NCBI RefSeq assembly: GCF_964355755.1
Contig: NC_092678.1
Coordinates: 14,348,371 to 14,412,370, forward strand
Origin: Antedon mediterranea
Taxonomy: Eukaryota; Animalia; Echinodermata
Reading direction: 5' to 3'
DNA: 64,000 bases
The notes under the pieces: model-generated
What the model saw: only the letters and a program-made list of their open reading frames with translations
What the model was told of the DNA's origin: nothing
Database searches by the model: none
Made by a program: the position numbers and the translations under genes
Shown here: piece after piece, positions 1 to 64,000 of the stretch
Numbering within the stretch: the first letter of the stretch is position 1
How the letters are laid out: every line of letters begins with the position of its first letter

Positions 1-677
1 CACTGAATTGTGTATGGTATAATTGAATTTAATGTATGATAATGAAAAATTAGTGGCTTAATTTAAAAAAAATTACGCATAGGCCTATATTACAGATTCT
101 TATTATTGATATCATTATGGACATAATCCTGAGTTGTGGAAATTAGGATATTTTATACGAATATATATTAGGCCTACTGATATACTGTAAATAAGACCTC
201 TTTAGTCCTACTTCACACGTTTACGTAGATCTATCTGATAAGAATTTGTTAATTATTTTATTTTTATCGGCACGTTGATTTCTACCTACCATGTAAACGC
301 ATGCAGCAAGTCAGATTTTCCTCCACAATGAATCTTCCGAGAAAGATCTTTTATTTATTTTCGATGCGCTTCCATTCAATTTTAAAATCGCTTTGATTCC
401 TGCCGCCTCAATCCATCAAGAGGAATGGCGGGGGATATTTGAACTCTGTGGTATATCTGGCTTAGGCCTAACCCTTTTGCGATTAATTCTTTCTAATAGT
501 TCTGTTGTAGGCTACATTTTCTTCCACGGGCTCGTCGTTTATATTATCAAGTAGACGGTCATTGATGACCGAGTCTACGCATTTATCTCGTATAAAATCG
601 CGTAGAGTTATCAAATTTAAATTGTGTTTATTTGTATCAATTATGTATGTTTGTTGCTGCTGTACATTGTCTACAAG

Positions 678-698
678 ATGTCCACCAGCCAAAAACAG
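678..698 (+). CDS. Candidate first coding exon (MSTSQKQ)
   Basis: acaagATG (A at -3), 7 codons, then cag|gtaaat. The phase-0 donor is compatible with the phase-0 ankyrin exons. Short, so it could be chance. Confidence 0.4.
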
Positions 699-3600
699 GT
701 AAATAAAACATGAAACACTAATATGCTTTCGTGATACATTTATAGCACTGTTCGGAAGTACTCATGATTGACTATCAATCCATTTTGTTCCCAAAAATGT
801 GAAAGATATATACTTTCCCATTAAATTTAATAAATTGAATATCACACGGCCATCCCAATTCCCTAACAAAACTATTGTTCATGTTTAAAAGTATTTATTT
901 AATGTGTCTGTAGTTCTAGTTAAATTGCTTTGCATAAAGCAGCATTGAGAAATATTTAGATTATTATTATAAACAACCACTAAAGTATTTATTCCTGTAC
1001 AAGGTCAGAAATCAAATTTCCCGCAAACTATTTTATAAAATCAGTGACCTATCTAATAGTAAATTGATTGGTTAATACCCAGTCAGTGAGGACCTGATTG
1101 ACAAGCAGTGCCTGTTTGCTATTGGTCATTGGTAAGAGGAAGTTGAAAATGGACAGCAAGTTATTCTTAACACTTGCAGTCTTAAATAAACACGCTGGCA
1201 TTTTTATTACACCACAGAGTATTATTCCTGTCAACTTATACCACAATTGACATGTTGAGGGGATAGGTCATCCACTGATTCAGTGGATGCCAAACGTAAC
1301 GCTAAAGTAGCCTGGTCCGTGTAATGCAGATAGACAAATAGAGTGAGTTGCTGAGTGGTTAAGACAGTGGAACCGTAGCCATAACGTAAGGGTTCGAGGC
1401 TCACTCGCTCCATAGTTCTGGTGGTAGAGAATTGAGTCTTCTGGGATAAGGACGATAAACCGTAGGTCCAGTGTACACATCTAGCTCATGTGCATTTTAA
1501 AGGAAGTAGTGCATATTATTTTTATAAGAGTAGGTGGTTACCCCGTTGTACTACATTCCTAAGCAGCCACAAACTAACTAACGAGGACCCTTCCTTCAAT
1601 AGAACTGGATAGGCCACCCTCATTAATTATGGTGATAAATAAAAATAAATAAAATCCGAACAAAAGAGATGGTAAATGTTATATTTACCATCTAAGATAC
1701 CAACAGAAAAGTTTAGGTTTAGTTCTACGAATTGATCATATATTTTATCAATAGATATCCATGCATGCATAAAAGTAGTTGAAGATGTATTGTCCCCCTG
1801 ACAAATAATTGTTTTACATTCATTCATTTGTTGAATATGTAATTTTAATGTCATGTAATAGTTATTAACTTTGACCAGAATTTGGATCAAAACAAAAAAT
1901 ATTTACCTAAGAAAACTGTAATGTAAAGCAGAACATTGTAAACTTGTCTGCCAGACAATGAATAAAAGTGAAATCATTATTTTCTTTGGTTTTTTTTCTT
2001 ATGTAATAGTTTTATTAAAACTGCAAACTCATCTATTCATAGTCTGAATTTATAGCTCTTTAATTTTCATGATTTTGGGGGCAATACATCTTTAATTAAT
2101 AATATTAATTATTATTATATGGTAGCCAATCACCAAAAATGGTTGTTGCCCATAACGGCCATACATCATTGTACAACCTTGAATCTTTCAACCACCCGAT
2201 TCCTTCCACTGGAATATCTAGCTGTGTGTCAGACAATTTTAATTTAATATGAAACTGCTGTTCTAATTAAATTTGGTATCATATGTTACTTTTACTGTTG
2301 TTATCAATTATTAAAAAGTAGCTGTTTGGTCTGGATGTAATGTGGTTTTCTCACACTATAAGCAGCAAATTTTATCTGATGTTTTTGATATTATGATGAT
2401 ATATTTTCTGTTTTAAATATCGCTAACAATCTAGCTGAAACCACTTTTCAATTATTAGTTGTATCATCATCCTCACCATCTCCCTTTCTAATACATCTCT
2501 TATCACCATTGTTGATCATCTTTTGAACCACTTTCCGATTTGCTGGAACCATTTTAATCAACTGAGCCAATGTAAGATGCAATGCCTCGCGAGCTTATGA
2601 ATACGTTGTAATAAGCCAGCTTTACTCCAATTCTGGTTTTGTAGTTGTTCAAAAGTCTCCTATATTTGGCAAACTCGTCCGCAAATTCAGTTCAACATTA
2701 CCGGTTCCCATTTCCATATAAATGCATGTTTTCAGTTGTTTATTACACAACAGTATTTCATTTCATTATTTTTTCTGTCTATTTCAATATATACATAACA
2801 AATGGTCAACCTAAGTGAACTTAATCACTGTAGCGAAGCCGGTTGACCCAACTCTAAAGTTATTTATAAGACTCATTATATATATCTACAACAGACTGGT
2901 TACGACAAGCAAATACAGCTGGACACCTCTAGCGTTCGTGGTATGGAGATCAAATATCTTAATGGGAAACGAAATAATATACAAATATATTTGTTGAATT
3001 ATCCGCATCGTTTGTTTAATTAAATTGTTTATTGTATGGATAATACGTGTGATTTATACTGCACTTGGGAGAAAGTTGTCTTACGTATGTTTTCATTAGT
3101 ATGTAATAATATATCTTCATAAAGGCGGTTTACGATATAGCAACTACACGGAGAGGTATCTTTCATCGTGTTTAGTTCAAGTGTATAGTTAGGTTGACGT
3201 TCAGAACTATAAGTGTGACAGAAAGCATTGTTTACGTTAACCTGTATAGCATAAACTACACGATTATGATTTCTTTTATGATTCTGTAAAATTACAAAAT
3301 AAGAGACAATTGATATAATTCGGACTACGTTCACAGGATATGGACAAGAAAAACGTTTTATTTACATTTCTTAGTGTGTAATTGTTTATCATTATCTAAC
3401 TATAATTATTTGCTGCAATACACTGTATATATAAACCACATGATTATAATTTCTCTACAGAACGGAAACACCCCGCTGCATGAATACATGCGTTCAAATG
3501 GACCTAAATTAGAAGTAGTAAACTATCTCACGAAGCAAGGTGCATTAGTAGCAGCACTAAATAAGGTAATTATGTCTAGAAATAATTTATATGATTACAC

Positions 3601-6600
3601 CTATAACGTACTTATGATCTGAGCCGCAAACCTATCGTATCCACTTTATTTTATATCATATTACAATTGATTGAGTTAGCCTATTTAGAATTACTTGCTG
3701 CAATACTTATTTAGTAGTAATTAAACAAGATCCTACTATTATTGTTAGATTGATATTTTTTGCAATGAAATTATTAATTGAACTATGTTTTATGTAGACA
3801 TAGTATTATATTGTTGAATTTAGAATCATGACAGAAAGCAATGTTGACATAAATCTGTATGTATAAACTACACGATTATGATTTATTTTATCAGTAACAT
3901 TGCAAAATAAGGGAATGCACAGATAATATTGATATAATTCATTCTACGTTCACAGCAAAACCTTTTATTTCAATTTCTTTGAGTAATATTTATCATTACC
4001 TAACTATAATCATTTGCTGCAATACACTGTATATGTATAAACTTCATGATTATAATTTCTCTACAGAACGGAAACACTCCATTGCATGAATACATGCGTT
4101 CAAATAAACCTACCTTAGAAGTATTAGACTATCTCACGAAGCAAGGTGCATCCGTAACAGCACTAAATAAGGTAATATGGGCTAGAGATAATGTATATGA
4201 TTACACCTATAACGTACGTATGATCTACACCACAAATATATTTTTGCATCATTTTTAGTCGCGTGGACGCAACTCTATGCCGGTCGGTCGGTCGGTCTGT
4301 CTGTCTGTCTGTCTGTCCGGTATCACTATGCGTTTTATCGCTTTTCTGTACTTTTTGAACTGTTTTGATGTAAAGAAAAGATTTAACGTATATTACTTTT
4401 TGAAAGTTCATTTTTTTCTGAGAGCACGCGACTTATGGCTGTTGGCCTTGTTTACCTTTAAACGTAGGAAGGTATTGTACTGTATGTTAATTATTATTAA
4501 TTCTCTTGGTATAAATAATACATTTTAGCGACTTTCGATTTAATTTGATTTAAGAATATTTATTTTTTTTGAATATATATGCTCTACATACACATCTAAT
4601 TGGTAGATATGTTGAACCTACGTTAGGAATAGTGACTTATCTCATTAATTTAATTTGTTATTGTATAATATGATTATATATATAATATTGTATATATATT
4701 ACCTATGAGGTAATAGGGATAGATATAATTTATATACTAGATAAAAAAAATAAGATGGAAATAACACAGATCGAATAAAATATATTGACTTTACTTATTG
4801 TTAGATATCATCTTTTTAAAGGACAATCACCTCTCTTTAGCGACCACTACCCCTTTAATTAAATTAGTGACCACCACTTTTAATGAACCACCACCTCTTG
4901 TAAGCGTCCATCTCTTTTAAAGGATCACCACACGTAAGAAAGGTGGTTGCTTATGATATATGTGTTACATAATAGTTTAAAGGACATTGGAAACCATAAT
5001 CAATTCAAATATACACTTAATAAACACATCTTCTGCATTGCAACTTATGATTTAATTAGGATTTGCTTGTTAATTAAGATTGTTGGTGTATGTTGTTTTT
5101 TTTTATATCGGGAGTCCTTATGGAAACAAGCTCTAGAGCTTATATAGTTGTCATCTTGCTCTCATCCTGTCATTTTATTATATGTATTTGTAATACAGTA
5201 TTGATGAATGAGCAACAAATATTAAACAAACAAACGTTCTGCCATTCCTTATAATTGTATGAGTAAAAAGTATGAGTATTCCTGTATCTGAAGTGTTTGT
5301 GAACACAATATGTCTTATAATATTCATATTGCATCAGCCACAAAACAACAACAATCAATCAAGGTATCAGTTGTGTCTAACAATAAGAATAAGAATCCTT
5401 ATATTTGATGTTTTATGATTTATTCACAGAATGGATACACACCGATAGATATTTATCTGGAGCGTGATGAGGTTAAATTAGAGATATTGTACTGTCTGAT
5501 AACCAATGGAGAATCACCAACATTACCAAAAGAGGTAATTTGACAACAATTTTAAATTGCAATAGTATGGCATACTGGTAATAGTACAGTATGCTTAATG
5601 ATAATTATTATGTTTTGCTTTGTTTTTTACCTTGAAACTTAAGAAGGTATTGTACTATATTATGTTAATTATTATTAACATGATGGAACTTCTCTTGGTA
5701 TAAATAATACATTTTAGCGACTTTCGATTAATTTGATTTAAAAATATCTATTTATTAAAAATATAATATTTTAAATTTTTTTTAGGATGGAAGCAATGCT
5801 CTACATATACATCTAAGTGGTAGATATGTTAAACCTACGTTAGGAATAGTGACTAATCTCATTAAACTTGGTGTATCTCAAACATTACAGAATAAGGTAA
5901 AGTACATAAGAGTGGTTATTATATTCCCGTGATCTAACATTGTGTAATTATCGTGTGGGACACAAACACACCTCAGATCACGAGTGTGGTGTTGTTCATA
6001 ACTCTATACCTGCACAAGAGTGGTTACAGCAAGCAAATACAGTTGGACACCACTAACGTTCGTGGTACCGAGATTAAATCTCTAAATAGGAAAAGAAAAT
6101 ATATATTTTTGTAATTATCCGCATCCTTTGTTTAATTTAATTTGTTATTGTATAAAATAAGTACGTGTGATTTGTAATGAACTTGAGAGAAAAGTCTTCA
6201 ATATTATGTAATAATATATCTTCATATCACATAGCATGAGGTAATATGGATAGAGATAATTTATATGCTAGGTAAAAAAAAATAAATAAGATGGAAATAA
6301 CACAGATCAATTAAAATATATTGACTTTACTTCTTGATAGATATCATCTTTGTAAAGGACCATCACCTCTCTTAATGGGCCACTACCCTTTAATTAATTT
6401 AGTGACCACCACTTTTAAAGAACCCCAACCTCTCTTGTAAGCGTCCATTACATTTAAAGGATCACCACACGTAAGAATGGTGGTTGCTTACGATATATGT
6501 GTCACATAATAGTTTAAAGGACATTAGAAACCATAATCAATTCAAATATACACTTAAACACATCTTCTGCATTGCAACTTATGATTTAATTAGGATTTGC

Positions 6601-9600
6601 TTGTTAATTATAGATTGTTGGTGTATGTTGTTTTTTTATGTCGGGAGTCCTTATGGAAACAAGCTCTAGAGCTTATAGAGTTATCATCTTGCTCTCATCC
6701 TGTCATTTTATTATATGTATTTGTAATACTGTATTTATGAATGAGCAACAAATATAAAACAAACAAACGTTCTGCCATTCCTTATAATTGTATGAGTAAA
6801 AAAGCATGAGTATTCCTGTATCTGAAGTGTTTGTAAACACAATATTTCTTATAATATTCATATTGCATCAGCCACAAACAACAACAATCAATTATGTTAT
6901 CAGTTGTGTCTAACAATAAGAATAAGAATCCTTATATTTTATGTTTATGATTTATTCACAGAATGGATACACACCGATAAATATTTATCTGGAGCGTGAT
7001 GATGTTAAATTAGAGATATTGTACTGTCTGATAACCAATGGTGAATCACCAGCATTACCAAAAGAGGTAATTTGACAAAAATGTTAAATTGCAATAGTAT
7101 GGCATACTGGTAATAGTACAGTATGCTTAATGATAATTATTATGTTTTGCTTTGTTTTTTACCTTGAAACTTAAGAAGGTATTGTACTATATGTTAGTTA
7201 TTATTAACATGATGCAACTTCTCTTGGTATAAATAATACATTTTAGCGACTTTAAAAATATTTATTTATTAAAAATATAACATTTTTTTTATTTTTTTAG
7301 GAAGGAAGCAATGCTCTACATATACATCTAAGTGGTAGATATGTTAAACCTACGTTAGAAATAGTAACTAATCTCATTAAACTTGGTGTATCTCCAACAT
7401 TACAGAATAAGGTAAAGTACATAAGAGTAAGCATATATTCACGTGATCTAACATTGTGTAATTATGGGATGGGACTCAAACACACCTCAGATCACGAGTA
7501 TGGTGTTGTTCATAACTCAGCTCTATACCTGAACAAGTGTGGTTACAGCAATCAAATACAGTTGGACACCACTAACGTTCGTGGTACCGAAATTAAATCT
7601 CTAAATAGGAAATGAAAATATATATTTTTTTTAATTATCCGCATCCTTTGTTTAATTTAAATTGTTATTGTATAAAATAAGTACGTGTGATTTATAATGA
7701 ACTTGAGAGAAAAGTGCCTTACGTACGTCTTCAATATTATGTAATAATAATATATCTTCATATCACATAGCATGAGGTAATAGGGATAGAGATAATTTAT
7801 ATACTAGATAAAAAAATAAATAAGATGGAAATAACACAGATCAATTAAAATATATATTAATTAATTTAGTGACCACCACTTTTAAAGAACTACCACCTAT
7901 TGTAAGCGTCCATCTCTTTTAAAGGATCACCACACGTATGAAAGGTGGTTGCTTACGATATATATTATGTGACACATATTGTGTCACATAATAGTTTAAA
8001 GGACATTGGAAACCATAATCAATTCAAGTATACACTTAAACATATCTTCTGCATTGCAACTTATGATTTAATTAGGATTTGCTTGTTAATTAAGATTGTT
8101 GGTGTATGTTGTTTTTTTATGTCGGGAGTCCTTATGGAAACAAGCTCTACAGCTTATAGAGTTATCATCTTGCTCTCATCCTGTCATTTTATTATATGTA
8201 TTTGTAATACAGTATTGATGAATGAGCAACAGATATAAAACAAACAAACGTTTTGCCATTCCTTATAATTGTATAAGTAAAAAGTATGAGTGTTCCTGTA
8301 TCTGAAGTGTTTTGTAAACACAAAATGTCTTATAATATTCATATTGCATCAGCCGCAAAACAACAACAGTCAATTATGTTATCAGTTGTGTCTAACAATA
8401 AGAATAAGAATCATTATATTTGATGTTTTATGATTTATTCACAGTATGGATACACACCGATAAATATTTATCTGGAGCGTGATGATGTTAAATTAGAGAT
8501 ATTGTACTGTCTGATAACCAATGGTGAATCACCAGCATTACCAAAAGAGGTAATTTGACAACAATTTTAAATTGCAATAGTATGGCATACTGGTAATAGT
8601 ATGCTTAAAATAATGATAATTATTATTTTTGCTTCGTTTTTTTACCTTCAAACTTAAGAAGGTATTGTACTATATGTTAATTATTAAAAACATGAGGCAA
8701 CTTCTCTTGGTATAAATAATACATTTTAGCGACTTTCGATTAATTTGATTTAAAAATATTTATTTATTAAAAATATAACATTTTTTTTTTTTTAGGAAGG
8801 AAGCAATGCTCTACATATACATCTAAGTGGTAGATATGTTAAACCTACGTTAGGAATAGTGACTAATCTCATTAAACTTGGTGTATCTCCAACATTACAG
8901 AATAAGGTAAAGTACATAAGAGTGGGCATATATTCCCGTGATCTAACATTATGTAATTATCAGGTGGCACTCAAACACACCTCAGATCACGAATGTGATG
9001 TTGTTCATAACTCTATACCTGCACAAGAGTGGTTACAGCAACCAAATACAGTTGGACAACACTAGCGTTCGTGGTACCGAGATTAAATCTATAAATAGGA
9101 AATGAAAATATATAAATTTGTAATTATCCGCATCCTTTGCTTAATTTAATTTTGTATTTTATAAAAAAAGTACGTATGATTTATAATGAACTTGAGAGAA
9201 AAGTGGCCTACGTAAGTAAAGTCGAAACATAAGCTAATGCTAATGGCCTTGGTACCCATCTCCATTTCCTTAGCGTTTGGGCCAGGCTCCACTAAGTGTG
9301 TATGTGTGCGTGGGTACGGACGCCACTCCTCCCGCACACACGAGTCTGATTTACCTTCCCAGTACTTTTAACATACCGGTACCAATTTCTATCACCTGGG
9401 TGGGGAGGAACAATGTGGATAGAGAATCTTGCTCAAGGACTCAACACCGCAGTGGCCGGGCCGGGCTTGAACCGGCAACCTCTTGATTGCAAGTCCAATG
9501 CTCTAACCACTGCGCCACACAGTGCTCCACTAAGTGCTGCCTTACATACGTCTTCATTATTATGTAATATTACATCTTCATATCACATAGCATAAGGTAA

Positions 9601-12600
9601 TAGGGATAGAGATAATTTATTGATTGAATTATCAATTTAACTATGTTTTATGTGGACATGTCATTATAAAAATTATGGTTGAATTTAGAATGATGACTGG
9701 AAGCAATGTTCACATTAATCTTAATGTATAAACTACACAATTATGATTTCTTTTGTCAGTAAATTTGCAAAATTAGTGAATCCACAGACAATTGATATAA
9801 TTAGGTCTACGTTCAGAGTATACGCACCAGCAAAACCTTTTATTTTAATTTAGTTGTGTATCATTTATCATTGCATAACTAAAGTGATTTTCTGCAATAA
9901 CCTGTATGTATAATGTCTTTATTGGATGGAAACACCCCGCTGCATGAATACATGCGTTCAAATAAATCTACCTTAGAAGTAGTAAACTATCTCAGGAAAC
10001 AAGGTGCTTACAGCACTAAATAAGGCAATATAGGGTTACAGATAAGTTATTATAATCACACCTATAACGTACGTATGATCTGCACCGCAACAATATCTTA
10101 TCCACATATTTTATATCATGTTACAATTGATTAAGTTATTTAGAATTACTTGCTGCAATAGTTATTTAGTAGATACTAAACGAGATATTACAGTTATTGT
10201 GAGATTGGTATATTGACTATATTTTATGTGGACATGTCATTATAAAAGAGCTGAATTTAGAATCATGACACAAAGCAATGTTTACGTTAACTATTAATTA
10301 TGATTTCTGTTATGATTCTGTAAAATTACAATATAAGAAACAATTGATATAATTCGGTCTACGTTCACAGGATATGCACTAGAAAAACGTTTTATTTCAA
10401 TTTCTTTTTGTATTTTGTTTATCATTATCTAACTATAAATATTTGCCACAATACACTGTTTGTATAAACTTCATGATTATAATTTCTTGAAAGGACGGAA
10501 ACACTCCGCTGCACGAATGCATGCGTTCAAATGAACCTATCTTAGAAGTAGTAGACTATCTCACGAAGCAAGGTGCATCCGTAACAGCACTAAATAAGGT
10601 AAAATATGGCTACAGATAAGTTATATGATTACACCTAACGTCGGTGAAATTATGTTTATTTATCTATTTTTTACCTTATTTAACAATGTAATGTTTTGGT
10701 GTAATGTCACTTCCAACAATGGCATCAAAATAATCAATAAGGATACGAATGAAATTAGGACTGGAAGAACACGCCGCGGAATGTTCAAACGTTTCTATTC
10801 CAGTACGAATACTACTTTCAATTACAACCTAACTATCTCATATTGCATCTTGCATAACACTCAACATCTCCTTACCACAATACTAATTTTCGAATAGATT
10901 CCAATATATTGATGGTGTGTGCTACTGATATTTTGTACGCTTAATAATAAACTTCTTCATAATAATTGTTTTCTCTATAGGACAGAAACACCCCGCTGCA
11001 TGGATACATGCGTTCAAATAAACCTACCTTAGAAGTAGTAAACTATCTCACAATGAAGGGTGCATCAATAACAGCACTAAATAAGGTAATATAAGTTTAA
11101 AAATAATTTATATGATTACACCTATAACGTACGTATGATCTGCGCCGCAACAATATCTTATCCACTTATTTCATATCATATTACAATTGATTGAGTTATT
11201 TAGAATTACTTGCTGCAATAATTATTTAGTAGAAATTAAAGAAGATCCTACAGTTATTGTGAGATTGGTATATTGACTATGTTTTATGTGGACATATCAT
11301 TATAAAAGAGCTGAATTTAGAATCATGACAGAAAGCAGTGTTCACATTAATCTGTATGTATAAACTACATGATTATGATTTCTTTTATGATTCTGTAAAA
11401 TTAATATAAGAGACAATTGATAATTCGGTCTACGTTCACAGGATATGCACAAGAAAATTTTTTTATTTAAATTTCTTTGTGTGTATTGTTTATCATTTTC
11501 TAACTATAATTATTTGCTGCAATACACTGTTTGTATAAACTTCATGATTATAATTTCTTGAAAGGACGGAAACACCCCGCTGCATGAATACATGCGTTCA
11601 AATAAACCTAGCTTAGACGTAGTAGACTATCTCACGAAGCAAGGTGCATCCGTAACAGCACTAAATAAGGTAATATATGGCTACAGATAAGTTATACGAT
11701 TACACCTAACGTCGGCGAAATTATGTTTATGTATCTATTTTTAACCAAATTTAAAAATGTAATGTTTTGGTGTGATGTCACTTACAACAATGGCATCAAA
11801 ATAATCAATAAGGATACGAATGAATTATGACCGGAAGAACACGCCGCGGAATGTTCAAACGTTTCTATTCCAGTACGATTACTACAGTCAATATTACAAC
11901 CTAACTATCTCATATTGCATCTTCCATAACACTCAACATCTCCTTACCACAATACTAATTTTCGAATAGATTCCAATATATTCATGGTATGTGCTACTGT
12001 TATTTTTTACGTTTAATAATAAACTTCGTCATAATAATTTTTTTCTCTATAGGACGGAAACACCCCGCTGCATGAATACATGCGTTCAAATAAACCTACC
12101 TTAGAAGTAGTAAACTATCTCAAGAAACAAGGTGCTTCAATAACAGCACAAAATAAGGTGATATAAGTCTAGAAATAATGTTTATGATTACACCTATAAC
12201 GTACGTATGATCTGCACCGCAAAAATATTTTATCCACTTTATTTCATATCATATTACAATTGATTGAGATATTTGGAATTACTTGCTGCAATAATATTAT
12301 TATTTAGTAGTAATTAAACAAGATCCTACAGTTATTGTGAGATTGGTATATTGACTAAGTTTTATGTGGTCATGTCATTATAAAACAGCTGAATTTAGAA
12401 TCATGACAGAAAGCAGTGTTCACATTAATCTGTATGTATAAACTACATGATTATGATTTCTTTTATGATTCTGTAAAATTACAATATAAGAGACAATTGA
12501 TATAATTCGGTCTACGTTCACAGGATATGCACAAGAAAAACGTTTTATTTAAATGTCTTTGTGTGTATTGTTTATCATTATCTAACTATAATAATTTGCT

Positions 12601-15600
12601 GCAATACACTGTTTGTATAAACTTCATGATTATAATTTCTTGAAAGGACGAAAACACCCTGCTGCATGAACTCATGCGTTCAAATGAACCAACCTTAAAA
12701 GTAGTAAACTATCTCAGGAAACAAGGTGCATCCGTAACAGCACTAAACAAGGTAATAATGGGCTAAAGATCATTGCAAAATAAGGGAATGCGCAGATAAT
12801 ATTGATATAATTCGGTCTACGTTCACATCATATTCACAAGCAAAACCTTTTATTTCAACTTCTTTGTGTATTATCTATCATTACCTAATTATAATTATTT
12901 GCTGCAATACACTGTATGTATAAACTTCGTGATAACATTTTTTTCTCTATAGGACGGAAACACCCCGCTGCATGAATACATGCGTTCAAATAAACCTACC
13001 TTAGAAATAGTATACTGTCTCACGAAGAAAGGCGCATCCATAACAGCACTTAATAAGGTAATATAGGTCTAGAAATAATTTATATGATTTCAACTAACGT
13101 ACGTATGATCTGCACCGCAACATATCATCTTATCCACTTGATTAAATATCATATTAAAATTGATTGAGCTATTTAGAATTACTTGCTGCAATAATTATTT
13201 AGTAGTAATTAAACAAGATCCTACTCCTATTGTGAGATTGGTATATATTGAGCAATGAAATTGATAATTTTTTTAATAGTTTTATGTGGACATGTCATTA
13301 TAAATGTTTTGAATTTAGAATAATGACAAAAAGCAATGTTGACATTATCCTAAACTATTATGATGTGTATTATTTATCATAATCTAACTATAACTATTTG
13401 CAACAATAACCTGTATGTATAGACTCCATGATCATAATTTCTTTATAGGACTGAAACACCACACAGCATGAATAATTAGTCATTTGAATGATAGTTGTTT
13501 TGTTTCTTCAACAACATATAATCCAAATTCTAGCAAATTGACTACGTCACCCATGCGCCATGCATGTACACAATACTAGTACAAAAATGCCTTTCATTAA
13601 ATGTTACTTTAAACTTAATTGCAAATACAGTTAACATTAATTATAAATACTATAACTTTATTACGTGAATTATTTCCCTTTGAAGATACGTATTTTATTA
13701 TTGCCTGAGTTATTACCACATTGAGGGCACAGTTATTTTGTATGGAAGGCTGCACTCAATTTTAAGTTTTTCTGGAGATATTTAGCTTTTAAAACGTATT
13801 CACTCATTGTTTACTATGTTTAAATTTTACAAGTATATAGTGTACGGTAATGATAGTTAATTATTATCGGGCTTACGCGGAGCTACACATTGGAAGGATG
13901 GGAGATGTCCTGTCAGTGGTCATTCAATATTACATTTACGGCGAAATTATGTTCCTTTATTTGGTTTTGACCCCATTGAAAAATGTAATGTTTTGGTGTG
14001 ATGCAACTTACAACAATATCATCCAAATAATCAAAAAGGACACGAATGAATTATGAAGGGAAGAACAGGTCGAGGAATTTTCCAACGTTTCTATTCTTGT
14101 ACGAATACTACTTTTAATTACAACTATCTCATAATTATTATTGCATCTTGCATTACGCTCAACATCTCCTTACCACAATACTAATTTTCGTATAGATTCC
14201 AATAATATTCATGGTATGTGGTACTGATATTTTTTACGTTTAATAATCCTTTTATAATACGGCCACATGAACATACACACTCCTGTGGTGAATTTCCGTA
14301 TCTCCCTTTATGTCATTTAAATCGGAATAGTCATGAAGAAAGTAATGTATTGTGTATATGGCTGTAAATATACATGATTTGCAGTATTGTAATAAATACC
14401 AATGGATACGAAATTGCTTGTTAGTTAGTGTAAATAAGAACCGTCCTTCATTATAGATATCTGTAAGTACAAGGTGTTTAGAAGTATACTAACTAGAATG
14501 TTTTACATATGTATATTTGTTGTTTTTAATTTATTTAAGTTTACCACAATTTTTAGTTTGTGATTTCCTTTTGATGAATACATTAAAATCAATATTTGAA
14601 TTTCAGAACGGGGTTTACAATTACTATGAAACTGTGTACTTTGTATTGCGGCACGGTATTTTCTTAGAAGCTCTATGCTTAATTTAGAATTGACTTAGGA
14701 TGTGTCTACAAAAATATTCATTTTGATTTGCTTGTTGTTTGCACTCACTTACTACAATTTGGGTTTTATATCTCTGATTCCATAGACATATTGTTCCTTT
14801 GATTTCTAAATTGGTTTATAATATTTCTACTATTAGCAATACTTAAAACACTGTTATGTTTATAGGAAGGAAAAACAGCAGTATCTGTTTTAGAAGAAAA
14901 TACGGAGATAGAACAAACAGAAAAAATCAAGATTGTAGAGCATTTTGACAGTAAGCTATTATATTAAAGTTTTTAACATGAAAACGACAATGTTAGCAAC
15001 AAATATTTGAATTCTGAAACAAATGTTATTCATAATGTTTACATAAAACCATGAATTTGAATATATGTATGTTATGCGTATTTTTTATATTTTAATATTA
15101 GAATTATTGGTTCCTCCTGAAATATTTGCCAGGGGTAAACAGGCTATAAAAATATATAAAAATGAACTTAAAGATGGTAAAATTGCAGTTGTGAATTCGA
15201 GATGTATGTTTCTTGGAAAGGAAGGTGCTGGTAAGACTAGCTGTGTAAAGGCCATGCTTAAAGAAAGGTAACTAATTGCAAATTATTTACGTATACATCA
15301 TACATTTTAGTATTGAAAAAATTATCAGTGTATTTTTAATTATATATTTGATGTAGATACTAATACTATTTTAATCATTTTACCTCACCATACGTTGTTA
15401 AAATAGATTCAATCCCGAAGAACCATCGACAGACGGTATCGTTACACGGACAGTGTTTCAATCAAATAGTAAGAGTGAATGGAAGAGGATTAAAGATAAA
15501 CACGACGGTAAGATGTGTGTAACTACCTGTAGAGTAGAAAATAGAAAAAAAAAAAGGTTTTTTTTCGAGTTTCTGCCGTCATGTGATGCCAAGCGAAATG

Positions 15601-18600
15601 TTGGATTAATATATGTGATTGTAGTACAGACAAGTAAAGTTTTTTTACACTCTTACTCTAGAGTTGTGGCTTACTTAATTTTGTAGACCTATCTTAGAGA
15701 AATTACCAACAATGTACCAGGAATAGGCACGATATGTAATGTTTAACATAATTGATTGCACATTGATACAGACTAAATGAAATTCCGTGTTTCTCATAAA
15801 CTCCAACCAGCATAATTATTTGTATACATATTGTTTTCACCAATTGCTATTTTTGTACAGATGCCGAGCTAACCAGGAAAATGCGTGAACATGTAATAAA
15901 ACAAAGGATTGATAAGGAGTTAGGTATGTAATACCGCAACACAAATTATAATATAAAGCTTTTTAACAATTGAAATAAATCATTTATCCTTCATATTTTT
16001 TAAACGGAACTATTATACAAATAATGAATGTTTATTAGTGTAATGATACAATAGGCCCTAATGGCATGAGGTGAATGATGAAAGGTTATATATCAACGAG
16101 GCAACGCCGAGTTAATATTTAACTTTTCATAATTCAACAAATGCCATTATTTGTACCATTACACGAATATAACATTCATTATTTGTTTTATATAACATCA
16201 AAACAGATTCCTGTCATTTGAATCAAATAAAAGGTAGCCCTCTAGCCAAGGCCTACATTTCATTCACATTGATTAAAACAGTAACATTTGGTTTTTAATA
16301 ATAATATATTAAATGTTATATTTATATGGATTTTATAAACTCACGTACTTTAGTGTTAATTATGTCCACAAACGACCAAACAATCCTAATACTAACAGGC
16401 CTAGGCCTAGGCTAGACACTAGTACTAGCTTGACGCTGATTACATTATAATGTACTATTATGTAAAAATGAAATGCAATGTTGACAGTACATGGCCAGAC
16501 AATACTGACTCTCATATGTTGTTGTTGTTTGGTATTTTAGGTATAAGTTAAAAACGTAAAGGTAGGCGTCTGGATCGTTTAAAATTTGTACTTGGTCAAA
16601 ATGGTCGATATTTGGCAATCTATAAATAGTTTTATTTAATTTTATTTTATTTTCTAATAGAGGACAACCAAAGCCACCCAATTGGAGGTGATTCTGTGAA
16701 CATTCCAAATGAAATAACTAGCATATGGGACTACGCTGGTCAATTAGACTACTACATAACGCACAGGGTATGCCTATCAATATGTTCGTTTATTAGCAGA
16801 ATATGATCTGATAATCACATAGATATATTAATGTAGTAGTAGTGATAGTGATAGTAATGGTGGTGGTTGTACTGGAAGTGGCAGTGATAATGGTAGTAGT
16901 AGTAGTAGTGGTAGTGGTATTGGTATGTAGGGTCTATATTGCATTTTAATAATCTGAAAACAATTATATTCTAATAATATTTTTGTCGATATACAGTATA
17001 TTGTTTTCCTTCACTTGTTAAACAAGCGAAGATGGCTTTATCTCAATAGAGTTGCCCAGACATCTATCTCATATTACATTAAGATTACAATTAAGAGTAG
17101 TCTTTTTAGTATAATTATCATGGCTTGCACCATGTTCTTGACACGCACGTGTATATTAATGTGTAATATGTCTTTAAAACATTGTTTAATAATAGTATTA
17201 TATACTACGAAGAACTTGCAGTCCAGATTCTTATATACGCATATACGGTGTTAAACTGTAATTATTTTCCTCCTTATATTCTTTAAAAAGAAATATAATA
17301 TGTAGCGTTCTGATTTAACATTAGTATCGACATACTCGCTTCAATGTGCAGTATTCCCGCTACAATTATCATGTATTCCTATTTTCCGATCCTTATGTCT
17401 TGAGCTATATCCATTAGCACACCCCGGTCCTTAAAACCCAAAGGAATTTTTTTATTTATTTTTTTCTTATTTGAATTATTTTTTCTTGACATCAATTTTT
17501 ATTTTTCAATTTGAATTGTTTTTTATTGTTATACTTTTGTTTTTTGCATTGTACTATCATGTCTCAAATTCCGACCGATTATCAAGTTTATTGTTTTCCC
17601 CATCTTCAATCAACCCAGATAACTTTACCTCCAATATTGACCCTGATTCACAATTGTTTTCAAATAGCAACATGAGCACCTCCCAATATTACGATCCTAA
17701 TGAATTTTCTGTTATTATCACAAGTGAATGTTTCTCTACTATCCATTTTAATTCAAGGAGCATTTTAAAACATTTTGATGAGACATGAAACAGCTTTTAA
17801 CATTACTAGATTTACCATTCGATGTAATTGGCGTAAGCGAAACATGGCTTAAGTACGATAATCCCTTGGTTCAACTCCCCAACTACCACTTTGTCTCCAA
17901 TCACCGAACTCATAAAGACGGCGGTGGGGTTGCCATGTATATTCGTGATGGTCTTTAATTTTCTACAAGACATGATCTTCATTTCTATTTGCGAATACAT
18001 TTTTATTGAGATTAATAGACCTCACTCTAAAAACATTGTCATTGGTACAGTAGATCACCATCCCTTGACCCTCTTCAATTTACGAACGAACTTGAATCTG
18101 TCTTATCAAATTTATCAAGAGAAAACAAAATTTCAATTCAATATTGATATCCTCAAATATGAATCAGATAACGATGCCCAATACTTTGTTAATTCCTTAT
18201 TTAACAATCACTACCTTCTTCGCATTTACAGACCATCTCGTCTTACCAAAACTACAGCTACCCTGTTAGACAATATCATAAGCAATCAAATTGACTTTCC
18301 AAACATGAGTGGATTGGACTGTATTTTACAGTGACATCTCTGACCATCTCCCAGTGTTTAATATTTCATTTTTGTCCAATGTTACTACTAGCTCAAACAG
18401 GGAAGATAAATCAGCTTTTAGGAAAATTAACCCCTCTACATTAGAACACTTCCGTCAAGAAGTGGCTACTCAACAGTGGACCAATGTATTTTACAAGCAG
18501 GACCCCGATATAGCATACAATTACTTTGAAAACACACTAAAGTCCCTATACGACAAAAACTTCCCCCTCCAGTACAATACTAAAAAAGACAAAAAAATAA

Positions 18601-21600
18601 AATCATGGATGTCTGACGGCTTGCTGAAATCTATAAAATATAAGCAGAAATTATATGCCAAATTTCTTCACCGTCCGACTCCCATAAATGAAAAAGCTTA
18701 TAAACTATACCGCAATAAATTGAATTCTGTAATCAAAATTCCTAAAGCTAATTACTTCCAAAATATATTTCACAAACATAAAAATGATATCAAGGCAACT
18801 TGGAAGACAATTAATTCTCTGATTAACAAAAACAACAGCAACAATCCAATACTCCCTTTATCTGCGATGGGGAATTGACCGAAGATCAGGAAAAAATGTC
18901 TAATGCGTTTAATAAATACTTTGTCGAAATTGGCCCCACCCTTGCAAACCAAATTCTCCGTGTTACCAAATCATTCAAATAATTCTTACCAAATCCAAAT
19001 CCAAATTCAATATTTCATAACCCAGTTGATGAGTCTGAAATAGTCAAAATAATAACCTCTTTTGAAAAAAAATAAATCTCCAGGTATTGATGACTTTCAT
19101 ACCAAGGCCATTAAATACATTGCTGACCTGATTTCCCTTCCCCTGTGTCATATTTTTAATCTTGCTTTATCCAGTGGTGTGTTCCCAGAGAGGATGAAGC
19201 TAGCGCGCGTTACCCCTATATACAAATCTGGTCCTAAATCTGATCTCTAATTATCGACCCATCTCCATTTTATCCATTTTTTCAAAAGCCATGGAAAGAG
19301 TAATTTATGACCGAATATGTTCATTTATTACCAAATTCAACTTACTTTTCAACAGACAATACGGTTTCAGAAAGGGACACAACACGTCAATGGCTCTCAT
19401 CGACCTGACAAATAAAATTATAGACGCTTTCGAAAACCGCCATCTTACAATCGGCATTTTCATAGACCTTTCCAAGGCTTTTGATACTATTGACCACAGT
19501 ATTCTTCTACACAAATTATCTCACTATGGAATCCGTGGATCAGCAATTAATCTCTTAAATAGTTACCTCTCCAATCGTGCCCAATGTACCAAATACTCTC
19601 ACTCCATATCCACTTTTAGTCCTATCACATGCGGCGTCCCTCAAGGATCTCTACTTGGCCCCCTCTTATTTATTCTATACATCAATGATATTCACTTCTC
19701 TTCAAAGCTCCTAAATGTTTTCATTTATGCTGACGATACTACAGTACTTTATTCTAACAAAAATGTCCAATCATTATTTAATACTGTAAACTCCAATTTG
19801 ATCAATTTGTCTCAATATTTTGCAGCTAATAAACTTTCTCTTAATCATAAAAAATGTAGCTTCATCCTTTTTGGGACCCCACAACTATTAAAATCTATTG
19901 ACTTATCAGCCAACAAAATTACCATTGACAACCAGGATACACCTTGTGTACAATCAGCTAAGTTTTTAGGTGTAGTTATGTACAGCAATCTAACGTGGAA
20001 AAATCATATTAAAGAAGTAGAGAATAAGACTTCCAAAAGCGTTGGTATCATATCTAGGTTATCCTCATTTGTACACCTTAATATTCTTCGAACCCTCTAC
20101 TGCTCCCTCATTCTTCCCTATTTGAGCTACTGTAACATTGTCTGGGCCAATACTTACGTGTCCAACCTCAGTAAACTGCAAATTATTCAAAAGAAGGCTA
20201 TTAGGATTATATCTGGCGCTCCACCGCGGTCCCATTCTTCCCATTTATTTTCCAAACTTAATCTCCTCAAACTCATTGATATAAATTTAATGCAACAAGG
20301 CAAATTTGTATTCTCTGCCCTGCATTCTACTTCTCCAAATCATTTAAACAATATGTTTATTCCAAATTTTTCGATTCACAATTACCCTACACGTTCTAGA
20401 ACTGACTTACACATACCTATCCACAACACCAATTATTTTCAAAACAGTATTAGATACTCCGATCCATCAATGATGAACAATTTACCACCCCCAATTACAA
20501 ATGCTGTTTCAATTTCTTTATTTTCCATTAAATTAAAACAACACCTAATGTCAAACTATTAAAAAGACAACGATCGAATGTCGCAATTTGATTTATGCTG
20601 CTGAACATTGATCAACTGTGGTTTTTGAGTTTTATTTTCTGATTCTACAATTTGATTGATCTATTTCTTTAGATTTATTTATTTATTTATTTTATTATTT
20701 TTTTTGTCTTGTTTGTTTATCTTAATTTCCACTCTTATTTATTTTTTTTTTTCCATTTTATTTGCATAGGCATACCCAGCACAAGATTTCCTCATCTTCT
20801 CGGGATTATGCCTTCCTCCATAGCCAATTTTCTTTAATTCACTTTTCTTTTGTATATCCAACAATCATCTTTTTCATTTTTAATATACCTTACCATTTCT
20901 ATTTATTATTTTGTATTGTATTGCTATGGAGGAAAATAAATGTCTTTTAAAATGAAAATTATTGCATCAATGTAGGCTTACTACATGTCACTAATTATAA
21001 TAAAAGACTCTCTCCCGATAGAATATGGATAACTATTCATCATAATAACCACCTTGTATCTGTATTTTGTTCAGTTTTTCCTAACAAATACAGCATCGTA
21101 CTGTGTTGCATTTAATGCTTTGGATAACTTGGATGAACCAGCTAATGCACGAGATCCAGCAAATGTAAGTTCAACATTATTTTAAACTTCAATTATTAAT
21201 ATTATTATATACTAATATAGATTATTACATTATATTTTTTTATTTGTATTTTAGGGTCTACTAGGAATGACTAATTTAGACATGAATTTGTTCTGGATAA
21301 GGTCAGTATACGAGCATACTGTGGCGCAACATGCTTCAGGAAAACCCATTTCAATTGATGGCAGGGTTTCTATAGAATCACCTCCCATCAGTTTGGTTGC
21401 TACTCATATGGACAAATTGCCATCATGGAGAAAATCGAGAAATCGGAAAAAGGTAATTCATTCTTGTGTTAATGAACTGAACAATCTAACATGGTATGAA
21501 ACTGAACACCAATAATGCTAATTTAGCTTATTAATTGATCATCATCCAATTTCATTCTTGTATCAATAGATGCTGTCATAATATTAAAAAATAAAACAAA

Positions 21601-24600
21601 GCAGATTGCAGAAGGTGTAGTAAAGTCAAGTAACACAAATATTGTACACTAAATACAAAATAACCGTATTACTACCAATAAACATAAATAAACCAAATAC
21701 AGAAAAAATTGATTGTAACTTATTTGTGTACATAAGAATCCTCTATATACAAAATTGAGTTTGAAATAATATATACCGGTATTGTATTTAATAAATGGAA
21801 ACTTATGAAAGTCATACATCAAATAACTACTTTATAATAATGATAAATAATATCACAACAAAAGGACGACGTTAGATGCATTAGGAAAGATTATACATAT
21901 CCTAGTCCTCCCTGCAGATAAAGGAAGACCAACAGTAAGTGTAACGTTAGTGTCAACATTATACAATTCCATCCGAATTGCATTAACACACTCCTTAGTC
22001 ATTATTTTCAATCTATATCCACCGGCTGTGTACCCATTTGTATTCCTTCATAAATGGATTTGATATTCCAGTTGATTAGCAATTCGGGTGTGTCATAATA
22101 ATCAACAACCCAAAACATTTCTTCCATAGACAAAAATTAATATTACTCCATTGGAGTTTTTTTAGAACTTAACAAGGCATTTGATTACATCAACCTTAAT
22201 ACCATTGTTAACAACTGAAATATTATGGTTTTCGTGGTATTTATTAGCATTGTGGGCCTAATGGTTTTCAAGTTATCTACCTAAGATACAACAATTATTG
22301 GAAATCATTCTTCCGATAAAATTTATTTATCAAGGGTTCATTTTAGGGCCTCTTTGTTGGTTTTTATTATACGTAAATGACCTATGTAAACTATATAATA
22401 ATAAATACATTTGCTGGTGATACCCGTATCTTCTGTAGTCATACGAATAACAAAAATGATGCATTTCAAATAATGAATGACAACTTGCTTTGATACTTTC
22501 AAGAAGTTTTACATCTAATGAACTTACATTTAATCCAAAGAAATCAAAATGTATACTGCTTAGTTCAAGAAATAAAACCCAGAAACCTACAGAAATTAAA
22601 GATATATTGTCCCCCTAAACAATTTGTGTTTTTTTTAAATTTTAATTCCACATAATAGTTATTAACTTTGACCCAAAAATGGGATAGGAAAAACAATTAT
22701 TTTTCCAAAAAAGCCGTGATTTAAAACAAAGTCAAATTGACTGGAAGTCAATGGGTTTTGGCTGAATTTAAGCATTTATCTTTTTCAATCCATAATAATT
22801 CAATTACATCAATTGTATCACAGGTTGTTTGGGTATTATTAGTGACAAGTATACCTTGCTAACTTAAGTTGTATTATTTGTACATCTTTAATTTTATCTC
22901 ATTTACACTATGCTATTTAATGCTGGGGTAAATCTGGATCTGTATTATTAATTTTTTTAATTATTTTATTTTATTTATTTATTTTAATTTTAAAACAAGA
23001 AACAACAGCAGAAACAAATCCGCCACTTACAGCTTGGTTTAACAGATACAATACAATTACCCAGAAACACTTAAATTACGACGAAACAGATTGGAATTAA
23101 AAATGTCAATATGGGGATGAGCCTGAACTAAACTAACAAAAGATAGCTTGAAGGAAGGATTGTGTTAAGTTTCCTTATTATTACTCATATTCTACTTTTT
23201 TCCTTACAAATATTTTGACTCTGTTTAAGGAAACGACATTTTTTTTATTACGGCATTCAAACAATCTCTCTTTCGTACACTTATTAAAAAGGTTTCCAAT
23301 TTATATGTGTTAACCAAAGCCCGTTCCCTTTTCCACAATATGTCATATTTGTAATGCAAGTAAGTTTTGCAAGTTAGTCAGAGCACAGATGTTAGAGAAT
23401 TTAATTCAAAATACTGGCACGTGCATGTATTCACGTCGATTATGGTAAATGCAAATGACATAAGAATGGTATAATTCCACTGAAACAGCCTTACACATTG
23501 ATTCAGATAAATAAATCAATGTTTAAATAAATGTTCAAAATAAAAAAGAAATATGGAAGATGTCTACATTCCAATTTTTATAAACTTATAACTGTAACGA
23601 TGCTAATACTTTTTAAATTGAAGGTTGAGGGTATGTTTAACGAAATGTTTGATAAAATGGAAGGAATGAAATATGCTGCGCATGTAGATCGTGAAATGTA
23701 CATGGTTGACAACACTGTGAAATCACATGCAGATATAAAGAAACTTAAGAGAAATATTGGTAAATACATGCAGGCAATGGGAATGAAGGAAGTTCCAATA
23801 AACTGGCTTAACTTTCAGGAAAGATTGCAAGACATTGGAAAAACAAAAGTGTGCATTCCTTATAATGAGGTAAAGTAGTGTTTGTGCTCTAAAAATATAT
23901 AATAAAAGTGCATTATATAAAACGATTTTACACTTCTGAATTGCGGTATATACATCGAGGCTCTAGCTACGTATCGTATCAGTGTAATTTAATTGTATGT
24001 GCAGTCATTCAAAATTATATGAATCAACAAATGAAATGGAAACTGAAATAAACCATGAAATTTCACTTAAAACAACAGTTTTGATAAAAACGTTGTTATA
24101 TGATTTAGAAGAAAGCAATGGATTTGACTGCATAAAACAGTTTTATCTAAACCATATTAGGCAATAACATTGCGATTCTCATAATTGACTTTTTTCGATG
24201 TTAAAGGTCACCGAATAAAGGCCGAACTACACAAAAATTCTATATTAAAAATAAACAAATAAAATAGTTCTGATTCAGGTTGATTCTGTCCCTAAATTTG
24301 ACATAACTATTTCGAGCAAAGCTTTACGTTACTACTGTAGCAAATGTATCTCTGACAATCCATGACATTGCATAATATCAAGCGATTTAAATCGTGTTAT
24401 GCTTGCCGTTTTAAAATAAATGTATAATAGATTGGCGCGGTTACGCTTTAAAGTACCGCAATCGCACGAACCTGACACAAAGAAGGACTCGAAAGTGCCT
24501 GCAGAGGAAAATGGGATGATACCACATATGATCATAATCATTCATGTGTGTATTAAGCTACAGTTAACGGGATTCAATATGAAATAAACAACTTTGTAAT

Positions 24601-27600
24601 CTCTATTCGGTTGGTTTATTACCAACATCGAACTAGCGTGCGATGTATATTTTTACATGAATTACGTGTACATAATGTAGGTGATGATGAAAACGTACAC
24701 AAAGAACTTCTGGTGAATACTTCCATGGCCAACATTATTAATTAATATCGTTTACAAACGACAACGAGATGGTACAAATATGGCCATCACAAGCTTGGAA
24801 CAAGGAACGTTTTTGTTTAGTAGCGAAATTGTACTTAATAAGACAGATGGAAATGTGCCGGGAACATTATCCCAGCTAGAAATTAGATTTCTGCATCGTT
24901 CTAAACAAAGAAAAGCGCACAAGCTTTTAGTAGAAAAAGAGTACCAGAAGGACGTCTGTATGTTGCACCAAAAGACGTTAAGTAAAAGTTATATTGTAAT
25001 AATATGTTCTGAAGTTTGCAATATTTTTATCAGCTGGCAGCTGCAGCAGCTCTAAAAAAATCCACAGCCAAAACATCTGCCTCATAAGAAGCAATATAAT
25101 AAATTAAACAGATGAAAATAACTTTTAAAAACTATAATGCCATATAATTTTGTTTAGAATTGTAATAAAAAAACATATTTTCATCCATGTTTCGGTATTA
25201 CAATTAATATCAATGCCAAACAATTAGAAAACAGTATTATAATGACACATCACTGTACATTAACAGGATGGTTTCATTGAGCTCGGTGATTCTTTAAATC
25301 CCGTTTACAGTATGTACATCTGTTATGCGCATAATCCTAAATATTAACGTCATATATGGTATCAGTATTGTGAACTTGCAAATCGAGAAGCCCTAATTAT
25401 AATGAAGTTACAAATAAAATAGGCAAATAATAGCTAAATCAAAACGATAAAATAAAGTAAAACAACCAGAAAGAAATTGTGAAGTACAAGTGAGAGTAGT
25501 TGGAGAGAAGTAATATACAGTAAGTTTAAGCATATGTATATATGTATAAAGGTTAACAGAGTAAAAATCAGAAAGTAACAAAAAAAGTAGAAAACGGAAA
25601 TTTAATGTATGAAAATGAAATGTGAACGAAATATGTATGAAATATTGAATGAATAAAGGTGGTGGTTAACCACAAAAGAGAAACAAACCAGTTTAAGCAT
25701 GAGCTACCTGAGTGGATGCAATCGTTGTGCCATAATAGTAAAATATTTATTACCAACGGTTTAACTTGAGCTTTCTTATTTTTCTGTACCATATTTATAA
25801 ACGTTAATTTTAAATCGAAGCATATTAGAACCTGTAATAAGGTAGTAGAGTATACATTTATAACTATCATTGTATAGGTTATTGGTAATTAACAAAATGA
25901 TATAGCCTATTATTCATATTTACTAATTTTAATTCTGTATTATAGGCTTCTAGAATTGGCACTGAATGTGGAATTTCTGAAGAAGCGATCATCCTTGCCA
26001 TAACGTATATGAATGACATTGGAAAGATTATGTATTCCAATAAAGACGAGAAATTAAAGAACACAGTAATAACTAATCTTCACACGATGATTCAGATGTT
26101 AACAACTGTGATCACAGTATTCCCACCAACTATCAAAGATGTATGTTAGAAAATTATATTAATACTAGAAATGCGATCAGATTAATTATGAACACAGGCC
26201 TACAGATATCCTCAAAAAAATATTTTAAGCGGCGGATCCAACCTACTTAAAGATAGAGGGGCAGTTGTTTGATCCACTGGAAAAGAGAGTAATTTTGACA
26301 ATTAATTTGTTATGGTAAAATTTTACAAACTAGATGGCACGCTCGCTTCGCTCGCGTACCATCTAGGTCGTGCCCACAGATGGTTCTCGAATACACAGTA
26401 TTTCCAGCGAGAAAAAAATGGAGATTTCAAATGTACGTACCGCAGGACTATAATACATTGTCGTTTACAGAAACGAATAAATATACACAATGATTTATGT
26501 AGTCAACCAAAATTAGCACCCTGAGAATTACTTCCGAGAGAGAAACAAAATGAGTCAAATTTTTTTATTTGGACTCATTTAAACAAACCCAATTTGTGTT
26601 TTGTATGTAACATTAAGGGTTGAGGGATGGGGGAAGAAGATAGGTACAAAGAGGAAACATTTTAAAATATATTCTTATCCACTCAGTAACGAAATATTGT
26701 TTTTAATGTTTTATAGGCCTATAAATAATATACCACTAAATACAGTAAAACATTTACGATTTAATACGGTACTTTGTTAAAACTCTCACTGTCATAGTCG
26801 ATTGAAATAGTAAAGTACATGTAACGATACACCACTACGACGTTTATATATTTTTAAATTATTAATTAATACAAACGTTGAGAAGCAACTGTCAGTAATA
26901 ACGTTTATTTATTTGTATATTATATATTTATAATCTAACAGTAGGGCCTACCCACACTCACAGTAATAACGTTTATTTGTATATATTTTCATATTACATC
27001 TAACAGTACCAACACTCACAGTAAGAAATTTGCGATTCAAATTGCGATCAAAAGTGGTTAATACCTTAACAGTATTGTACAGCATTGCAATACTATTTAT
27101 GTTTATTCTCCAAGGGGGCCCATAAATCTAAATCTATACCTGTATGGTTAAACCAAATAATTTGGAATGTTCCATTCATCACAAATCAATACATTTGTAA
27201 AAACGTATATTAAATGTATCAAAATAGTATTTTTTAAAGAAAATCGGCCTGTCTTCAACATTATGATGCTGTACTCGAACTGTTCAACCGGTTTTCAGCT
27301 ATTAAAAACAATTATCGTAGGAGGAGATAGGAAAATGCGAAGCCTCCTCGCATTTTTGTGGCGGGTATTTTTCAAGATGGACATCCATTAGACAGTGTAT
27401 ACCACGATCGGAAAACACCCCTATTTGGGGCAAATCGTTGAACCTAAATTCGTTTTAATCGTCAATAACTAATTATCTAACTTAATTTAATTAGTAAACA
27501 GGGTTACATCAGGTGGTTAAAATCAGTACCGAAAGTACGAACCAACTTTATATACCATCGAGTAAAAATTCTAGAAGTAAGGAGCGATTTACCGAATTTT

Positions 27601-30600
27601 GCCCTTACGTAAATTTATATATAGATGAACATTTAGGGTGCGATTCTGTTCTATCATTTGTATCTGAAAAATATGTCGTGAAAGCAGAAAAGTGAAACTA
27701 TCTAAACTACCCTAGATTGGTATTTTGTACAATCCTGGTCTTTCGTTAATAAGTTAATGTAGATGTAATCAGTATTACTGCGATTTTAAGTGAAAATGCT
27801 CTTTAAAATGGTTACTTTTATTTGAGTACAGAGGGAAATGAAAGATCGATGGGAAAGACTTGGAGTTGAAGGTATTCTTGAGGAAAAGTTATTGCGTTAT
27901 TTATGGCAACATCGAGACGAAGGTAATTTTGACATCTTTATAGAAGTGATGAGGGTGTTCCGGTTACTCTTTGAGAAGAAAACGGTATGTACGAAGCTTA
28001 TTTATTACATTGATTAATTGCTTAAATCTTTTAAAAATCTCTGGCTTAACCAATAAACTGAACTATTTTATCCTCGTATCAATATTTCTTAAAAAGCAAA
28101 CACTGTTTATAATAACAGAAAGAAGAAGGTAACCGTGAATTCTTGGTGCCATGTCGGATGACAGTTGATAATGAGACTAGCCTAGAAGTCACAAAAGATG
28201 ACAGGCAAAGGGTATCAATTTATCTTACCCCGACAGACTTTCTTCCCGATGCGGTGTACCACACTTTGGTTGTTGCATTTCTTGAATTGATGACTGAAAC
28301 AGGTAGTGTTGATCAAAAAGTGTTCCGGAATCGTAGTGATTTTGAATTTAAAGATTACACAGTCAGTCTAGGTGCCGTAAAAATAAATCGTAAAAAGGAA
28401 AAGCCATATGCAATAAAGGTATGAAACTATTTTAATGTTTATTACAAGTTCTTTACATTTCCTGATATTACCTCCACCAGGTTTTTAACCCTGTATGTGT
28501 GTGTATGAAAGGCGTAGACACCACAGTTTTATCCGAATATCACCTTTGACACAATGATCTATGACCCAAAAACTCGATTCGGTATTGACGGGGTAGAATC
28601 AGAGACAAAGGTCACAATATATATACCGCCTCAACATTAAGACACACAAATATTTTTAGAAAATTCCAATTTAGGCTTATAATAATGTACAGTAATGAAA
28701 GAAATGTTCAATATAATATCCACATCTAAATTCCAGAAAACAGATTATCAAGCAATGTATACACTTTATTAAAAATAATCATTATTAAAAAAAAGACTAC
28801 TGGAAAGAGGTGGTTTTTTTTTTTCCTAATCTAATTTATTTGAAATTTTCCTATAGCTTGAAATATATCGTCGGACAATCGATCGATATTGCACAGAAAC
28901 TGATGGAACCAAACCAAATGTTGTATCTGAACTACGGCAACTAAAACCCGATGTCTGCTTTGAGGTATTCAATATGATGATATAACACTGTCAAATAAAA
29001 TATACTTTTCACATTATAATGTACCTGTAATATATATTTAAATAAATACAATATGGCACTTCCCTGTTATAGGTACTAAGCTACTTAAAGGACCAACTTG
29101 AAACTGTCTGCAACATATACGAGGGCAGTGGTTACAATCTACGTGTGGTATGTGATGCATGTGATCCAAAGAATCATCACTTAGTTGATCTTGAAAAGTG
29201 TTTGAAGAATGATTCGGTTCCATGTGGACGTCATTCTGCAATGAGTACTGCTCATATCAAACGCCTTTTTTTGAAAGGTAAGTTGTTTCTTCTTCTTCAA
29301 GCTTATCAGTGTTATTTCATCGTATTTAAATGTTCATCAACATTAATAATTATTATAAAAAAACAAACACATTATTCTACGCAACAATACTCTTTTTAAA
29401 TTTGATTCCATACCGTATCCAACCAAGTCCTAACAGAAACGTTAGGAATCATTGCAGATTTACCAGTATTAGCATTGTGTATTCAATTTGTATCTAGTTT
29501 GTGATTTTTAGTCGCGTGGAAGCGACTCTATAGTTCACTATGTCGGTTGGTCGGTATGTTGGTCTGTCGGTCTGTCGGTCTGTCTGTTGGTCCGGTATCA
29601 CTATGCGTTTTATCGCTTTCTGACCTTATCTTGATATCAGTTTAATCTAGCTAGCTAAGTCAATTTGTAACAGTATATTCATTATGGCCAGGAATCGATG
29701 TGGTTATGTTTTCACGGTGCGCAATCAAAAATTACGCGGTCTACACACGATTTAACGAAATCACGTTTGTAATCATATCTTCACAACCATGAATCACAAT
29801 TAAATAAAATTTGGTAGTCATAAACTCCAGGGCATAAATCATCATATGGCAATACAATTACCTGCGTAGCGCATGTAACGCATGCGTACGTGCGCTTACA
29901 ATTTTCAAAATTTATTTTCGATGAAATAAGAGTACGTTTCAGGCAATTTTAAGCGTTTACAAAATTGCCATGAGTGCGCATATTTTTGCGCGCGCACTGC
30001 ACGTTAAATGTTATTGCGCACTCTTTTTGCCCGATTTCTTTTTTCTTGACTTACTTTTCAACTCGAAATTACGTTATACGAGCACGTCAAAAGTGACAGG
30101 CTACGCACGTGTAAATTAAAAAAATATAACTGTTTTAAAACATTTCAACATTTTTAAACATGTTCAGTAATTTTGTTCAGTTGGTAGGTTGGTCGGTCGG
30201 TCGGTAAACACTCAGCACGCGACTGCAGCCATCTATATGGCCTTGTTTTAAATCGTTTAAGTTAATTAATAATACAAACGATATATGATTGTTGTAATTG
30301 GTTTTATGGATATACTGAAAATTGTATAGATATTGTATTAATGTTTCGTTTTATATTCTTGTATTGATAATATTTAAGTGTGTATCAAGTTGTTTTGTTA
30401 TGTAATGCAATTGTTCTTATACTGTATGCATTCAATAATCCACTAACATTAAACACTTTTTTTTAAGAATCGGAGACAGAAGCAGACCGGGCAAAGCAGC
30501 TTGTTCCCGAGACAAAGCCAAAGTCAACGCTAAGCTTGGTACCTAGGAAAAATGAAGAGCTTGAGCCAGTGCTAGAGGTAGTACAAGTACGTGTGTCATC

Positions 30601-33600
30601 ACCAGGACATCAAGGTAACTATAATAGTAATTGTTATGACTAGCAGAAAGTATACATACACTTTTGAAAGCACACCTTATTGGTGTAATATAGGCCTAAT
30701 GTGTGAGGATTCTAATCGCTTGGTTGATTGAAATATCACAGTTGTCTATTAATACGATATGGCTGTAGATGTGCTTCTGAGGAAGTGTCGTGTCTGAGCT
30801 CTTCTGAAACTTGGGCCATATCGGCTTCTGTTCATTAGCATTACTTAATCTCTGCGCTTAACTATTGGTTCTAAGTTTATCCAGGTACTTTTGGAGGGAG
30901 TGATCGATGGTATCTGGGGGTTACAATGACGAATTTGCCCTGTAAAATGCTTAAAAAGAGACGATCTCTATTAGTTTTACAATAGCAAAGTTCATAGGTC
31001 AGATAAACTTGTTTCTTTGGGGAACTAATTAAGCCTACAATTATCATTAAAATATCTGGTCAATTTCTTCACTGGACGAGAAAACATAATTTCTATGTTT
31101 TTTTCTTAAAACAAATGACAATAAATGATACTTGACTTGACACTGCCAGCAGGCAAAGAGGGGAGATTTTAAAACTTAAAATGATATACTGTTCACAACT
31201 TTACAATCTCAAACTATTGGCACTGGCTAAGAGATGGAAGAAAGCCCAAACAGACAAACCAAAGCATGAAGAAGAAGATGAAGACGACCAATGAATCATC
31301 AAACATATCATAATGTTCACAAATAAATGCGAATTAATATACACCAAAATAAAATACTTTGTTTATGAATCAGAGTCAGAAGCTATCGAGGCGAATCAGC
31401 TAGTGCCAGTTACAGAGACAAAGGCAGAATCAGAGCCAGGCTCAGTACCTCGGACATACATTAATGTAGCCATTTTGTTTTATTTGGAGTACTATGTACC
31501 ATTATAATGATGAAAGCAGAAATATTTGTAAATGGATGTTTATGATTTTGTTATGGCAGTAAGCCAAACTATATTTCTTTTGATAACTGAGATAACAATT
31601 CAAATTGAATTTCTGATAATAAGAAGGTACAATTATTACATATAAAACTTTGTTTTTGCAGAAAACCAAAAAGTAAATAAAATGACAGACTTGAATGAGC
31701 ATTTCAAAGACTTAAAAGCTAATCTTAGTAAACATTATGCTGGTGATCACTATCGTTTGGTAAAACTATGCTTATACGATCACTTGCCCTTGGGAGACTT
31801 TGAAGGGCGTGGCTTAACAGCACACAATTTGTTTAATAAACTCCAGGCAAAAGGTTATATCGAACCTTCTAATGTCAAGTTACTCATGGAGATCGCAAAA
31901 CTGACAGAATTTAAGGTTGCTGAAATTCTTGTACTCGAGTATGTTAAGGATAACAATATTAAACAAACTCAAATTAATATAAAACCAATGTCGCCATATC
32001 GAAAACGGTTGTTTGATGCATTACAACAAGTTGAAGGAGACAGTTTATCAAATGTTATTGCTTACTACAACCTTGAACATTTTGGATTAAAAAATATCTG
32101 GGATGTAGTTTTCAAATTAGAGAGTAACGAAGAATTGAAAGATGAACCAGGCAAAATAGAGAAATTTGCAAGTCTTCTTAATGAACGTGCTAAGAAGCTA
32201 CTACTTGATAGAGGTAATATAATTAATATATTCGTTCACTTACAAGTACCAATCATTTTCAATAATTGGGATAAACATTATGCTAAAATGTGTATTCTAG
32301 TACAATTTCAACAAGTTTTTTTACCAGCGAAGCTCGTTTGATAAGGCGCTGACATTAGTATTATTTAGTCAAGTTAGGATACCTAAAATTGTGGTTTCAG
32401 ATCATTATGATAATCATAATGTAACACAAAGAATCTGGAATTTATAATTTGTTTGGAAATATGAGGCATCCAGTTCAAATCAAAGTATATCATATTTATT
32501 ATGGTTTTGGTTATGGATTAAGTGAATATTAATTAAAAGTTTCAACTATCTTAGCCTAATTATTCACTGTCACACAGAACAAGAACAATTGTGATACGTA
32601 TGTTGTTTACAACATTGCGTACAAATAATGAACACAATTTGATCACTTTTAGGAAATTGCGACGAAAGCGAAGGCGCACCACTGAGTCGCCCAAGTGAAG
32701 GTAAATAACCAATAGATAAAGATAATAATGATATTAGGTATTGTCATGATGTGTTTAAATATATTTTGTTATTTTGACACAGTCTATTTTAAGTCAATAC
32801 TAACTAAATACATAATCTATGAATATTCTTCTCTCTTTTAAGAAACTATTCAATAATGTTTGATAAAAAAAAAAGTTGTCTTAAATTAAAACATTTAAGG
32901 ATTTTGGTTCTTAATTAGAAAATAGGTAAAAAGTTGACTTCATACTGTGACCAGACGACGGAGGGTTTTAAAACCTAAAATGACATACTTTTTTAAAACG
33001 TTACAATGTCAGCAATGTATCGTAATGTTAACAAATGCGAATTAATAAACATCAAATAAAATATTGTTTTAAGAATCAGAGTCAGGAGCTAACCAGACGA
33101 ATCAGCTATTGCCGGTTACAGAGACAAAGCCAAAGTCAAAGCCAGACTCAGTACCTCGGGCAAATGAAGACCATGAGCCAATGCCAGGGGTAGCACCAGT
33201 ACATGTGCCATCTACAGGACATCAATGTAACTATAATAGTATTATTTATGACTAATAATAATAGTAATATGTATGACTAGCAGAAGTTTTAAATATTCTT
33301 TTGATAACACACCTTTATAGTTTGTAAACCAATATGTTATTTATTTCTATTTCTTTCTGTTTTGTTGCATTTTGTTAACAATCACATTTTTTTTCACTTT
33401 AGTGTTTTACATTTTTAATTAAAGATTGTTTGTTTAAATTTATAAAATAACATAATCTTTTATTTTCCACAATTCAATAACTAAGATAACAATACTTCCC
33501 AAAGCATAGTAACTCTAATTGGCTTTGTCTGCTAGTAATTACAACAGACCTACAATCTAGATGTTTTTAATGACCATATGTTTTATAATATCATTTTATA

Positions 33601-35054
33601 AGTGTGTTTTTTTTACGTTTGAGTTAATTTTACTATTGGGGCTCTATACGTTTTAAAGATTATTTCGTTTTAAAAAACCGATAATTTCTAACGTTTTTTT
33701 GTGTTAATTTTTACGTTTTGCGCGCGTTTATTTTACGTGTTGCGTTGCGGCACTACGTACTCTCACCTTATAAATATAACTATTGTTTTATTAATGGGTC
33801 TCTACATGTTTTAAAGCTTATTTTGTAAGAAAAATGTTTTACGAATTGAGTTATTATGTTAGAGTGTTTTTTTGATATTTTTACTTTTGGATTGATTTTA
33901 CGATTTATAAATATGTATTGTTTTTGTGATATTGATTTTTGACAATGTGAATTGTATTTGTTGCAGGTGTTGTTGGAGCATCAAGTTCATATCCAGGTAT
34001 GTTATATTTGTGTTGGTAATGTTTTAGATTAAGTGGTTATTAATTAAAATGCACAAGTAACCTCACTGTCACCTATGGATAGAACAGAGAACTGGAAATG
34101 GGAGTGTTTTTTACGAATAACAATTGATAACATTCTGTGCCATGTTTAATAAATTCATATAAAGTAACGTCTCATCGTGATACTTTTAGGCAATAGTGAT
34201 GAAAATGAAGGCGCATCATCGAGTCACCGATTTCATCCAAGTGAAGGTAACTTACTAGTAGACCAAGACTACAATGCAATAATTATGGTCATGATAATGA
34301 ATAACACGATAACAAATAATTTTTAATAATCATGACACTGTTACTCATAAAGTTAGAGTCCTATAAATCTATTCAAAATAATATAATGTTCACTATAAAG
34401 TGTACATTATGAGTGTACATTATGATATGTGTTTCATTACTTAATAATATAATCATAATCTTAAAGCAAGTGACAACAGTGATTATATTCATGTTACCAT
34501 TCTACATTATTGATTACATAATATTGTAAACATTACTTTTCTTCAACCATGTAGATCTTTCGGACGATGAGTTTAAACAGTTAATTACAAAGTTTGCACA
34601 ATGGTATGATGAACGTGGACTCCTTAACAGACTAAAAGTTCTGTTCAAAGAAATGCTAGGCGATTTTGAAGCGGTGAATAGAGTTACCAGTACAATGGAA
34701 CTGTTAGCACTATTAACTGATTCTGGGCTGTTGAGTCGACACAATATGGCTGTACTGTATGACACAATACATATAACTAAACAAAATGGCTTTGTGGACA
34801 TGGTTAAAAATAAGCTTCCATTCATTCAAGGTTTTGAGACCCAAACTATATTGTCATTTTCACCACATACCATAAATCTGTTTAACCTGGGAAAAAGTCT
34901 CAGTGACTCAGATGTGAAAACTCTTGATGGACGATACAACTTCCCTACCCTAAAGATGTATGCAGATAATTGGAGTTTGATTTTGGATTTTGAAAAACGA
35001 GGTTTGTTGAGTGAAGACAACATTGAATTGGTCAAAAAGAATGTGGAAAGTTAA
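678..35054 (+). CDS. Multi-exon Roco-family gene: ANK x14 - ROC - COR - tandem DED-like - tandem DED-like; no kinase or LRR (about 1660 aa)
   Basis: Manual splicing, all GT-AG with consistent phases and no internal stops: (678-698?), 3461-3565, 4067-4171, 5430-5534, 5786-5896, 6962-7066, 7301-7411, 8445-8549, 8796-8906, 10494-10598, 10981-11085, 11565-11669, 12053-12157, 12647-12751, 12953-13057, 14866-14950, 15102-15267, 15407-15507, 15861-15923, 16661-16767, 21075-21164, 21255-21452, 23624-23869, 25946-26140, 27832-27984, 28119-28418, 28857-28964, 29073-29277, 30468-30614, 31662-32213, 32653-32700, 33074-33226, 33967-33996, 34190-34246, 34555-35054 (TAA). ROC motifs: GKEGAGKT, STDGI, WDYAGQ, VATHMD. 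Confidence 0.85.
1340..1628 (+). mobile_element. tRNA-derived SINE with Deu/Nin-type central domain
   Basis: A-box-like ttgctgagtggtt and B-box ggttcgaggct, followed by gataaggacgataaaccgtaggtcc...gtgcattttaaag...aagagtaggtggttaccccg, which resembles the Deu domain from memory. Confidence 0.7.
1783..2091. mobile_element. Kolobok-type MITE (TTAA-flanked)
   Basis: Left end ttga|agatgtattgtcccc and right end gggggcaatacatct|ttaa are inverted repeats. A homologous left end occurs at 22600 (ttaa|agatatattgtcccc). Confidence 0.55.
3461..3565 (+). CDS. Ankyrin exon type A (A1), 35 aa, phase 0-0
   Basis: ctacag|NGNTPLHEYMRSNGPKLEVVNYLTKQGALVAALNK|gtaatt. Confidence 0.85.
4067..4171 (+). CDS. Ankyrin exon type A (A2)
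   Basis: ctacag|NGNTPLHEYMRSNKPTLEVLDYLTKQGASVTALNK|gtaata. Confidence 0.85.
4252..4453 (+). mobile_element. Helentron-associated non-autonomous element (HINE/DINE-1-like), short copy
   Basis: ttttt-agtcgcgtg ... (gtcg/gtct)n microsatellite ... cacgcgact sub-terminal inverted repeat ... ggccttgttt. Same family at 29505 and 39610. Confidence 0.7.
4572..4648 (+). pseudogene. Decayed, truncated type-B ankyrin exon
   Basis: gctctacatacacatctaattggtagatatgttgaacctacgttaggaatagtgacttatctcatta matches the B exons. The AG acceptor and the 3' end with its donor are missing. Confidence 0.75.
5430..5534 (+). CDS. Ankyrin exon type C (C1), 35 aa
   Basis: cacag|NGYTPIDIYLERDEVKLEILYCLITNGESPTLPKE|gtaatt. 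Confidence 0.8.
5786..5896 (+). CDS. Ankyrin exon type B (B1), 37 aa
   Basis: tttag|DGSNALHIHLSGRYVKPTLGIVTNLIKLGVSQTLQNK|gtaaag. Confidence 0.8.
6962..7066 (+). CDS. Ankyrin exon type C (C2)
   Basis: Near-identical to C1; intact AG/GT; 105 nt. Confidence 0.8.
7301..7411 (+). CDS. Ankyrin exon type B (B2)
   Basis: Near-identical to B1; intact AG/GT; 111 nt. Confidence 0.8.
8445..8549 (+). CDS. Ankyrin exon type C (C3)
   Basis: YGYTPINIYLERDDVKLEILYCLITNGESPALPKE; intact AG/GT. Confidence 0.8.
8796..8906 (+). CDS. Ankyrin exon type B (B3)
   Basis: EGSNALHIHLSGRYVKPTLGIVTNLIKLGVSPTLQNK; intact AG/GT. Confidence 0.8.
9213..9530 (-). mobile_element. tRNA-derived SINE with CORE/Meta-like central domain
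   Basis: The minus strand reads gtggcgcagtggttagagc (A box) ... ggttcaagcc (B box) ... gtccttgagcaag ... ccacccaggtg. It is absent from the paralogous intron positions near 6190 and 7715. Confidence 0.8.
9925..10024 (+). pseudogene. Dead type-A ankyrin pseudo-exon (A3)
   Basis: Acceptor is attg instead of atag, a 5-nt deletion leaves 100 nt, and the donor is gc. Confidence 0.8.
10494..10598 (+). CDS. Ankyrin exon type A (A4)
   Basis: ttgaaag|DGNTPLHECMRSNEPILEVVDYLTKQGASVTALNK|gtaaaa. Confidence 0.75.
10981..11085 (+). CDS. Ankyrin exon type A (A5)
   Basis: ctatag|DRNTPLHGYMRSNKPTLEVVNYLTMKGASITALNK|gtaata. Confidence 0.8.
11565..11669 (+). CDS. Ankyrin exon type A (A6)
   Basis: ttgaaag|DGNTPLHEYMRSNKPSLDVVDYLTKQGASVTALNK|gtaata. 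Confidence 0.75.
12053..12157 (+). CDS. Ankyrin exon type A (A7)
   Basis: ctatag|DGNTPLHEYMRSNKPTLEVVNYLKKQGASITAQNK|gtgata. Confidence 0.8.
12647..12751 (+). CDS. Ankyrin exon type A (A8)
   Basis: ttgaaag|DENTLLHELMRSNEPTLKVVNYLRKQGASVTALNK|gtaata. Confidence 0.7.
12953..13057 (+). CDS. Ankyrin exon type A (A9)
   Basis: ctatag|DGNTPLHEYMRSNKPTLEIVYCLTKKGASITALNK|gtaata. Confidence 0.8.
14866..14950 (+). CDS. Ankyrin C-cap/linker exon (phase 0-1)
   Basis: tatag|EGKTAVSVLEENTEIEQTEKIKIVEHFD-a|gtaagc. Confidence 0.8.
15102..15267 (+). CDS. ROC exon with PPEI..G helix and P-loop (G1)
   Basis: LLVPPEIFARGKQAIKIYKNELKDG...RCMFLGKEGAGKTSCVKAML. The pre-ROC PPE(I/V)xxxG motif and GxxxxGKT are both present. 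Confidence 0.92.
15407..15507 (+). CDS. ROC exon, switch I (G2)
   Basis: FNPEEPSTDGIVTRTVF...W; phase 2-1. Confidence 0.9.
15861..15923 (+). CDS. ROC insert exon
   Basis: tacag|DAELTRKMREHVIKQRIDKEL|gtatgt; phase 1-1. Confidence 0.75.
16017..16186. repeat. ~170-bp imperfect palindrome (foldback), probably a non-autonomous element
   Basis: acaaataatgaatgtt..gtgtaatg..aatggcat..tgaa..tgaaaag [centre gaggcaacgccgag] cttttca..ttca..atgccatt..cattacac..aacattcattatttgt. Confidence 0.6.
16661..16767 (+). CDS. ROC exon, switch II (G3)
   Basis: ...ITSIWDYAGQLDYYITHR, the ROC WDxAGQxxYYxTH signature. Confidence 0.92.
16832..16926. repeat. Degenerate (TAG/TGG)n trinucleotide tract
   Basis: gtagtagtagtgatagtgatagtaatggtggtggt... 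Confidence 0.7.
17530..20955 (+). mobile_element. CR1/L2-group (Crack-like) LINE, nearly full ORF2 (APE + RT) with stops and frameshifts, inside a ROC intron
   Basis: APE motifs IHFNSRS, LLDNIISN, SDHLPVF. RT motifs KSPGID, QYGFR, FIDLSKAFDT, GVPQGSLLGPLLF, YADDT, KFLGV. T-rich 3'UTR with aataaa near 20935. Confidence 0.93.
21075..21164 (+). CDS. ROC exon
   Basis: ttcag|FFLTNTASYCVAFNALDNLDEPANARDPAN|gtaagt; continues TH-x-FFL. Confidence 0.88.
21255..21452 (+). CDS. ROC exon with G4
   Basis: TNLDMNLFWIRSVY...PPISLVATHMDKL. Confidence 0.9.
21850..22595 (+). mobile_element. Heavily decayed LINE RT fragment
   Basis: GVFLELNKAFD (22152), QGSILGPL (about 22331), FAGDT (22410); many frameshifts. 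Confidence 0.75.
23624..23869 (+). CDS. ROC end / COR start exon
   Basis: MYMVDN...IKKLKRNI...EVPINWLNFQERL, the COR VPxxW motif. Confidence 0.88.
25946..26140 (+). CDS. COR exon
   Basis: ASRIGTECGI...AITYMNDIGKIMY...LKNTVITN...LTTVIT; fits the COR LxYLxxxGxIxY and VI.dp.w pattern. Confidence 0.88.
27832..27984 (+). CDS. COR exon
   Basis: WERLGVEGILEEKLLRYLW...FIEVMRVFRLLF. Confidence 0.85.
28119..28418 (+). CDS. COR exon
   Basis: EFLVPCRM...DFLPDAVYHTLVV; 300 nt, phase 0-0. Confidence 0.85.
28857..28964 (+). CDS. COR exon
   Basis: ctatag|LEIYRRTIDRYC...LKPDVCFE|gtattc. Confidence 0.8.
29073..29277 (+). CDS. COR C-terminal exon with Cys/His cluster
   Basis: VLSYLKDQLETVC...VVCDACDPKNHHLVDLEKCLKNDSVPCGRH...; phase 0-1. 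Confidence 0.83.
29505..30249 (+). mobile_element. HINE/DINE-1-like Helentron derivative, long copy
   Basis: ttttt-agtcgcgtg, a (gtcg/gtct) tract, cacgcgact, the terminal hairpin gccat-ctat-atggc, then cttgtttt. Confidence 0.75.
30468..30614 (+). CDS. Low-complexity linker exon L1 (phase 1-1)
   Basis: ttaag|ESETEADRAKQLVPETKPKS...SSPGHQ-g|gtaact. Confidence 0.72.
31368..31455 (+). pseudogene. Truncated dead copy of the linker exon
   Basis: ESESEAIEANQLVPVTETKAESEPGSVPR; the acceptor is tg and the 3' half is missing. Confidence 0.7.
31662..32213 (+). CDS. Tandem death-effector-domain-like exon 1 (phase 1-1)
   Basis: FKDLKANLS...VKLCLYDHLP...NLFNKLQAKGYIEPSNVKLLMEI (DED-like LFxxLxxxGxIxxxNxxLL), followed by SPYRKRLF...NIWDVVFKLE (second helical death-fold unit). 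Confidence 0.75.
32653..32700 (+). CDS. 48-nt linker micro-exon (phase 1-1)
   Basis: tttag|GNCDESEGAPLSRPSE-g|gtaaat; paralogous to 34190-34246. Confidence 0.7.
33074..33226 (+). CDS. Linker exon L2 (paralog of L1)
   Basis: ttaag|ESESGANQTNQLLPVTETKPKS...TGHQ-t|gtaact; the donor is weak. Confidence 0.62.
33967..33996 (+). CDS. 30-nt micro-exon (phase 1-1)
   Basis: ttgcag|gt-VVGASSSYP-g|gtatgt; conserved with its splice sites in the copy at 63167-63196. Confidence 0.7.
34190..34246 (+). CDS. 57-nt linker micro-exon (phase 1-1)
   Basis: tttag|GNSDENEGASSSHRFHPSE-g|gtaact. Confidence 0.7.
34555..35054 (+). CDS. Terminal exon: second tandem DED-like module
   Basis: DEFKQLITKFAQWY...RLKVLFKE...MELLALLTDSGLLSRHNMAVL, then FSPHTINLFNLGKSLSDSDVKTL...WSLILDFEKRGLLSEDNIELV; stop TAA. 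Confidence 0.75.
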
Positions 35055-35266
35055 ACTAGATGTAGATGACTTTGTGGTGCTATATTTCAACCATGTGTGC
35101 AATTGATATATTATGTATGCACTAGGCCTTTCAACTTTACGTATGGGAACATTTCAGTAAATCTCGCGTACCGTAACTGTTATTATTGCGAGATCTGTTG
35201 CTGCAGTTGATAAACAAATGTCCCGTAACCGTTTTAGCCTAAATACTGTAATAATAATAATAACTA

Positions 35267-36074
35267 AGCCCCTTTCTCACAGAGCTGTGTGTCAGGAGTA
35301 TTGCGGGAATATACCATTACCATGCCGGTATGGTTTTCTGTGAGAACGGGTCGTCTTGGCATCATCCCGGCATCATGCCGGCATCGACATGACCTGCTTT
35401 AGACCAAGTATTATTACTAGGATTTTTCCCCGCAATGCCAGTTGGGCATCCTGTGAGAACGTAATGCCGTTATATTGCGGGGTTATATTTAATTCCCCGT
35501 CGAGGCTTTGACACCTTGCGCGGTATAGTGTATCACTTTGTCGCCGATTCAATTCAATTAACAATAATAATGTCGAACTGGAGGGATAATGAGATAAGAG
35601 AGCTGCTTGAAATAAGGGGACAAGAAGAAATTTGTAGCATAATCTGGCCATATAGCTCTTGAGTCTTGTTGGTGCCAGACCCTTCGTCGCCTTGTAAATT
35701 GTACAGCCTTCTAAGGTGTTTTACAGATTGCCGATGACGGCAAATTAATTGCTGTACCTGTATAATGTATGCACAATATACTGTACTTAGCATGTATTGT
35801 ATAAATAAGCTATACAGGAAGATAATAATATGTAACTTAAAGTTCGCCGCCATATATCGCTAGACAAAAATAATAACAATAAAGGACGCCCTCAATATTT
35901 ATTTTGTAGGAGACTTTTTATTGGCCGAATATGCCTTTCTCACAGAACGCAGGTATATATCGGTTATATGTCCGGCACGATAGTCTGATGAGAATGGGTG
36001 TATTCTGGTAACAATACCGGCAAGACACCAGCATCATACCGGTATATTGTAGGCACATCTGTGAGAAAGGGGCT
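35267..36074. mobile_element. PIF/Harbinger-type MITE
   Basis: Perfect 17-bp TIR agcccctttctcacaga/tctgtgagaaaggggct, 3-bp TSD CTA on both sides, and internal tgtgagaa repeats. Confidence 0.8.
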
Positions 36075-36901
36075 CTATATTTTTTATTTAAGAAAACTTT
36101 TAAGAAAGCAAATAACTGTACAATGGCACCGTTCTTTTTTACGTTTGCTTGCCCACTTCTATTTTATGATTCAATGCAGTTTATGCATTGATACCATAGT
36201 ACAGGTATATTATAATATCAAGTATAGTATATTATTGAACAGCTATTCGTTGAGATATTTAGTGTAGGTACAGTACGATATAATACGTTTTTATGATACC
36301 GTACCTTAATACAACTCCGAAGGTAATAATTACTGAAAATGACAATGATGTGGGTATCAGTGGCTGGATTTCAATAGAGATACAAATAGATTGAGCCAAA
36401 TGCTAAATTAAAATGACAAAGTTAATCAGGCAAAACAGAGCTTTTGGGTATCACTAACTCTTCCACCATACAAGTAGTAATACATATAGTAATGCAGTAA
36501 TACAGAAGTAATATTAACGTCTATTTCAATTCAGCCGTATTTTTGGCAATCGATTAGTAACCCCACATTTAAATATATATTTGTATATCATATAGAATTA
36601 AGATATGCTTAAATTACTTAGAAAAATGAATTGTTAATTGCAGAATTTGATATTTATATTTATTGTGTGTGTGTATCTGTTACCACTGTGTCGGTCCTGT
36701 TGTTGGTACCATGACATATACAGAACAGTACAAATAAATGCTTTTTAAATCAGCATCTCATGCATTTTAGTAAATTGAGTTTTATTAATAATTTGGAGAG
36801 GGTATTATGTTAGCGCATACGGTACCAATTGTAATTAATATTATTTTTTTCTTAATCACAACAAATAATAAATAAATTAGCTTTCATTATTAAAGTCACA
36901 T

Positions 36902-38126
36902 TAGGCCTAAAAAAATAGTTTGTTTGCTGTCATCCGCCGCCCCTAATTTCGCCAATAATTTGGGGCGGAGATAAGAAAAAGTTTTTTTTTACGTTGAGGG
37001 CGCTTTAAAAAAAATGTTTTTAATGATTTTTTTTGGCCGAAAAGGTGTAAAAATCGAGTGTGCGAGGATGAAACAATAAAAATAATAACGTAGCGTATAT
37101 TTCGGTGTATAATCGCACTTTTGACACGCAAATTTAACCTCTAAATTAAGGGTGCGTCTTATACACCGAACATAATTGGCTCAACACACAGATATCGCCA
37201 CCTCGTTGGCTAGGCCTGTGCTTTTTAAGGTAAGGCCTAGGCCTAGGCCTATTAGTATTACTAAAAGAATAGGCCTAGCCTAGCTACAGTGTACTAGCGT
37301 AACAGCAACCTGCTAGTTTTCAAGGCATTTTAGCGTGATTTTGTACTAAATATGATGAAAAGATTTGTTCATTATGGAGCTGTTTTAGGCGCTCCGATAA
37401 AATTTCATTTGTAAACGTTTACGATTGGAATAGTATTATAGTTATACGCACGACCGTCGTACCCCCAGCGCGAGCAAGCCCTTCTTGGCAACCACATGGT
37501 GTACAGTGTATTCGACTAGTATATTCTCCAGCTTATTATAGCATAGACCTAGCGTACACACTTCTAGGATACATAGATACTAATCGAATACGATTTTCCG
37601 TAAAAACGTGCGCCTCTCGATAAAAGGATCGAGCGAGGCTAGCCCACACACACGTGCGGTCATGCACTCGATGTTGTTGCGGGTGCAAAACTCATGAATA
37701 ACAAGTTAGAAAGAACTGACGGAATGGGGGACTTCCCTTCTTGTTGAGGCTGGGCGCGGCCGTCTTATACATCGACGATATACAAAATACCGATATTTTA
37801 CTCTCAGTTAGGGGGTGCGTCTTATACACAGGTGCGACTTATACACCGAAATATACGGTACACTAAGTTCTAAAATATTTAATTAGGCCTGCTAACAACG
37901 ACCTATTGTGTAGTAAGCCTATGCTAGTTTAGACACGGGGCCTAAGGCGCCCAAAACAGAATTAAAGTGTGAAACAAATTATGAATAGATGTTTGAGCCC
38001 GTTGTTTTATTCAGTGTGTTTTGTTACTCTCAAATTCGCGTACAATTAACAGAGAAATTAACATTAAAAAAAATGTTTCCACCCGCCCACTTGACAGAAA
38101 ACAAACAATTTTTTTTTTAGACCTTA
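36902..38126. mobile_element. MITE with ~40-bp imperfect TIRs, hosting a nested element
   Basis: taggcctaaaaaaatagtttgtttgctgtca..ccgcc versus cccgccc..tgacagaaaacaaacaatttttttttagaccta. Confidence 0.6.
37093..37858. mobile_element. Tc1/mariner-pogo-type MITE nested in the previous element
   Basis: TA|gcgtatatttcggtgtataatcgcac ... gtgcgacttatacaccgaaatatacgg|TA. Confidence 0.75.
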
Positions 38127-39609
38127 TCATAACTAAGATCACTCTTTTTATATATAAAATAAACAGTAAAATCTATTTTTAGCGCATAATTTCCTCACAA
38201 TATCGTTCAGTAATATATAACACCTGTCATCCCTGATGATTTAATTTAGTAAATACTAGTAGGGGGGATCACAAAACATCTGTAAAACAACATCCTTTAG
38301 TACTCTTATTTGTACAATAATAGATTACAATGACGCAGGAGGGAATTCAATCAAACTGTGTATTGTATAACGGAAGTTGTACCAACATTTTTTAATTTAA
38401 GTTTCAGGATACAGTGCTTCTTAATGACATGCCACGAATTGTATTTATTGACGCTAAATAATAATATTTGAGATAATATATTGTATGTATGGTAATAGCA
38501 GTCGAGACCTGAACTTCGTGTTACAGCTTACATATTTCTTACTGCCCAAAGAACGGAAGGAATATTTAAAAATAGGCATACTGACACCTAAATTATCTGT
38601 CAGACAAAGTTTAATAACAAAGCTAAAAAACGCGGATCGCCATGCCGAAGTATGTGCAGCAAATCGGCAATACGGACGTTTGAATTCGCAGTCCGTACTC
38701 AATGACGTCATAACATCTAAAAATTTATTTCAATAGGGACAGTGTATCTTAACATGTACCTGCACGGAAATAATAGTAGCCTACCGTACTAAAGAGGAAA
38801 GACGTATCTGTATTTATATTGTTAATCTGATGTATTTATTAGAACATTTCAATCGGTTATGTTTCATTGTATTATATTAGAATAATTATGACATAACATG
38901 GGACATTATAGAGTGCGCTATATATGCATGGAGATAGATTAAATAATTTGTGTAAACAGTATTTGCCAACCGACATGTTTAGTCTAGTGCTAAAAGCTTT
39001 AACCTATTACACGGTAGCCCTCTGTTTGGGGTCTATCAAGAATATTTTTTTTTTAATAGTTGATAGAGAGTATTTAGAGGGTAAGGTTTAGTATAAGGAA
39101 GTAGATCAGCTATCTTTATAATATAAAATAATATAAAATAATTAAGGTAATTAAGTATTCATGATTGCTGCCTTACCTCATAGGAAACAAAATATTGCGA
39201 ACCAGACGCATACCTTGACGATACAGCTCCTAATAGCAGTACATTGTGTTTCATCAATAGTGAGATACGGGTGGCTATTAAAGGTATAGGTTCTAGAATG
39301 CTATGTGTTGTCTGCACTTAATCAGTGTTTTCCTTCACATCATCACCGGCACACGTTCACAAACGGTGTACATTTACAAAACAAAACCAATTATAATTAT
39401 GAAATAAATATGATTACATTTTATGATAAATTACCATATTGAAGAAAGCTTTTTTATTTGCTGAACAAACTACTGTATTCTTAAACAAAATGTTGTGAGT
39501 GTAGAGTGTAGAGTGTAACAATCAATGGCCAAAATGTTTAAGATTTGATTATAAAAAAGAACTTGTGTTTAAAATAATAAATGTATTTTGGTATTTCTAT
39601 TTTAACATA

Positions 39610-39728
39610 AAAAACAAGGCCATTATACATGGCTGCAGTGGCGTGCTCAAGTTAGTGTTTAACGCCCAACCGACCGACCAACCGACCGACATAGTGAGCT
39701 GTAGATTCGCGTTGGACGCGACTAAAAA
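39610..39728 (-). mobile_element. Minimal HINE copy, inverted
   Basis: aaaacaaggccat..atggctgcagtggcgtgct..(ccga)n..gacgcgactaaaaa, the reverse complement of the termini at 29505-30249. Confidence 0.7.
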
Positions 39729-40439
39729 TAACGTATTCGTAAATTGTCAAATTATAGCGTGATATGCTAGTAATAATATGTAGTTACATAATAAATTCAA
39801 TTATCAAGTTATTGTTTTGGGTTTTTTTTTTCACCAGTGGCCATATTCACCAATCATACTAACGGAGATATTTCACTTAACTAAATACATATTTTTTGTC
39901 TTGTGTGAGTTCTTTTCACGTTTATTTAAATTCTCATTGATGAATTTATTATATACATATAAGTACATTTGTGACAATTAAAAGTGAGTTTTTAGAGTAG
40001 TTAAAATACCGATATATTTACATAATAAGATGCCAGAATTCAGTATTAAACCATATATTTTATCATTTAAAATTTTAGATACGATGTTAATTAAAATGTA
40101 GAAATGAAAAATGGCGGTAAAATACATTATTAAAATGTTCTTGTTAAACTATCTTATTTGTGTTCTAAAACTAAATACATATTTATGTATTTCCTTTAAA
40201 TCGTATTCACTTAGAGAAGATTATTTTAATTTTAAAAGTAAGTGTGAATGGTGAATATGGCTTTTTTTACTCCTCGTGCATGCGTGATTTGTTGATTTTC
40301 ATAGAAATGCTAAATGCAGGGATTCGCGATATATTAAATGTAAATAATGTGTAAAAGATTGAAATTGCAGCCAGAATGCTTCTAAATTATTATGTTATAT
40401 ATAAATCAGTTTATACGGTGTATAGGTCTACTTATGTTG

Positions 40440-40618
40440 GACAAAGGTACAGGCACAACACCAAAACAAATATGTTTACAGAAAAATTGTCGACAAATGG
40501 AACGCACTACCACAACATGTTATAGACAGTACCACTATAAATAATTTCAAATATATGACAAACACGTTAGAGAGGAGGCAGTCAATACGATTATTAACTC
40601 ACTTGCCTCCTGATTCAC
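40440..40618 (+). mobile_element. 3' end of a CR1-type LINE
   Basis: KIVDKWNALPQHVIDSTTINNFK (CR1 ORF2 C-terminal WNxLP), then the hairpin ggaggca...tgcctcc. Confidence 0.7.
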
Positions 40619-41031
40619 TTAAAGGTAAGAACTCTTAAAGGTAAGAACTCTTAAAGGTAAGAACTCTTAAAGGTAAGAACTCTTAAAGGTAAGAACTCTT
40701 AAAGGTAAGAACTCTTAAAGGTAAGAACTCTTAAATGTAAGAACTCTTAAAGGTAAGAACTCCTAAAGGTAAGAACTCTTAAAGGTAAGAACTCTTAAAG
40801 GTAAGAACTCTTAAAGGTAAGAACTCTTAAGGTAAGAACTCTTAAAGGTAAGAACTCTTAAAGGTAAGAACTCTTAAGGTAAGAACTCTTAAAGGTAAGA
40901 ACTCTTAAAGGTAAGAACTCTTAAAGGTAAGAACTCTTAAAGGTAAGAACTCTTAAAGGTAAGCACTCTTAACGGTAAGCACTCTTAAAGGCAAGAACTC
41001 TTAAATGCAAGAACTCTTAAAGGTAAGAACT
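40619..41031 (+). repeat. Minisatellite, about 26 x 16 bp (TTAAAGGTAAGAACTC)
   Basis: Direct reading. Two units are 15 nt and a few substitutions occur; there are no spacers. Confidence 0.95.
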
Positions 41032-44000
41032 TCAAACATTATAAAAACCTTTTCTGTTGTTTACCTTTCTGAAAAAGTATGATAAGTAGGCCTATATACA
41101 GCTTCACAGTGGAATTATATTTTAATCAAATAATATTAAGAAGAAGATGCAACAGTATTATTAGGCCTATTCGTCGAAGATATTGGCGAAATAAGTAACT
41201 TGTTATTTTCGGTATGTGGTAATGTAAAGTTATTTTGGTTTTAGAAAATACAATAGGCCAATGGTTATAAAAAAAAAATACTTTAAATTACTTGATTTCA
41301 TTAATGACCGTGGTATAACATAATATCGTATGAAAGAATGTCCAAAGAAAGTATAAAACAAAATGATATAGTATTTTATTTTTTATTTCCATTTGATATC
41401 CAGCCACTGATTCCCATAGCATAAATACAATAAATATTATGTACCTATTCAAGAACGAAAAGAAATCTGCACAATATTGAAAAAATAATAGCTTTAAGTA
41501 ATGTGATTTTCCAAATGGAATGTAATCAATCAAATGAATTAAATCAAAAAATATTATTCAAAATTACTTTTAACAAGAATTATTTTCTTTTATCTGCAAA
41601 TTGATAAAAATAGACTGTCTACAGTAGTCATTGCCTCCAAAACAGATCACAATATGCAACGAAAACGTGTATAAGCACGTTACTATAAAAGTACAATATA
41701 AAAATGAATGAAAATGAATTATATGAAGGTAAGTAGGAAAGGGGGTAAAACATTATAGTTTCCTGAAAAAACTTCACAGCAATAAAGTGTTTAGTTCACA
41801 TTCATTTAGACTAGACAAAAAGTAGTGAGCCCTCTAGCGGTCATTTGTGATTTCTGAGATTCATCGAAGCGCGACAACATCACCCGGAAATGATGTGAAT
41901 TTAAAATGTTAATAGGGTTAAACTCTTTTAACCAATTGAAAGCCTTAAATTATAGTTCCTTATGAATAATTCATGACAATAATTAAAGCAAGGGTTGAAG
42001 AAGCATGTAACTTGGTTTTTGGAACAGGATAGCAGTTATGATCGTGTCAGGTAATCATTGAATTTGCTCTTCTTTTTGTTAGTTTTATACGGTTTTTATC
42101 AATAATAATATTGTACATTTTTACGAGACCATAAAAAAATTTCTCAATTTTTGAGTAAACGAGTGACTAAATAAAAAGTTACTATGTAATGTAAATATTC
42201 GTTTGACAAAAAATGGGGATGTTGATATTTTCAGGTATTTTTTAAATGGCGATTGAAATAGGTAAACAAATCACATGTATAACGGTGGTTTGTGCGAAGC
42301 TGGGCCTAGCCTTGATGGTCCAACGCGTACTGTGTGTTAATCAATGCGTATAGATACACACGTAGTCGTTTAGGCCAGTTTTTTACATGTTTATTTATTA
42401 ATATTAGGCCCCATTCTCATTTATTTTAATTAATGTACTGAATGTACCACACTTTACAACTCTATATAAATTAGATTTTGTACATGTATTAAATTCAAAC
42501 GTTTTATGGGATTTAAAACATTAAGCTAGGCCTTGTAGTAGGCCTAGGACCACATGTTAGGTTTTTCAGCCTAATTTATCATGCAGTATACCTCTAGCCC
42601 ATCTTTCAAATACATATTTAAATTAAGATACTTTTTATATTTCTATATTTTTTATAGGATCTGACTCCAGAAAACATTTGCATCACTTGAAAGCGGCTAT
42701 TTATGGACAGCATGTTGACATTCAAAAAAATTTGACCAGCTCTTATTAATTAAATGTCTTTTAAATTAAAGGTTTTCATTATAATGAAATGTACGGTGAC
42801 AGAAATTTAAATGATTCTCATAATTGAGGTTTCTCATAGATTTAATATTGAAGGTAAATAAATAAAGCTGTTTGTTATTCTTGCCTTTAGAAATAAACAT
42901 GTTGTTTAGTACTATATTATTAGGCCTAGGCCATTATACAAATTAAAACTAAAAAATACAATAATCATATTTAAGGCCTACACAGCAGTACCTTACTTGA
43001 TTTGATTTTTTTCAAATATTTAATTGATGAAATAAATGAGTTTGACTTTTCAATTAGTTGCCATTTTATTAGTTTCTGTGTGTTTTTATTTATATTCTTA
43101 AAATAATTGTATACAACAACTTTAAAGTATTGCGAAGAAGTGATCAAATTATAGTAGGCCTATTTGTATGTTATTGTCGCTTAAAATTATGCAGTTAAAG
43201 TATTTGATTTTAGGGTGACAGAAACGGTTAGGCAAGAAAAGAAATAAATTTGGGAATTTTGTTATGCGGTAAAAACAATTAAACATAATTTACCCCTAAT
43301 GCATGTAAATGTAGAAAACATTGTTTATGTTAGCGCGACCGAAACTCGCTACTGGGAATAGAGCCTGCAAAAGCGACGCGTACACACCTACTCGGGCACC
43401 GGCGGAGCGCGATCGATAGTAAATATACCCGATTTCAAATGATCATAAAATTCTTTTAAAAAATATCAACATTTTGATTTTTTGAGGATTAAAAGTAAAG
43501 ATATTGAAATTTAACATGCTATTTACAAATATGTATTTAAAAATTCGGAAACAATTTTAGCGTGATATTAAAACAAACTTTTTAGAGTTCCGCGATTTCC
43601 TACGCAGGATTTGTTTGTTTTCATTGTTAATGGGCGAATGTTACCTAAACTAGAATCGTTATAAATCTTTTAAATTTGTATTATAAGTAATTTCTTTAGT
43701 ATTCTTAGTAACATCGAATGTCTCTAATTAACTAGCAGTTATTTATACTAACTATTGTTCAATAATAAGCGTGTATGAAGTGAAAATCTATAGTAATAAT
43801 GTTCTTAGTCAGTTCGTCTCGCTCGCGTGAAGTCTTCGGGTTTCTCAATACAATTCTCAGCGGTAAGATAGGCTTGCGCTAATGTTTAAATCAAAAGCGC
43901 TCTCAAAACACTTTTTGTCCAAAATTCGCAATATGACGTGAGTGTGAGTTGGGTCAACGGTGTATATCTGTAATTCTGTATGTGATATATATTGTAAGTC

Positions 44001-44999
44001 ACATTTTCCAATAATTATTTTAAAAAAAACTCCAAACAACAAGCCAGAATTGATTGTGTTTGTATAATCTTAATCTTGAGTTAAAGTTGCAACAGCAACT
44101 AAGTTAGAATTGAAATGGGAAGGATTCCATACTGCATGTCTGTTTTTTTTTTCGATTTTTGTGAAATTTGTCCATAATGTGAATTTCAGTAGTGAAGTAC
44201 GCATGTGTTTTTTATTATCAAAGGAGTTTATTTACCTTTCGAAGTGAGGATTTTCTCTGTGTAACTAGGGCAGAGTTAATTGTAATTTAACTCTTCGCTG
44301 GTGTAACAACTTTATTTGTCTTTTACACTTTGGGTTATTTGATTTTAGGGTTATTTTAACCATCCTTTTATTAATAATGGTTATTTTTAATCAGTTCTCT
44401 GCGAATTGCAAAACACAAACTTAATTTCTAGTTCTGTTCCCTAAATGAATGCCAATACGTGACGAATATGTATATACAGTAATAATATATTATTGAAATA
44501 ATCCAATACCGGAAATGAGTATATAAAACATATGCTATGACACTGGTATATCTTTTCAAAGATAAAAATATAATGTGTAGTTGATGTTATGTTATGTATA
44601 TTCAGAAATCGCCAACTTTGTCACTGAGTATCATTATCTATAAAGACACAATACACACACTTTTGTAGAAAGTATTGTCCTTGATACTTTTTTGTATACA
44701 TAGCTTTCTAAAACAGAATAATCAGAATCAGAATAGCCTTGTGTAATATACAAGTATTTCTTCATAATTCCGTAACATGTGTTCTACATCTATTATGTCG
44801 CCATCTTGTTAACAAGTCTAGAGGGCGTGCTATCATAGTCCATCATATTATGTGTATTTTTCTTTTAAAAAAACAGTTATTTCTTTATTTTTAATGTATA
44901 CAACTAACCAAGAGGTGATTCAACTTATTAAAATAAATATAAACCAATTAACATTAACGATATTAACACATAACTTCTAAAATAGATATAGGCCTAAAA

Positions 45000-45596
45000 G
45001 AGAGAAAAAGATCTATGTATGAATCTTGTGAATGTATTTTTATTGAAATAACTGAAAACAAATGTCACAATACAATTGTTGGTATCATATACAGACCTCC
45101 AGATTCGAATAGACCTTTTTAATAGATCACTAGACGATATTCTCAATACTGTCGAGGGAAAATCATGCCACATGATGGGTGATTTTACGTTAATACTTAA
45201 GCACGCATTGACCAATTTCAAGACCCACTAGAATACATAACAACACATTTGTTATATCTTGATACCATGTCTACTTCCAGAGATATCTATATTTTTGGCT
45301 GTTTTGAGAAAAATGCTTTTAAAGTTAACAGGAAAATACAAAAAAATAAACAGGTCATTTCAGTTTACGCCATAGCAAAAGGGTATTCTAATTGTTTTTA
45401 TTTTAGTTTAACATTGGTTAATTACCTATTGTTCTATTATTATGCAAAATTGTCATTAACACTTCCAATTTAAGCATAGCACATGACAGGTTTTATGAAA
45501 ATCATACATAATGTACACCATCTTTTTGACCAACATACCACACAAAATGTTAAAATGTATTTATTTATTTGTTGTCTAAAAATAGAAAAACACCAA
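45000..45596 (+). mobile_element. Decayed LINE endonuclease fragment (left half of the Academ host)
   Basis: TIVGIIYRPP (45068), MMGDF (45172). It continues after the transposon at about 52500-52950 (VDW..VY..NDAYNAFINTF, QWMS). Confidence 0.65.
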
Positions 45597-48500
45597 TAGG
45601 CCATCAGCTGTAACTCAAAAAGTGGCTAGAAAATGACTTTCGTTCCAGTAACGGCGGCACTACTTTTTGAAAGCAAATACTGATAATTTAACCCTTTATA
45701 CATGTTATGTTAAAGTTTCTTCAAAAAATATGCTGCTGTTTTTTGTCAGGAGTGATTTAAACTCGTGATGGTACCATAAAAAAGGCCTATTTTGAGGTCT
45801 GAGCCCATGTTTGGGTAGCTGTAACTTTATTTATAAATACCTTTAGCATTTGAAATTTTTAACACGTATTCCAAACACAGTTTATATCACAAATCCAAAA
45901 TTTTAAATTTCAAATGTAAAAATCCTTAAAATAACAGTAACTGAAAAAGTGCGAGTTGTTAGACGTTCTGCCGTGAATGTTTACATCGAGTAAATGGCGT
46001 CGCGAGGCAAATTGTATGATACGGTGCTGCCGCCGTTGGCTTATTACTAGATTACAGCAATATAAAAAACGAACGAATCGGTTAATTGTATATACATTAT
46101 AAACATATTGTTATGTACTAAATATAAACAGTTGGTTTAGTTTAAAAAAATGAAAAATTATAAGAAACAAAGAAAATTGTGATTTTTTTTTTGGTCGGTT
46201 GCAGTGGCCTTCCATACATTTGATGACGCCCTCTATTGACATTTTCCTACAAAACTTTTAAGTTCTCATTATACAGTAATGTTATACAGTAACAGACGTT
46301 GAAAGTAGTTGTAATAAAAACATTTCCTATAAATACATAAAATGATTGATTTTGTTGTTGTTAAAACCATATTTGCATTCGTTGTTTTACATTTAAAAAA
46401 AGTAATTTACATATATAAAGTAAGTAACAAAATGGCAGTATAAAGACGATAAAAATTGATTAAAAATGTACTTTTGACAGTTTTCATTATTCTATAAAGC
46501 TCGTTTTTTGTGTTCATGTTCGGGTAGAGAGGCTATAAACTCAGGGGAGGAATATAAAATACCCTCCCTTTTCACCAAGACAAAAATGAATGAGATGAGT
46601 AAGAAGAATGCAAGAGTTTGAAAAATAAGATATTTAGAATGGATAGCATGGAATGATCTATTTAATGAAAACCGTAAGGTTAGAGTCCATACACTGTGCA
46701 AGTCCAAGCTCCTTATATCTTGGCTCTGTGTGTATGTGAGACGCTTCATACCCGGATGTAAAACTTATAATATTTATAATGTAACTGTTTTTCTTCATAG
46801 ATCATAATATTCTAGATCATCATCCGACTCGTCATCACTAATATTATAATCTTCATTATCATTCATTGAATCGGTAGGGGGTGTTTTTATGTTTTGGCAG
46901 TTTTTACATTTACATAAGTCTGTACATGGTAGTCCAGATTTCAAACAGGAACATCTTCCTTTTTCACAATTTCCCACTTTACAACTACAGTGAATTGACT
47001 GTAATAGGACCTTAGGAGCTGGTGGATTTGTTATCCATGTGATTGCAAGCTGTTTGTCCTTCATTTGCCATCCATGTCCAACTGGAGACGGGGCATGGAT
47101 ACATTGTTGGAATGATCGCCTATGGATTGCAGCCTGATAATTACAGCGTTTACAATGCTGGATGAGAGCGTCCCTTGTTGGTGGTAGACTTTGTTCTGTA
47201 GCTGAGGATGACAGACAGAAAACTTTGTATCTTGTGTCATTAATACTCGTAGAAGCTTGTCCATAGAGCATACACACAAACGACTCAAGTGTGTCGATAA
47301 TCTCCTGCTTGAGAGTAAATTCTCTGCCAATGTCTCTAAAGGCTTCTATATATTCTTCATTTTCTAAAGCAAGTGCCAGTGTTTTTTTTTCCCTTTGCCA
47401 TAAAAGGCACTTGTAGTGTCAGAGCCAGTAAACACATGTAGGCCAATTAACGCTTCGCAAATGCTTGGATTGAATACAGATCCAATTTCCTCTAAATCTA
47501 TAATCCGAGAGTTCTTTCCAGTACCTGTCATAAAATAAAGATGAGCAGGTAAACTATCCATTAGAGAAAGTGCTATGATGTTGACATCTGTGTCTGGGCT
47601 TCTTATAACTATGTTGATGTGGCTTTTAGCAGCATGTTTAGCATGAAGAAATAAACGGGTATCTGCCTCTTCATGGTCGCATGTTAGCTCCTCACATTGC
47701 GTTACTGTATAGGAACCGTCTTCAAAATAAAATAAATGACATTTGTCTCCATGGGTAATGTATAATGTAATGTCAGTATTGGTCTTGCAAAACATCTCTT
47801 TCCACATCAAAAATAAACATTCAACAAGAGATTCTTTGTTGCTTCCATCCGACAAAAACTTTTTCCATTGCTTTGGAGTTTTTTGGTCCTTGTGGTGAAT
47901 CTGAACCACTTGCGATCCACTCTCGGCTCTACGTAAGCGCTCGACATTCTTGATGCTTACAGAAGGATATCTATCTGTCACAAAGTCAACCCGCGTACAC
48001 TTGTGTTTAACACCAAGAAGAATAACTTGCGATAAAATACTATCAGCTAGTTCTCCAAATGTACTGGGAACCATGGATAGAGATTGAATTAATGCCATCC
48101 CATCTATCATCATTGCACTATTTTCTGGAGGTTGTTCAACTAGACATTTATCGGATTTTGTTTCAATTGCATGCATAAGTGCAGCTTTGTTTGTTTTAGC
48201 CAGTGTTCCATTAAGATTAGCCAAAGGAAATGATACGTTACCCAAGGAGTATTTCAAAATCTCAGGAAGGTCGATGTTCCGCGTTTGTCCAGCAATTAAT
48301 AGGCGAGCAAATAATTTTCTGGCATTTTGAGAGCTTTCTTTTCCACTTTTATTTGTTTTAACGTTTGCATTCTCTGTAAACGTCTTCAGTTTTAAACTTT
48401 TAATGGGTGAGTGTATATCAACTTCATTGTCAATCAGTCGTTGACTAAAATAGGTATCAGCTGCCTTTTCGCCTTGATCTAGGGCACTGCTAAGATCATT

Positions 48501-51500
48501 CCTCACTGTATCAGTGGCCACAACTCCTGAACTTATGCAGACTAACTCTTCATTTGAGCAACAATCAAATGGATTGACCATGCTGTCAAGGGTACTCATG
48601 ATTGCCATCACAGTTTTGTTATCTCTCTTTGTCTTTGATTCATCTAACTCTTTTGGAGTTCTGTCAACAGCATGCAGTCCTACCATATCTTCACACTGTC
48701 TTGTAATAGCGGCTCGCTGCGGTTGTGACAGGATCCACCTGTGAACAGCACCACGATTGAGTGTGTAAGTGCTTATTCCACCTCTCGTTTTTGAATCGCG
48801 GTTAGAGGTTTGTTCAATTGTTTGGTCACATGCAATGGATGCAAATGGGTGTCGATCTTGCCGCTGCACTGTCCATTCTCCAGCTGTTATTAATTCTTTG
48901 TGGCACTCTGGGTGTGTTGTGGGCAAATTTAGCATTTCCAACCAATAAGCTGGAAGGTATCGGGAATAGTTCATTCTATCGTATGAAAAGAACCATGGTA
49001 TCATACAGCGAATAGCAGATAAATGTAGCATCCAGTTTGACTCTCGAGTTGCCCTGATAAATGTCAAAAGCAATTGAACCATATCAATATACGAGTTCCA
49101 TAGTGAAAAAGTAGCATTTAATTCTCCTTGCTTGGTGATGAAGTTGTCATATTCTGTCTGGAATACAGTTAGCTCTTCAGAACATAAAATATCATTTAAT
49201 GAATCTGAAGAGAATGCTTCGTTGACCCAAAAAATAACTGTTGCATACTTATCTCTTTCATTAGTGGGCAAAGATTCAAGAAACATGGTTAACCTTATCC
49301 GCTGAAGGGCTTCATACACAAGCTTGTGTGATCTTACTCCTCTATTGTAATGGTGGCCACTTAGCACACCATTAATTGAGCCTGGTGCAATAACTTCAGC
49401 CTCTATAAGTAAATCTTGTAGTCCTGCATCTTTAAATCTTCTGCCAATCACCCCCATAAATGACATGCAGGTGTGCAATTCTCCTAATCGAACAACAGTA
49501 CGCTGCATATATACATCATTCTTCCATCTTATTTCTTGCACCTTTGCATATATTGCTTGGTCGAATACTAGAACAACATGCTCTAGCTCAAGACGATCTG
49601 TTATAGCAATGCTTTTTTCCATAATGGTTTTCACAGTTGACATTTGTGTTGGTGAGGCCTCAATTACTGGCAGATAATGAATTGCTGTCTTTTTCAGGGA
49701 CATTTCACCTTGTAACATTATGTTAAAACCTGTCCAACCAGGAACTGTGCCAGGTTCATTTTCTCCAAACTTTCCACAAATAAATACCAATTCTGTTTTT
49801 AGGGCTGGAATGAGTGATACTTGAAAAGGCTTTTTTTCAAGTTGTGCCTGCTGACCAAACTTTTGCGGACCTTGTCTTTTTGTTCGATGATATGGATTTA
49901 TTATCGAAACTGGAGGCTTTAGTGAACGACTGCCTTTTTTTATAGTTACTTTGTGTAGGCTTGTGTTTGAGGAACAGATGTTCCTTTGCAACATTATTCC
50001 ATTTGTGTGGTGGGTTGTTCCATGACCCGAAAGGGTCTCTTCTCCGAAATCAATATTGTCCCACACAAGAGTTGTTGGTACATGCTTAGCAAACCCACTT
50101 GGAATTTCATTTACAGTTAATAGCTGAAGTTTTGCTATACTTGTTTCCATGTCGATAATGGTTTCCCATGAAGCACAGTGTCCATATTTATTCAACAGAT
50201 TCAAAACTTGGGATGAACCAGTCAAGTGTCGTATTGTCAATCCAAGTCCAAGAGACTTCGGAGTTTGCTTTTTACCGTTTGATGTTAAATAAACAATGTC
50301 CTGGCAAATGGATAAAATGTTAACATGGGTCTCAGGAGATACATCAACATAAGTTGCCATGTTTGGTTCAAATGTGGCCCCAATGCACCATGCAATTAAG
50401 TTGTAAAGGTGAAATGGAATCATCTTTATTGCTTCCTTCAAATTTATATCGTCTGATGTTGGAGGCCAATTACAACTCATAGCAGGTGAATCTTTTATTT
50501 CGTTGTGTACAATTGTACCTGCATTAAAAACAGTTCTAACCTTTTCTAGACCTATTTCATGATGTATTGCTGGAATGGTGTTTTCAATTTCTATTTCAGA
50601 GCTAGATTCACCAGTTGTTGAAGACTCCTCTTCAGATGACTTGATACGATCTAACACACTTCCAGTTGAAAGTTCCTCTGTAAATACCATCTCACATTGG
50701 TTTTTACGAAAGGGCTTGTGGAAGCACAATTGCGGAAAGTCTTGCTTCATTCGTTCTTTAAGTCTATCAGATCTAAAGTAGGAATTAAATGACATTAAAA
50801 AATTGTTTCACTATGCCTAATTAATGGATACTAGGAGGACAGTATTATTTAAATCAAAATAGAATAATACTGTTCATTGACATTTAAATGCTTAATTAAA
50901 ACTTTAATTTGTTTGTATTATGTTTTTGTTCTTTAGATTATGTATTTCGTTTTTAATATGTACCTGTAATTAATCATTTCAAGCCCTTCATGCTGTTTAA
51001 CAATCTTTGTAAACAATTGTACCAATTTCCGCATCCTTAAAATGTCTTGATTTTTTATGAGACGCTCCTGAATGACTGTTTGCTTGAAAACTTGATATGA
51101 TGCATCATACTCTGGTTTTAGTGAAGCAACCGTTCTAAAAAAAATAGATAATACACTTTAAAAATGCAATAGTCGTGTAGTGAGACAGTCTCTTGATCAT
51201 AAGGTTGCTGTCCACTTGGGGTGTTTATTTAATACTATGTATAGCACAACTATAAATGGTAATAATGTACAGTACTTACTTATGACTACCTGTCCTCCTT
51301 GACAGAAATCTAGTATAATGCCTGTAGCAAGAACGATGGTAGCGAACTTCTAATGCTACACAGTCCTTGTCCCGTATGTGTATCAACACATTTTCATCAG
51401 TTTTAGCTTCTGCAGCTTGGCGTAAAAGTCCTTAAGATACAAATAAAGACAAATAAAGTAAAATAAGAATTACTTAATGCATAACAATTCTGTCAGCATT

Positions 51501-52496
51501 TTATCATTATTTTATTCTAAAAACTGTATTATCCCAAACTGGGAATTCACAACAGTGCAACATACTGTAATGCTATTATGTATCGAAGTCACCTAAAAAC
51601 AATCAATGGTGTCACATACCTCCATCTTTGGTTTCTGCTAGACACAGTTTGTCCTTCTTGCGTTTATGATAGACTGTTATGTAGCAATCAACCTTGTTGC
51701 AAATTATGCAAACAGCTGGTAAGACTGAGCGACTAGGCCTAGATGATGACGACCTTGGATAAGGCACCCTGCTGGTGATGGACGAGGCCAGTACCGAAGA
51801 TGATCGTAGTTTTTTCGTTGTTGTTGGATACAAGCCTTCATCGCTACTACCTTTACTACTTTCACTACTAGAACTAGAAATCTTATTTTCACATCTTTTA
51901 ACAGCTTTAACAATTCGTGTGTTGTCAATAAACCTTCGGTAGCATGTTGGGTGAAACCCTTCATTATGTAGGCCTTCAAAACTACCTTCAAATAGATGAC
52001 GCGAGGCTTCGGCTAGGATACGGTCATAACCATCCAATTTTTGCCATTTACTGGCACATTCTGTTACCCTTTTCCATCGTACATTTGTAAATGGGCTTAC
52101 CTTTTCTGATACAACGGATTCTAAATGTATAATACACTTAAATTCTGTCGAATGTTTGCGTTTTTTTTTCTTTGTCTGCTCGCATGCTTCGTCCATGTTG
52201 ACAGCTAAGTGTGTTATGGTTAAAGTAGATGAAGCGTGACGGACAATCTTAATTGTTATTGGTTGAATGCAATCACGTGACCTAAAAACCACGTCGGCGT
52301 ATGAAAATTCGTTAATGTGTTTTGAAAAAAATAGTCCGAATTTTATATTACAATTACGCAAAAACTGCAGAATATCATAAAAAGAACTTTTATATTTTAT
52401 TTAACTATTTTATTTACAATATGTTTCAAGTGAAATTATGTAGTGCCATTTCCACTGGAACGGGATGAAACAATACAGGCTACAGCTGATGGCCTA
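45597..52496 (-). mobile_element. Academ (AcademX-type) DNA transposon, full length, 6.9 kb
   Basis: 16-bp perfect TIR taggccatcagctgta/tacagctgatggccta plus the sub-terminal match cgttccagt..ggcactac. 3-bp TSD CAA at 45594-96 and 52497-99. Encodes a DDE + XPG/FEN1-like + Cys-rich protein. Confidence 0.85.
46795..52196 (-). CDS. Academ transposase (about 1625 aa, 4 exons, one frameshift at an A9 run)
   Basis: Exons 52196-51620, 51430-51280, 51134-50964, 50772-46795, all GT-AG and in phase. Motifs: FHPTCY, YHRSCY, WDNID, VFDQAIY, LGELH, DQTIEQ, IDGMA, HEEADTR, SPDTDV, FTGSDTTSAFYGKGK, and C-terminal CSCKVGNCEKGRCSCLKSGLPCTDLCKCKNC. Confidence 0.88.
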
Positions 52497-54454
52497 CAAG
52501 GCAATGTAAATAAATACTGTTTCAGCTAAAAAAAAATGTAATTTTGTCAGCCTTTTATTGTTTTTGGCTGTCTCTAAAAATCTAAAAATGCGAATTATGT
52601 CCGATGTGGCACATTTTCTCCAATATTCTTTCTCATCAAATAATATCAGCGCAAAAACCGGTAAAATAGAATCTTATAAATATGCAATAAACGAACGAAA
52701 TATAACTACATGATGACTTAATACCTGTTGATTGGGTTGATGTCTATGCAAGGACTAATCATAATGATGCTTACAACGCATTTATTAACACTTTCAAAGA
52801 ATTATATACTAACAAAAATAAAACGCAAAACCACCAGAAAATTACAAACAGTTCAAACAACAATGGATGAGCTCAAGACTATTACCTGTAAAGTCTATCA
52901 AAAGAAAACATGTGTTGTACAGAAATGTATAATCCATCCCTAGTCTAAAAATAAGGATACGTATAAAGAGTTTAATAAGTCATTTATGTTCACATGTAAA
53001 AATGCAAAGAAATGATACACAGCTGTTCCAGAAATATGAATTAAGTGCAGCGCCCCCAACGTTTCATAGCGTTTTATGGAGTAGCGATTCCGAAAACATA
53101 TTGTATACAAACCACATGAGGAAACCCGGAAGCAATCAAGCATAAAACGACTGTTTTTTAATAGCCAATAAAAACAAATAAAGACCGCGAAAGTCAGAAA
53201 AATAATGAATATTCATTGGAACAACCCTGGATGAAGGTGAAAAACATGTTGTCGTCGTTTTATCACGTGGATTTTAAGAGGTAATGTAATTGAAAAATGT
53301 ACACCCAACGCCTGTTTTTTTCTCAAGCGATACATTTAAAAAAGTAGGTATAAATGTTGTTTTCCATATCAGTTTAAAAATAATTTTTTCTGTTGAATTC
53401 TTTGATTTAGTTGGATACTTTAGTTATCCTTGAATGTTTTAACAAGGATCGTATTCATATTGCCTGGCTGGATTTTTTTCTATGCTAGCTTATAATAGGC
53501 TATGCCCAGGCTCCCTTGCGTGGTTAAAACCAGCTGTGTAAGACTAATGGCTTTTTATTTTTAACACGTAAACATGTATATTCGGAGGGCCTGAGTGACA
53601 GTTGACCTGTTATAAAGCTGATTAATTACTTGTTCCTGGTCCTAATTAAAAATTAGGCCTAGTCTAGGCCTAAGCTTTTTTAATAATCATTCATATTGGG
53701 AGAGAGGAGTACAGAGTAGGCCAGGTTACAGGCCTAGCTAGGCCTATACTATATAGGCTAGGCTACATCATCAGCAGGTTAAAGACTAGCAGCCTACCTA
53801 GCATGTCTTAGTCAAAGATCTGTAATATATTAATAGAAAGAAGCTATAGAGTATTGTGACATTAGATATTTAATTATAAATGCATATTTCTTTCATATTT
53901 GTATTGTATTATATATGCAATCACAATCTAAATCACTAAATAACATCAATTTCCGTTATCAATCAATAATATATATAAACCAAATTAAAATTAAATAGCT
54001 TCCAAAAAATTAAATTCAATTACAATTCATATACCATTTGTTAAATATTTTCAAAATCATTGTTCTAGCAATAACACAAAAAAAATACTACCATTCATAC
54101 AGTATACTGTACATAATAATATGCAATACTGTAACAATTAACTGAGAAATAGCAAACTATTCCTCAACTTTTCTCCACTTAGTTACCGGCCTAGTTACTT
54201 CATGCTGGATCTCAGGTGAAATAAACGTCAGATGTGACTTCATGATTTCCCACAAAACTTTTTCTATGGTACTGCTGTCGAGGAATTTATTTTTTTTAAA
54301 TACCTCGTCTATTTTTGTACATAGAGGTCCAGTTTCAAATCTCTTGGTTCATAGTAGTTCTCTATATAAAATATATAAAAGAAATATGGCATTAATTTTT
54401 ATAGTATTTGCGTGTTTTAGACATAATTTTAAAGGTGTATAATGTAAGACTGAC

Positions 54455-55006
54455 CAAGTCTTTGACCTCTTGTTCTTTTAGATTTATTCTGTGGCCAGTC
54501 TCTGCAATCTTACTATGCTGTTTTGTCACAAGTGACACTGAGAGTTCATGTCTTAAATGCTCAAGATTCTCTTCTAAAGACTGGATTTTAATCATTGTAC
54601 TTTGTAGCATGTCAATGTGCTGCAGCTTCTGATTTTCTCTTTCTGCTAGATGATCACCTGAGATTAAACAATATTGGTCAACCAAATAAATGTCAATCTG
54701 CATAAAAAATGAGCATCAAAATTATTATATTTTAAAAATGTTAACAACTATTTCTTGTAGCAGATAATGATAATATATGGATAATTCATAGGAAAATAAG
54801 TTCCAGCCAAAGGTTTGCTTTATTATGCATAAAAATAGGATAAACAATTTTGAAATTCTATGCTCAAAGGGACAATGTATATTTAAAGAGCAACTTGACC
54901 AATTGAGTTATTATGTAATGTCAATGTAAAGTTGAAACAACATTTGAATTTACCAGTCAAGATGTCAGCATCCTGTCGCATGTTGAATATTATAGCATAT
55001 TGACAC
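54455..55006 (-). other. Two in-phase exons of a small coiled-coil ORF or gene remnant
   Basis: 55006-54954 (CQYAIIFNMRQDADILT) and 54657-54455 (GDHLAERENQKLQ...KEQEVKDL) have GT-AG ends. The flanking candidate exons contain stops. Confidence 0.35.
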
Positions 55007-56389
55007 CTGGAAAAATAGTTGATTGAGGAAATATTTAATAAAGAAAAGAGGTATATTTATAAATTACTGTAACAATTGTTTGTTTCGACAGTTATTTTAT
55101 ACTAACATTGTTCTTTAATAAATAATATGAAGTACAAACACACATTTCATTGTTTGGAGTGTGTATTAAACTTTCTAAAGAGGTGGTTATGATTATTTAC
55201 CTACCCTGTTTAATTCAATGTCTACCAGGTATGGTCTAACAACGCTGTGCGATATTGTTTTGCTTCTTTTTGTTCACTGCCATGGTCTACAAAAGACTTG
55301 TAGGTCTTGAGATATCTACAGCCTTGAGGAACATTGTTGGTTCTGATGTCATCTTGATTACAAAAACAATAGATGCAACTGTACTTTCCTTTAAAAAAAA
55401 ATCAATTTTTAAATCTACAGTACTTCAGTTTTGTGTCCAAAAAAAACCAAACAAGAGAGCTAATAGCCAAAATATTAAACCATTATTATGCTGTAAAAAT
55501 GTATTAATATTAAGGCCTAGCCTAGGCTGTGACTGTCACTCAGTCCCACCAGCTAGCCTAAAAATGCACAACGAAAGCAATAATTATTATTATAAACACA
55601 TGCCATTAATTATTTGGTAACAGTTATAATGATTACATTTAGGATTAGGGTAATTAAAGGTTTAACTATTACGAATTTTCTATGTTTCGGCCTACCTTCA
55701 TTCTAGGCCCACATTACTGTCACGGTCATCGCGGGCGTCAACGCACTTTCTAAGCCTATCGCCAAACCGTTTTCTCGCCGATAACAATAACAATGTATAA
55801 AAGGGTTGCAAAATATGCGAGTTTTACTAAAAACTGAACCAGGCTATATTAACAAAACTAGTATTATTTTGTTTATATAATAATGATGGACTATATTCTA
55901 GTTCGTTCTTTTTCTAAAAAAATGATTTATATCCAAAAAAAAAGTAAAGAATACAATGATATTTTCTACTTACGATTGTTTACTATTTCATTACACAGTT
56001 TATCTCAACTTCCTGGTTTATGTGCGGGAGAGTATTTCAGTAAAATGGACAATATCGTCGTTTATTTATTAATTTATAGTAAAGAAACAATAAAATATTT
56101 ATTTTTTAATTGAACATACACTTTTTTTAATCGTTTAGTTTTGTATAAAATGTTTTTACTACATAAAAACTCACGATATCGAAATTTAATTTGGCGTTCG
56201 CGAAATAATGGTTTGTAAACAAAAATTATATGTCCGCGCGACTCGGAGGAGCCTCGTCTGCTAACACTGAGGGCGCTTGACTTTTTCTGATATCTTAACA
56301 CTAGTTGAAACAGCTGTGGATATTTTGAAAATGTTTTTAAATGAAATTCAAAGGAAATCTTATAAATGATATAGTAAATCCAGGTGGAG

Positions 56390-58486
56390 GCAAAAATAAT
56401 TTTCCATCCACTTTTACATATGGTAACAACATCAAAGACTTTTGTTAGCCTATTGTATACCAAATTAACGATTATTTCATCAATGTTGGTCTCAAGGTAC
56501 GAGACAGTATTGAGCCATCAAAGGCAAAATAGTCTGCTAAACAGTCAAAGTAACTATATGTTTTTCTACCATGTACATGAGGAGGAAGTGTTAAAAGTGA
56601 TTCAATCACTTGGTTTTGATATTTCACCAAAGGTAGTCAAGGCAGTTAGTGATGCTATTGTAAAGCCCTTGACTTACATATTTAACGTATCTCTTCACTC
56701 CGGCTTAATACCGGAACTGATACAAATTGCAAAAGTAATTCCCATATACAAAAAAGGGGACCGTCATTTGGCCTCGAATTATTTCCCGATATCACTACTA
56801 CCAATTTTCTCTAAAATCTTTGAAAAGATAGTCCATTCCAGATCGTATAATTAATTTAAAATTTACAATATAATAAATGATTGGCAATACGGCTTCCGAA
56901 ACAATCATTCAACCTCCCACGCTATAATTGATCTGGTCCACAAAATACTAAAGGCATTTGAAAACAAAGACTTCGTAATTGCCACATTTATGGATTTGTC
57001 AAAGGCATTTGATATTATTGACCACAGTATATTACTGAACAAGCTATTCCACTATGGTATAAAAGTTGTTACACTAAAATGGTTCAGTAACTATTTAAAA
57101 TCACAAAAGCAATATGTTTTTATAAATGGTACTTCGTCTAATATTAAGGAGACTAGTATTGGTGTTCCACAAGGGTCCGTTTTGGGACCTTTGTTGTTTC
57201 TTGTATATGTAAACGATATATGTAACTCAAGTACACAAATTGAATTAATTAGCTTTGCCGATGATACAACAGGATTCAAGTGTGGAAATAACCTGAACGC
57301 ATTGGCAAAGACGATGAATGTGGAACTAGGTAGAATTAATATGTCGTTCATAGCTAATAAACTTGTATTAAACACCAGCAAAATAAATGACGTAATCTTT
57401 AAAACTGCCCAAAGGCGTATTATTACAACCAACATTGAATTGAAAATGAATAACATTACTTTAGAACAACAAAAAAATTTCTTGGGGTTTTAATAAATGA
57501 GAACCTTTGCTGGAAAAATCATATAAGGCTTATTAGCAAAAAAAAACTCCGCTAGGTCTATTAGAATATTGATAAAAAGTAGACATTTTTTTAAAGAAAT
57601 TTGTATAATACATTAATTCTACCGCACCTTCAGTATAGAAACCTTAAATGGGGCAGTACATATTATAGTACACTAGAATCCCTTCTTAAACTCCAGAAAA
57701 AGGCTGCTAGAATTATTTTATTTAAAAAGCCATGGCAACATTCTGAGCCACTGTTTAAGCAATTAAATATACTTAACATACAAGATATCAACAGAGTTAC
57801 CGTCCTAGGTTTTATTGCCCAGATTAAAAGTAATGTTTTACCCAGACGAATCCAAATGATATTCAAAAGAAACGAAAAAACTACCCATAATCTTGTAGCG
57901 TAAAACAACCATACTCTAGGCTAACGTCTGGTCAACATTTTATTAGTATACACGGACCGAAACTATGGAACGAGCTCTGTAGAAATCACTTAGATATTGT
58001 TAACAACAATTATAAAATACTAAAAAAATATGTAAAAAGAGACATTTTATCGAATTACAGAACTTAAAATGCTTCACTCATAATATATATGTATATATTA
58101 TGCGTTGTGTTGGTGTGTGCGAGTATACACACATAGCCTGTTTTATATTATATGTATTCATACTTTTGCTATAATATATAAAGAAAGAATCCACATGTAC
58201 TGGAAGTAATAAACTGAATATCTTCTTTTTTAAGAAAAAATGTATAAATAATCATGTTAGAAAAACACTATCGCTTTTTGATGATGAACAACTCTAAAAT
58301 GTATATAGGAAATGTTTTTTAAATTTTGTATCTATTATGTTGTGTTTATTGTTTTATGTTTTTTATGTAAAAGGGTCCTGCGAAAACAGAAGTGTAAACT
58401 TCTCTATGCAGGATCCTTGCCATCATTTATGCTTTGAAACTGTATTTATAAAGGATGAGTAAATAAATGTGAATTCAATTGAATTG
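56390..58486 (+). mobile_element. 5'-truncated, decayed CR1/L2-group LINE (RT + 3'UTR)
   Basis: AKVIPIYKKG, QYGFR, MDLSKAFD, GVPQGSVLGPLLF, FADDT, KLWNEL. 3' hairpin agggtcctgc...gcaggatcct and aataaa/gaatt tail. Confidence 0.9.
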
Positions 58487-58489
58487 TAA

Positions 58490-60668
58490 CTACCCAGGGT
58501 AAAATTTAATTTCGAACACCAAGATCAAAAACCTTTTGGATTGCAAGCGTACGATTGACGGAATCAAAAGTCTTGGTGAAGTCTAACGTACCGACTGTGT
58601 TTGGTTTGTCAGAGACTTAAAGTCTAAATAAAGAGTCTCCGACATCTCAACCAGACAATGAGTTGTTGAGGATCCCTTAATTCCACCAAATTGACGATGA
58701 TCAATTCGGGGAGAGATGTCGTTACAGACCCATTTACAAACAAACTCCTCACAGACTTGCTAGATTCGACGTGAGGGATATAGAGCGAAGATTTGAAACA
58801 GTATCAGGTTTAGATTTAGGGATAGGGGTAATAGTTGCGTCTTTATACATTTGAAGAATGGAACATTGGGCAAGTAATGCATTAAGAATGCTAGTAACGA
58901 TGATACTAAATTCGCATGCAAATTATTTAATCAATTTTCCAGGAAGTCCATCGTGTCCTGGGGCTTTTCTGGCGTTACTTTTGGATAAGGCTGTGAACAT
59001 TTCCCAGATTTGAATCTTGGGGGGATGCAATCGGGCGGCTATTATGCGAGATTGAGGCAAATCTCTGTTTGATTGCCTTAGCAATTTCAAAGTGGTCACT
59101 TTGGGGGACTCCGGGGACTGAAATGTTGGGATAGGATTGTATTGCTCATAATTTGGATTCCTTTATGCCAGTTGGATGGATCATTTTTTTTTAAATTTGA
59201 AAGGCGTTCTTGATAAAATGATTTTTTTGCTGATTTAATAGAGAAAATGATTTTGTTTCCAAGGAAGCGCCACAGGTACGTTTTATTTTGGCAAAATGCT
59301 ACTTGGCGCATTTTAATGAGAATCTTAATTTCTGGAGTCAACCAAGTTTTTCATTAGTACGAATTTTAGAAGTTTTTAGTGGAAAGTGAGTGTTAATAGC
59401 GCTATTGACTGTACGATAAAATAGATCAGCCTTACCTTGGGGTGACTTAGTTTATATGACTTCAACCCAAGAGTGACCAGTTATCCGTTTACCAAATTCA
59501 AACACACGATGCTTAGGCATAGGTCTAAAAATACTTTTCCTAATACTACCATTTAATTTAAGGCCACTTGGGGTCCTAAAAACAGTATTATGGTCACTAT
59601 TACCAATGGGTGCACCAACAAATGGTTTGCAATAAACGTTATTAATGTTAGTAACAATAATATCCAAAATAGCAAGTTAACGTGGAGGTATCACGACCAC
59701 TTGTTTCATAGATCTAGCATGTTAAAATCGCCCAATATGACGAAACCAATTTCCGGGTATCTTGTCTTTAAGTGGTCAACATTAAAAATTATGTGGTCAA
59801 CTAGAACTTGTTGATGTTCAGATTTTGGAGGTATATAAACCGCATAGACAACTATCGCCGACACCTTGCGTGGGAGTTGGTACGGGCGAACATACAGCCA
59901 CAAACATTCAAGAACATTGGGAATAATAACATCTTTAATCGGCGTTGCAGGGATAGTGTCCTTTACGTAGACGGCAACTCCGCCACCAGTTTTTTCCTCT
60001 TTTAATTTAGTGAAAACATTAAAGCCATAAATTGGTAAGAAATCTGTCGAGATTGAATTTGACTGCCATGTTTCTGTTACAACAGCTATATCAAAAGGAC
60101 ATATACAGTTATTCTTAATAACGGCTTCTAATTCGTCAATTTTGTTGAGTACGGCGCGAGTATTTGTAAGTAAAAACCAGGTAGACCACCAACAGTTTTG
60201 GGAGCGACATGGAAAGTGTTCTTACCCAATTCCTCCAGATGATTGTCCTTATAGCTCGTATTAACATCATATTAAATTGGCATAATGCCTACGTATCATG
60301 GAATTCACATCACGGAAATTAGCGATATGTCCATAGCACGAAGAAACAACACGTATTCTACGCTTTTCTTCGTTTAACCCGCTTGAAGGTGGTACACAAA
60401 TAGTTTTTCGAGTTTATATTGTTCCACATTTGCATTACGCTTCTCCCGTGGTATGCACAAAAATTAAACTGAGGTTTGTCAACCAATAACATCAGGAAAA
60501 ACAGTAACGATAGACATCAATTCAATGACTTACAAAACATCAAAAATACAACAGGAAACTAAAATCCGGAGAGCAGCTAATGTAGCGCTACCGAGACGAC
60601 GAACCACACAAGATAAGCAGCCTGGCGGAGCTCGCTAAAAACACGTCCGTTCAGTGCGAAGTGCAGTG
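58490..60668 (-). mobile_element. Decayed LINE (5'UTR, APE, N-terminal RT), 3'-truncated, tail-to-tail with the previous LINE
   Basis: Minus strand: VVTETW, YAVYIPP, ILGDFN, IGNSDHNTV, GHDGLP, QFGG, LDFTKTFDSVN. Confidence 0.85.
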
Positions 60669-61279
60669 AAGAAAATATTTCTACATACAGTAGTTCCTTT
60701 TATTATTTTTTTATCGTTCTGTTACAAATAATACTATACATTTTACCTTTGTGGGCATATCTAATATACTACTTTACCAAAATACTAACAATTCTTTTTT
60801 CTCAATATCGATTTTTTCAACTCAATTGTTTTTGCGTCATTTCTTATTATTATAACCATCAAAAGTACCAAAGAATGTACAACATCATCCACCCACTGTC
60901 TTCCAAATGCTTTACAAAGCATAATATTTTGAAGATTCACATTACTATGGTTTTCATCTTTGGTTGCAAGTGTATATTTGTGATAACCTGCAACCTTACA
61001 AAACAAGTACTTAATTTAAATAAGTTTCATAATTGTTTATCTACAGCCAAAAGTAGTGTATCGTCAGTTAACTGAGCTATTTTAATCTCATGTTGCTTCT
61101 TACATTTATAGCCATTTCCTTGTAAAACACCAACAGTCTTCCAAAATCCTTTTTATTGATCTATCATTCGTTGTAATCGAGAGTCTCAACCCATTGTATT
61201 GGATCTTGACCTAAACCAAATAGCAATTTATTTATAAAACCATTTCTGAATTCTACTACAATTTCAACACGTTTTGTTT

Positions 61280-63215
61280 TCACCAGCCGTTTTATGAGGC
61301 CCTGACATTAGTATTATTTAGTTAAATTAGGAAACCTAAAATTGTGGTTTCAGATCGTTATGATCATTATAATGTAACAAAAACAATCTGCAATTTTTAA
61401 TTTGTACGGAAATAGTTAATTGTATTGTTTAAATTGTGTTATTTTGACACAGTCTATTTTAAGCCACTGCTAACAGAAATAGTATGTAAAGAATCTTTGA
61501 ATATTCAGCTTTTTTTAAAGAAATTCTTCAATAGGCTAACGTTTGACAGCCAGAAAGTGGTCCTAAATTACAACATTAATGACTTTGGTCCTTAGTTAGA
61601 CAATAGGTAAACAGTTGACTTCACACTGTCAGCAGGCAATCGATGGTTTTAAAACCTAAAATGACTTTTTTTACAACTTTACAATCTCAAACATAGTATT
61701 TCAGTATCGCAATGTTCAAAAATGTGAATTAATAAACACCAAATAAAATATTTTGATGAATCAGATTCAGGAGCTAACCAGGCGAATCAGCTAGGGCCTG
61801 TTACAGAGACAAAGCCAAAGTCAGACTCAGTACCTCGGGCAAATGAAGACCATGAGCCAGTGCCAGTGGTAGCATCAGTGTATGTGCCATCTCCAGGACG
61901 CGATTTTTTTTTTCGTACATAAGTTTGGGACCCCTCATAAAACGTCACAAAATAAACATGAATAATTAATAATTCATCAGTTAAATTTGTTGTTCCGTGT
62001 GCACCCAAGCGTATAGCAACAAGAAGTGATTACACAACTGCGATACGATACTTTCTACAGTAGACCTAGGATTCTAAGTCAATTCACGTGATTGCCTTCG
62101 CGCACTCTTCTTCACATAACATATGTCGAGTCGAGGCTAATCGACAGCTAGGCAAGACATTAAACTAAGTAGTAATTCATTGGAAAAAGCCCAAAGAAAG
62201 CTTAGACCCACAAGAATAAAGAATGTGTATAATTTGTGTACTGTATTTTTTAAATTCTGCTATTTATTATCAAACAATATGCATGTACTCAAAGGAACTT
62301 TAAAAATGTGCGTATATGAACACATGAGATGGGAAGATTTGACCCACGAGAATAAAAAATTTATTTTTGTGTAATGTTTATTGTTTAATTTTGCTGACTT
62401 ATTACTCGGATTGTGTCATACCTAACACACACACGTCACACACACCCACACAGCTACTACTTACTAGGCCTAGAATAGACATGGGTTTAGAGACTAATAA
62501 TTAGGCCTAATAGTATTAATAGAAACTATAATTTTAACACGTAATTCTTTAGTAATAAATTATATTAAGAACACCATAAACTAAAGGCTGATTATTTCGA
62601 CAATCCACACAAAACGCCGCTATTCTTCTATGAAATCGCACGCCGCAACAACAGCGGAGATAGGCCTAGAATCGTACCGCACTTGTGTAATCACTTCTTG
62701 TTGCTATACGCTAGGGTGCACACGGAACAAGAAAATTTAACTGATGAATTATTCATGTTTATTTTGTGACTTTTCATGAGGGGGTCCCCCAACTTATGTA
62801 CGAAAAAAAAATCGCCTCCAGGACATCAATGTAACTACAATAGTATTATTTATGACTAGCAGAAGTTTTAAATACAGTACACCTTTGACACACTTTTATT
62901 GTCTGTAATTCAATCTGTTATATTTATTTCAATCTATGTATTACCCGTATGTATCATAATATCAGCAAACACATTATTTTCTAAGAGGAGTTTTTATTTT
63001 TACCTTTTAGTTTTACTATTGGGCTCTACACGTTTTGAAGTATCCCTTCATACAAAAATAGGCCTATATTACAGATTTCGTTGATTTTTGAATAATTGTG
63101 TGATGATTTTTACTCTACACACTATTGCATCTTAATGTAACACAACGAAAACTATTTTTGTTACAGGTGTTGTTGGAGCATCAAGTTCTAATCTAGGTAT
63201 GTTATATTTTATTTA
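61280..63215 (+). pseudogene. Displaced duplicate of the Roco gene linker region (about 32320-34010)
   Basis: Intron matches (ctgacattagtattatttag..., ttttgacacagtctattttaag...). Linker exon copy from 61759 with a tg acceptor and a MULE insertion. 30-nt micro-exon copy at 63167-63196. Confidence 0.85.
61900..62815. mobile_element. Non-autonomous Mutator/MULE-like element
   Basis: ~150-bp imperfect TIRs starting gcgattttttttttcgtacataagtt and a perfect 9-bp TSD ctccaggac (61891-99, 62816-24). The empty site is visible at 33212-33220. Confidence 0.85.
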
Positions 63216-64000
63216 AATTTTCTTCCTTTTAATATTGGAAATGTAGTGTCTCTAAATCATTTAAGGACTATTTAAAAACAAATTGACACTGAAAAAATCG
63301 CAACTCCTTCGTCTTTTTCTAAATTCTGTGCAATATAAATATTTTACCAAATTTTAAATATAAACAATTATTAATTAACAATATAAAATTCAACTATAAT
63401 TGATATCTTTAAATGTTCAATTTCTCAACTTTTATATTGTTTTATCCGCCTTCTAAATTGTATTTTTATTCTTTTTTCGTGAATATGTTGAGTTTTTTTA
63501 TATGCTTATGTGTTTTTATCTATTGTTGTCACAATGTTCTCTATCAAAGTTAAATAAATAACGGTTTAGAGATTAAGTGTATGTTAAGTAACTAATTCCT
63601 CCATCAATAAATCACTACCCATAATTGTCATCACACGGAATTGTAAACAAGTTTTTAATACGACACAGTATAAACAGTTTGCACCATTGTGTGTGAACAT
63701 GTTCTATTGTTAAAATAAATGCTAGTAAAGGCCTAAATACAAATCATATACTGCTATGGTTACTGTTAAGCCAATAAACAAGATAAGATGACAAAATATG
63801 TGTTGATACTGATGACAGTGTTACTCTTATTATAATATAAAATAACACAATGAAATATAGTCTTGATTATAAAGATAACAAAGTCAGTGGTAGTGGGGTG
63901 CCTTAAGGGAAAAAATGATCAAAAACGTTACACGGATGACAAAGTTTTCATTTTTTTGCACATATGTTTACTTGGACATACAGATTAAAAAAATCACTGT

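What the first reader, a model, noticed from the sequence alone, without database searches (positions are those of the whole stretch)
678..35054. Kinase-less ANK-ROC-COR-(DED)2-(DED)2 Roco protein: candidate NLR-analogous sensor/switch/death-effector receptor
Seen: 34 exons splice in one open frame, giving ankyrin repeats, complete ROC G1-G4 motifs, COR and two C-terminal helical modules. Established: the well-known animal Rocos are LRRK1/2, DAPK1 (kinase-ANK-ROC-COR-DD) and MFHAS1 (LRR-ROC-COR), and tandem DEDs recruit FADD/caspase-8-type proteins. Inference: repeat sensor, NTPase switch and death-fold effector is the NLR logic, here with a ROC-COR GTPase in place of NACHT and four putative DEDs. 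I do not know this architecture as a characterised family, though invertebrate Roco expansions with death folds exist. The DED calls rest on motif recognition by eye.
Basis: partly seen in the sequence, partly recalled or inferred. Interest (0 to 1): 0.88.

Follow-up and report, generated by a model that had tools for sequence, protein, structure and literature searches.

The report
Feather-star Roco GTPase with four DEDs
A feather-star gene of 35 exons joins 14 ankyrin repeats, an LRRK2-type ROC-COR GTPase without a kinase and two tandem death-effector-domain modules of a kind also found on crinoid NLRs and caspases, so it likely acts as an intracellular immune or cell-death receptor, although no function has been tested.

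Summary
The gene is real. Thirty-five exons (678-35054, +), all GT-AG, give 1,670 aa: 14 ankyrin repeats (one per exon), ROC with G1-G4, COR, linkers and two tandem-DED modules. Module 2 folds like the caspase-8 tandem DED (pLDDT 93, Z 15.9); module 1 is its full-length homolog (HHalign 99.3%). Spliced contigs of this gene or a close paralog support 30614>31662 and 34246>34555; 29277>30468 and the 5' end are not shown. It belongs to a crinoid Roco expansion (28 of 30 hits Antedon or Anneissia) with variable tails (tDED, HEPN, Death, second ROC-COR). The same tDED type sits on NACHT proteins (23 of 145), TIR, RIG-I, Rel, GVIN and caspase-8-like proteins, and module 2 groups with NLR modules, not with most Roco ones (AU p=0.004). 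That supports NLR-like wiring, but it is not an NLR and function is untested. The theme is known: Trichoplax TPR-Roc-COR-Death (also noted earlier in this scan), brown-algal exon-shuffled ROCOs, and sponge COR-DED-caspase and Ankyrin-ROC-COR-Death in a published supplement. I found no description of the crinoid family. New variant of a known kind.

The parts
678..698 (+). Putative exon 1 (ATG, 7 codons, phase 0); unverified, the true 5' end may lie upstream
   Evidence: donor 98th percentile; no N-cap homolog found
3461..13057 (+). Array of 14 ankyrin exons, one repeat each, phase 0-0. Type A 3461-3565, 4067-4171, 10494-10598, 10981-11085, 11565-11669, 12053-12157, 12647-12751, 12953-13057; type B 5430-5534, 6962-7066, 8445-8549; type C 5786-5896, 7301-7411, 8796-8906. 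Duplicated together with flanking intron DNA
4570..4646 (+). Inactivated type C ankyrin exon relic (partial, no acceptor); boundaries approximate
9925..10024 (+). Inactivated type A ankyrin exon (no AG acceptor, short deletion, GC donor)
13449..13478 (+). Truncated ankyrin exon relic with an in-frame stop
14866..14950 (+). Exon 16, C-terminal cap of the ankyrin array
15102..23869 (+). ROC GTPase, exons 15102-15267 (G1 GKEGAGKT), 15407-15507 (G2 region), 15861-15923, 16661-16767 (G3 WDYAG), 21075-21164, 21255-21452 (G4 THMD), 23624-23869 (end of ROC, start of COR)
25946..29277 (+). COR, exons 25946-26140, 27832-27984, 28119-28418, 28857-28964, 29073-29277
30468..30614 (+). Exon 29, Pro/Glu-rich linker, phase 1-1
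   Evidence: spliced to 31662 in X1
31367..31453 (+). Linker-exon relic without canonical acceptor; paralog model P0002 carries a matching segment
31662..32213 (+). Exon 30, tandem-DED module 1 (DED1+DED2), phase 1-1
32653..34246 (+). Linker exons 32653-32700, 33074-33226, 33967-33996, 34190-34246, all phase 1-1
34555..35054 (+). Exon 35, tandem-DED module 2 (DED3 + DED4 lacking its last helix) and stop codon

Best explanation
The gene encodes a kinase-less ANK14-ROC-COR-tDED-tDED Roco protein of an expanded crinoid family, which likely works as an intracellular immune or cell-death receptor: the ankyrin array would sense a ligand, the ROC-COR nucleotide cycle would switch the protein, and the tandem DEDs would recruit tDED-bearing caspase-8-like, TIR or Rel proteins. 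Shown: exon structure, domains, tDED fold of module 2, family expansion, variable tails, tDED sharing with NLRs and caspases. Inferred: ligand binding, GTPase activity, partner binding and outcome. Because a bacterial Roco is dimeric when empty or GDP-bound and monomeric on GTP, the state that clusters or releases the DEDs need not mirror an NLR.
For: Module 2 matches the caspase-8/cFLIP tandem DED (Foldseek E 2.4e-4, TM 0.75; Z 15.9, rmsd 2.6, 156 aligned). Among 145 proteins carrying this module: NACHT 23, Roc or COR-A 17, TIR 4, caspase 2, RIG-I 1, Rel 1. P0035 is named caspase-8-like, P0133 cFLIP-like and P0064 DDX58 in Anneissia japonica. Module 2 sits with P0012, P0019, a HEPN protein and two NACHT proteins (6 rows, 99/96); one clade of Roco modules is rejected (AU p=0.004). 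Module 1's best full-length hit is the N-terminus of a GVIN GTPase (59%). Family tails include HEPN and Death. ANK regions are 33-49% identical to 4 paralogs against 65-68% for ROC. A sponge APGTPase+COR+DED+TRADD-N+caspase fusion is listed in the PMC8195603 supplement. Repeat-per-exon layout with dead copies parallels brown-algal ROCOs (PMC3341825 section 15).
Against: No functional, challenge or tissue data. Pooled pN/pS among the 8 type A ankyrin exons is 0.64, so no sign of diversifying selection within the gene. FL-equivalent positions are LC, AY, VL, GR, and RxDL occurs in 4 of 190 modules, so the vertebrate chain interface is not conserved. DED4 is truncated. No Roco among the proteins I fetched has COR followed by module 1 then module 2. 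All tail exons are phase 1-1, so shorter isoforms are possible. The species of the two nearest NLRs (P0027, P0030) was not looked up.
Confidence: 0.55

Rival explanations
1. Decoy or brake: the protein binds the shared tDED network like cFLIP or vFLIP and caps or sequesters NLR/caspase assemblies under GTP control.
For: No catalytic effector; DED4 truncated and its FL-equivalent is GR; module 2 is of the NLR-type.
Against: The caspase-8-like P0035 also lacks FL in its second DEDs (HQ, TR), so the loss is family-wide. A variable repeat head fits a receptor better than a brake (inference).
Confidence: 0.15
2. Recent chimeric duplicate in a birth-and-death cluster: the four-DED form is a minor or non-functional product, and working forms carry one module.
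For: Dead ankyrin and linker exons, a broken LINE in intron 20 and a downstream partial copy at 61247-63198. The closest relatives carry one module each (P0003, P0012, P0019). X1 contigs differ by 2-10% from the window, so may come from a paralog.
Against: No stop or frameshift over 35 exons with canonical sites. X1 splices module 1 onward into linker exons and reaches module 2 from exon 34. The module 1-module 2 order recurs in 11 other proteins, one an NLR.
Confidence: 0.17
3. Non-immune apoptotic or trafficking scaffold (development, autotomy, regeneration), closer in role to DAPK1 or LRRK.
For: Characterised animal Rocos act in cell death, autophagy and trafficking (PMC4104024 and PMC6337361 passages).
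Against: Multi-copy lineage expansion, fast-changing head and tails shared with NLR, RIG-I, TIR and GVIN proteins are typical of conflict genes.
Confidence: 0.13

Closest known systems
Trichoplax ROCO expansion (Civiero et al. 2014, PMC4104024; passages read)
   Same: Multi-copy animal ROC-COR genes (at least 17) with TPR/LRR repeats and CARD or death domains
   Different: Here ankyrin exons and tandem DEDs; crinoid clade; modules shared with NLRs and caspases
Sponge and coral architectures in Kaur et al. 2021, PMC8195603, Figure 4 source data (rows seen): XP_019855546.1 APGTPase+COR+DED+TRADD-N+caspase; XP_019861208.1 DED+TRADD-N+Ankyrin+APGTPase+COR+Death; Acropora XP_015757179.1 with COR+Death+Death
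   Same: Kinase-less ROC-COR with death folds, one with ankyrins, one with DED and caspase
   Different: Single rows with TRADD-N; no tandem-DED pairs listed; no crinoid Roco among the 11 APGTPase rows seen (file cut when stored)
Brown-algal LRR-ROCO candidates (Zambounis et al., PMC3341825, abstract and section 15; PMC11378527, passages and section 10)
   Same: One repeat per exon, dead intronic copies, variable repeat number, proposed immune receptors
   Different: LRR not ankyrin; mostly no effector domain; inverted copies and diversifying selection reported there, not seen here
Prokaryotic LRR-AP-GTPase-COR-effector conflict systems (PMC8195603 main text)
   Same: Repeat sensor, Roc-COR switch, variable C-terminal effector
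   Different: Bacterial, LRR head, enzymatic effectors
DAPK1 (kinase-ANK-ROC-COR-DD); LRRK1/2; MFHAS1
   Same: ROC-COR core; ANK before ROC and a death fold after COR in DAPK1
   Different: No kinase or LRR; DED pairs instead of DD; multi-copy
Animal NLRs (NACHT+LRR; PMC3879445 passages)
   Same: Tripartite logic; same tDED type as NACHT proteins found here
   Different: No NACHT or LRR; effector is C-terminal and sensor N-terminal
RefSeq Antedon mediterranea XP_071964198.1 and XP_071964214.1 (P0006, P0008)
   Same: ANK-Roc-COR-tDED, 63-67% identical in ROC and COR; unnamed ('uncharacterized')
   Different: One tDED module of another subtype (31-35% to module 2)

Membership tests
Roco (ROC-COR) | ROC G-domain with G1-G4 motifs | tested here: met
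   GKEGAGKT, PSTDG, WDYAG, THMD in the chain, conserved in 4 paralogs; paralog P0163 hits solved Roco structures 4wnr, 3dpu, 6hlu (E 2e-8 to 4e-7) and LRRK2 ROC
Roco (ROC-COR) | COR directly after ROC | tested here: met
   COR-A/COR-B hits on single exons below cut-off; paralogs pass the COR-A cut-off at 54-65% identity
Roco (ROC-COR) | GTP binding, hydrolysis, dimer cycle | not testable with these tools
   needs biochemistry
LRRK1/2, DAPK1 | Protein kinase domain | tested here: not met
   None in the chain; one kinase probe finds nothing in the window at E<=0.05. An exon upstream of the window cannot be excluded
NLR | NACHT domain plus LRRs | tested here: not met
   NACHT probe finds nothing; the chain is accounted for by ANK, ROC, COR, linkers and tDEDs
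Tandem DED (caspase-8/cFLIP type) | Two packed DED folds, module 2 | tested here: met
   pLDDT 93, pTM 0.89; TM 0.75; Z 15.9; last helix absent
Tandem DED (caspase-8/cFLIP type) | Two packed DED folds, module 1 | tested here: met
   By homology: HHalign to module 2 99.3%, E 1e-20, 160 columns; Atlas DED 0.92. Its own single-sequence model was too poor to decide
Tandem DED (caspase-8/cFLIP type) | Exposed FL motif in the second DED; RxDL motif (RxDL recalled) | tested here: not met
   AY and GR at the equivalent positions; RxDL in 4 of 190 modules. The mapping rests on weak alignments to FADD and cFLIP
Tandem DED (caspase-8/cFLIP type) | Homotypic binding to DED partners | not tested
Exon-shuffled ROCO receptors (Ectocarpus type) | One repeat per symmetric exon with inactivated intronic copies | tested here: met
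   14 phase 0-0 exons and 3 relics
Exon-shuffled ROCO receptors (Ectocarpus type) | Diversifying selection on repeats | tested here: inconclusive
   pooled pN/pS 0.64 over 8 exons, no site model

The most novel reading that the evidence does not exclude
Crinoids run much of their intracellular immunity on one portable tandem-DED adaptor: NLRs, RIG-I, GVIN, TIR, Rel and caspase-8-like proteins all carry it, and an expanded class of ankyrin-Roco GTPases forms a second receptor system on the same network. These genes vary their sensor by duplicating and skipping ankyrin exon cassettes and swap effector cassettes with NLR genes. This would be a GTPase-switched death-effector signalosome in an animal.
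Probability: 0.3. Interest if true: 0.8.

Novelty: new variant of a known kind. Interest (0 to 1): 0.58.

Why it matters
Roco proteins have been proposed as NLR-like receptors in algae, bacteria and placozoans, without a clear downstream pathway. Here the Roco tail is of the same module type as that on NLRs and caspase-8-like proteins of the same animal group, which names candidate partners and makes the idea testable: GTP state against DED clustering against caspase activation. It also gives a kinase-free animal system for asking what the LRRK2/DAPK1 ROC-COR switch does on its own.

Tried and rejected
No whole genome is held, so paralogs could not be counted in the window's own assembly. No RNA holder was listed as such; X1 is only guessed to be RNA, which its GT..AG joints support, while X2 runs through introns. 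The first read-laying was swamped by repeats, and the ANK array was never laid. The single-sequence fold of module 1 had pLDDT 55.5: Foldseek's top 10 were all tandem DEDs but at E 0.3-1.9, and the wide structural search listed no DED among 50 rows, best Z 5.8; inconclusive. Single-sequence searches of both modules against solved structures gave no DED; profile searches gave only E 0.02-1. One search was circular (alignment A2 held module 2 sequences) and was replaced. The Atlas recognition value for module 2 (2246) is under the 2300 guide. Acceptor percentiles had an off-by-one error; corrected (25 of 34 at or above the 90th percentile; exon 35 acceptor only 47th; matrix inflated by duplicated ANK introns). 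The AU test (p 6e-35) included long branches; I rely, which dropped P0145, P0075, P0115, P0152, P0029, four of five P0010 repeats and unlabelled rows, and whose group was named. An N-cap profile from 3 paralogs found nothing. The wide structural search for module 2 and the complex prediction of module 2 with caspase-8-like P0035 were not available. Paper searches that found no description of the crinoid family. Figure 2 of PMC11378527 (about forty animal architectures) is not held as text and may list ANK-ROC-COR-DED; subscription reviews of the Roco family were not searchable.

Full report
Observation. Reading bases 1-36000 and testing splice sites gave a 35-exon chain on the + strand from ATG 678 to TAA 35054: 5,013 nt, 1,670 aa, no internal stop, 34 of 34 introns GT-AG. 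Exons 2-15 each encode one ankyrin repeat in phase 0-0; 14 of 14 score 18-54 bits on a paralog-built profile against a best shuffle of 5.3. ROC shows GKEGAGKT, PSTDG, WDYAG and THMD; COR follows. The ROC-COR part aligns without junction gaps to four RefSeq models of Antedon mediterranea (65-68% in ROC, 54-65% in COR). Probes for kinase, caspase, NACHT, HEPN, ZU5, Death and GVIN found nothing in the window at E<=0.05. The nearest named proteins are A. mediterranea (93-99% over part of module 1), so the source is most likely an Antedon feather star; none of them is this gene.

The DED calls. Pfam gave DED below cut-off for both modules (E 0.01; 5e-6 with two stretches). With a 54-sequence alignment, module 2 folded at pLDDT 93, pTM 0.89. 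All 27 Foldseek rows shown were caspase-8, cFLIP or viral FLIP tandem DEDs (best E 2.4e-4, TM 0.75). The second look gave Z 15.9, rmsd 2.6, 156 residues aligned to chain residues 2-166 of 179, so DED4 lacks the last helix. Module 1's own model was poor, but its profile aligns with module 2 over 160 columns at 99.3%, E 1e-20, half to half. Four DEDs are therefore supported, the last one truncated. The FL-equivalent positions are LC, AY, VL, GR, and RxDL occurs in 4 of 190 modules. The FL motif of the second DED drives caspase-8 chains (PMC3477315 passages), so the crinoid interface is not the vertebrate one; this holds for the caspase-8-like P0035 too.

Expression. No run was on record as RNA. 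Contigs of run X1 join 30614>31662 and 34246>34555 at GT..AG, and one 1,047-nt contig runs exon 29, exon 30, an exon 31-like piece, exon 32. It differs from the window by 10 of 559 letters in exon 30 and about 10% in the linkers, so it is an allele or a close paralog. It carries 149 further letters upstream that I could not see, so 29277>30468 is not shown; predicted paralog models do link COR to a linker and a tDED (P0003, P0012, P0019, P0006-P0008). Exon 1 and the use of all ANK exons are unverified.

Family. A ROC-COR search with paralog P0008 gave 30 hits of 6,579 candidates, 28 from A. mediterranea (11) or Anneissia japonica (17). Tails vary: tDED, HEPN (3), Death (1), a second ROC-COR, ZU5, none. 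In a COR tree of 42 rows the gene lies in an 18-row clade (100/100) whose members end in module 1, module 2, both or neither. All tail exons here are phase 1-1, which permits cassette gain, loss and skipping. The ANK array grew by duplication of exon plus intron, with three dead copies. ANK regions are 33-49% identical to paralogs, but pooled pN/pS among 8 type A exons is 0.64.

A shared effector module. Module 2 found 147 representatives at E<=0.001. Of the 145 new ones, Pfam at E<=1e-4 gave NACHT in 23, Roc or COR-A in 17, TIR in 4, caspase in 2, RIG-I in 1, Rel in 1 and DED in at least 67. The 20 I chose to look up were all Antedon or Anneissia, including a caspase-8-like, a cFLIP-like and a DDX58 protein. 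The module 1-module 2 order recurs in 11 other proteins, one of them an Antedon NACHT protein, none a Roco. Module 2 is 46% identical to NACHT proteins P0027 and P0030 (species not looked up) but 31-35% to P0006 and P0008. It groups with them (6 rows, 99/96), and one clade of 12 Roco modules is rejected (AU p=0.004, 65 rows, long branches removed, group named after a first tree). P0097, a near neighbour by COR, carries the other subtype. Module 1 is sister to the N-terminal module of a GVIN GTPase (0.96; partial modules of P0002 and P0003 left out). Effector cassettes have thus most likely moved between Roco, NLR and GVIN genes; the direction was not tested.

Mechanism. Most likely (0.55) a sensor-switch-adaptor receptor: ankyrins bind a foreign or guarded protein (inferred), ROC-COR changes state with nucleotide (inferred from intact motifs), and the tDEDs recruit tDED-bearing caspase, TIR or Rel proteins (inferred from module sharing and from a sponge COR-DED-TRADD-N-caspase fusion). 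Chlorobium Roco is dimeric when empty or GDP-bound and monomeric on GTP (PMC5714945 abstract), so the active state may differ from NLR oligomers. Rivals: a recent chimera whose four-DED form is minor (0.17), a cFLIP-like brake (0.15), a non-immune scaffold (0.13).

Known versus new. It is a Roco; it is not an LRRK, DAPK or NLR. The logic is in print: at least 17 Trichoplax ROCOs with CARD/death domains and TPR/LRR (PMC4104024 passages; lead from this scan's notes), exon-shuffled algal ROCOs (PMC3341825 abstract and section 15; PMC11378527 passages, section 10 and one supplement), bacterial LRR-AP-GTPase-COR-effector systems (PMC8195603 passages), sponge and coral ROC-COR-death-fold rows in its supplement, and ROCO-TIR/Death genes in Aplysia (PMC9334734 passages). 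ANK-ROC-COR-tDED models are deposited in RefSeq as uncharacterized. Seven paper searches found no description of the crinoid family or of its tDED sharing with NLRs; an unseen figure in PMC11378527 may list the architecture. Verdict: real gene, new variant of a known kind, interest 0.58.

Noticed in passing
window 61247-63198 (+): Partial second copy of the gene's 3' linker region: copy of exon 32 split by a ~940-bp element with terminal inverted repeats (61889-62052 / 62668-62826), then a copy of exon 33 at about 63168-63197. No ANK, ROC, COR or tDED exons lie between 35054 and 64000; it may continue past the window.
   Followed up: partly
window ~17600-20560 (+), intron 20: Frameshifted LINE-type retrotransposon inside the ROC region (RVT_1 E 3e-36).
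   Followed up: partly
window 46798-52400 (-): Large intronless ORFs (262, 1,147 and 207 aa), the last with a CXC domain (Pfam TCR E 8e-6); looks like a DNA transposon. The two longer ORFs had no Pfam hit.
   Followed up: partly
window 2108-2659 (-): Short coding-like fragments in shifting frames within putative intron 1; no Pfam hit.
   Followed up: partly
window 40618-41031: Tandem repeat of about 64-bp period, 95% identical.
   Followed up: no
window 56378-57900 (+) and 58926-60221 (-): Two more broken LINE remnants (endonuclease hit E 9e-8 for the second).
   Followed up: partly
proteins P0064, P0052, P0001, P0035: Crinoid RIG-I-like helicase, Rel protein and GVIN GTPase start with a tandem-DED module; the Anneissia caspase-8-like protein has two modules (four DEDs).
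   Followed up: partly
proteins P0004, P0115, P0005: Other Antedon Roco layouts: ANK-ROC-COR-ROC-COR; TAZ-KIX-ROC-COR-tDED; COR-tDED-ZU5-tDED.
   Followed up: no

Follow-up and report, generated by a model that had tools for sequence, protein, structure and literature searches.

The window, the whole 64,000-nucleotide stretch of Antedon mediterranea DNA analyzed here, holds an ANK-Roc-COR-DED ROCO gene, in which an array of small repeat exons is spliced in frame to a cap exon, a Roc region and a COR region, followed by exons likely encoding DEDs. A first-pass annotation had described the array as 14 intact exons of three types in the order A A (C B)x3 A6, and all 14 were found where it had placed them, each of them open, in phase 0-0 and flanked by an AG acceptor and a GT donor (A of 105 nt, eight copies; C of 105 nt, three; B of 111 nt, three). 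Three further cassettes, absent from that annotation, are dead, so that 3 of 17 are inactive.

3461..3565, + strand: ankyrin cassette exon A1, 105 nt, phase 0-0, AG/GT borders, open frame
4067..4171, + strand: ankyrin cassette exon A2, 105 nt, phase 0-0
about 4579..4648, + strand: dead B-type cassette, truncated, no AG acceptor
5430..5534, + strand: degenerate ankyrin-like cassette exon C1, 105 nt, phase 0-0, C-to-B joint in run contigs
5786..5896, + strand: ankyrin cassette exon B1, 111 nt, judged by the predicted fold of a homologous repeat
6962..7066, + strand: cassette exon C2, 105 nt, weak ankyrin-2 sequence match
7301..7411, + strand: cassette exon B2, 111 nt, protein identical to the B repeat of the relative P0037
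8445..8549, + strand: cassette exon C3, 105 nt, borders and a run-contig joint
8796..8906, + strand: cassette exon B3, 111 nt, borders and a run-contig joint
9925..10024, + strand: dead A-type cassette, acceptor lost, 5-nt deletion, donor GC
10494..10598, + strand: ankyrin cassette exon A3, 105 nt, phase 0-0
10981..11085, + strand: ankyrin cassette exon A4, 105 nt, phase 0-0
11565..11669, + strand: ankyrin cassette exon A5, 105 nt, phase 0-0
12053..12157, + strand: ankyrin cassette exon A6, 105 nt, phase 0-0
12647..12751, + strand: ankyrin cassette exon A7, 105 nt, TPLH changed to TLLH
12953..13057, + strand: ankyrin cassette exon A8, 105 nt, hybrid acceptor region
13449..13475, + strand: stump of a dead A-type cassette, matching over only about 25 nt

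The proposal of one ankyrin repeat per exon is clear for the 11 A and B exons and applies to the three C exons only in degenerate form. Among nine array exons scanned, Pfam Ank was passed by all five A exons (E 5e-7 to 3e-5), and two C and two B exons gave no match. B has the ankyrin repeat fold in the predicted model of a relative. C has a weak sequence match to ankyrin-2 (E 1.2e-4) and a pLDDT of 38-47 in the relative's model, where it is N-terminal in the modelled stretch; judging from its sequence, a C exon is likely one ankyrin repeat. The ankyrin consensus is broken in A4 and A7. Since all cassettes are phase 0-0, the gain or loss of a unit, or the loss of a splice site, leaves the frame intact, and the dead cassettes would simply be skipped in splicing. 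On the minus strand, no credible cassette match and no inverted copy was found in the whole 64 kb.

Downstream of the array lie 13 core exons, which together with the 14 cassettes make a model of 27 exons and 1,168 codons with no stop.

14866..14950, + strand: C-terminal cap repeat exon, phase 0 to 1, locking the array to Roc
15102..21452, + strand: Roc GTPase exons overall, with G motifs and run-contig joints
15102-15267, + strand: Roc exon, G1 GKEGAGKT
15407-15507, + strand: Roc exon, G2 region STDG
16661-16767, + strand: Roc exon, G3 WDYAGQ
21255-21452, + strand: Roc exon, G4-like THMDK
23624..29277, + strand: end of Roc and COR exons, seven exons, open frame
30468..34246, + strand: short linker exons, five of six in phase 1-1, some duplicated
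31662..32213, + strand: first likely tandem death-fold (DED-like) exon, Pfam DED E 0.01, low-confidence fold
34555..35054, + strand: terminal exon with stop codon, likely tandem DED, Pfam DED E 5e-6 over two stretches, below the curated cut-off

Roc lies directly before COR, the arrangement that defines a ROCO gene, as seen from the G motifs in the window and from the near-identical P0037, which is above the Pfam cut-off for Roc and COR-A. The Roc motifs are intact in the window exons, and GTPase function is predicted from these motifs. COR-B gave a weak Pfam match on one window exon. The Pfam DED score is 27 bits against a cut-off of 35.9, and the DED-like model has a pLDDT of 58, with death-fold matches at Z 4-5 that stand among unrelated matches of equal Z. 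Searched against PDB sequences, the terminal DED exon returned one weak, unrelated match only. Neither the gene model, whose 5' end is unplaced, nor the Pfam lists of the crinoid homologues include a kinase domain. Upstream of the array, no start or N-cap exon was found in the window, so the gene may be 5'-incomplete here or decaying; the sole candidate upstream ATG exon (678-698) was rejected, as a contig of run X8 crosses it unspliced. Paralogous 3' fragments lie at 61.2-63.2 kb of the window. In the public runs, the summed contig depth over the Roc exon was far above that of single-copy pieces, by a measure that gives no copy number.

The array has grown by the duplication of blocks larger than a single exon, and two such blocks are evident.

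4679..9217, + strand: three tandem units of ~1.5 kb (intron, C, intron, B, intron), 91-92% alike
10494..12646, + strand: youngest duplication of the A tract, two units of ~1.07 kb, each with two exons and two intron types

The recent turnover proposed by the first-pass annotation is borne out by this unit structure, the dead cassettes, the hybrid acceptor, the differing array of a relative and the clustering of repeats by subfamily. Its phrase "near-identical introns" was too strong; the array introns are 90-93% alike, and self-alignments of at least 90% identity cover 6303 of 8109 intron bases, with none reaching 95%. The unit structure, the two alternating intron types and the hybrid A8 acceptor point to unequal exchange. 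In a four-gamete count, 10 of 21 pairs were incompatible among seven informative sites, which are too few, with CpG homoplasy possible, to prove recombination. Matched duplicates differ by 26 indels across 2,076 bases of intron, against zero across 426 bases of exon (5.3 expected, P 0.005), a comparison that is biased because exons carrying indels had been classed as dead. In the youngest A duplicates, amino-acid divergence is not below that of the introns (exons 16/210, introns 45/860, P 0.19). The exons seem more divergent than the introns when A5 is set against A7 (12% vs 4-5%), a difference that is gone once the units are framed as A3-Y-A4-X against A5-Y-A6-X. Units that are additional or rearranged may account for a 1,478-base step back inside the C-B units in public runs X5 and X9, and for a skip of 1,652 bases in X1, on contigs that are short.

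The closest relatives of the gene are in Antedon. The A. mediterranea protein P0037 (XP_071961256.1, an "uncharacterized" RefSeq model) is identical to the window gene at 54 of 54 positions of the P-loop exon and has Pfam Ank, Roc and COR-A domains plus a weak DED. The window gene shares its C, B and A repeat types with P0037 and related RefSeq models, and the Roc to COR-A exons are 75-100% identical, most of them above 90%. Against A A (C B)x3 A6 in the window, however, the P0037 array is C B A7 and includes an identical duplication of two repeats of its own; its COR-B and tail are of a different subtype, whereas the window gene has two DED-like exons. In a repeat tree of 44 rows and 37 columns with unsettled bootstraps, the cassette repeats sort with others of their own gene subfamily: the gene label takes 16 changes where shuffled labels average 26.6, and 0 of 200 shuffles were as low. 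Starred clades of their own are formed by P0003, by P0011 (three of four repeats) and by P0012/P0039. One row, P0007_r9, is a cap segment that was taken in by the splitting rule and kept.

At least 23 protein records of the family, fragments and isoforms included, were found in A. mediterranea on at least four contigs, and nine of these sit on one 26-Mb contig. Several of the models are fragments. This is a clustered, expanded family with birth and death of members, as in the brown-algal cassette ROCO genes. Repeat number and order differ between close A. mediterranea copies; the contigs of the public runs are too short for counting units. In Anneissia, the ankyrin repeats of four homologues with a full N-terminal region are mutually divergent when read by eye, and so the expansion of the family looks recent.

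The array had been called a variable sensor, which is supported for the number and order of its repeats but not for its codons, with neither diversifying selection nor a variable binding face within repeat types. Among the eight A exons, dN/dS is 0.66, and the 28 non-synonymous and 14 synonymous variants show no departure from neutrality (P 0.21). The tip residues are an invariant R-S-N, and pairwise difference is 0.17 on the binding face vs 0.23 at other positions. Positive selection at binding-face sites was not found in these eight short sequences, for which power is low. In the paralogue P0007, the tips are hypervariable (72% pairwise difference vs 20% in the framework), a sign that binding may be under selection in some part of the family. 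The locus owes its diversity to differences among the three repeat types and to copy number rather than to hypervariable codons, and this gene copy resembles a family member that was amplified recently, in a family where other members have hypervariable tips.

Evidence on splicing comes from public runs of other individuals, which are not on record as RNA. Nine GT..AG joints are among the 15 listed of 42 in runs X8 and X10, and all nine fall exactly on predicted exon borders; in runs X8, X1, X5 and X9, there is no exon-exon joint among the 15 listed of 290. Dscam-like mutually exclusive splicing is rejected, since the cassettes join one another consecutively. Alternative splicing of cassettes is possible. 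Under combinatorial splicing, one gene would give many isoforms by skipping subsets of cassettes, a somatic repertoire atop germline turnover. Every cassette is symmetric. In a contig of run X8, an A1-like end meets a C start, a joint that would leave A2 out, and the cap exon is joined to three different A ends, A4-, A5- and A6-like, the last of these in both runs. The ITAQNK repeat is last in none of three A. mediterranea models and second-last in P0037, and such variants are described in brown-algal ROCO genes in the available text of PMC11378527. However, the short sides of the skip-like joints are 22-29 letters, below the bar of 31; A2, A3 and A5 have the same 30-nt end, and only 0-2 nt separate the starts of the C exons or of the B exons, so that these joints are inseparable from close paralogues or alleles. 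Two of the three cap joints fit repeats that naturally come last in paralogues (ITALNK in P0028; VTALNK in P0029 and P0037), the individuals and the nature of the runs tell against the reading as well, and RefSeq models carry up to nine consecutive repeats. A splicing repertoire of this kind is rated as rather unlikely.

The first-pass annotation had drawn a parallel with Ectocarpus ROCO genes, and this proves closer than it said because the window gene itself is a ROCO gene. In the parts of the reports available, brown-algal LRR-ROCO genes have shuffled one-LRR exons (Zambounis et al., PMC3341825; Teng et al., PMC11378527) and share with the feather-star gene a Roc-COR core, one repeat per symmetric exon (14 of 14 here in phase 0-0, the identity of C being weak), inactivated repeat exons inside the array (three here), gene clusters, variable repeat number and a proposed immune role. 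As described there, the brown-algal sensor consists of 72-nt LRR exons in phase 2 instead of ankyrin exons of 105 and 111 nt in phase 0-0; intact repeat exons occur on the non-coding strand, with none for the window gene in 64 kb; sites on the binding face are positively selected, with none at this locus; and repeat exons are alternatively spliced, where the feather star has only the skip-like joints. The likely C-terminal DEDs also set the window gene apart from the brown-algal genes as these sources present them.

Fungal NLRs whose repeats have high internal conservation, HNWD and NACHT-ANK, are another parallel (PMC13449251, as far as its accessible sections go). They too have sensor repeats that are nearly identical, with gains and losses probably through unequal crossover, coupled to an NTPase switch and an effector of cell death. 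However, by the same account their switch is a STAND (NACHT or NB-ARC) ATPase and not a Roc GTPase, and they have hypervariable sites that are absent in the window copy; in the window gene, every repeat has an exon to itself, and exon and introns were duplicated as one. Among animal proteins, DAPK1 carries ankyrin repeats. Like the window gene, the DAPK1 group of ROCO proteins is metazoan, lacks LRRs and has Roc-COR followed by a death-fold domain, according to the sections available of PMC6337361. In that description, the group has a kinase before Roc-COR, which is absent from the window model and from the Pfam domains of the crinoid homologues, and DAPK1 is a conserved single gene with a death domain, in contrast to the DED-like, expanded, lineage-specific family of crinoids.

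The exon structure, the open frame, the block duplications, the dead cassettes, the border joints and the differing array of a relative are all directly observed. The array is probably the N-terminal ankyrin domain of a spliced ANK-Roc-COR(-likely DED) gene, likely an intracellular immune-type sensor with repeats subject to germline change through unequal crossover. The immune role is likely, by analogy of architecture. In this mechanism, unequal crossover between exon-plus-intron units would change repeat number and order; from what is known of these families, the ankyrin stack may bind a protein ligand, Roc-COR may act as a GTP-dependent switch and the DEDs may recruit death-fold adaptors or caspases. 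One could also consider neutral churn, in which repeated introns promote slippage, symmetric exons tolerate it and repeat number barely matters in a gene that may be becoming a pseudogene. The dN/dS indistinguishable from neutral, the unvarying tips, the dead cassettes, the missing start exon and the fragmentary models agree with this. A frame and GTPase motifs intact across 27 exons, spliced joints in two runs, zero exon indels and the hypervariable tips of P0007 speak against it, and churn of this kind is considered unlikely. [quoted passage not shown]

In the literature searched, no animal ankyrin case of this cassette design was found. With this locus the cassette-ROCO design, which in brown algae is built on LRRs, reaches a deuterostome animal, where it has ankyrin repeats and probably a cell-death output. 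More speculatively, and on balance doubtfully, feather stars may hold an ankyrin repertoire, an expanded ROCO family in which germline-reshuffled cassettes and exon skipping together give many binding surfaces per gene, with a GTPase switch and death-effector output. To what is known of the family, this locus adds spliced joints that coincide with the borders predicted, as well as a member in which the number and order of repeats vary while the codons are not hypervariable. Its layout suggests convergence, outside the NLRs, on a repeat sensor, an NTPase switch and a death effector. Two routes of diversification, one through repeat number and order and the other through hypervariable codons, are thereby separated and made testable.

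The 14 one-repeat exons reported by the first-pass annotation are confirmed at their reported coordinates by searches with seed sequences and by inspection of splice sites. They run A A (C B)x3 A6, and each is open, flanked by AG and GT, and in phase 0-0. A six-frame profile search recovered the same exons plus two dead (inactivated) cassettes, with no credible minus-strand copy, and other searches found a third dead cassette, a stump at 13449. Of the nine array exons scanned with Pfam, all five A exons passed Ank, and the four B and C exons gave no match. AlphaFold modeling of the homologous stretch (C B A7-cap) in P0037, a crinoid homologue, gave helix-turn-helix repeats for B, for the A repeats, and for the cap (mean pLDDT 87), and Foldseek with this model returned ankyrins and DARPins. 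The C repeat is terminal and of low confidence in the model; it lacks TPLH, and its ankyrin-2 match is weak. The introns are related, not near-identical as had been described: 7556/8109 intron bases have a partner at 75% identity or above and 6303/8109 at 90% or above, but none at 95%.

The array leads into a larger gene:

3461–13057: array of A, B, and C exons
14866–14950: cap exon, joining the array to Roc, followed by Roc and COR exons
17600–20560 (+): LINE-like retroelement in the largest Roc intron, recognized by eye, with endonuclease and reverse-transcriptase pieces in a broken frame
30468–34246 (+): linker from COR to the DED-like exons, with duplicated phase 1-1 exons of 147, 147, 48, 57, and 30 nt

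The Roc exons carry GKEGAGKT, STDG, WDYAGQ, and THMDK, and the array, cap, Roc, and COR exons together form a stop-free frame of 1,168 codons. Positions 1–3460 yielded neither an N-cap nor a start exon. Beyond the short linker exons lie two larger exons, which match Pfam DED at E values of 0.01 and 5e-6, both under the curated cut-off; a low-confidence fold of the first gave death-fold matches (Z 4–5) mixed with unrelated ones. The gene likely encodes DEDs, as predicted domains. Linker exon 31374–31465 has no phase-1 donor and is probably skipped in splicing. Since the 552-nt DED-like exon is phase 1-1 like the duplicated linker exons, the effector end of the gene may also be modular.

The cassette array expanded recently. 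A unit of about 1.5 kb holding C and B is present in three copies that are 91%–92% alike, preceded by a dead B, and in the A tract two intron types alternate. In the youngest duplication, A3-Y-A4-X gave rise to A5-Y-A6-X; the copies diverge by 5% in introns and 7.6% in exons (P 0.19). The intron upstream of A8 is of one type but its last 30 nt are of the other, and this hybrid acceptor region fits an exchange between unlike units. Intron blocks found after B also occur upstream of A1, which makes a duplicated B-A-A segment the likely source of the first two A exons. In matched duplicates, from which dead cassettes are left out by definition, the 2,076 intron bases hold 26 indels, whereas the 426 exon bases are free of them (P 0.005). 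High-copy repeat insertions at 4245–4447 and 9218–9537, each in a single array unit, help to order the duplications.

The eight A exons show a pN of 0.103 and a pS of 0.151 (dN/dS 0.66), and their 28 distinct non-synonymous and 14 synonymous variants do not depart from the neutral expectation (P 0.21). At the positions that we take, from the DARPin register, to form the binding face, the A repeats differ by 0.17 versus 0.23 elsewhere, and N3, R11, S12, N13, and K35 are invariant; P0037 is alike (0.14 at the face and 0.14 at other positions). In P0007, another crinoid homologue, the eight repeats are 72% different at tip positions versus 20% in the framework. The family therefore includes hypervariable repeats, but the subfamily of this gene does not. 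Of the variable sensor proposed by the first-pass annotation, germline change in cassette number and order is well supported; the locus bears no sign of diversifying selection.

Splicing was assessed from joints in contigs of public sequencing runs; of the 11 runs listed, none is on record as RNA. The contigs of X8 and X10, runs from two studies, gave 42 joints. Nine of the 15 listed are GT..AG, and all nine coincide with predicted exon borders:

A1-like to C (X8)
C to B (two rows)
A4-, A5-, and A6-like to cap (A6-like in both X8 and X10)
cap to Roc
within Roc (two joints)

An additional joint, outside these nine, connects the end of an A exon with the start of an A exon. The short side measures 30–87 letters in the best rows for the cap-to-Roc and Roc joints and 22–29 letters for the array joints (35 for A to A), the 22–29 falling under the 31-letter bar of the joint-calling tool. 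Because the exon ends are too alike (those of A2, A3, and A5 are identical over 30 nt), joints cannot be assigned to cassette copies. The joints demonstrate splicing for this gene or its close copies, not for this allele specifically. Natural last repeats of paralogues match two of the three cap joints. The A6-like-to-cap and A1-like-to-C joints have no counterpart among the protein models examined and offer the strongest pointers to exon skipping or to other alleles. At 400–1272, two long and almost identical contigs of X8 reach a depth of 63–68 versus about 5–10 for single-copy pieces nearby; they may represent a transcribed UTR of the cassette gene or of one next to it.

A search with a COR exon returned 27 matches, all crinoid: Antedon mediterranea accounts for 16 (the best at 93%) and Anneissia japonica for 11. 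P0037 (XP_071961256.1) reads C B A7 and then cap-Roc-COR-DED, and holds its own two-repeat duplication with identical copies; its first 177 residues have no Pfam match and look like a retroelement fragment. In two other homologue models, a partial first repeat is followed by three complete A repeats (P0028) or by one (P0029). From Roc to 27984, P0037 is closest to the gene (e.g., 54/54, 79/81, and 48/50), but beyond that point the homologues P0001 and P0002 are closest (92/99 versus 81/99; 31/35 versus 18/35), a switch that suggests either that tandem paralogues have exchanged sequence or that the models are chimeric. A tree built from 44 repeats of nine proteins, with few columns and rough support, places repeats together by gene subfamily and by type rather than position (16 gene label changes versus a shuffled mean of 26.6; 0/200 shuffles as low). 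The ankyrin repeats of the Anneissia homologues P0017, P0042, P0045, and P0050 are, by eye, divergent from one another. P0003, from A. mediterranea, has two near-identical ankyrin repeats and then two tandem Roc-COR modules.

Elsewhere in the window are the following:

40618–41031: 26 tandem copies of a 16-bp unit (96% matches)
47367–50807 and 51615–52400 (-): 1,147-codon open frame with a 262-codon frame nearby, probably parts of a mobile element such as a large DNA transposon
56378–57900 (+) and 58926–60221 (-): further broken LINE-like fragments
61247–63209 (+): fragments with 72%–95% similarity to linker exons and introns at the 3' end of the gene, with no Roc or ankyrin match nearby, likely a partial paralogue; an insert of about 940 bp with inverted ends of about 165 bp (61889–62052 and 62668–62826) interrupts one linker exon

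No published report of animal ankyrin-cassette ROCO genes or of crinoid ROCO expansions was found in a search that covered few subscription papers; supplements of ROCO surveys could list animal ANK-ROCO architectures. The comparison draws on PMC3341825, PMC11378527, PMC8195603, PMC9334734, PMC6337361, and PMC13449251. The locus is a real and apparently intact and spliced ANK-Roc-COR gene with likely DEDs, for which we infer an immune role. It is another version of the brown-algal cassette-ROCO design, built with an array of ankyrin cassettes.
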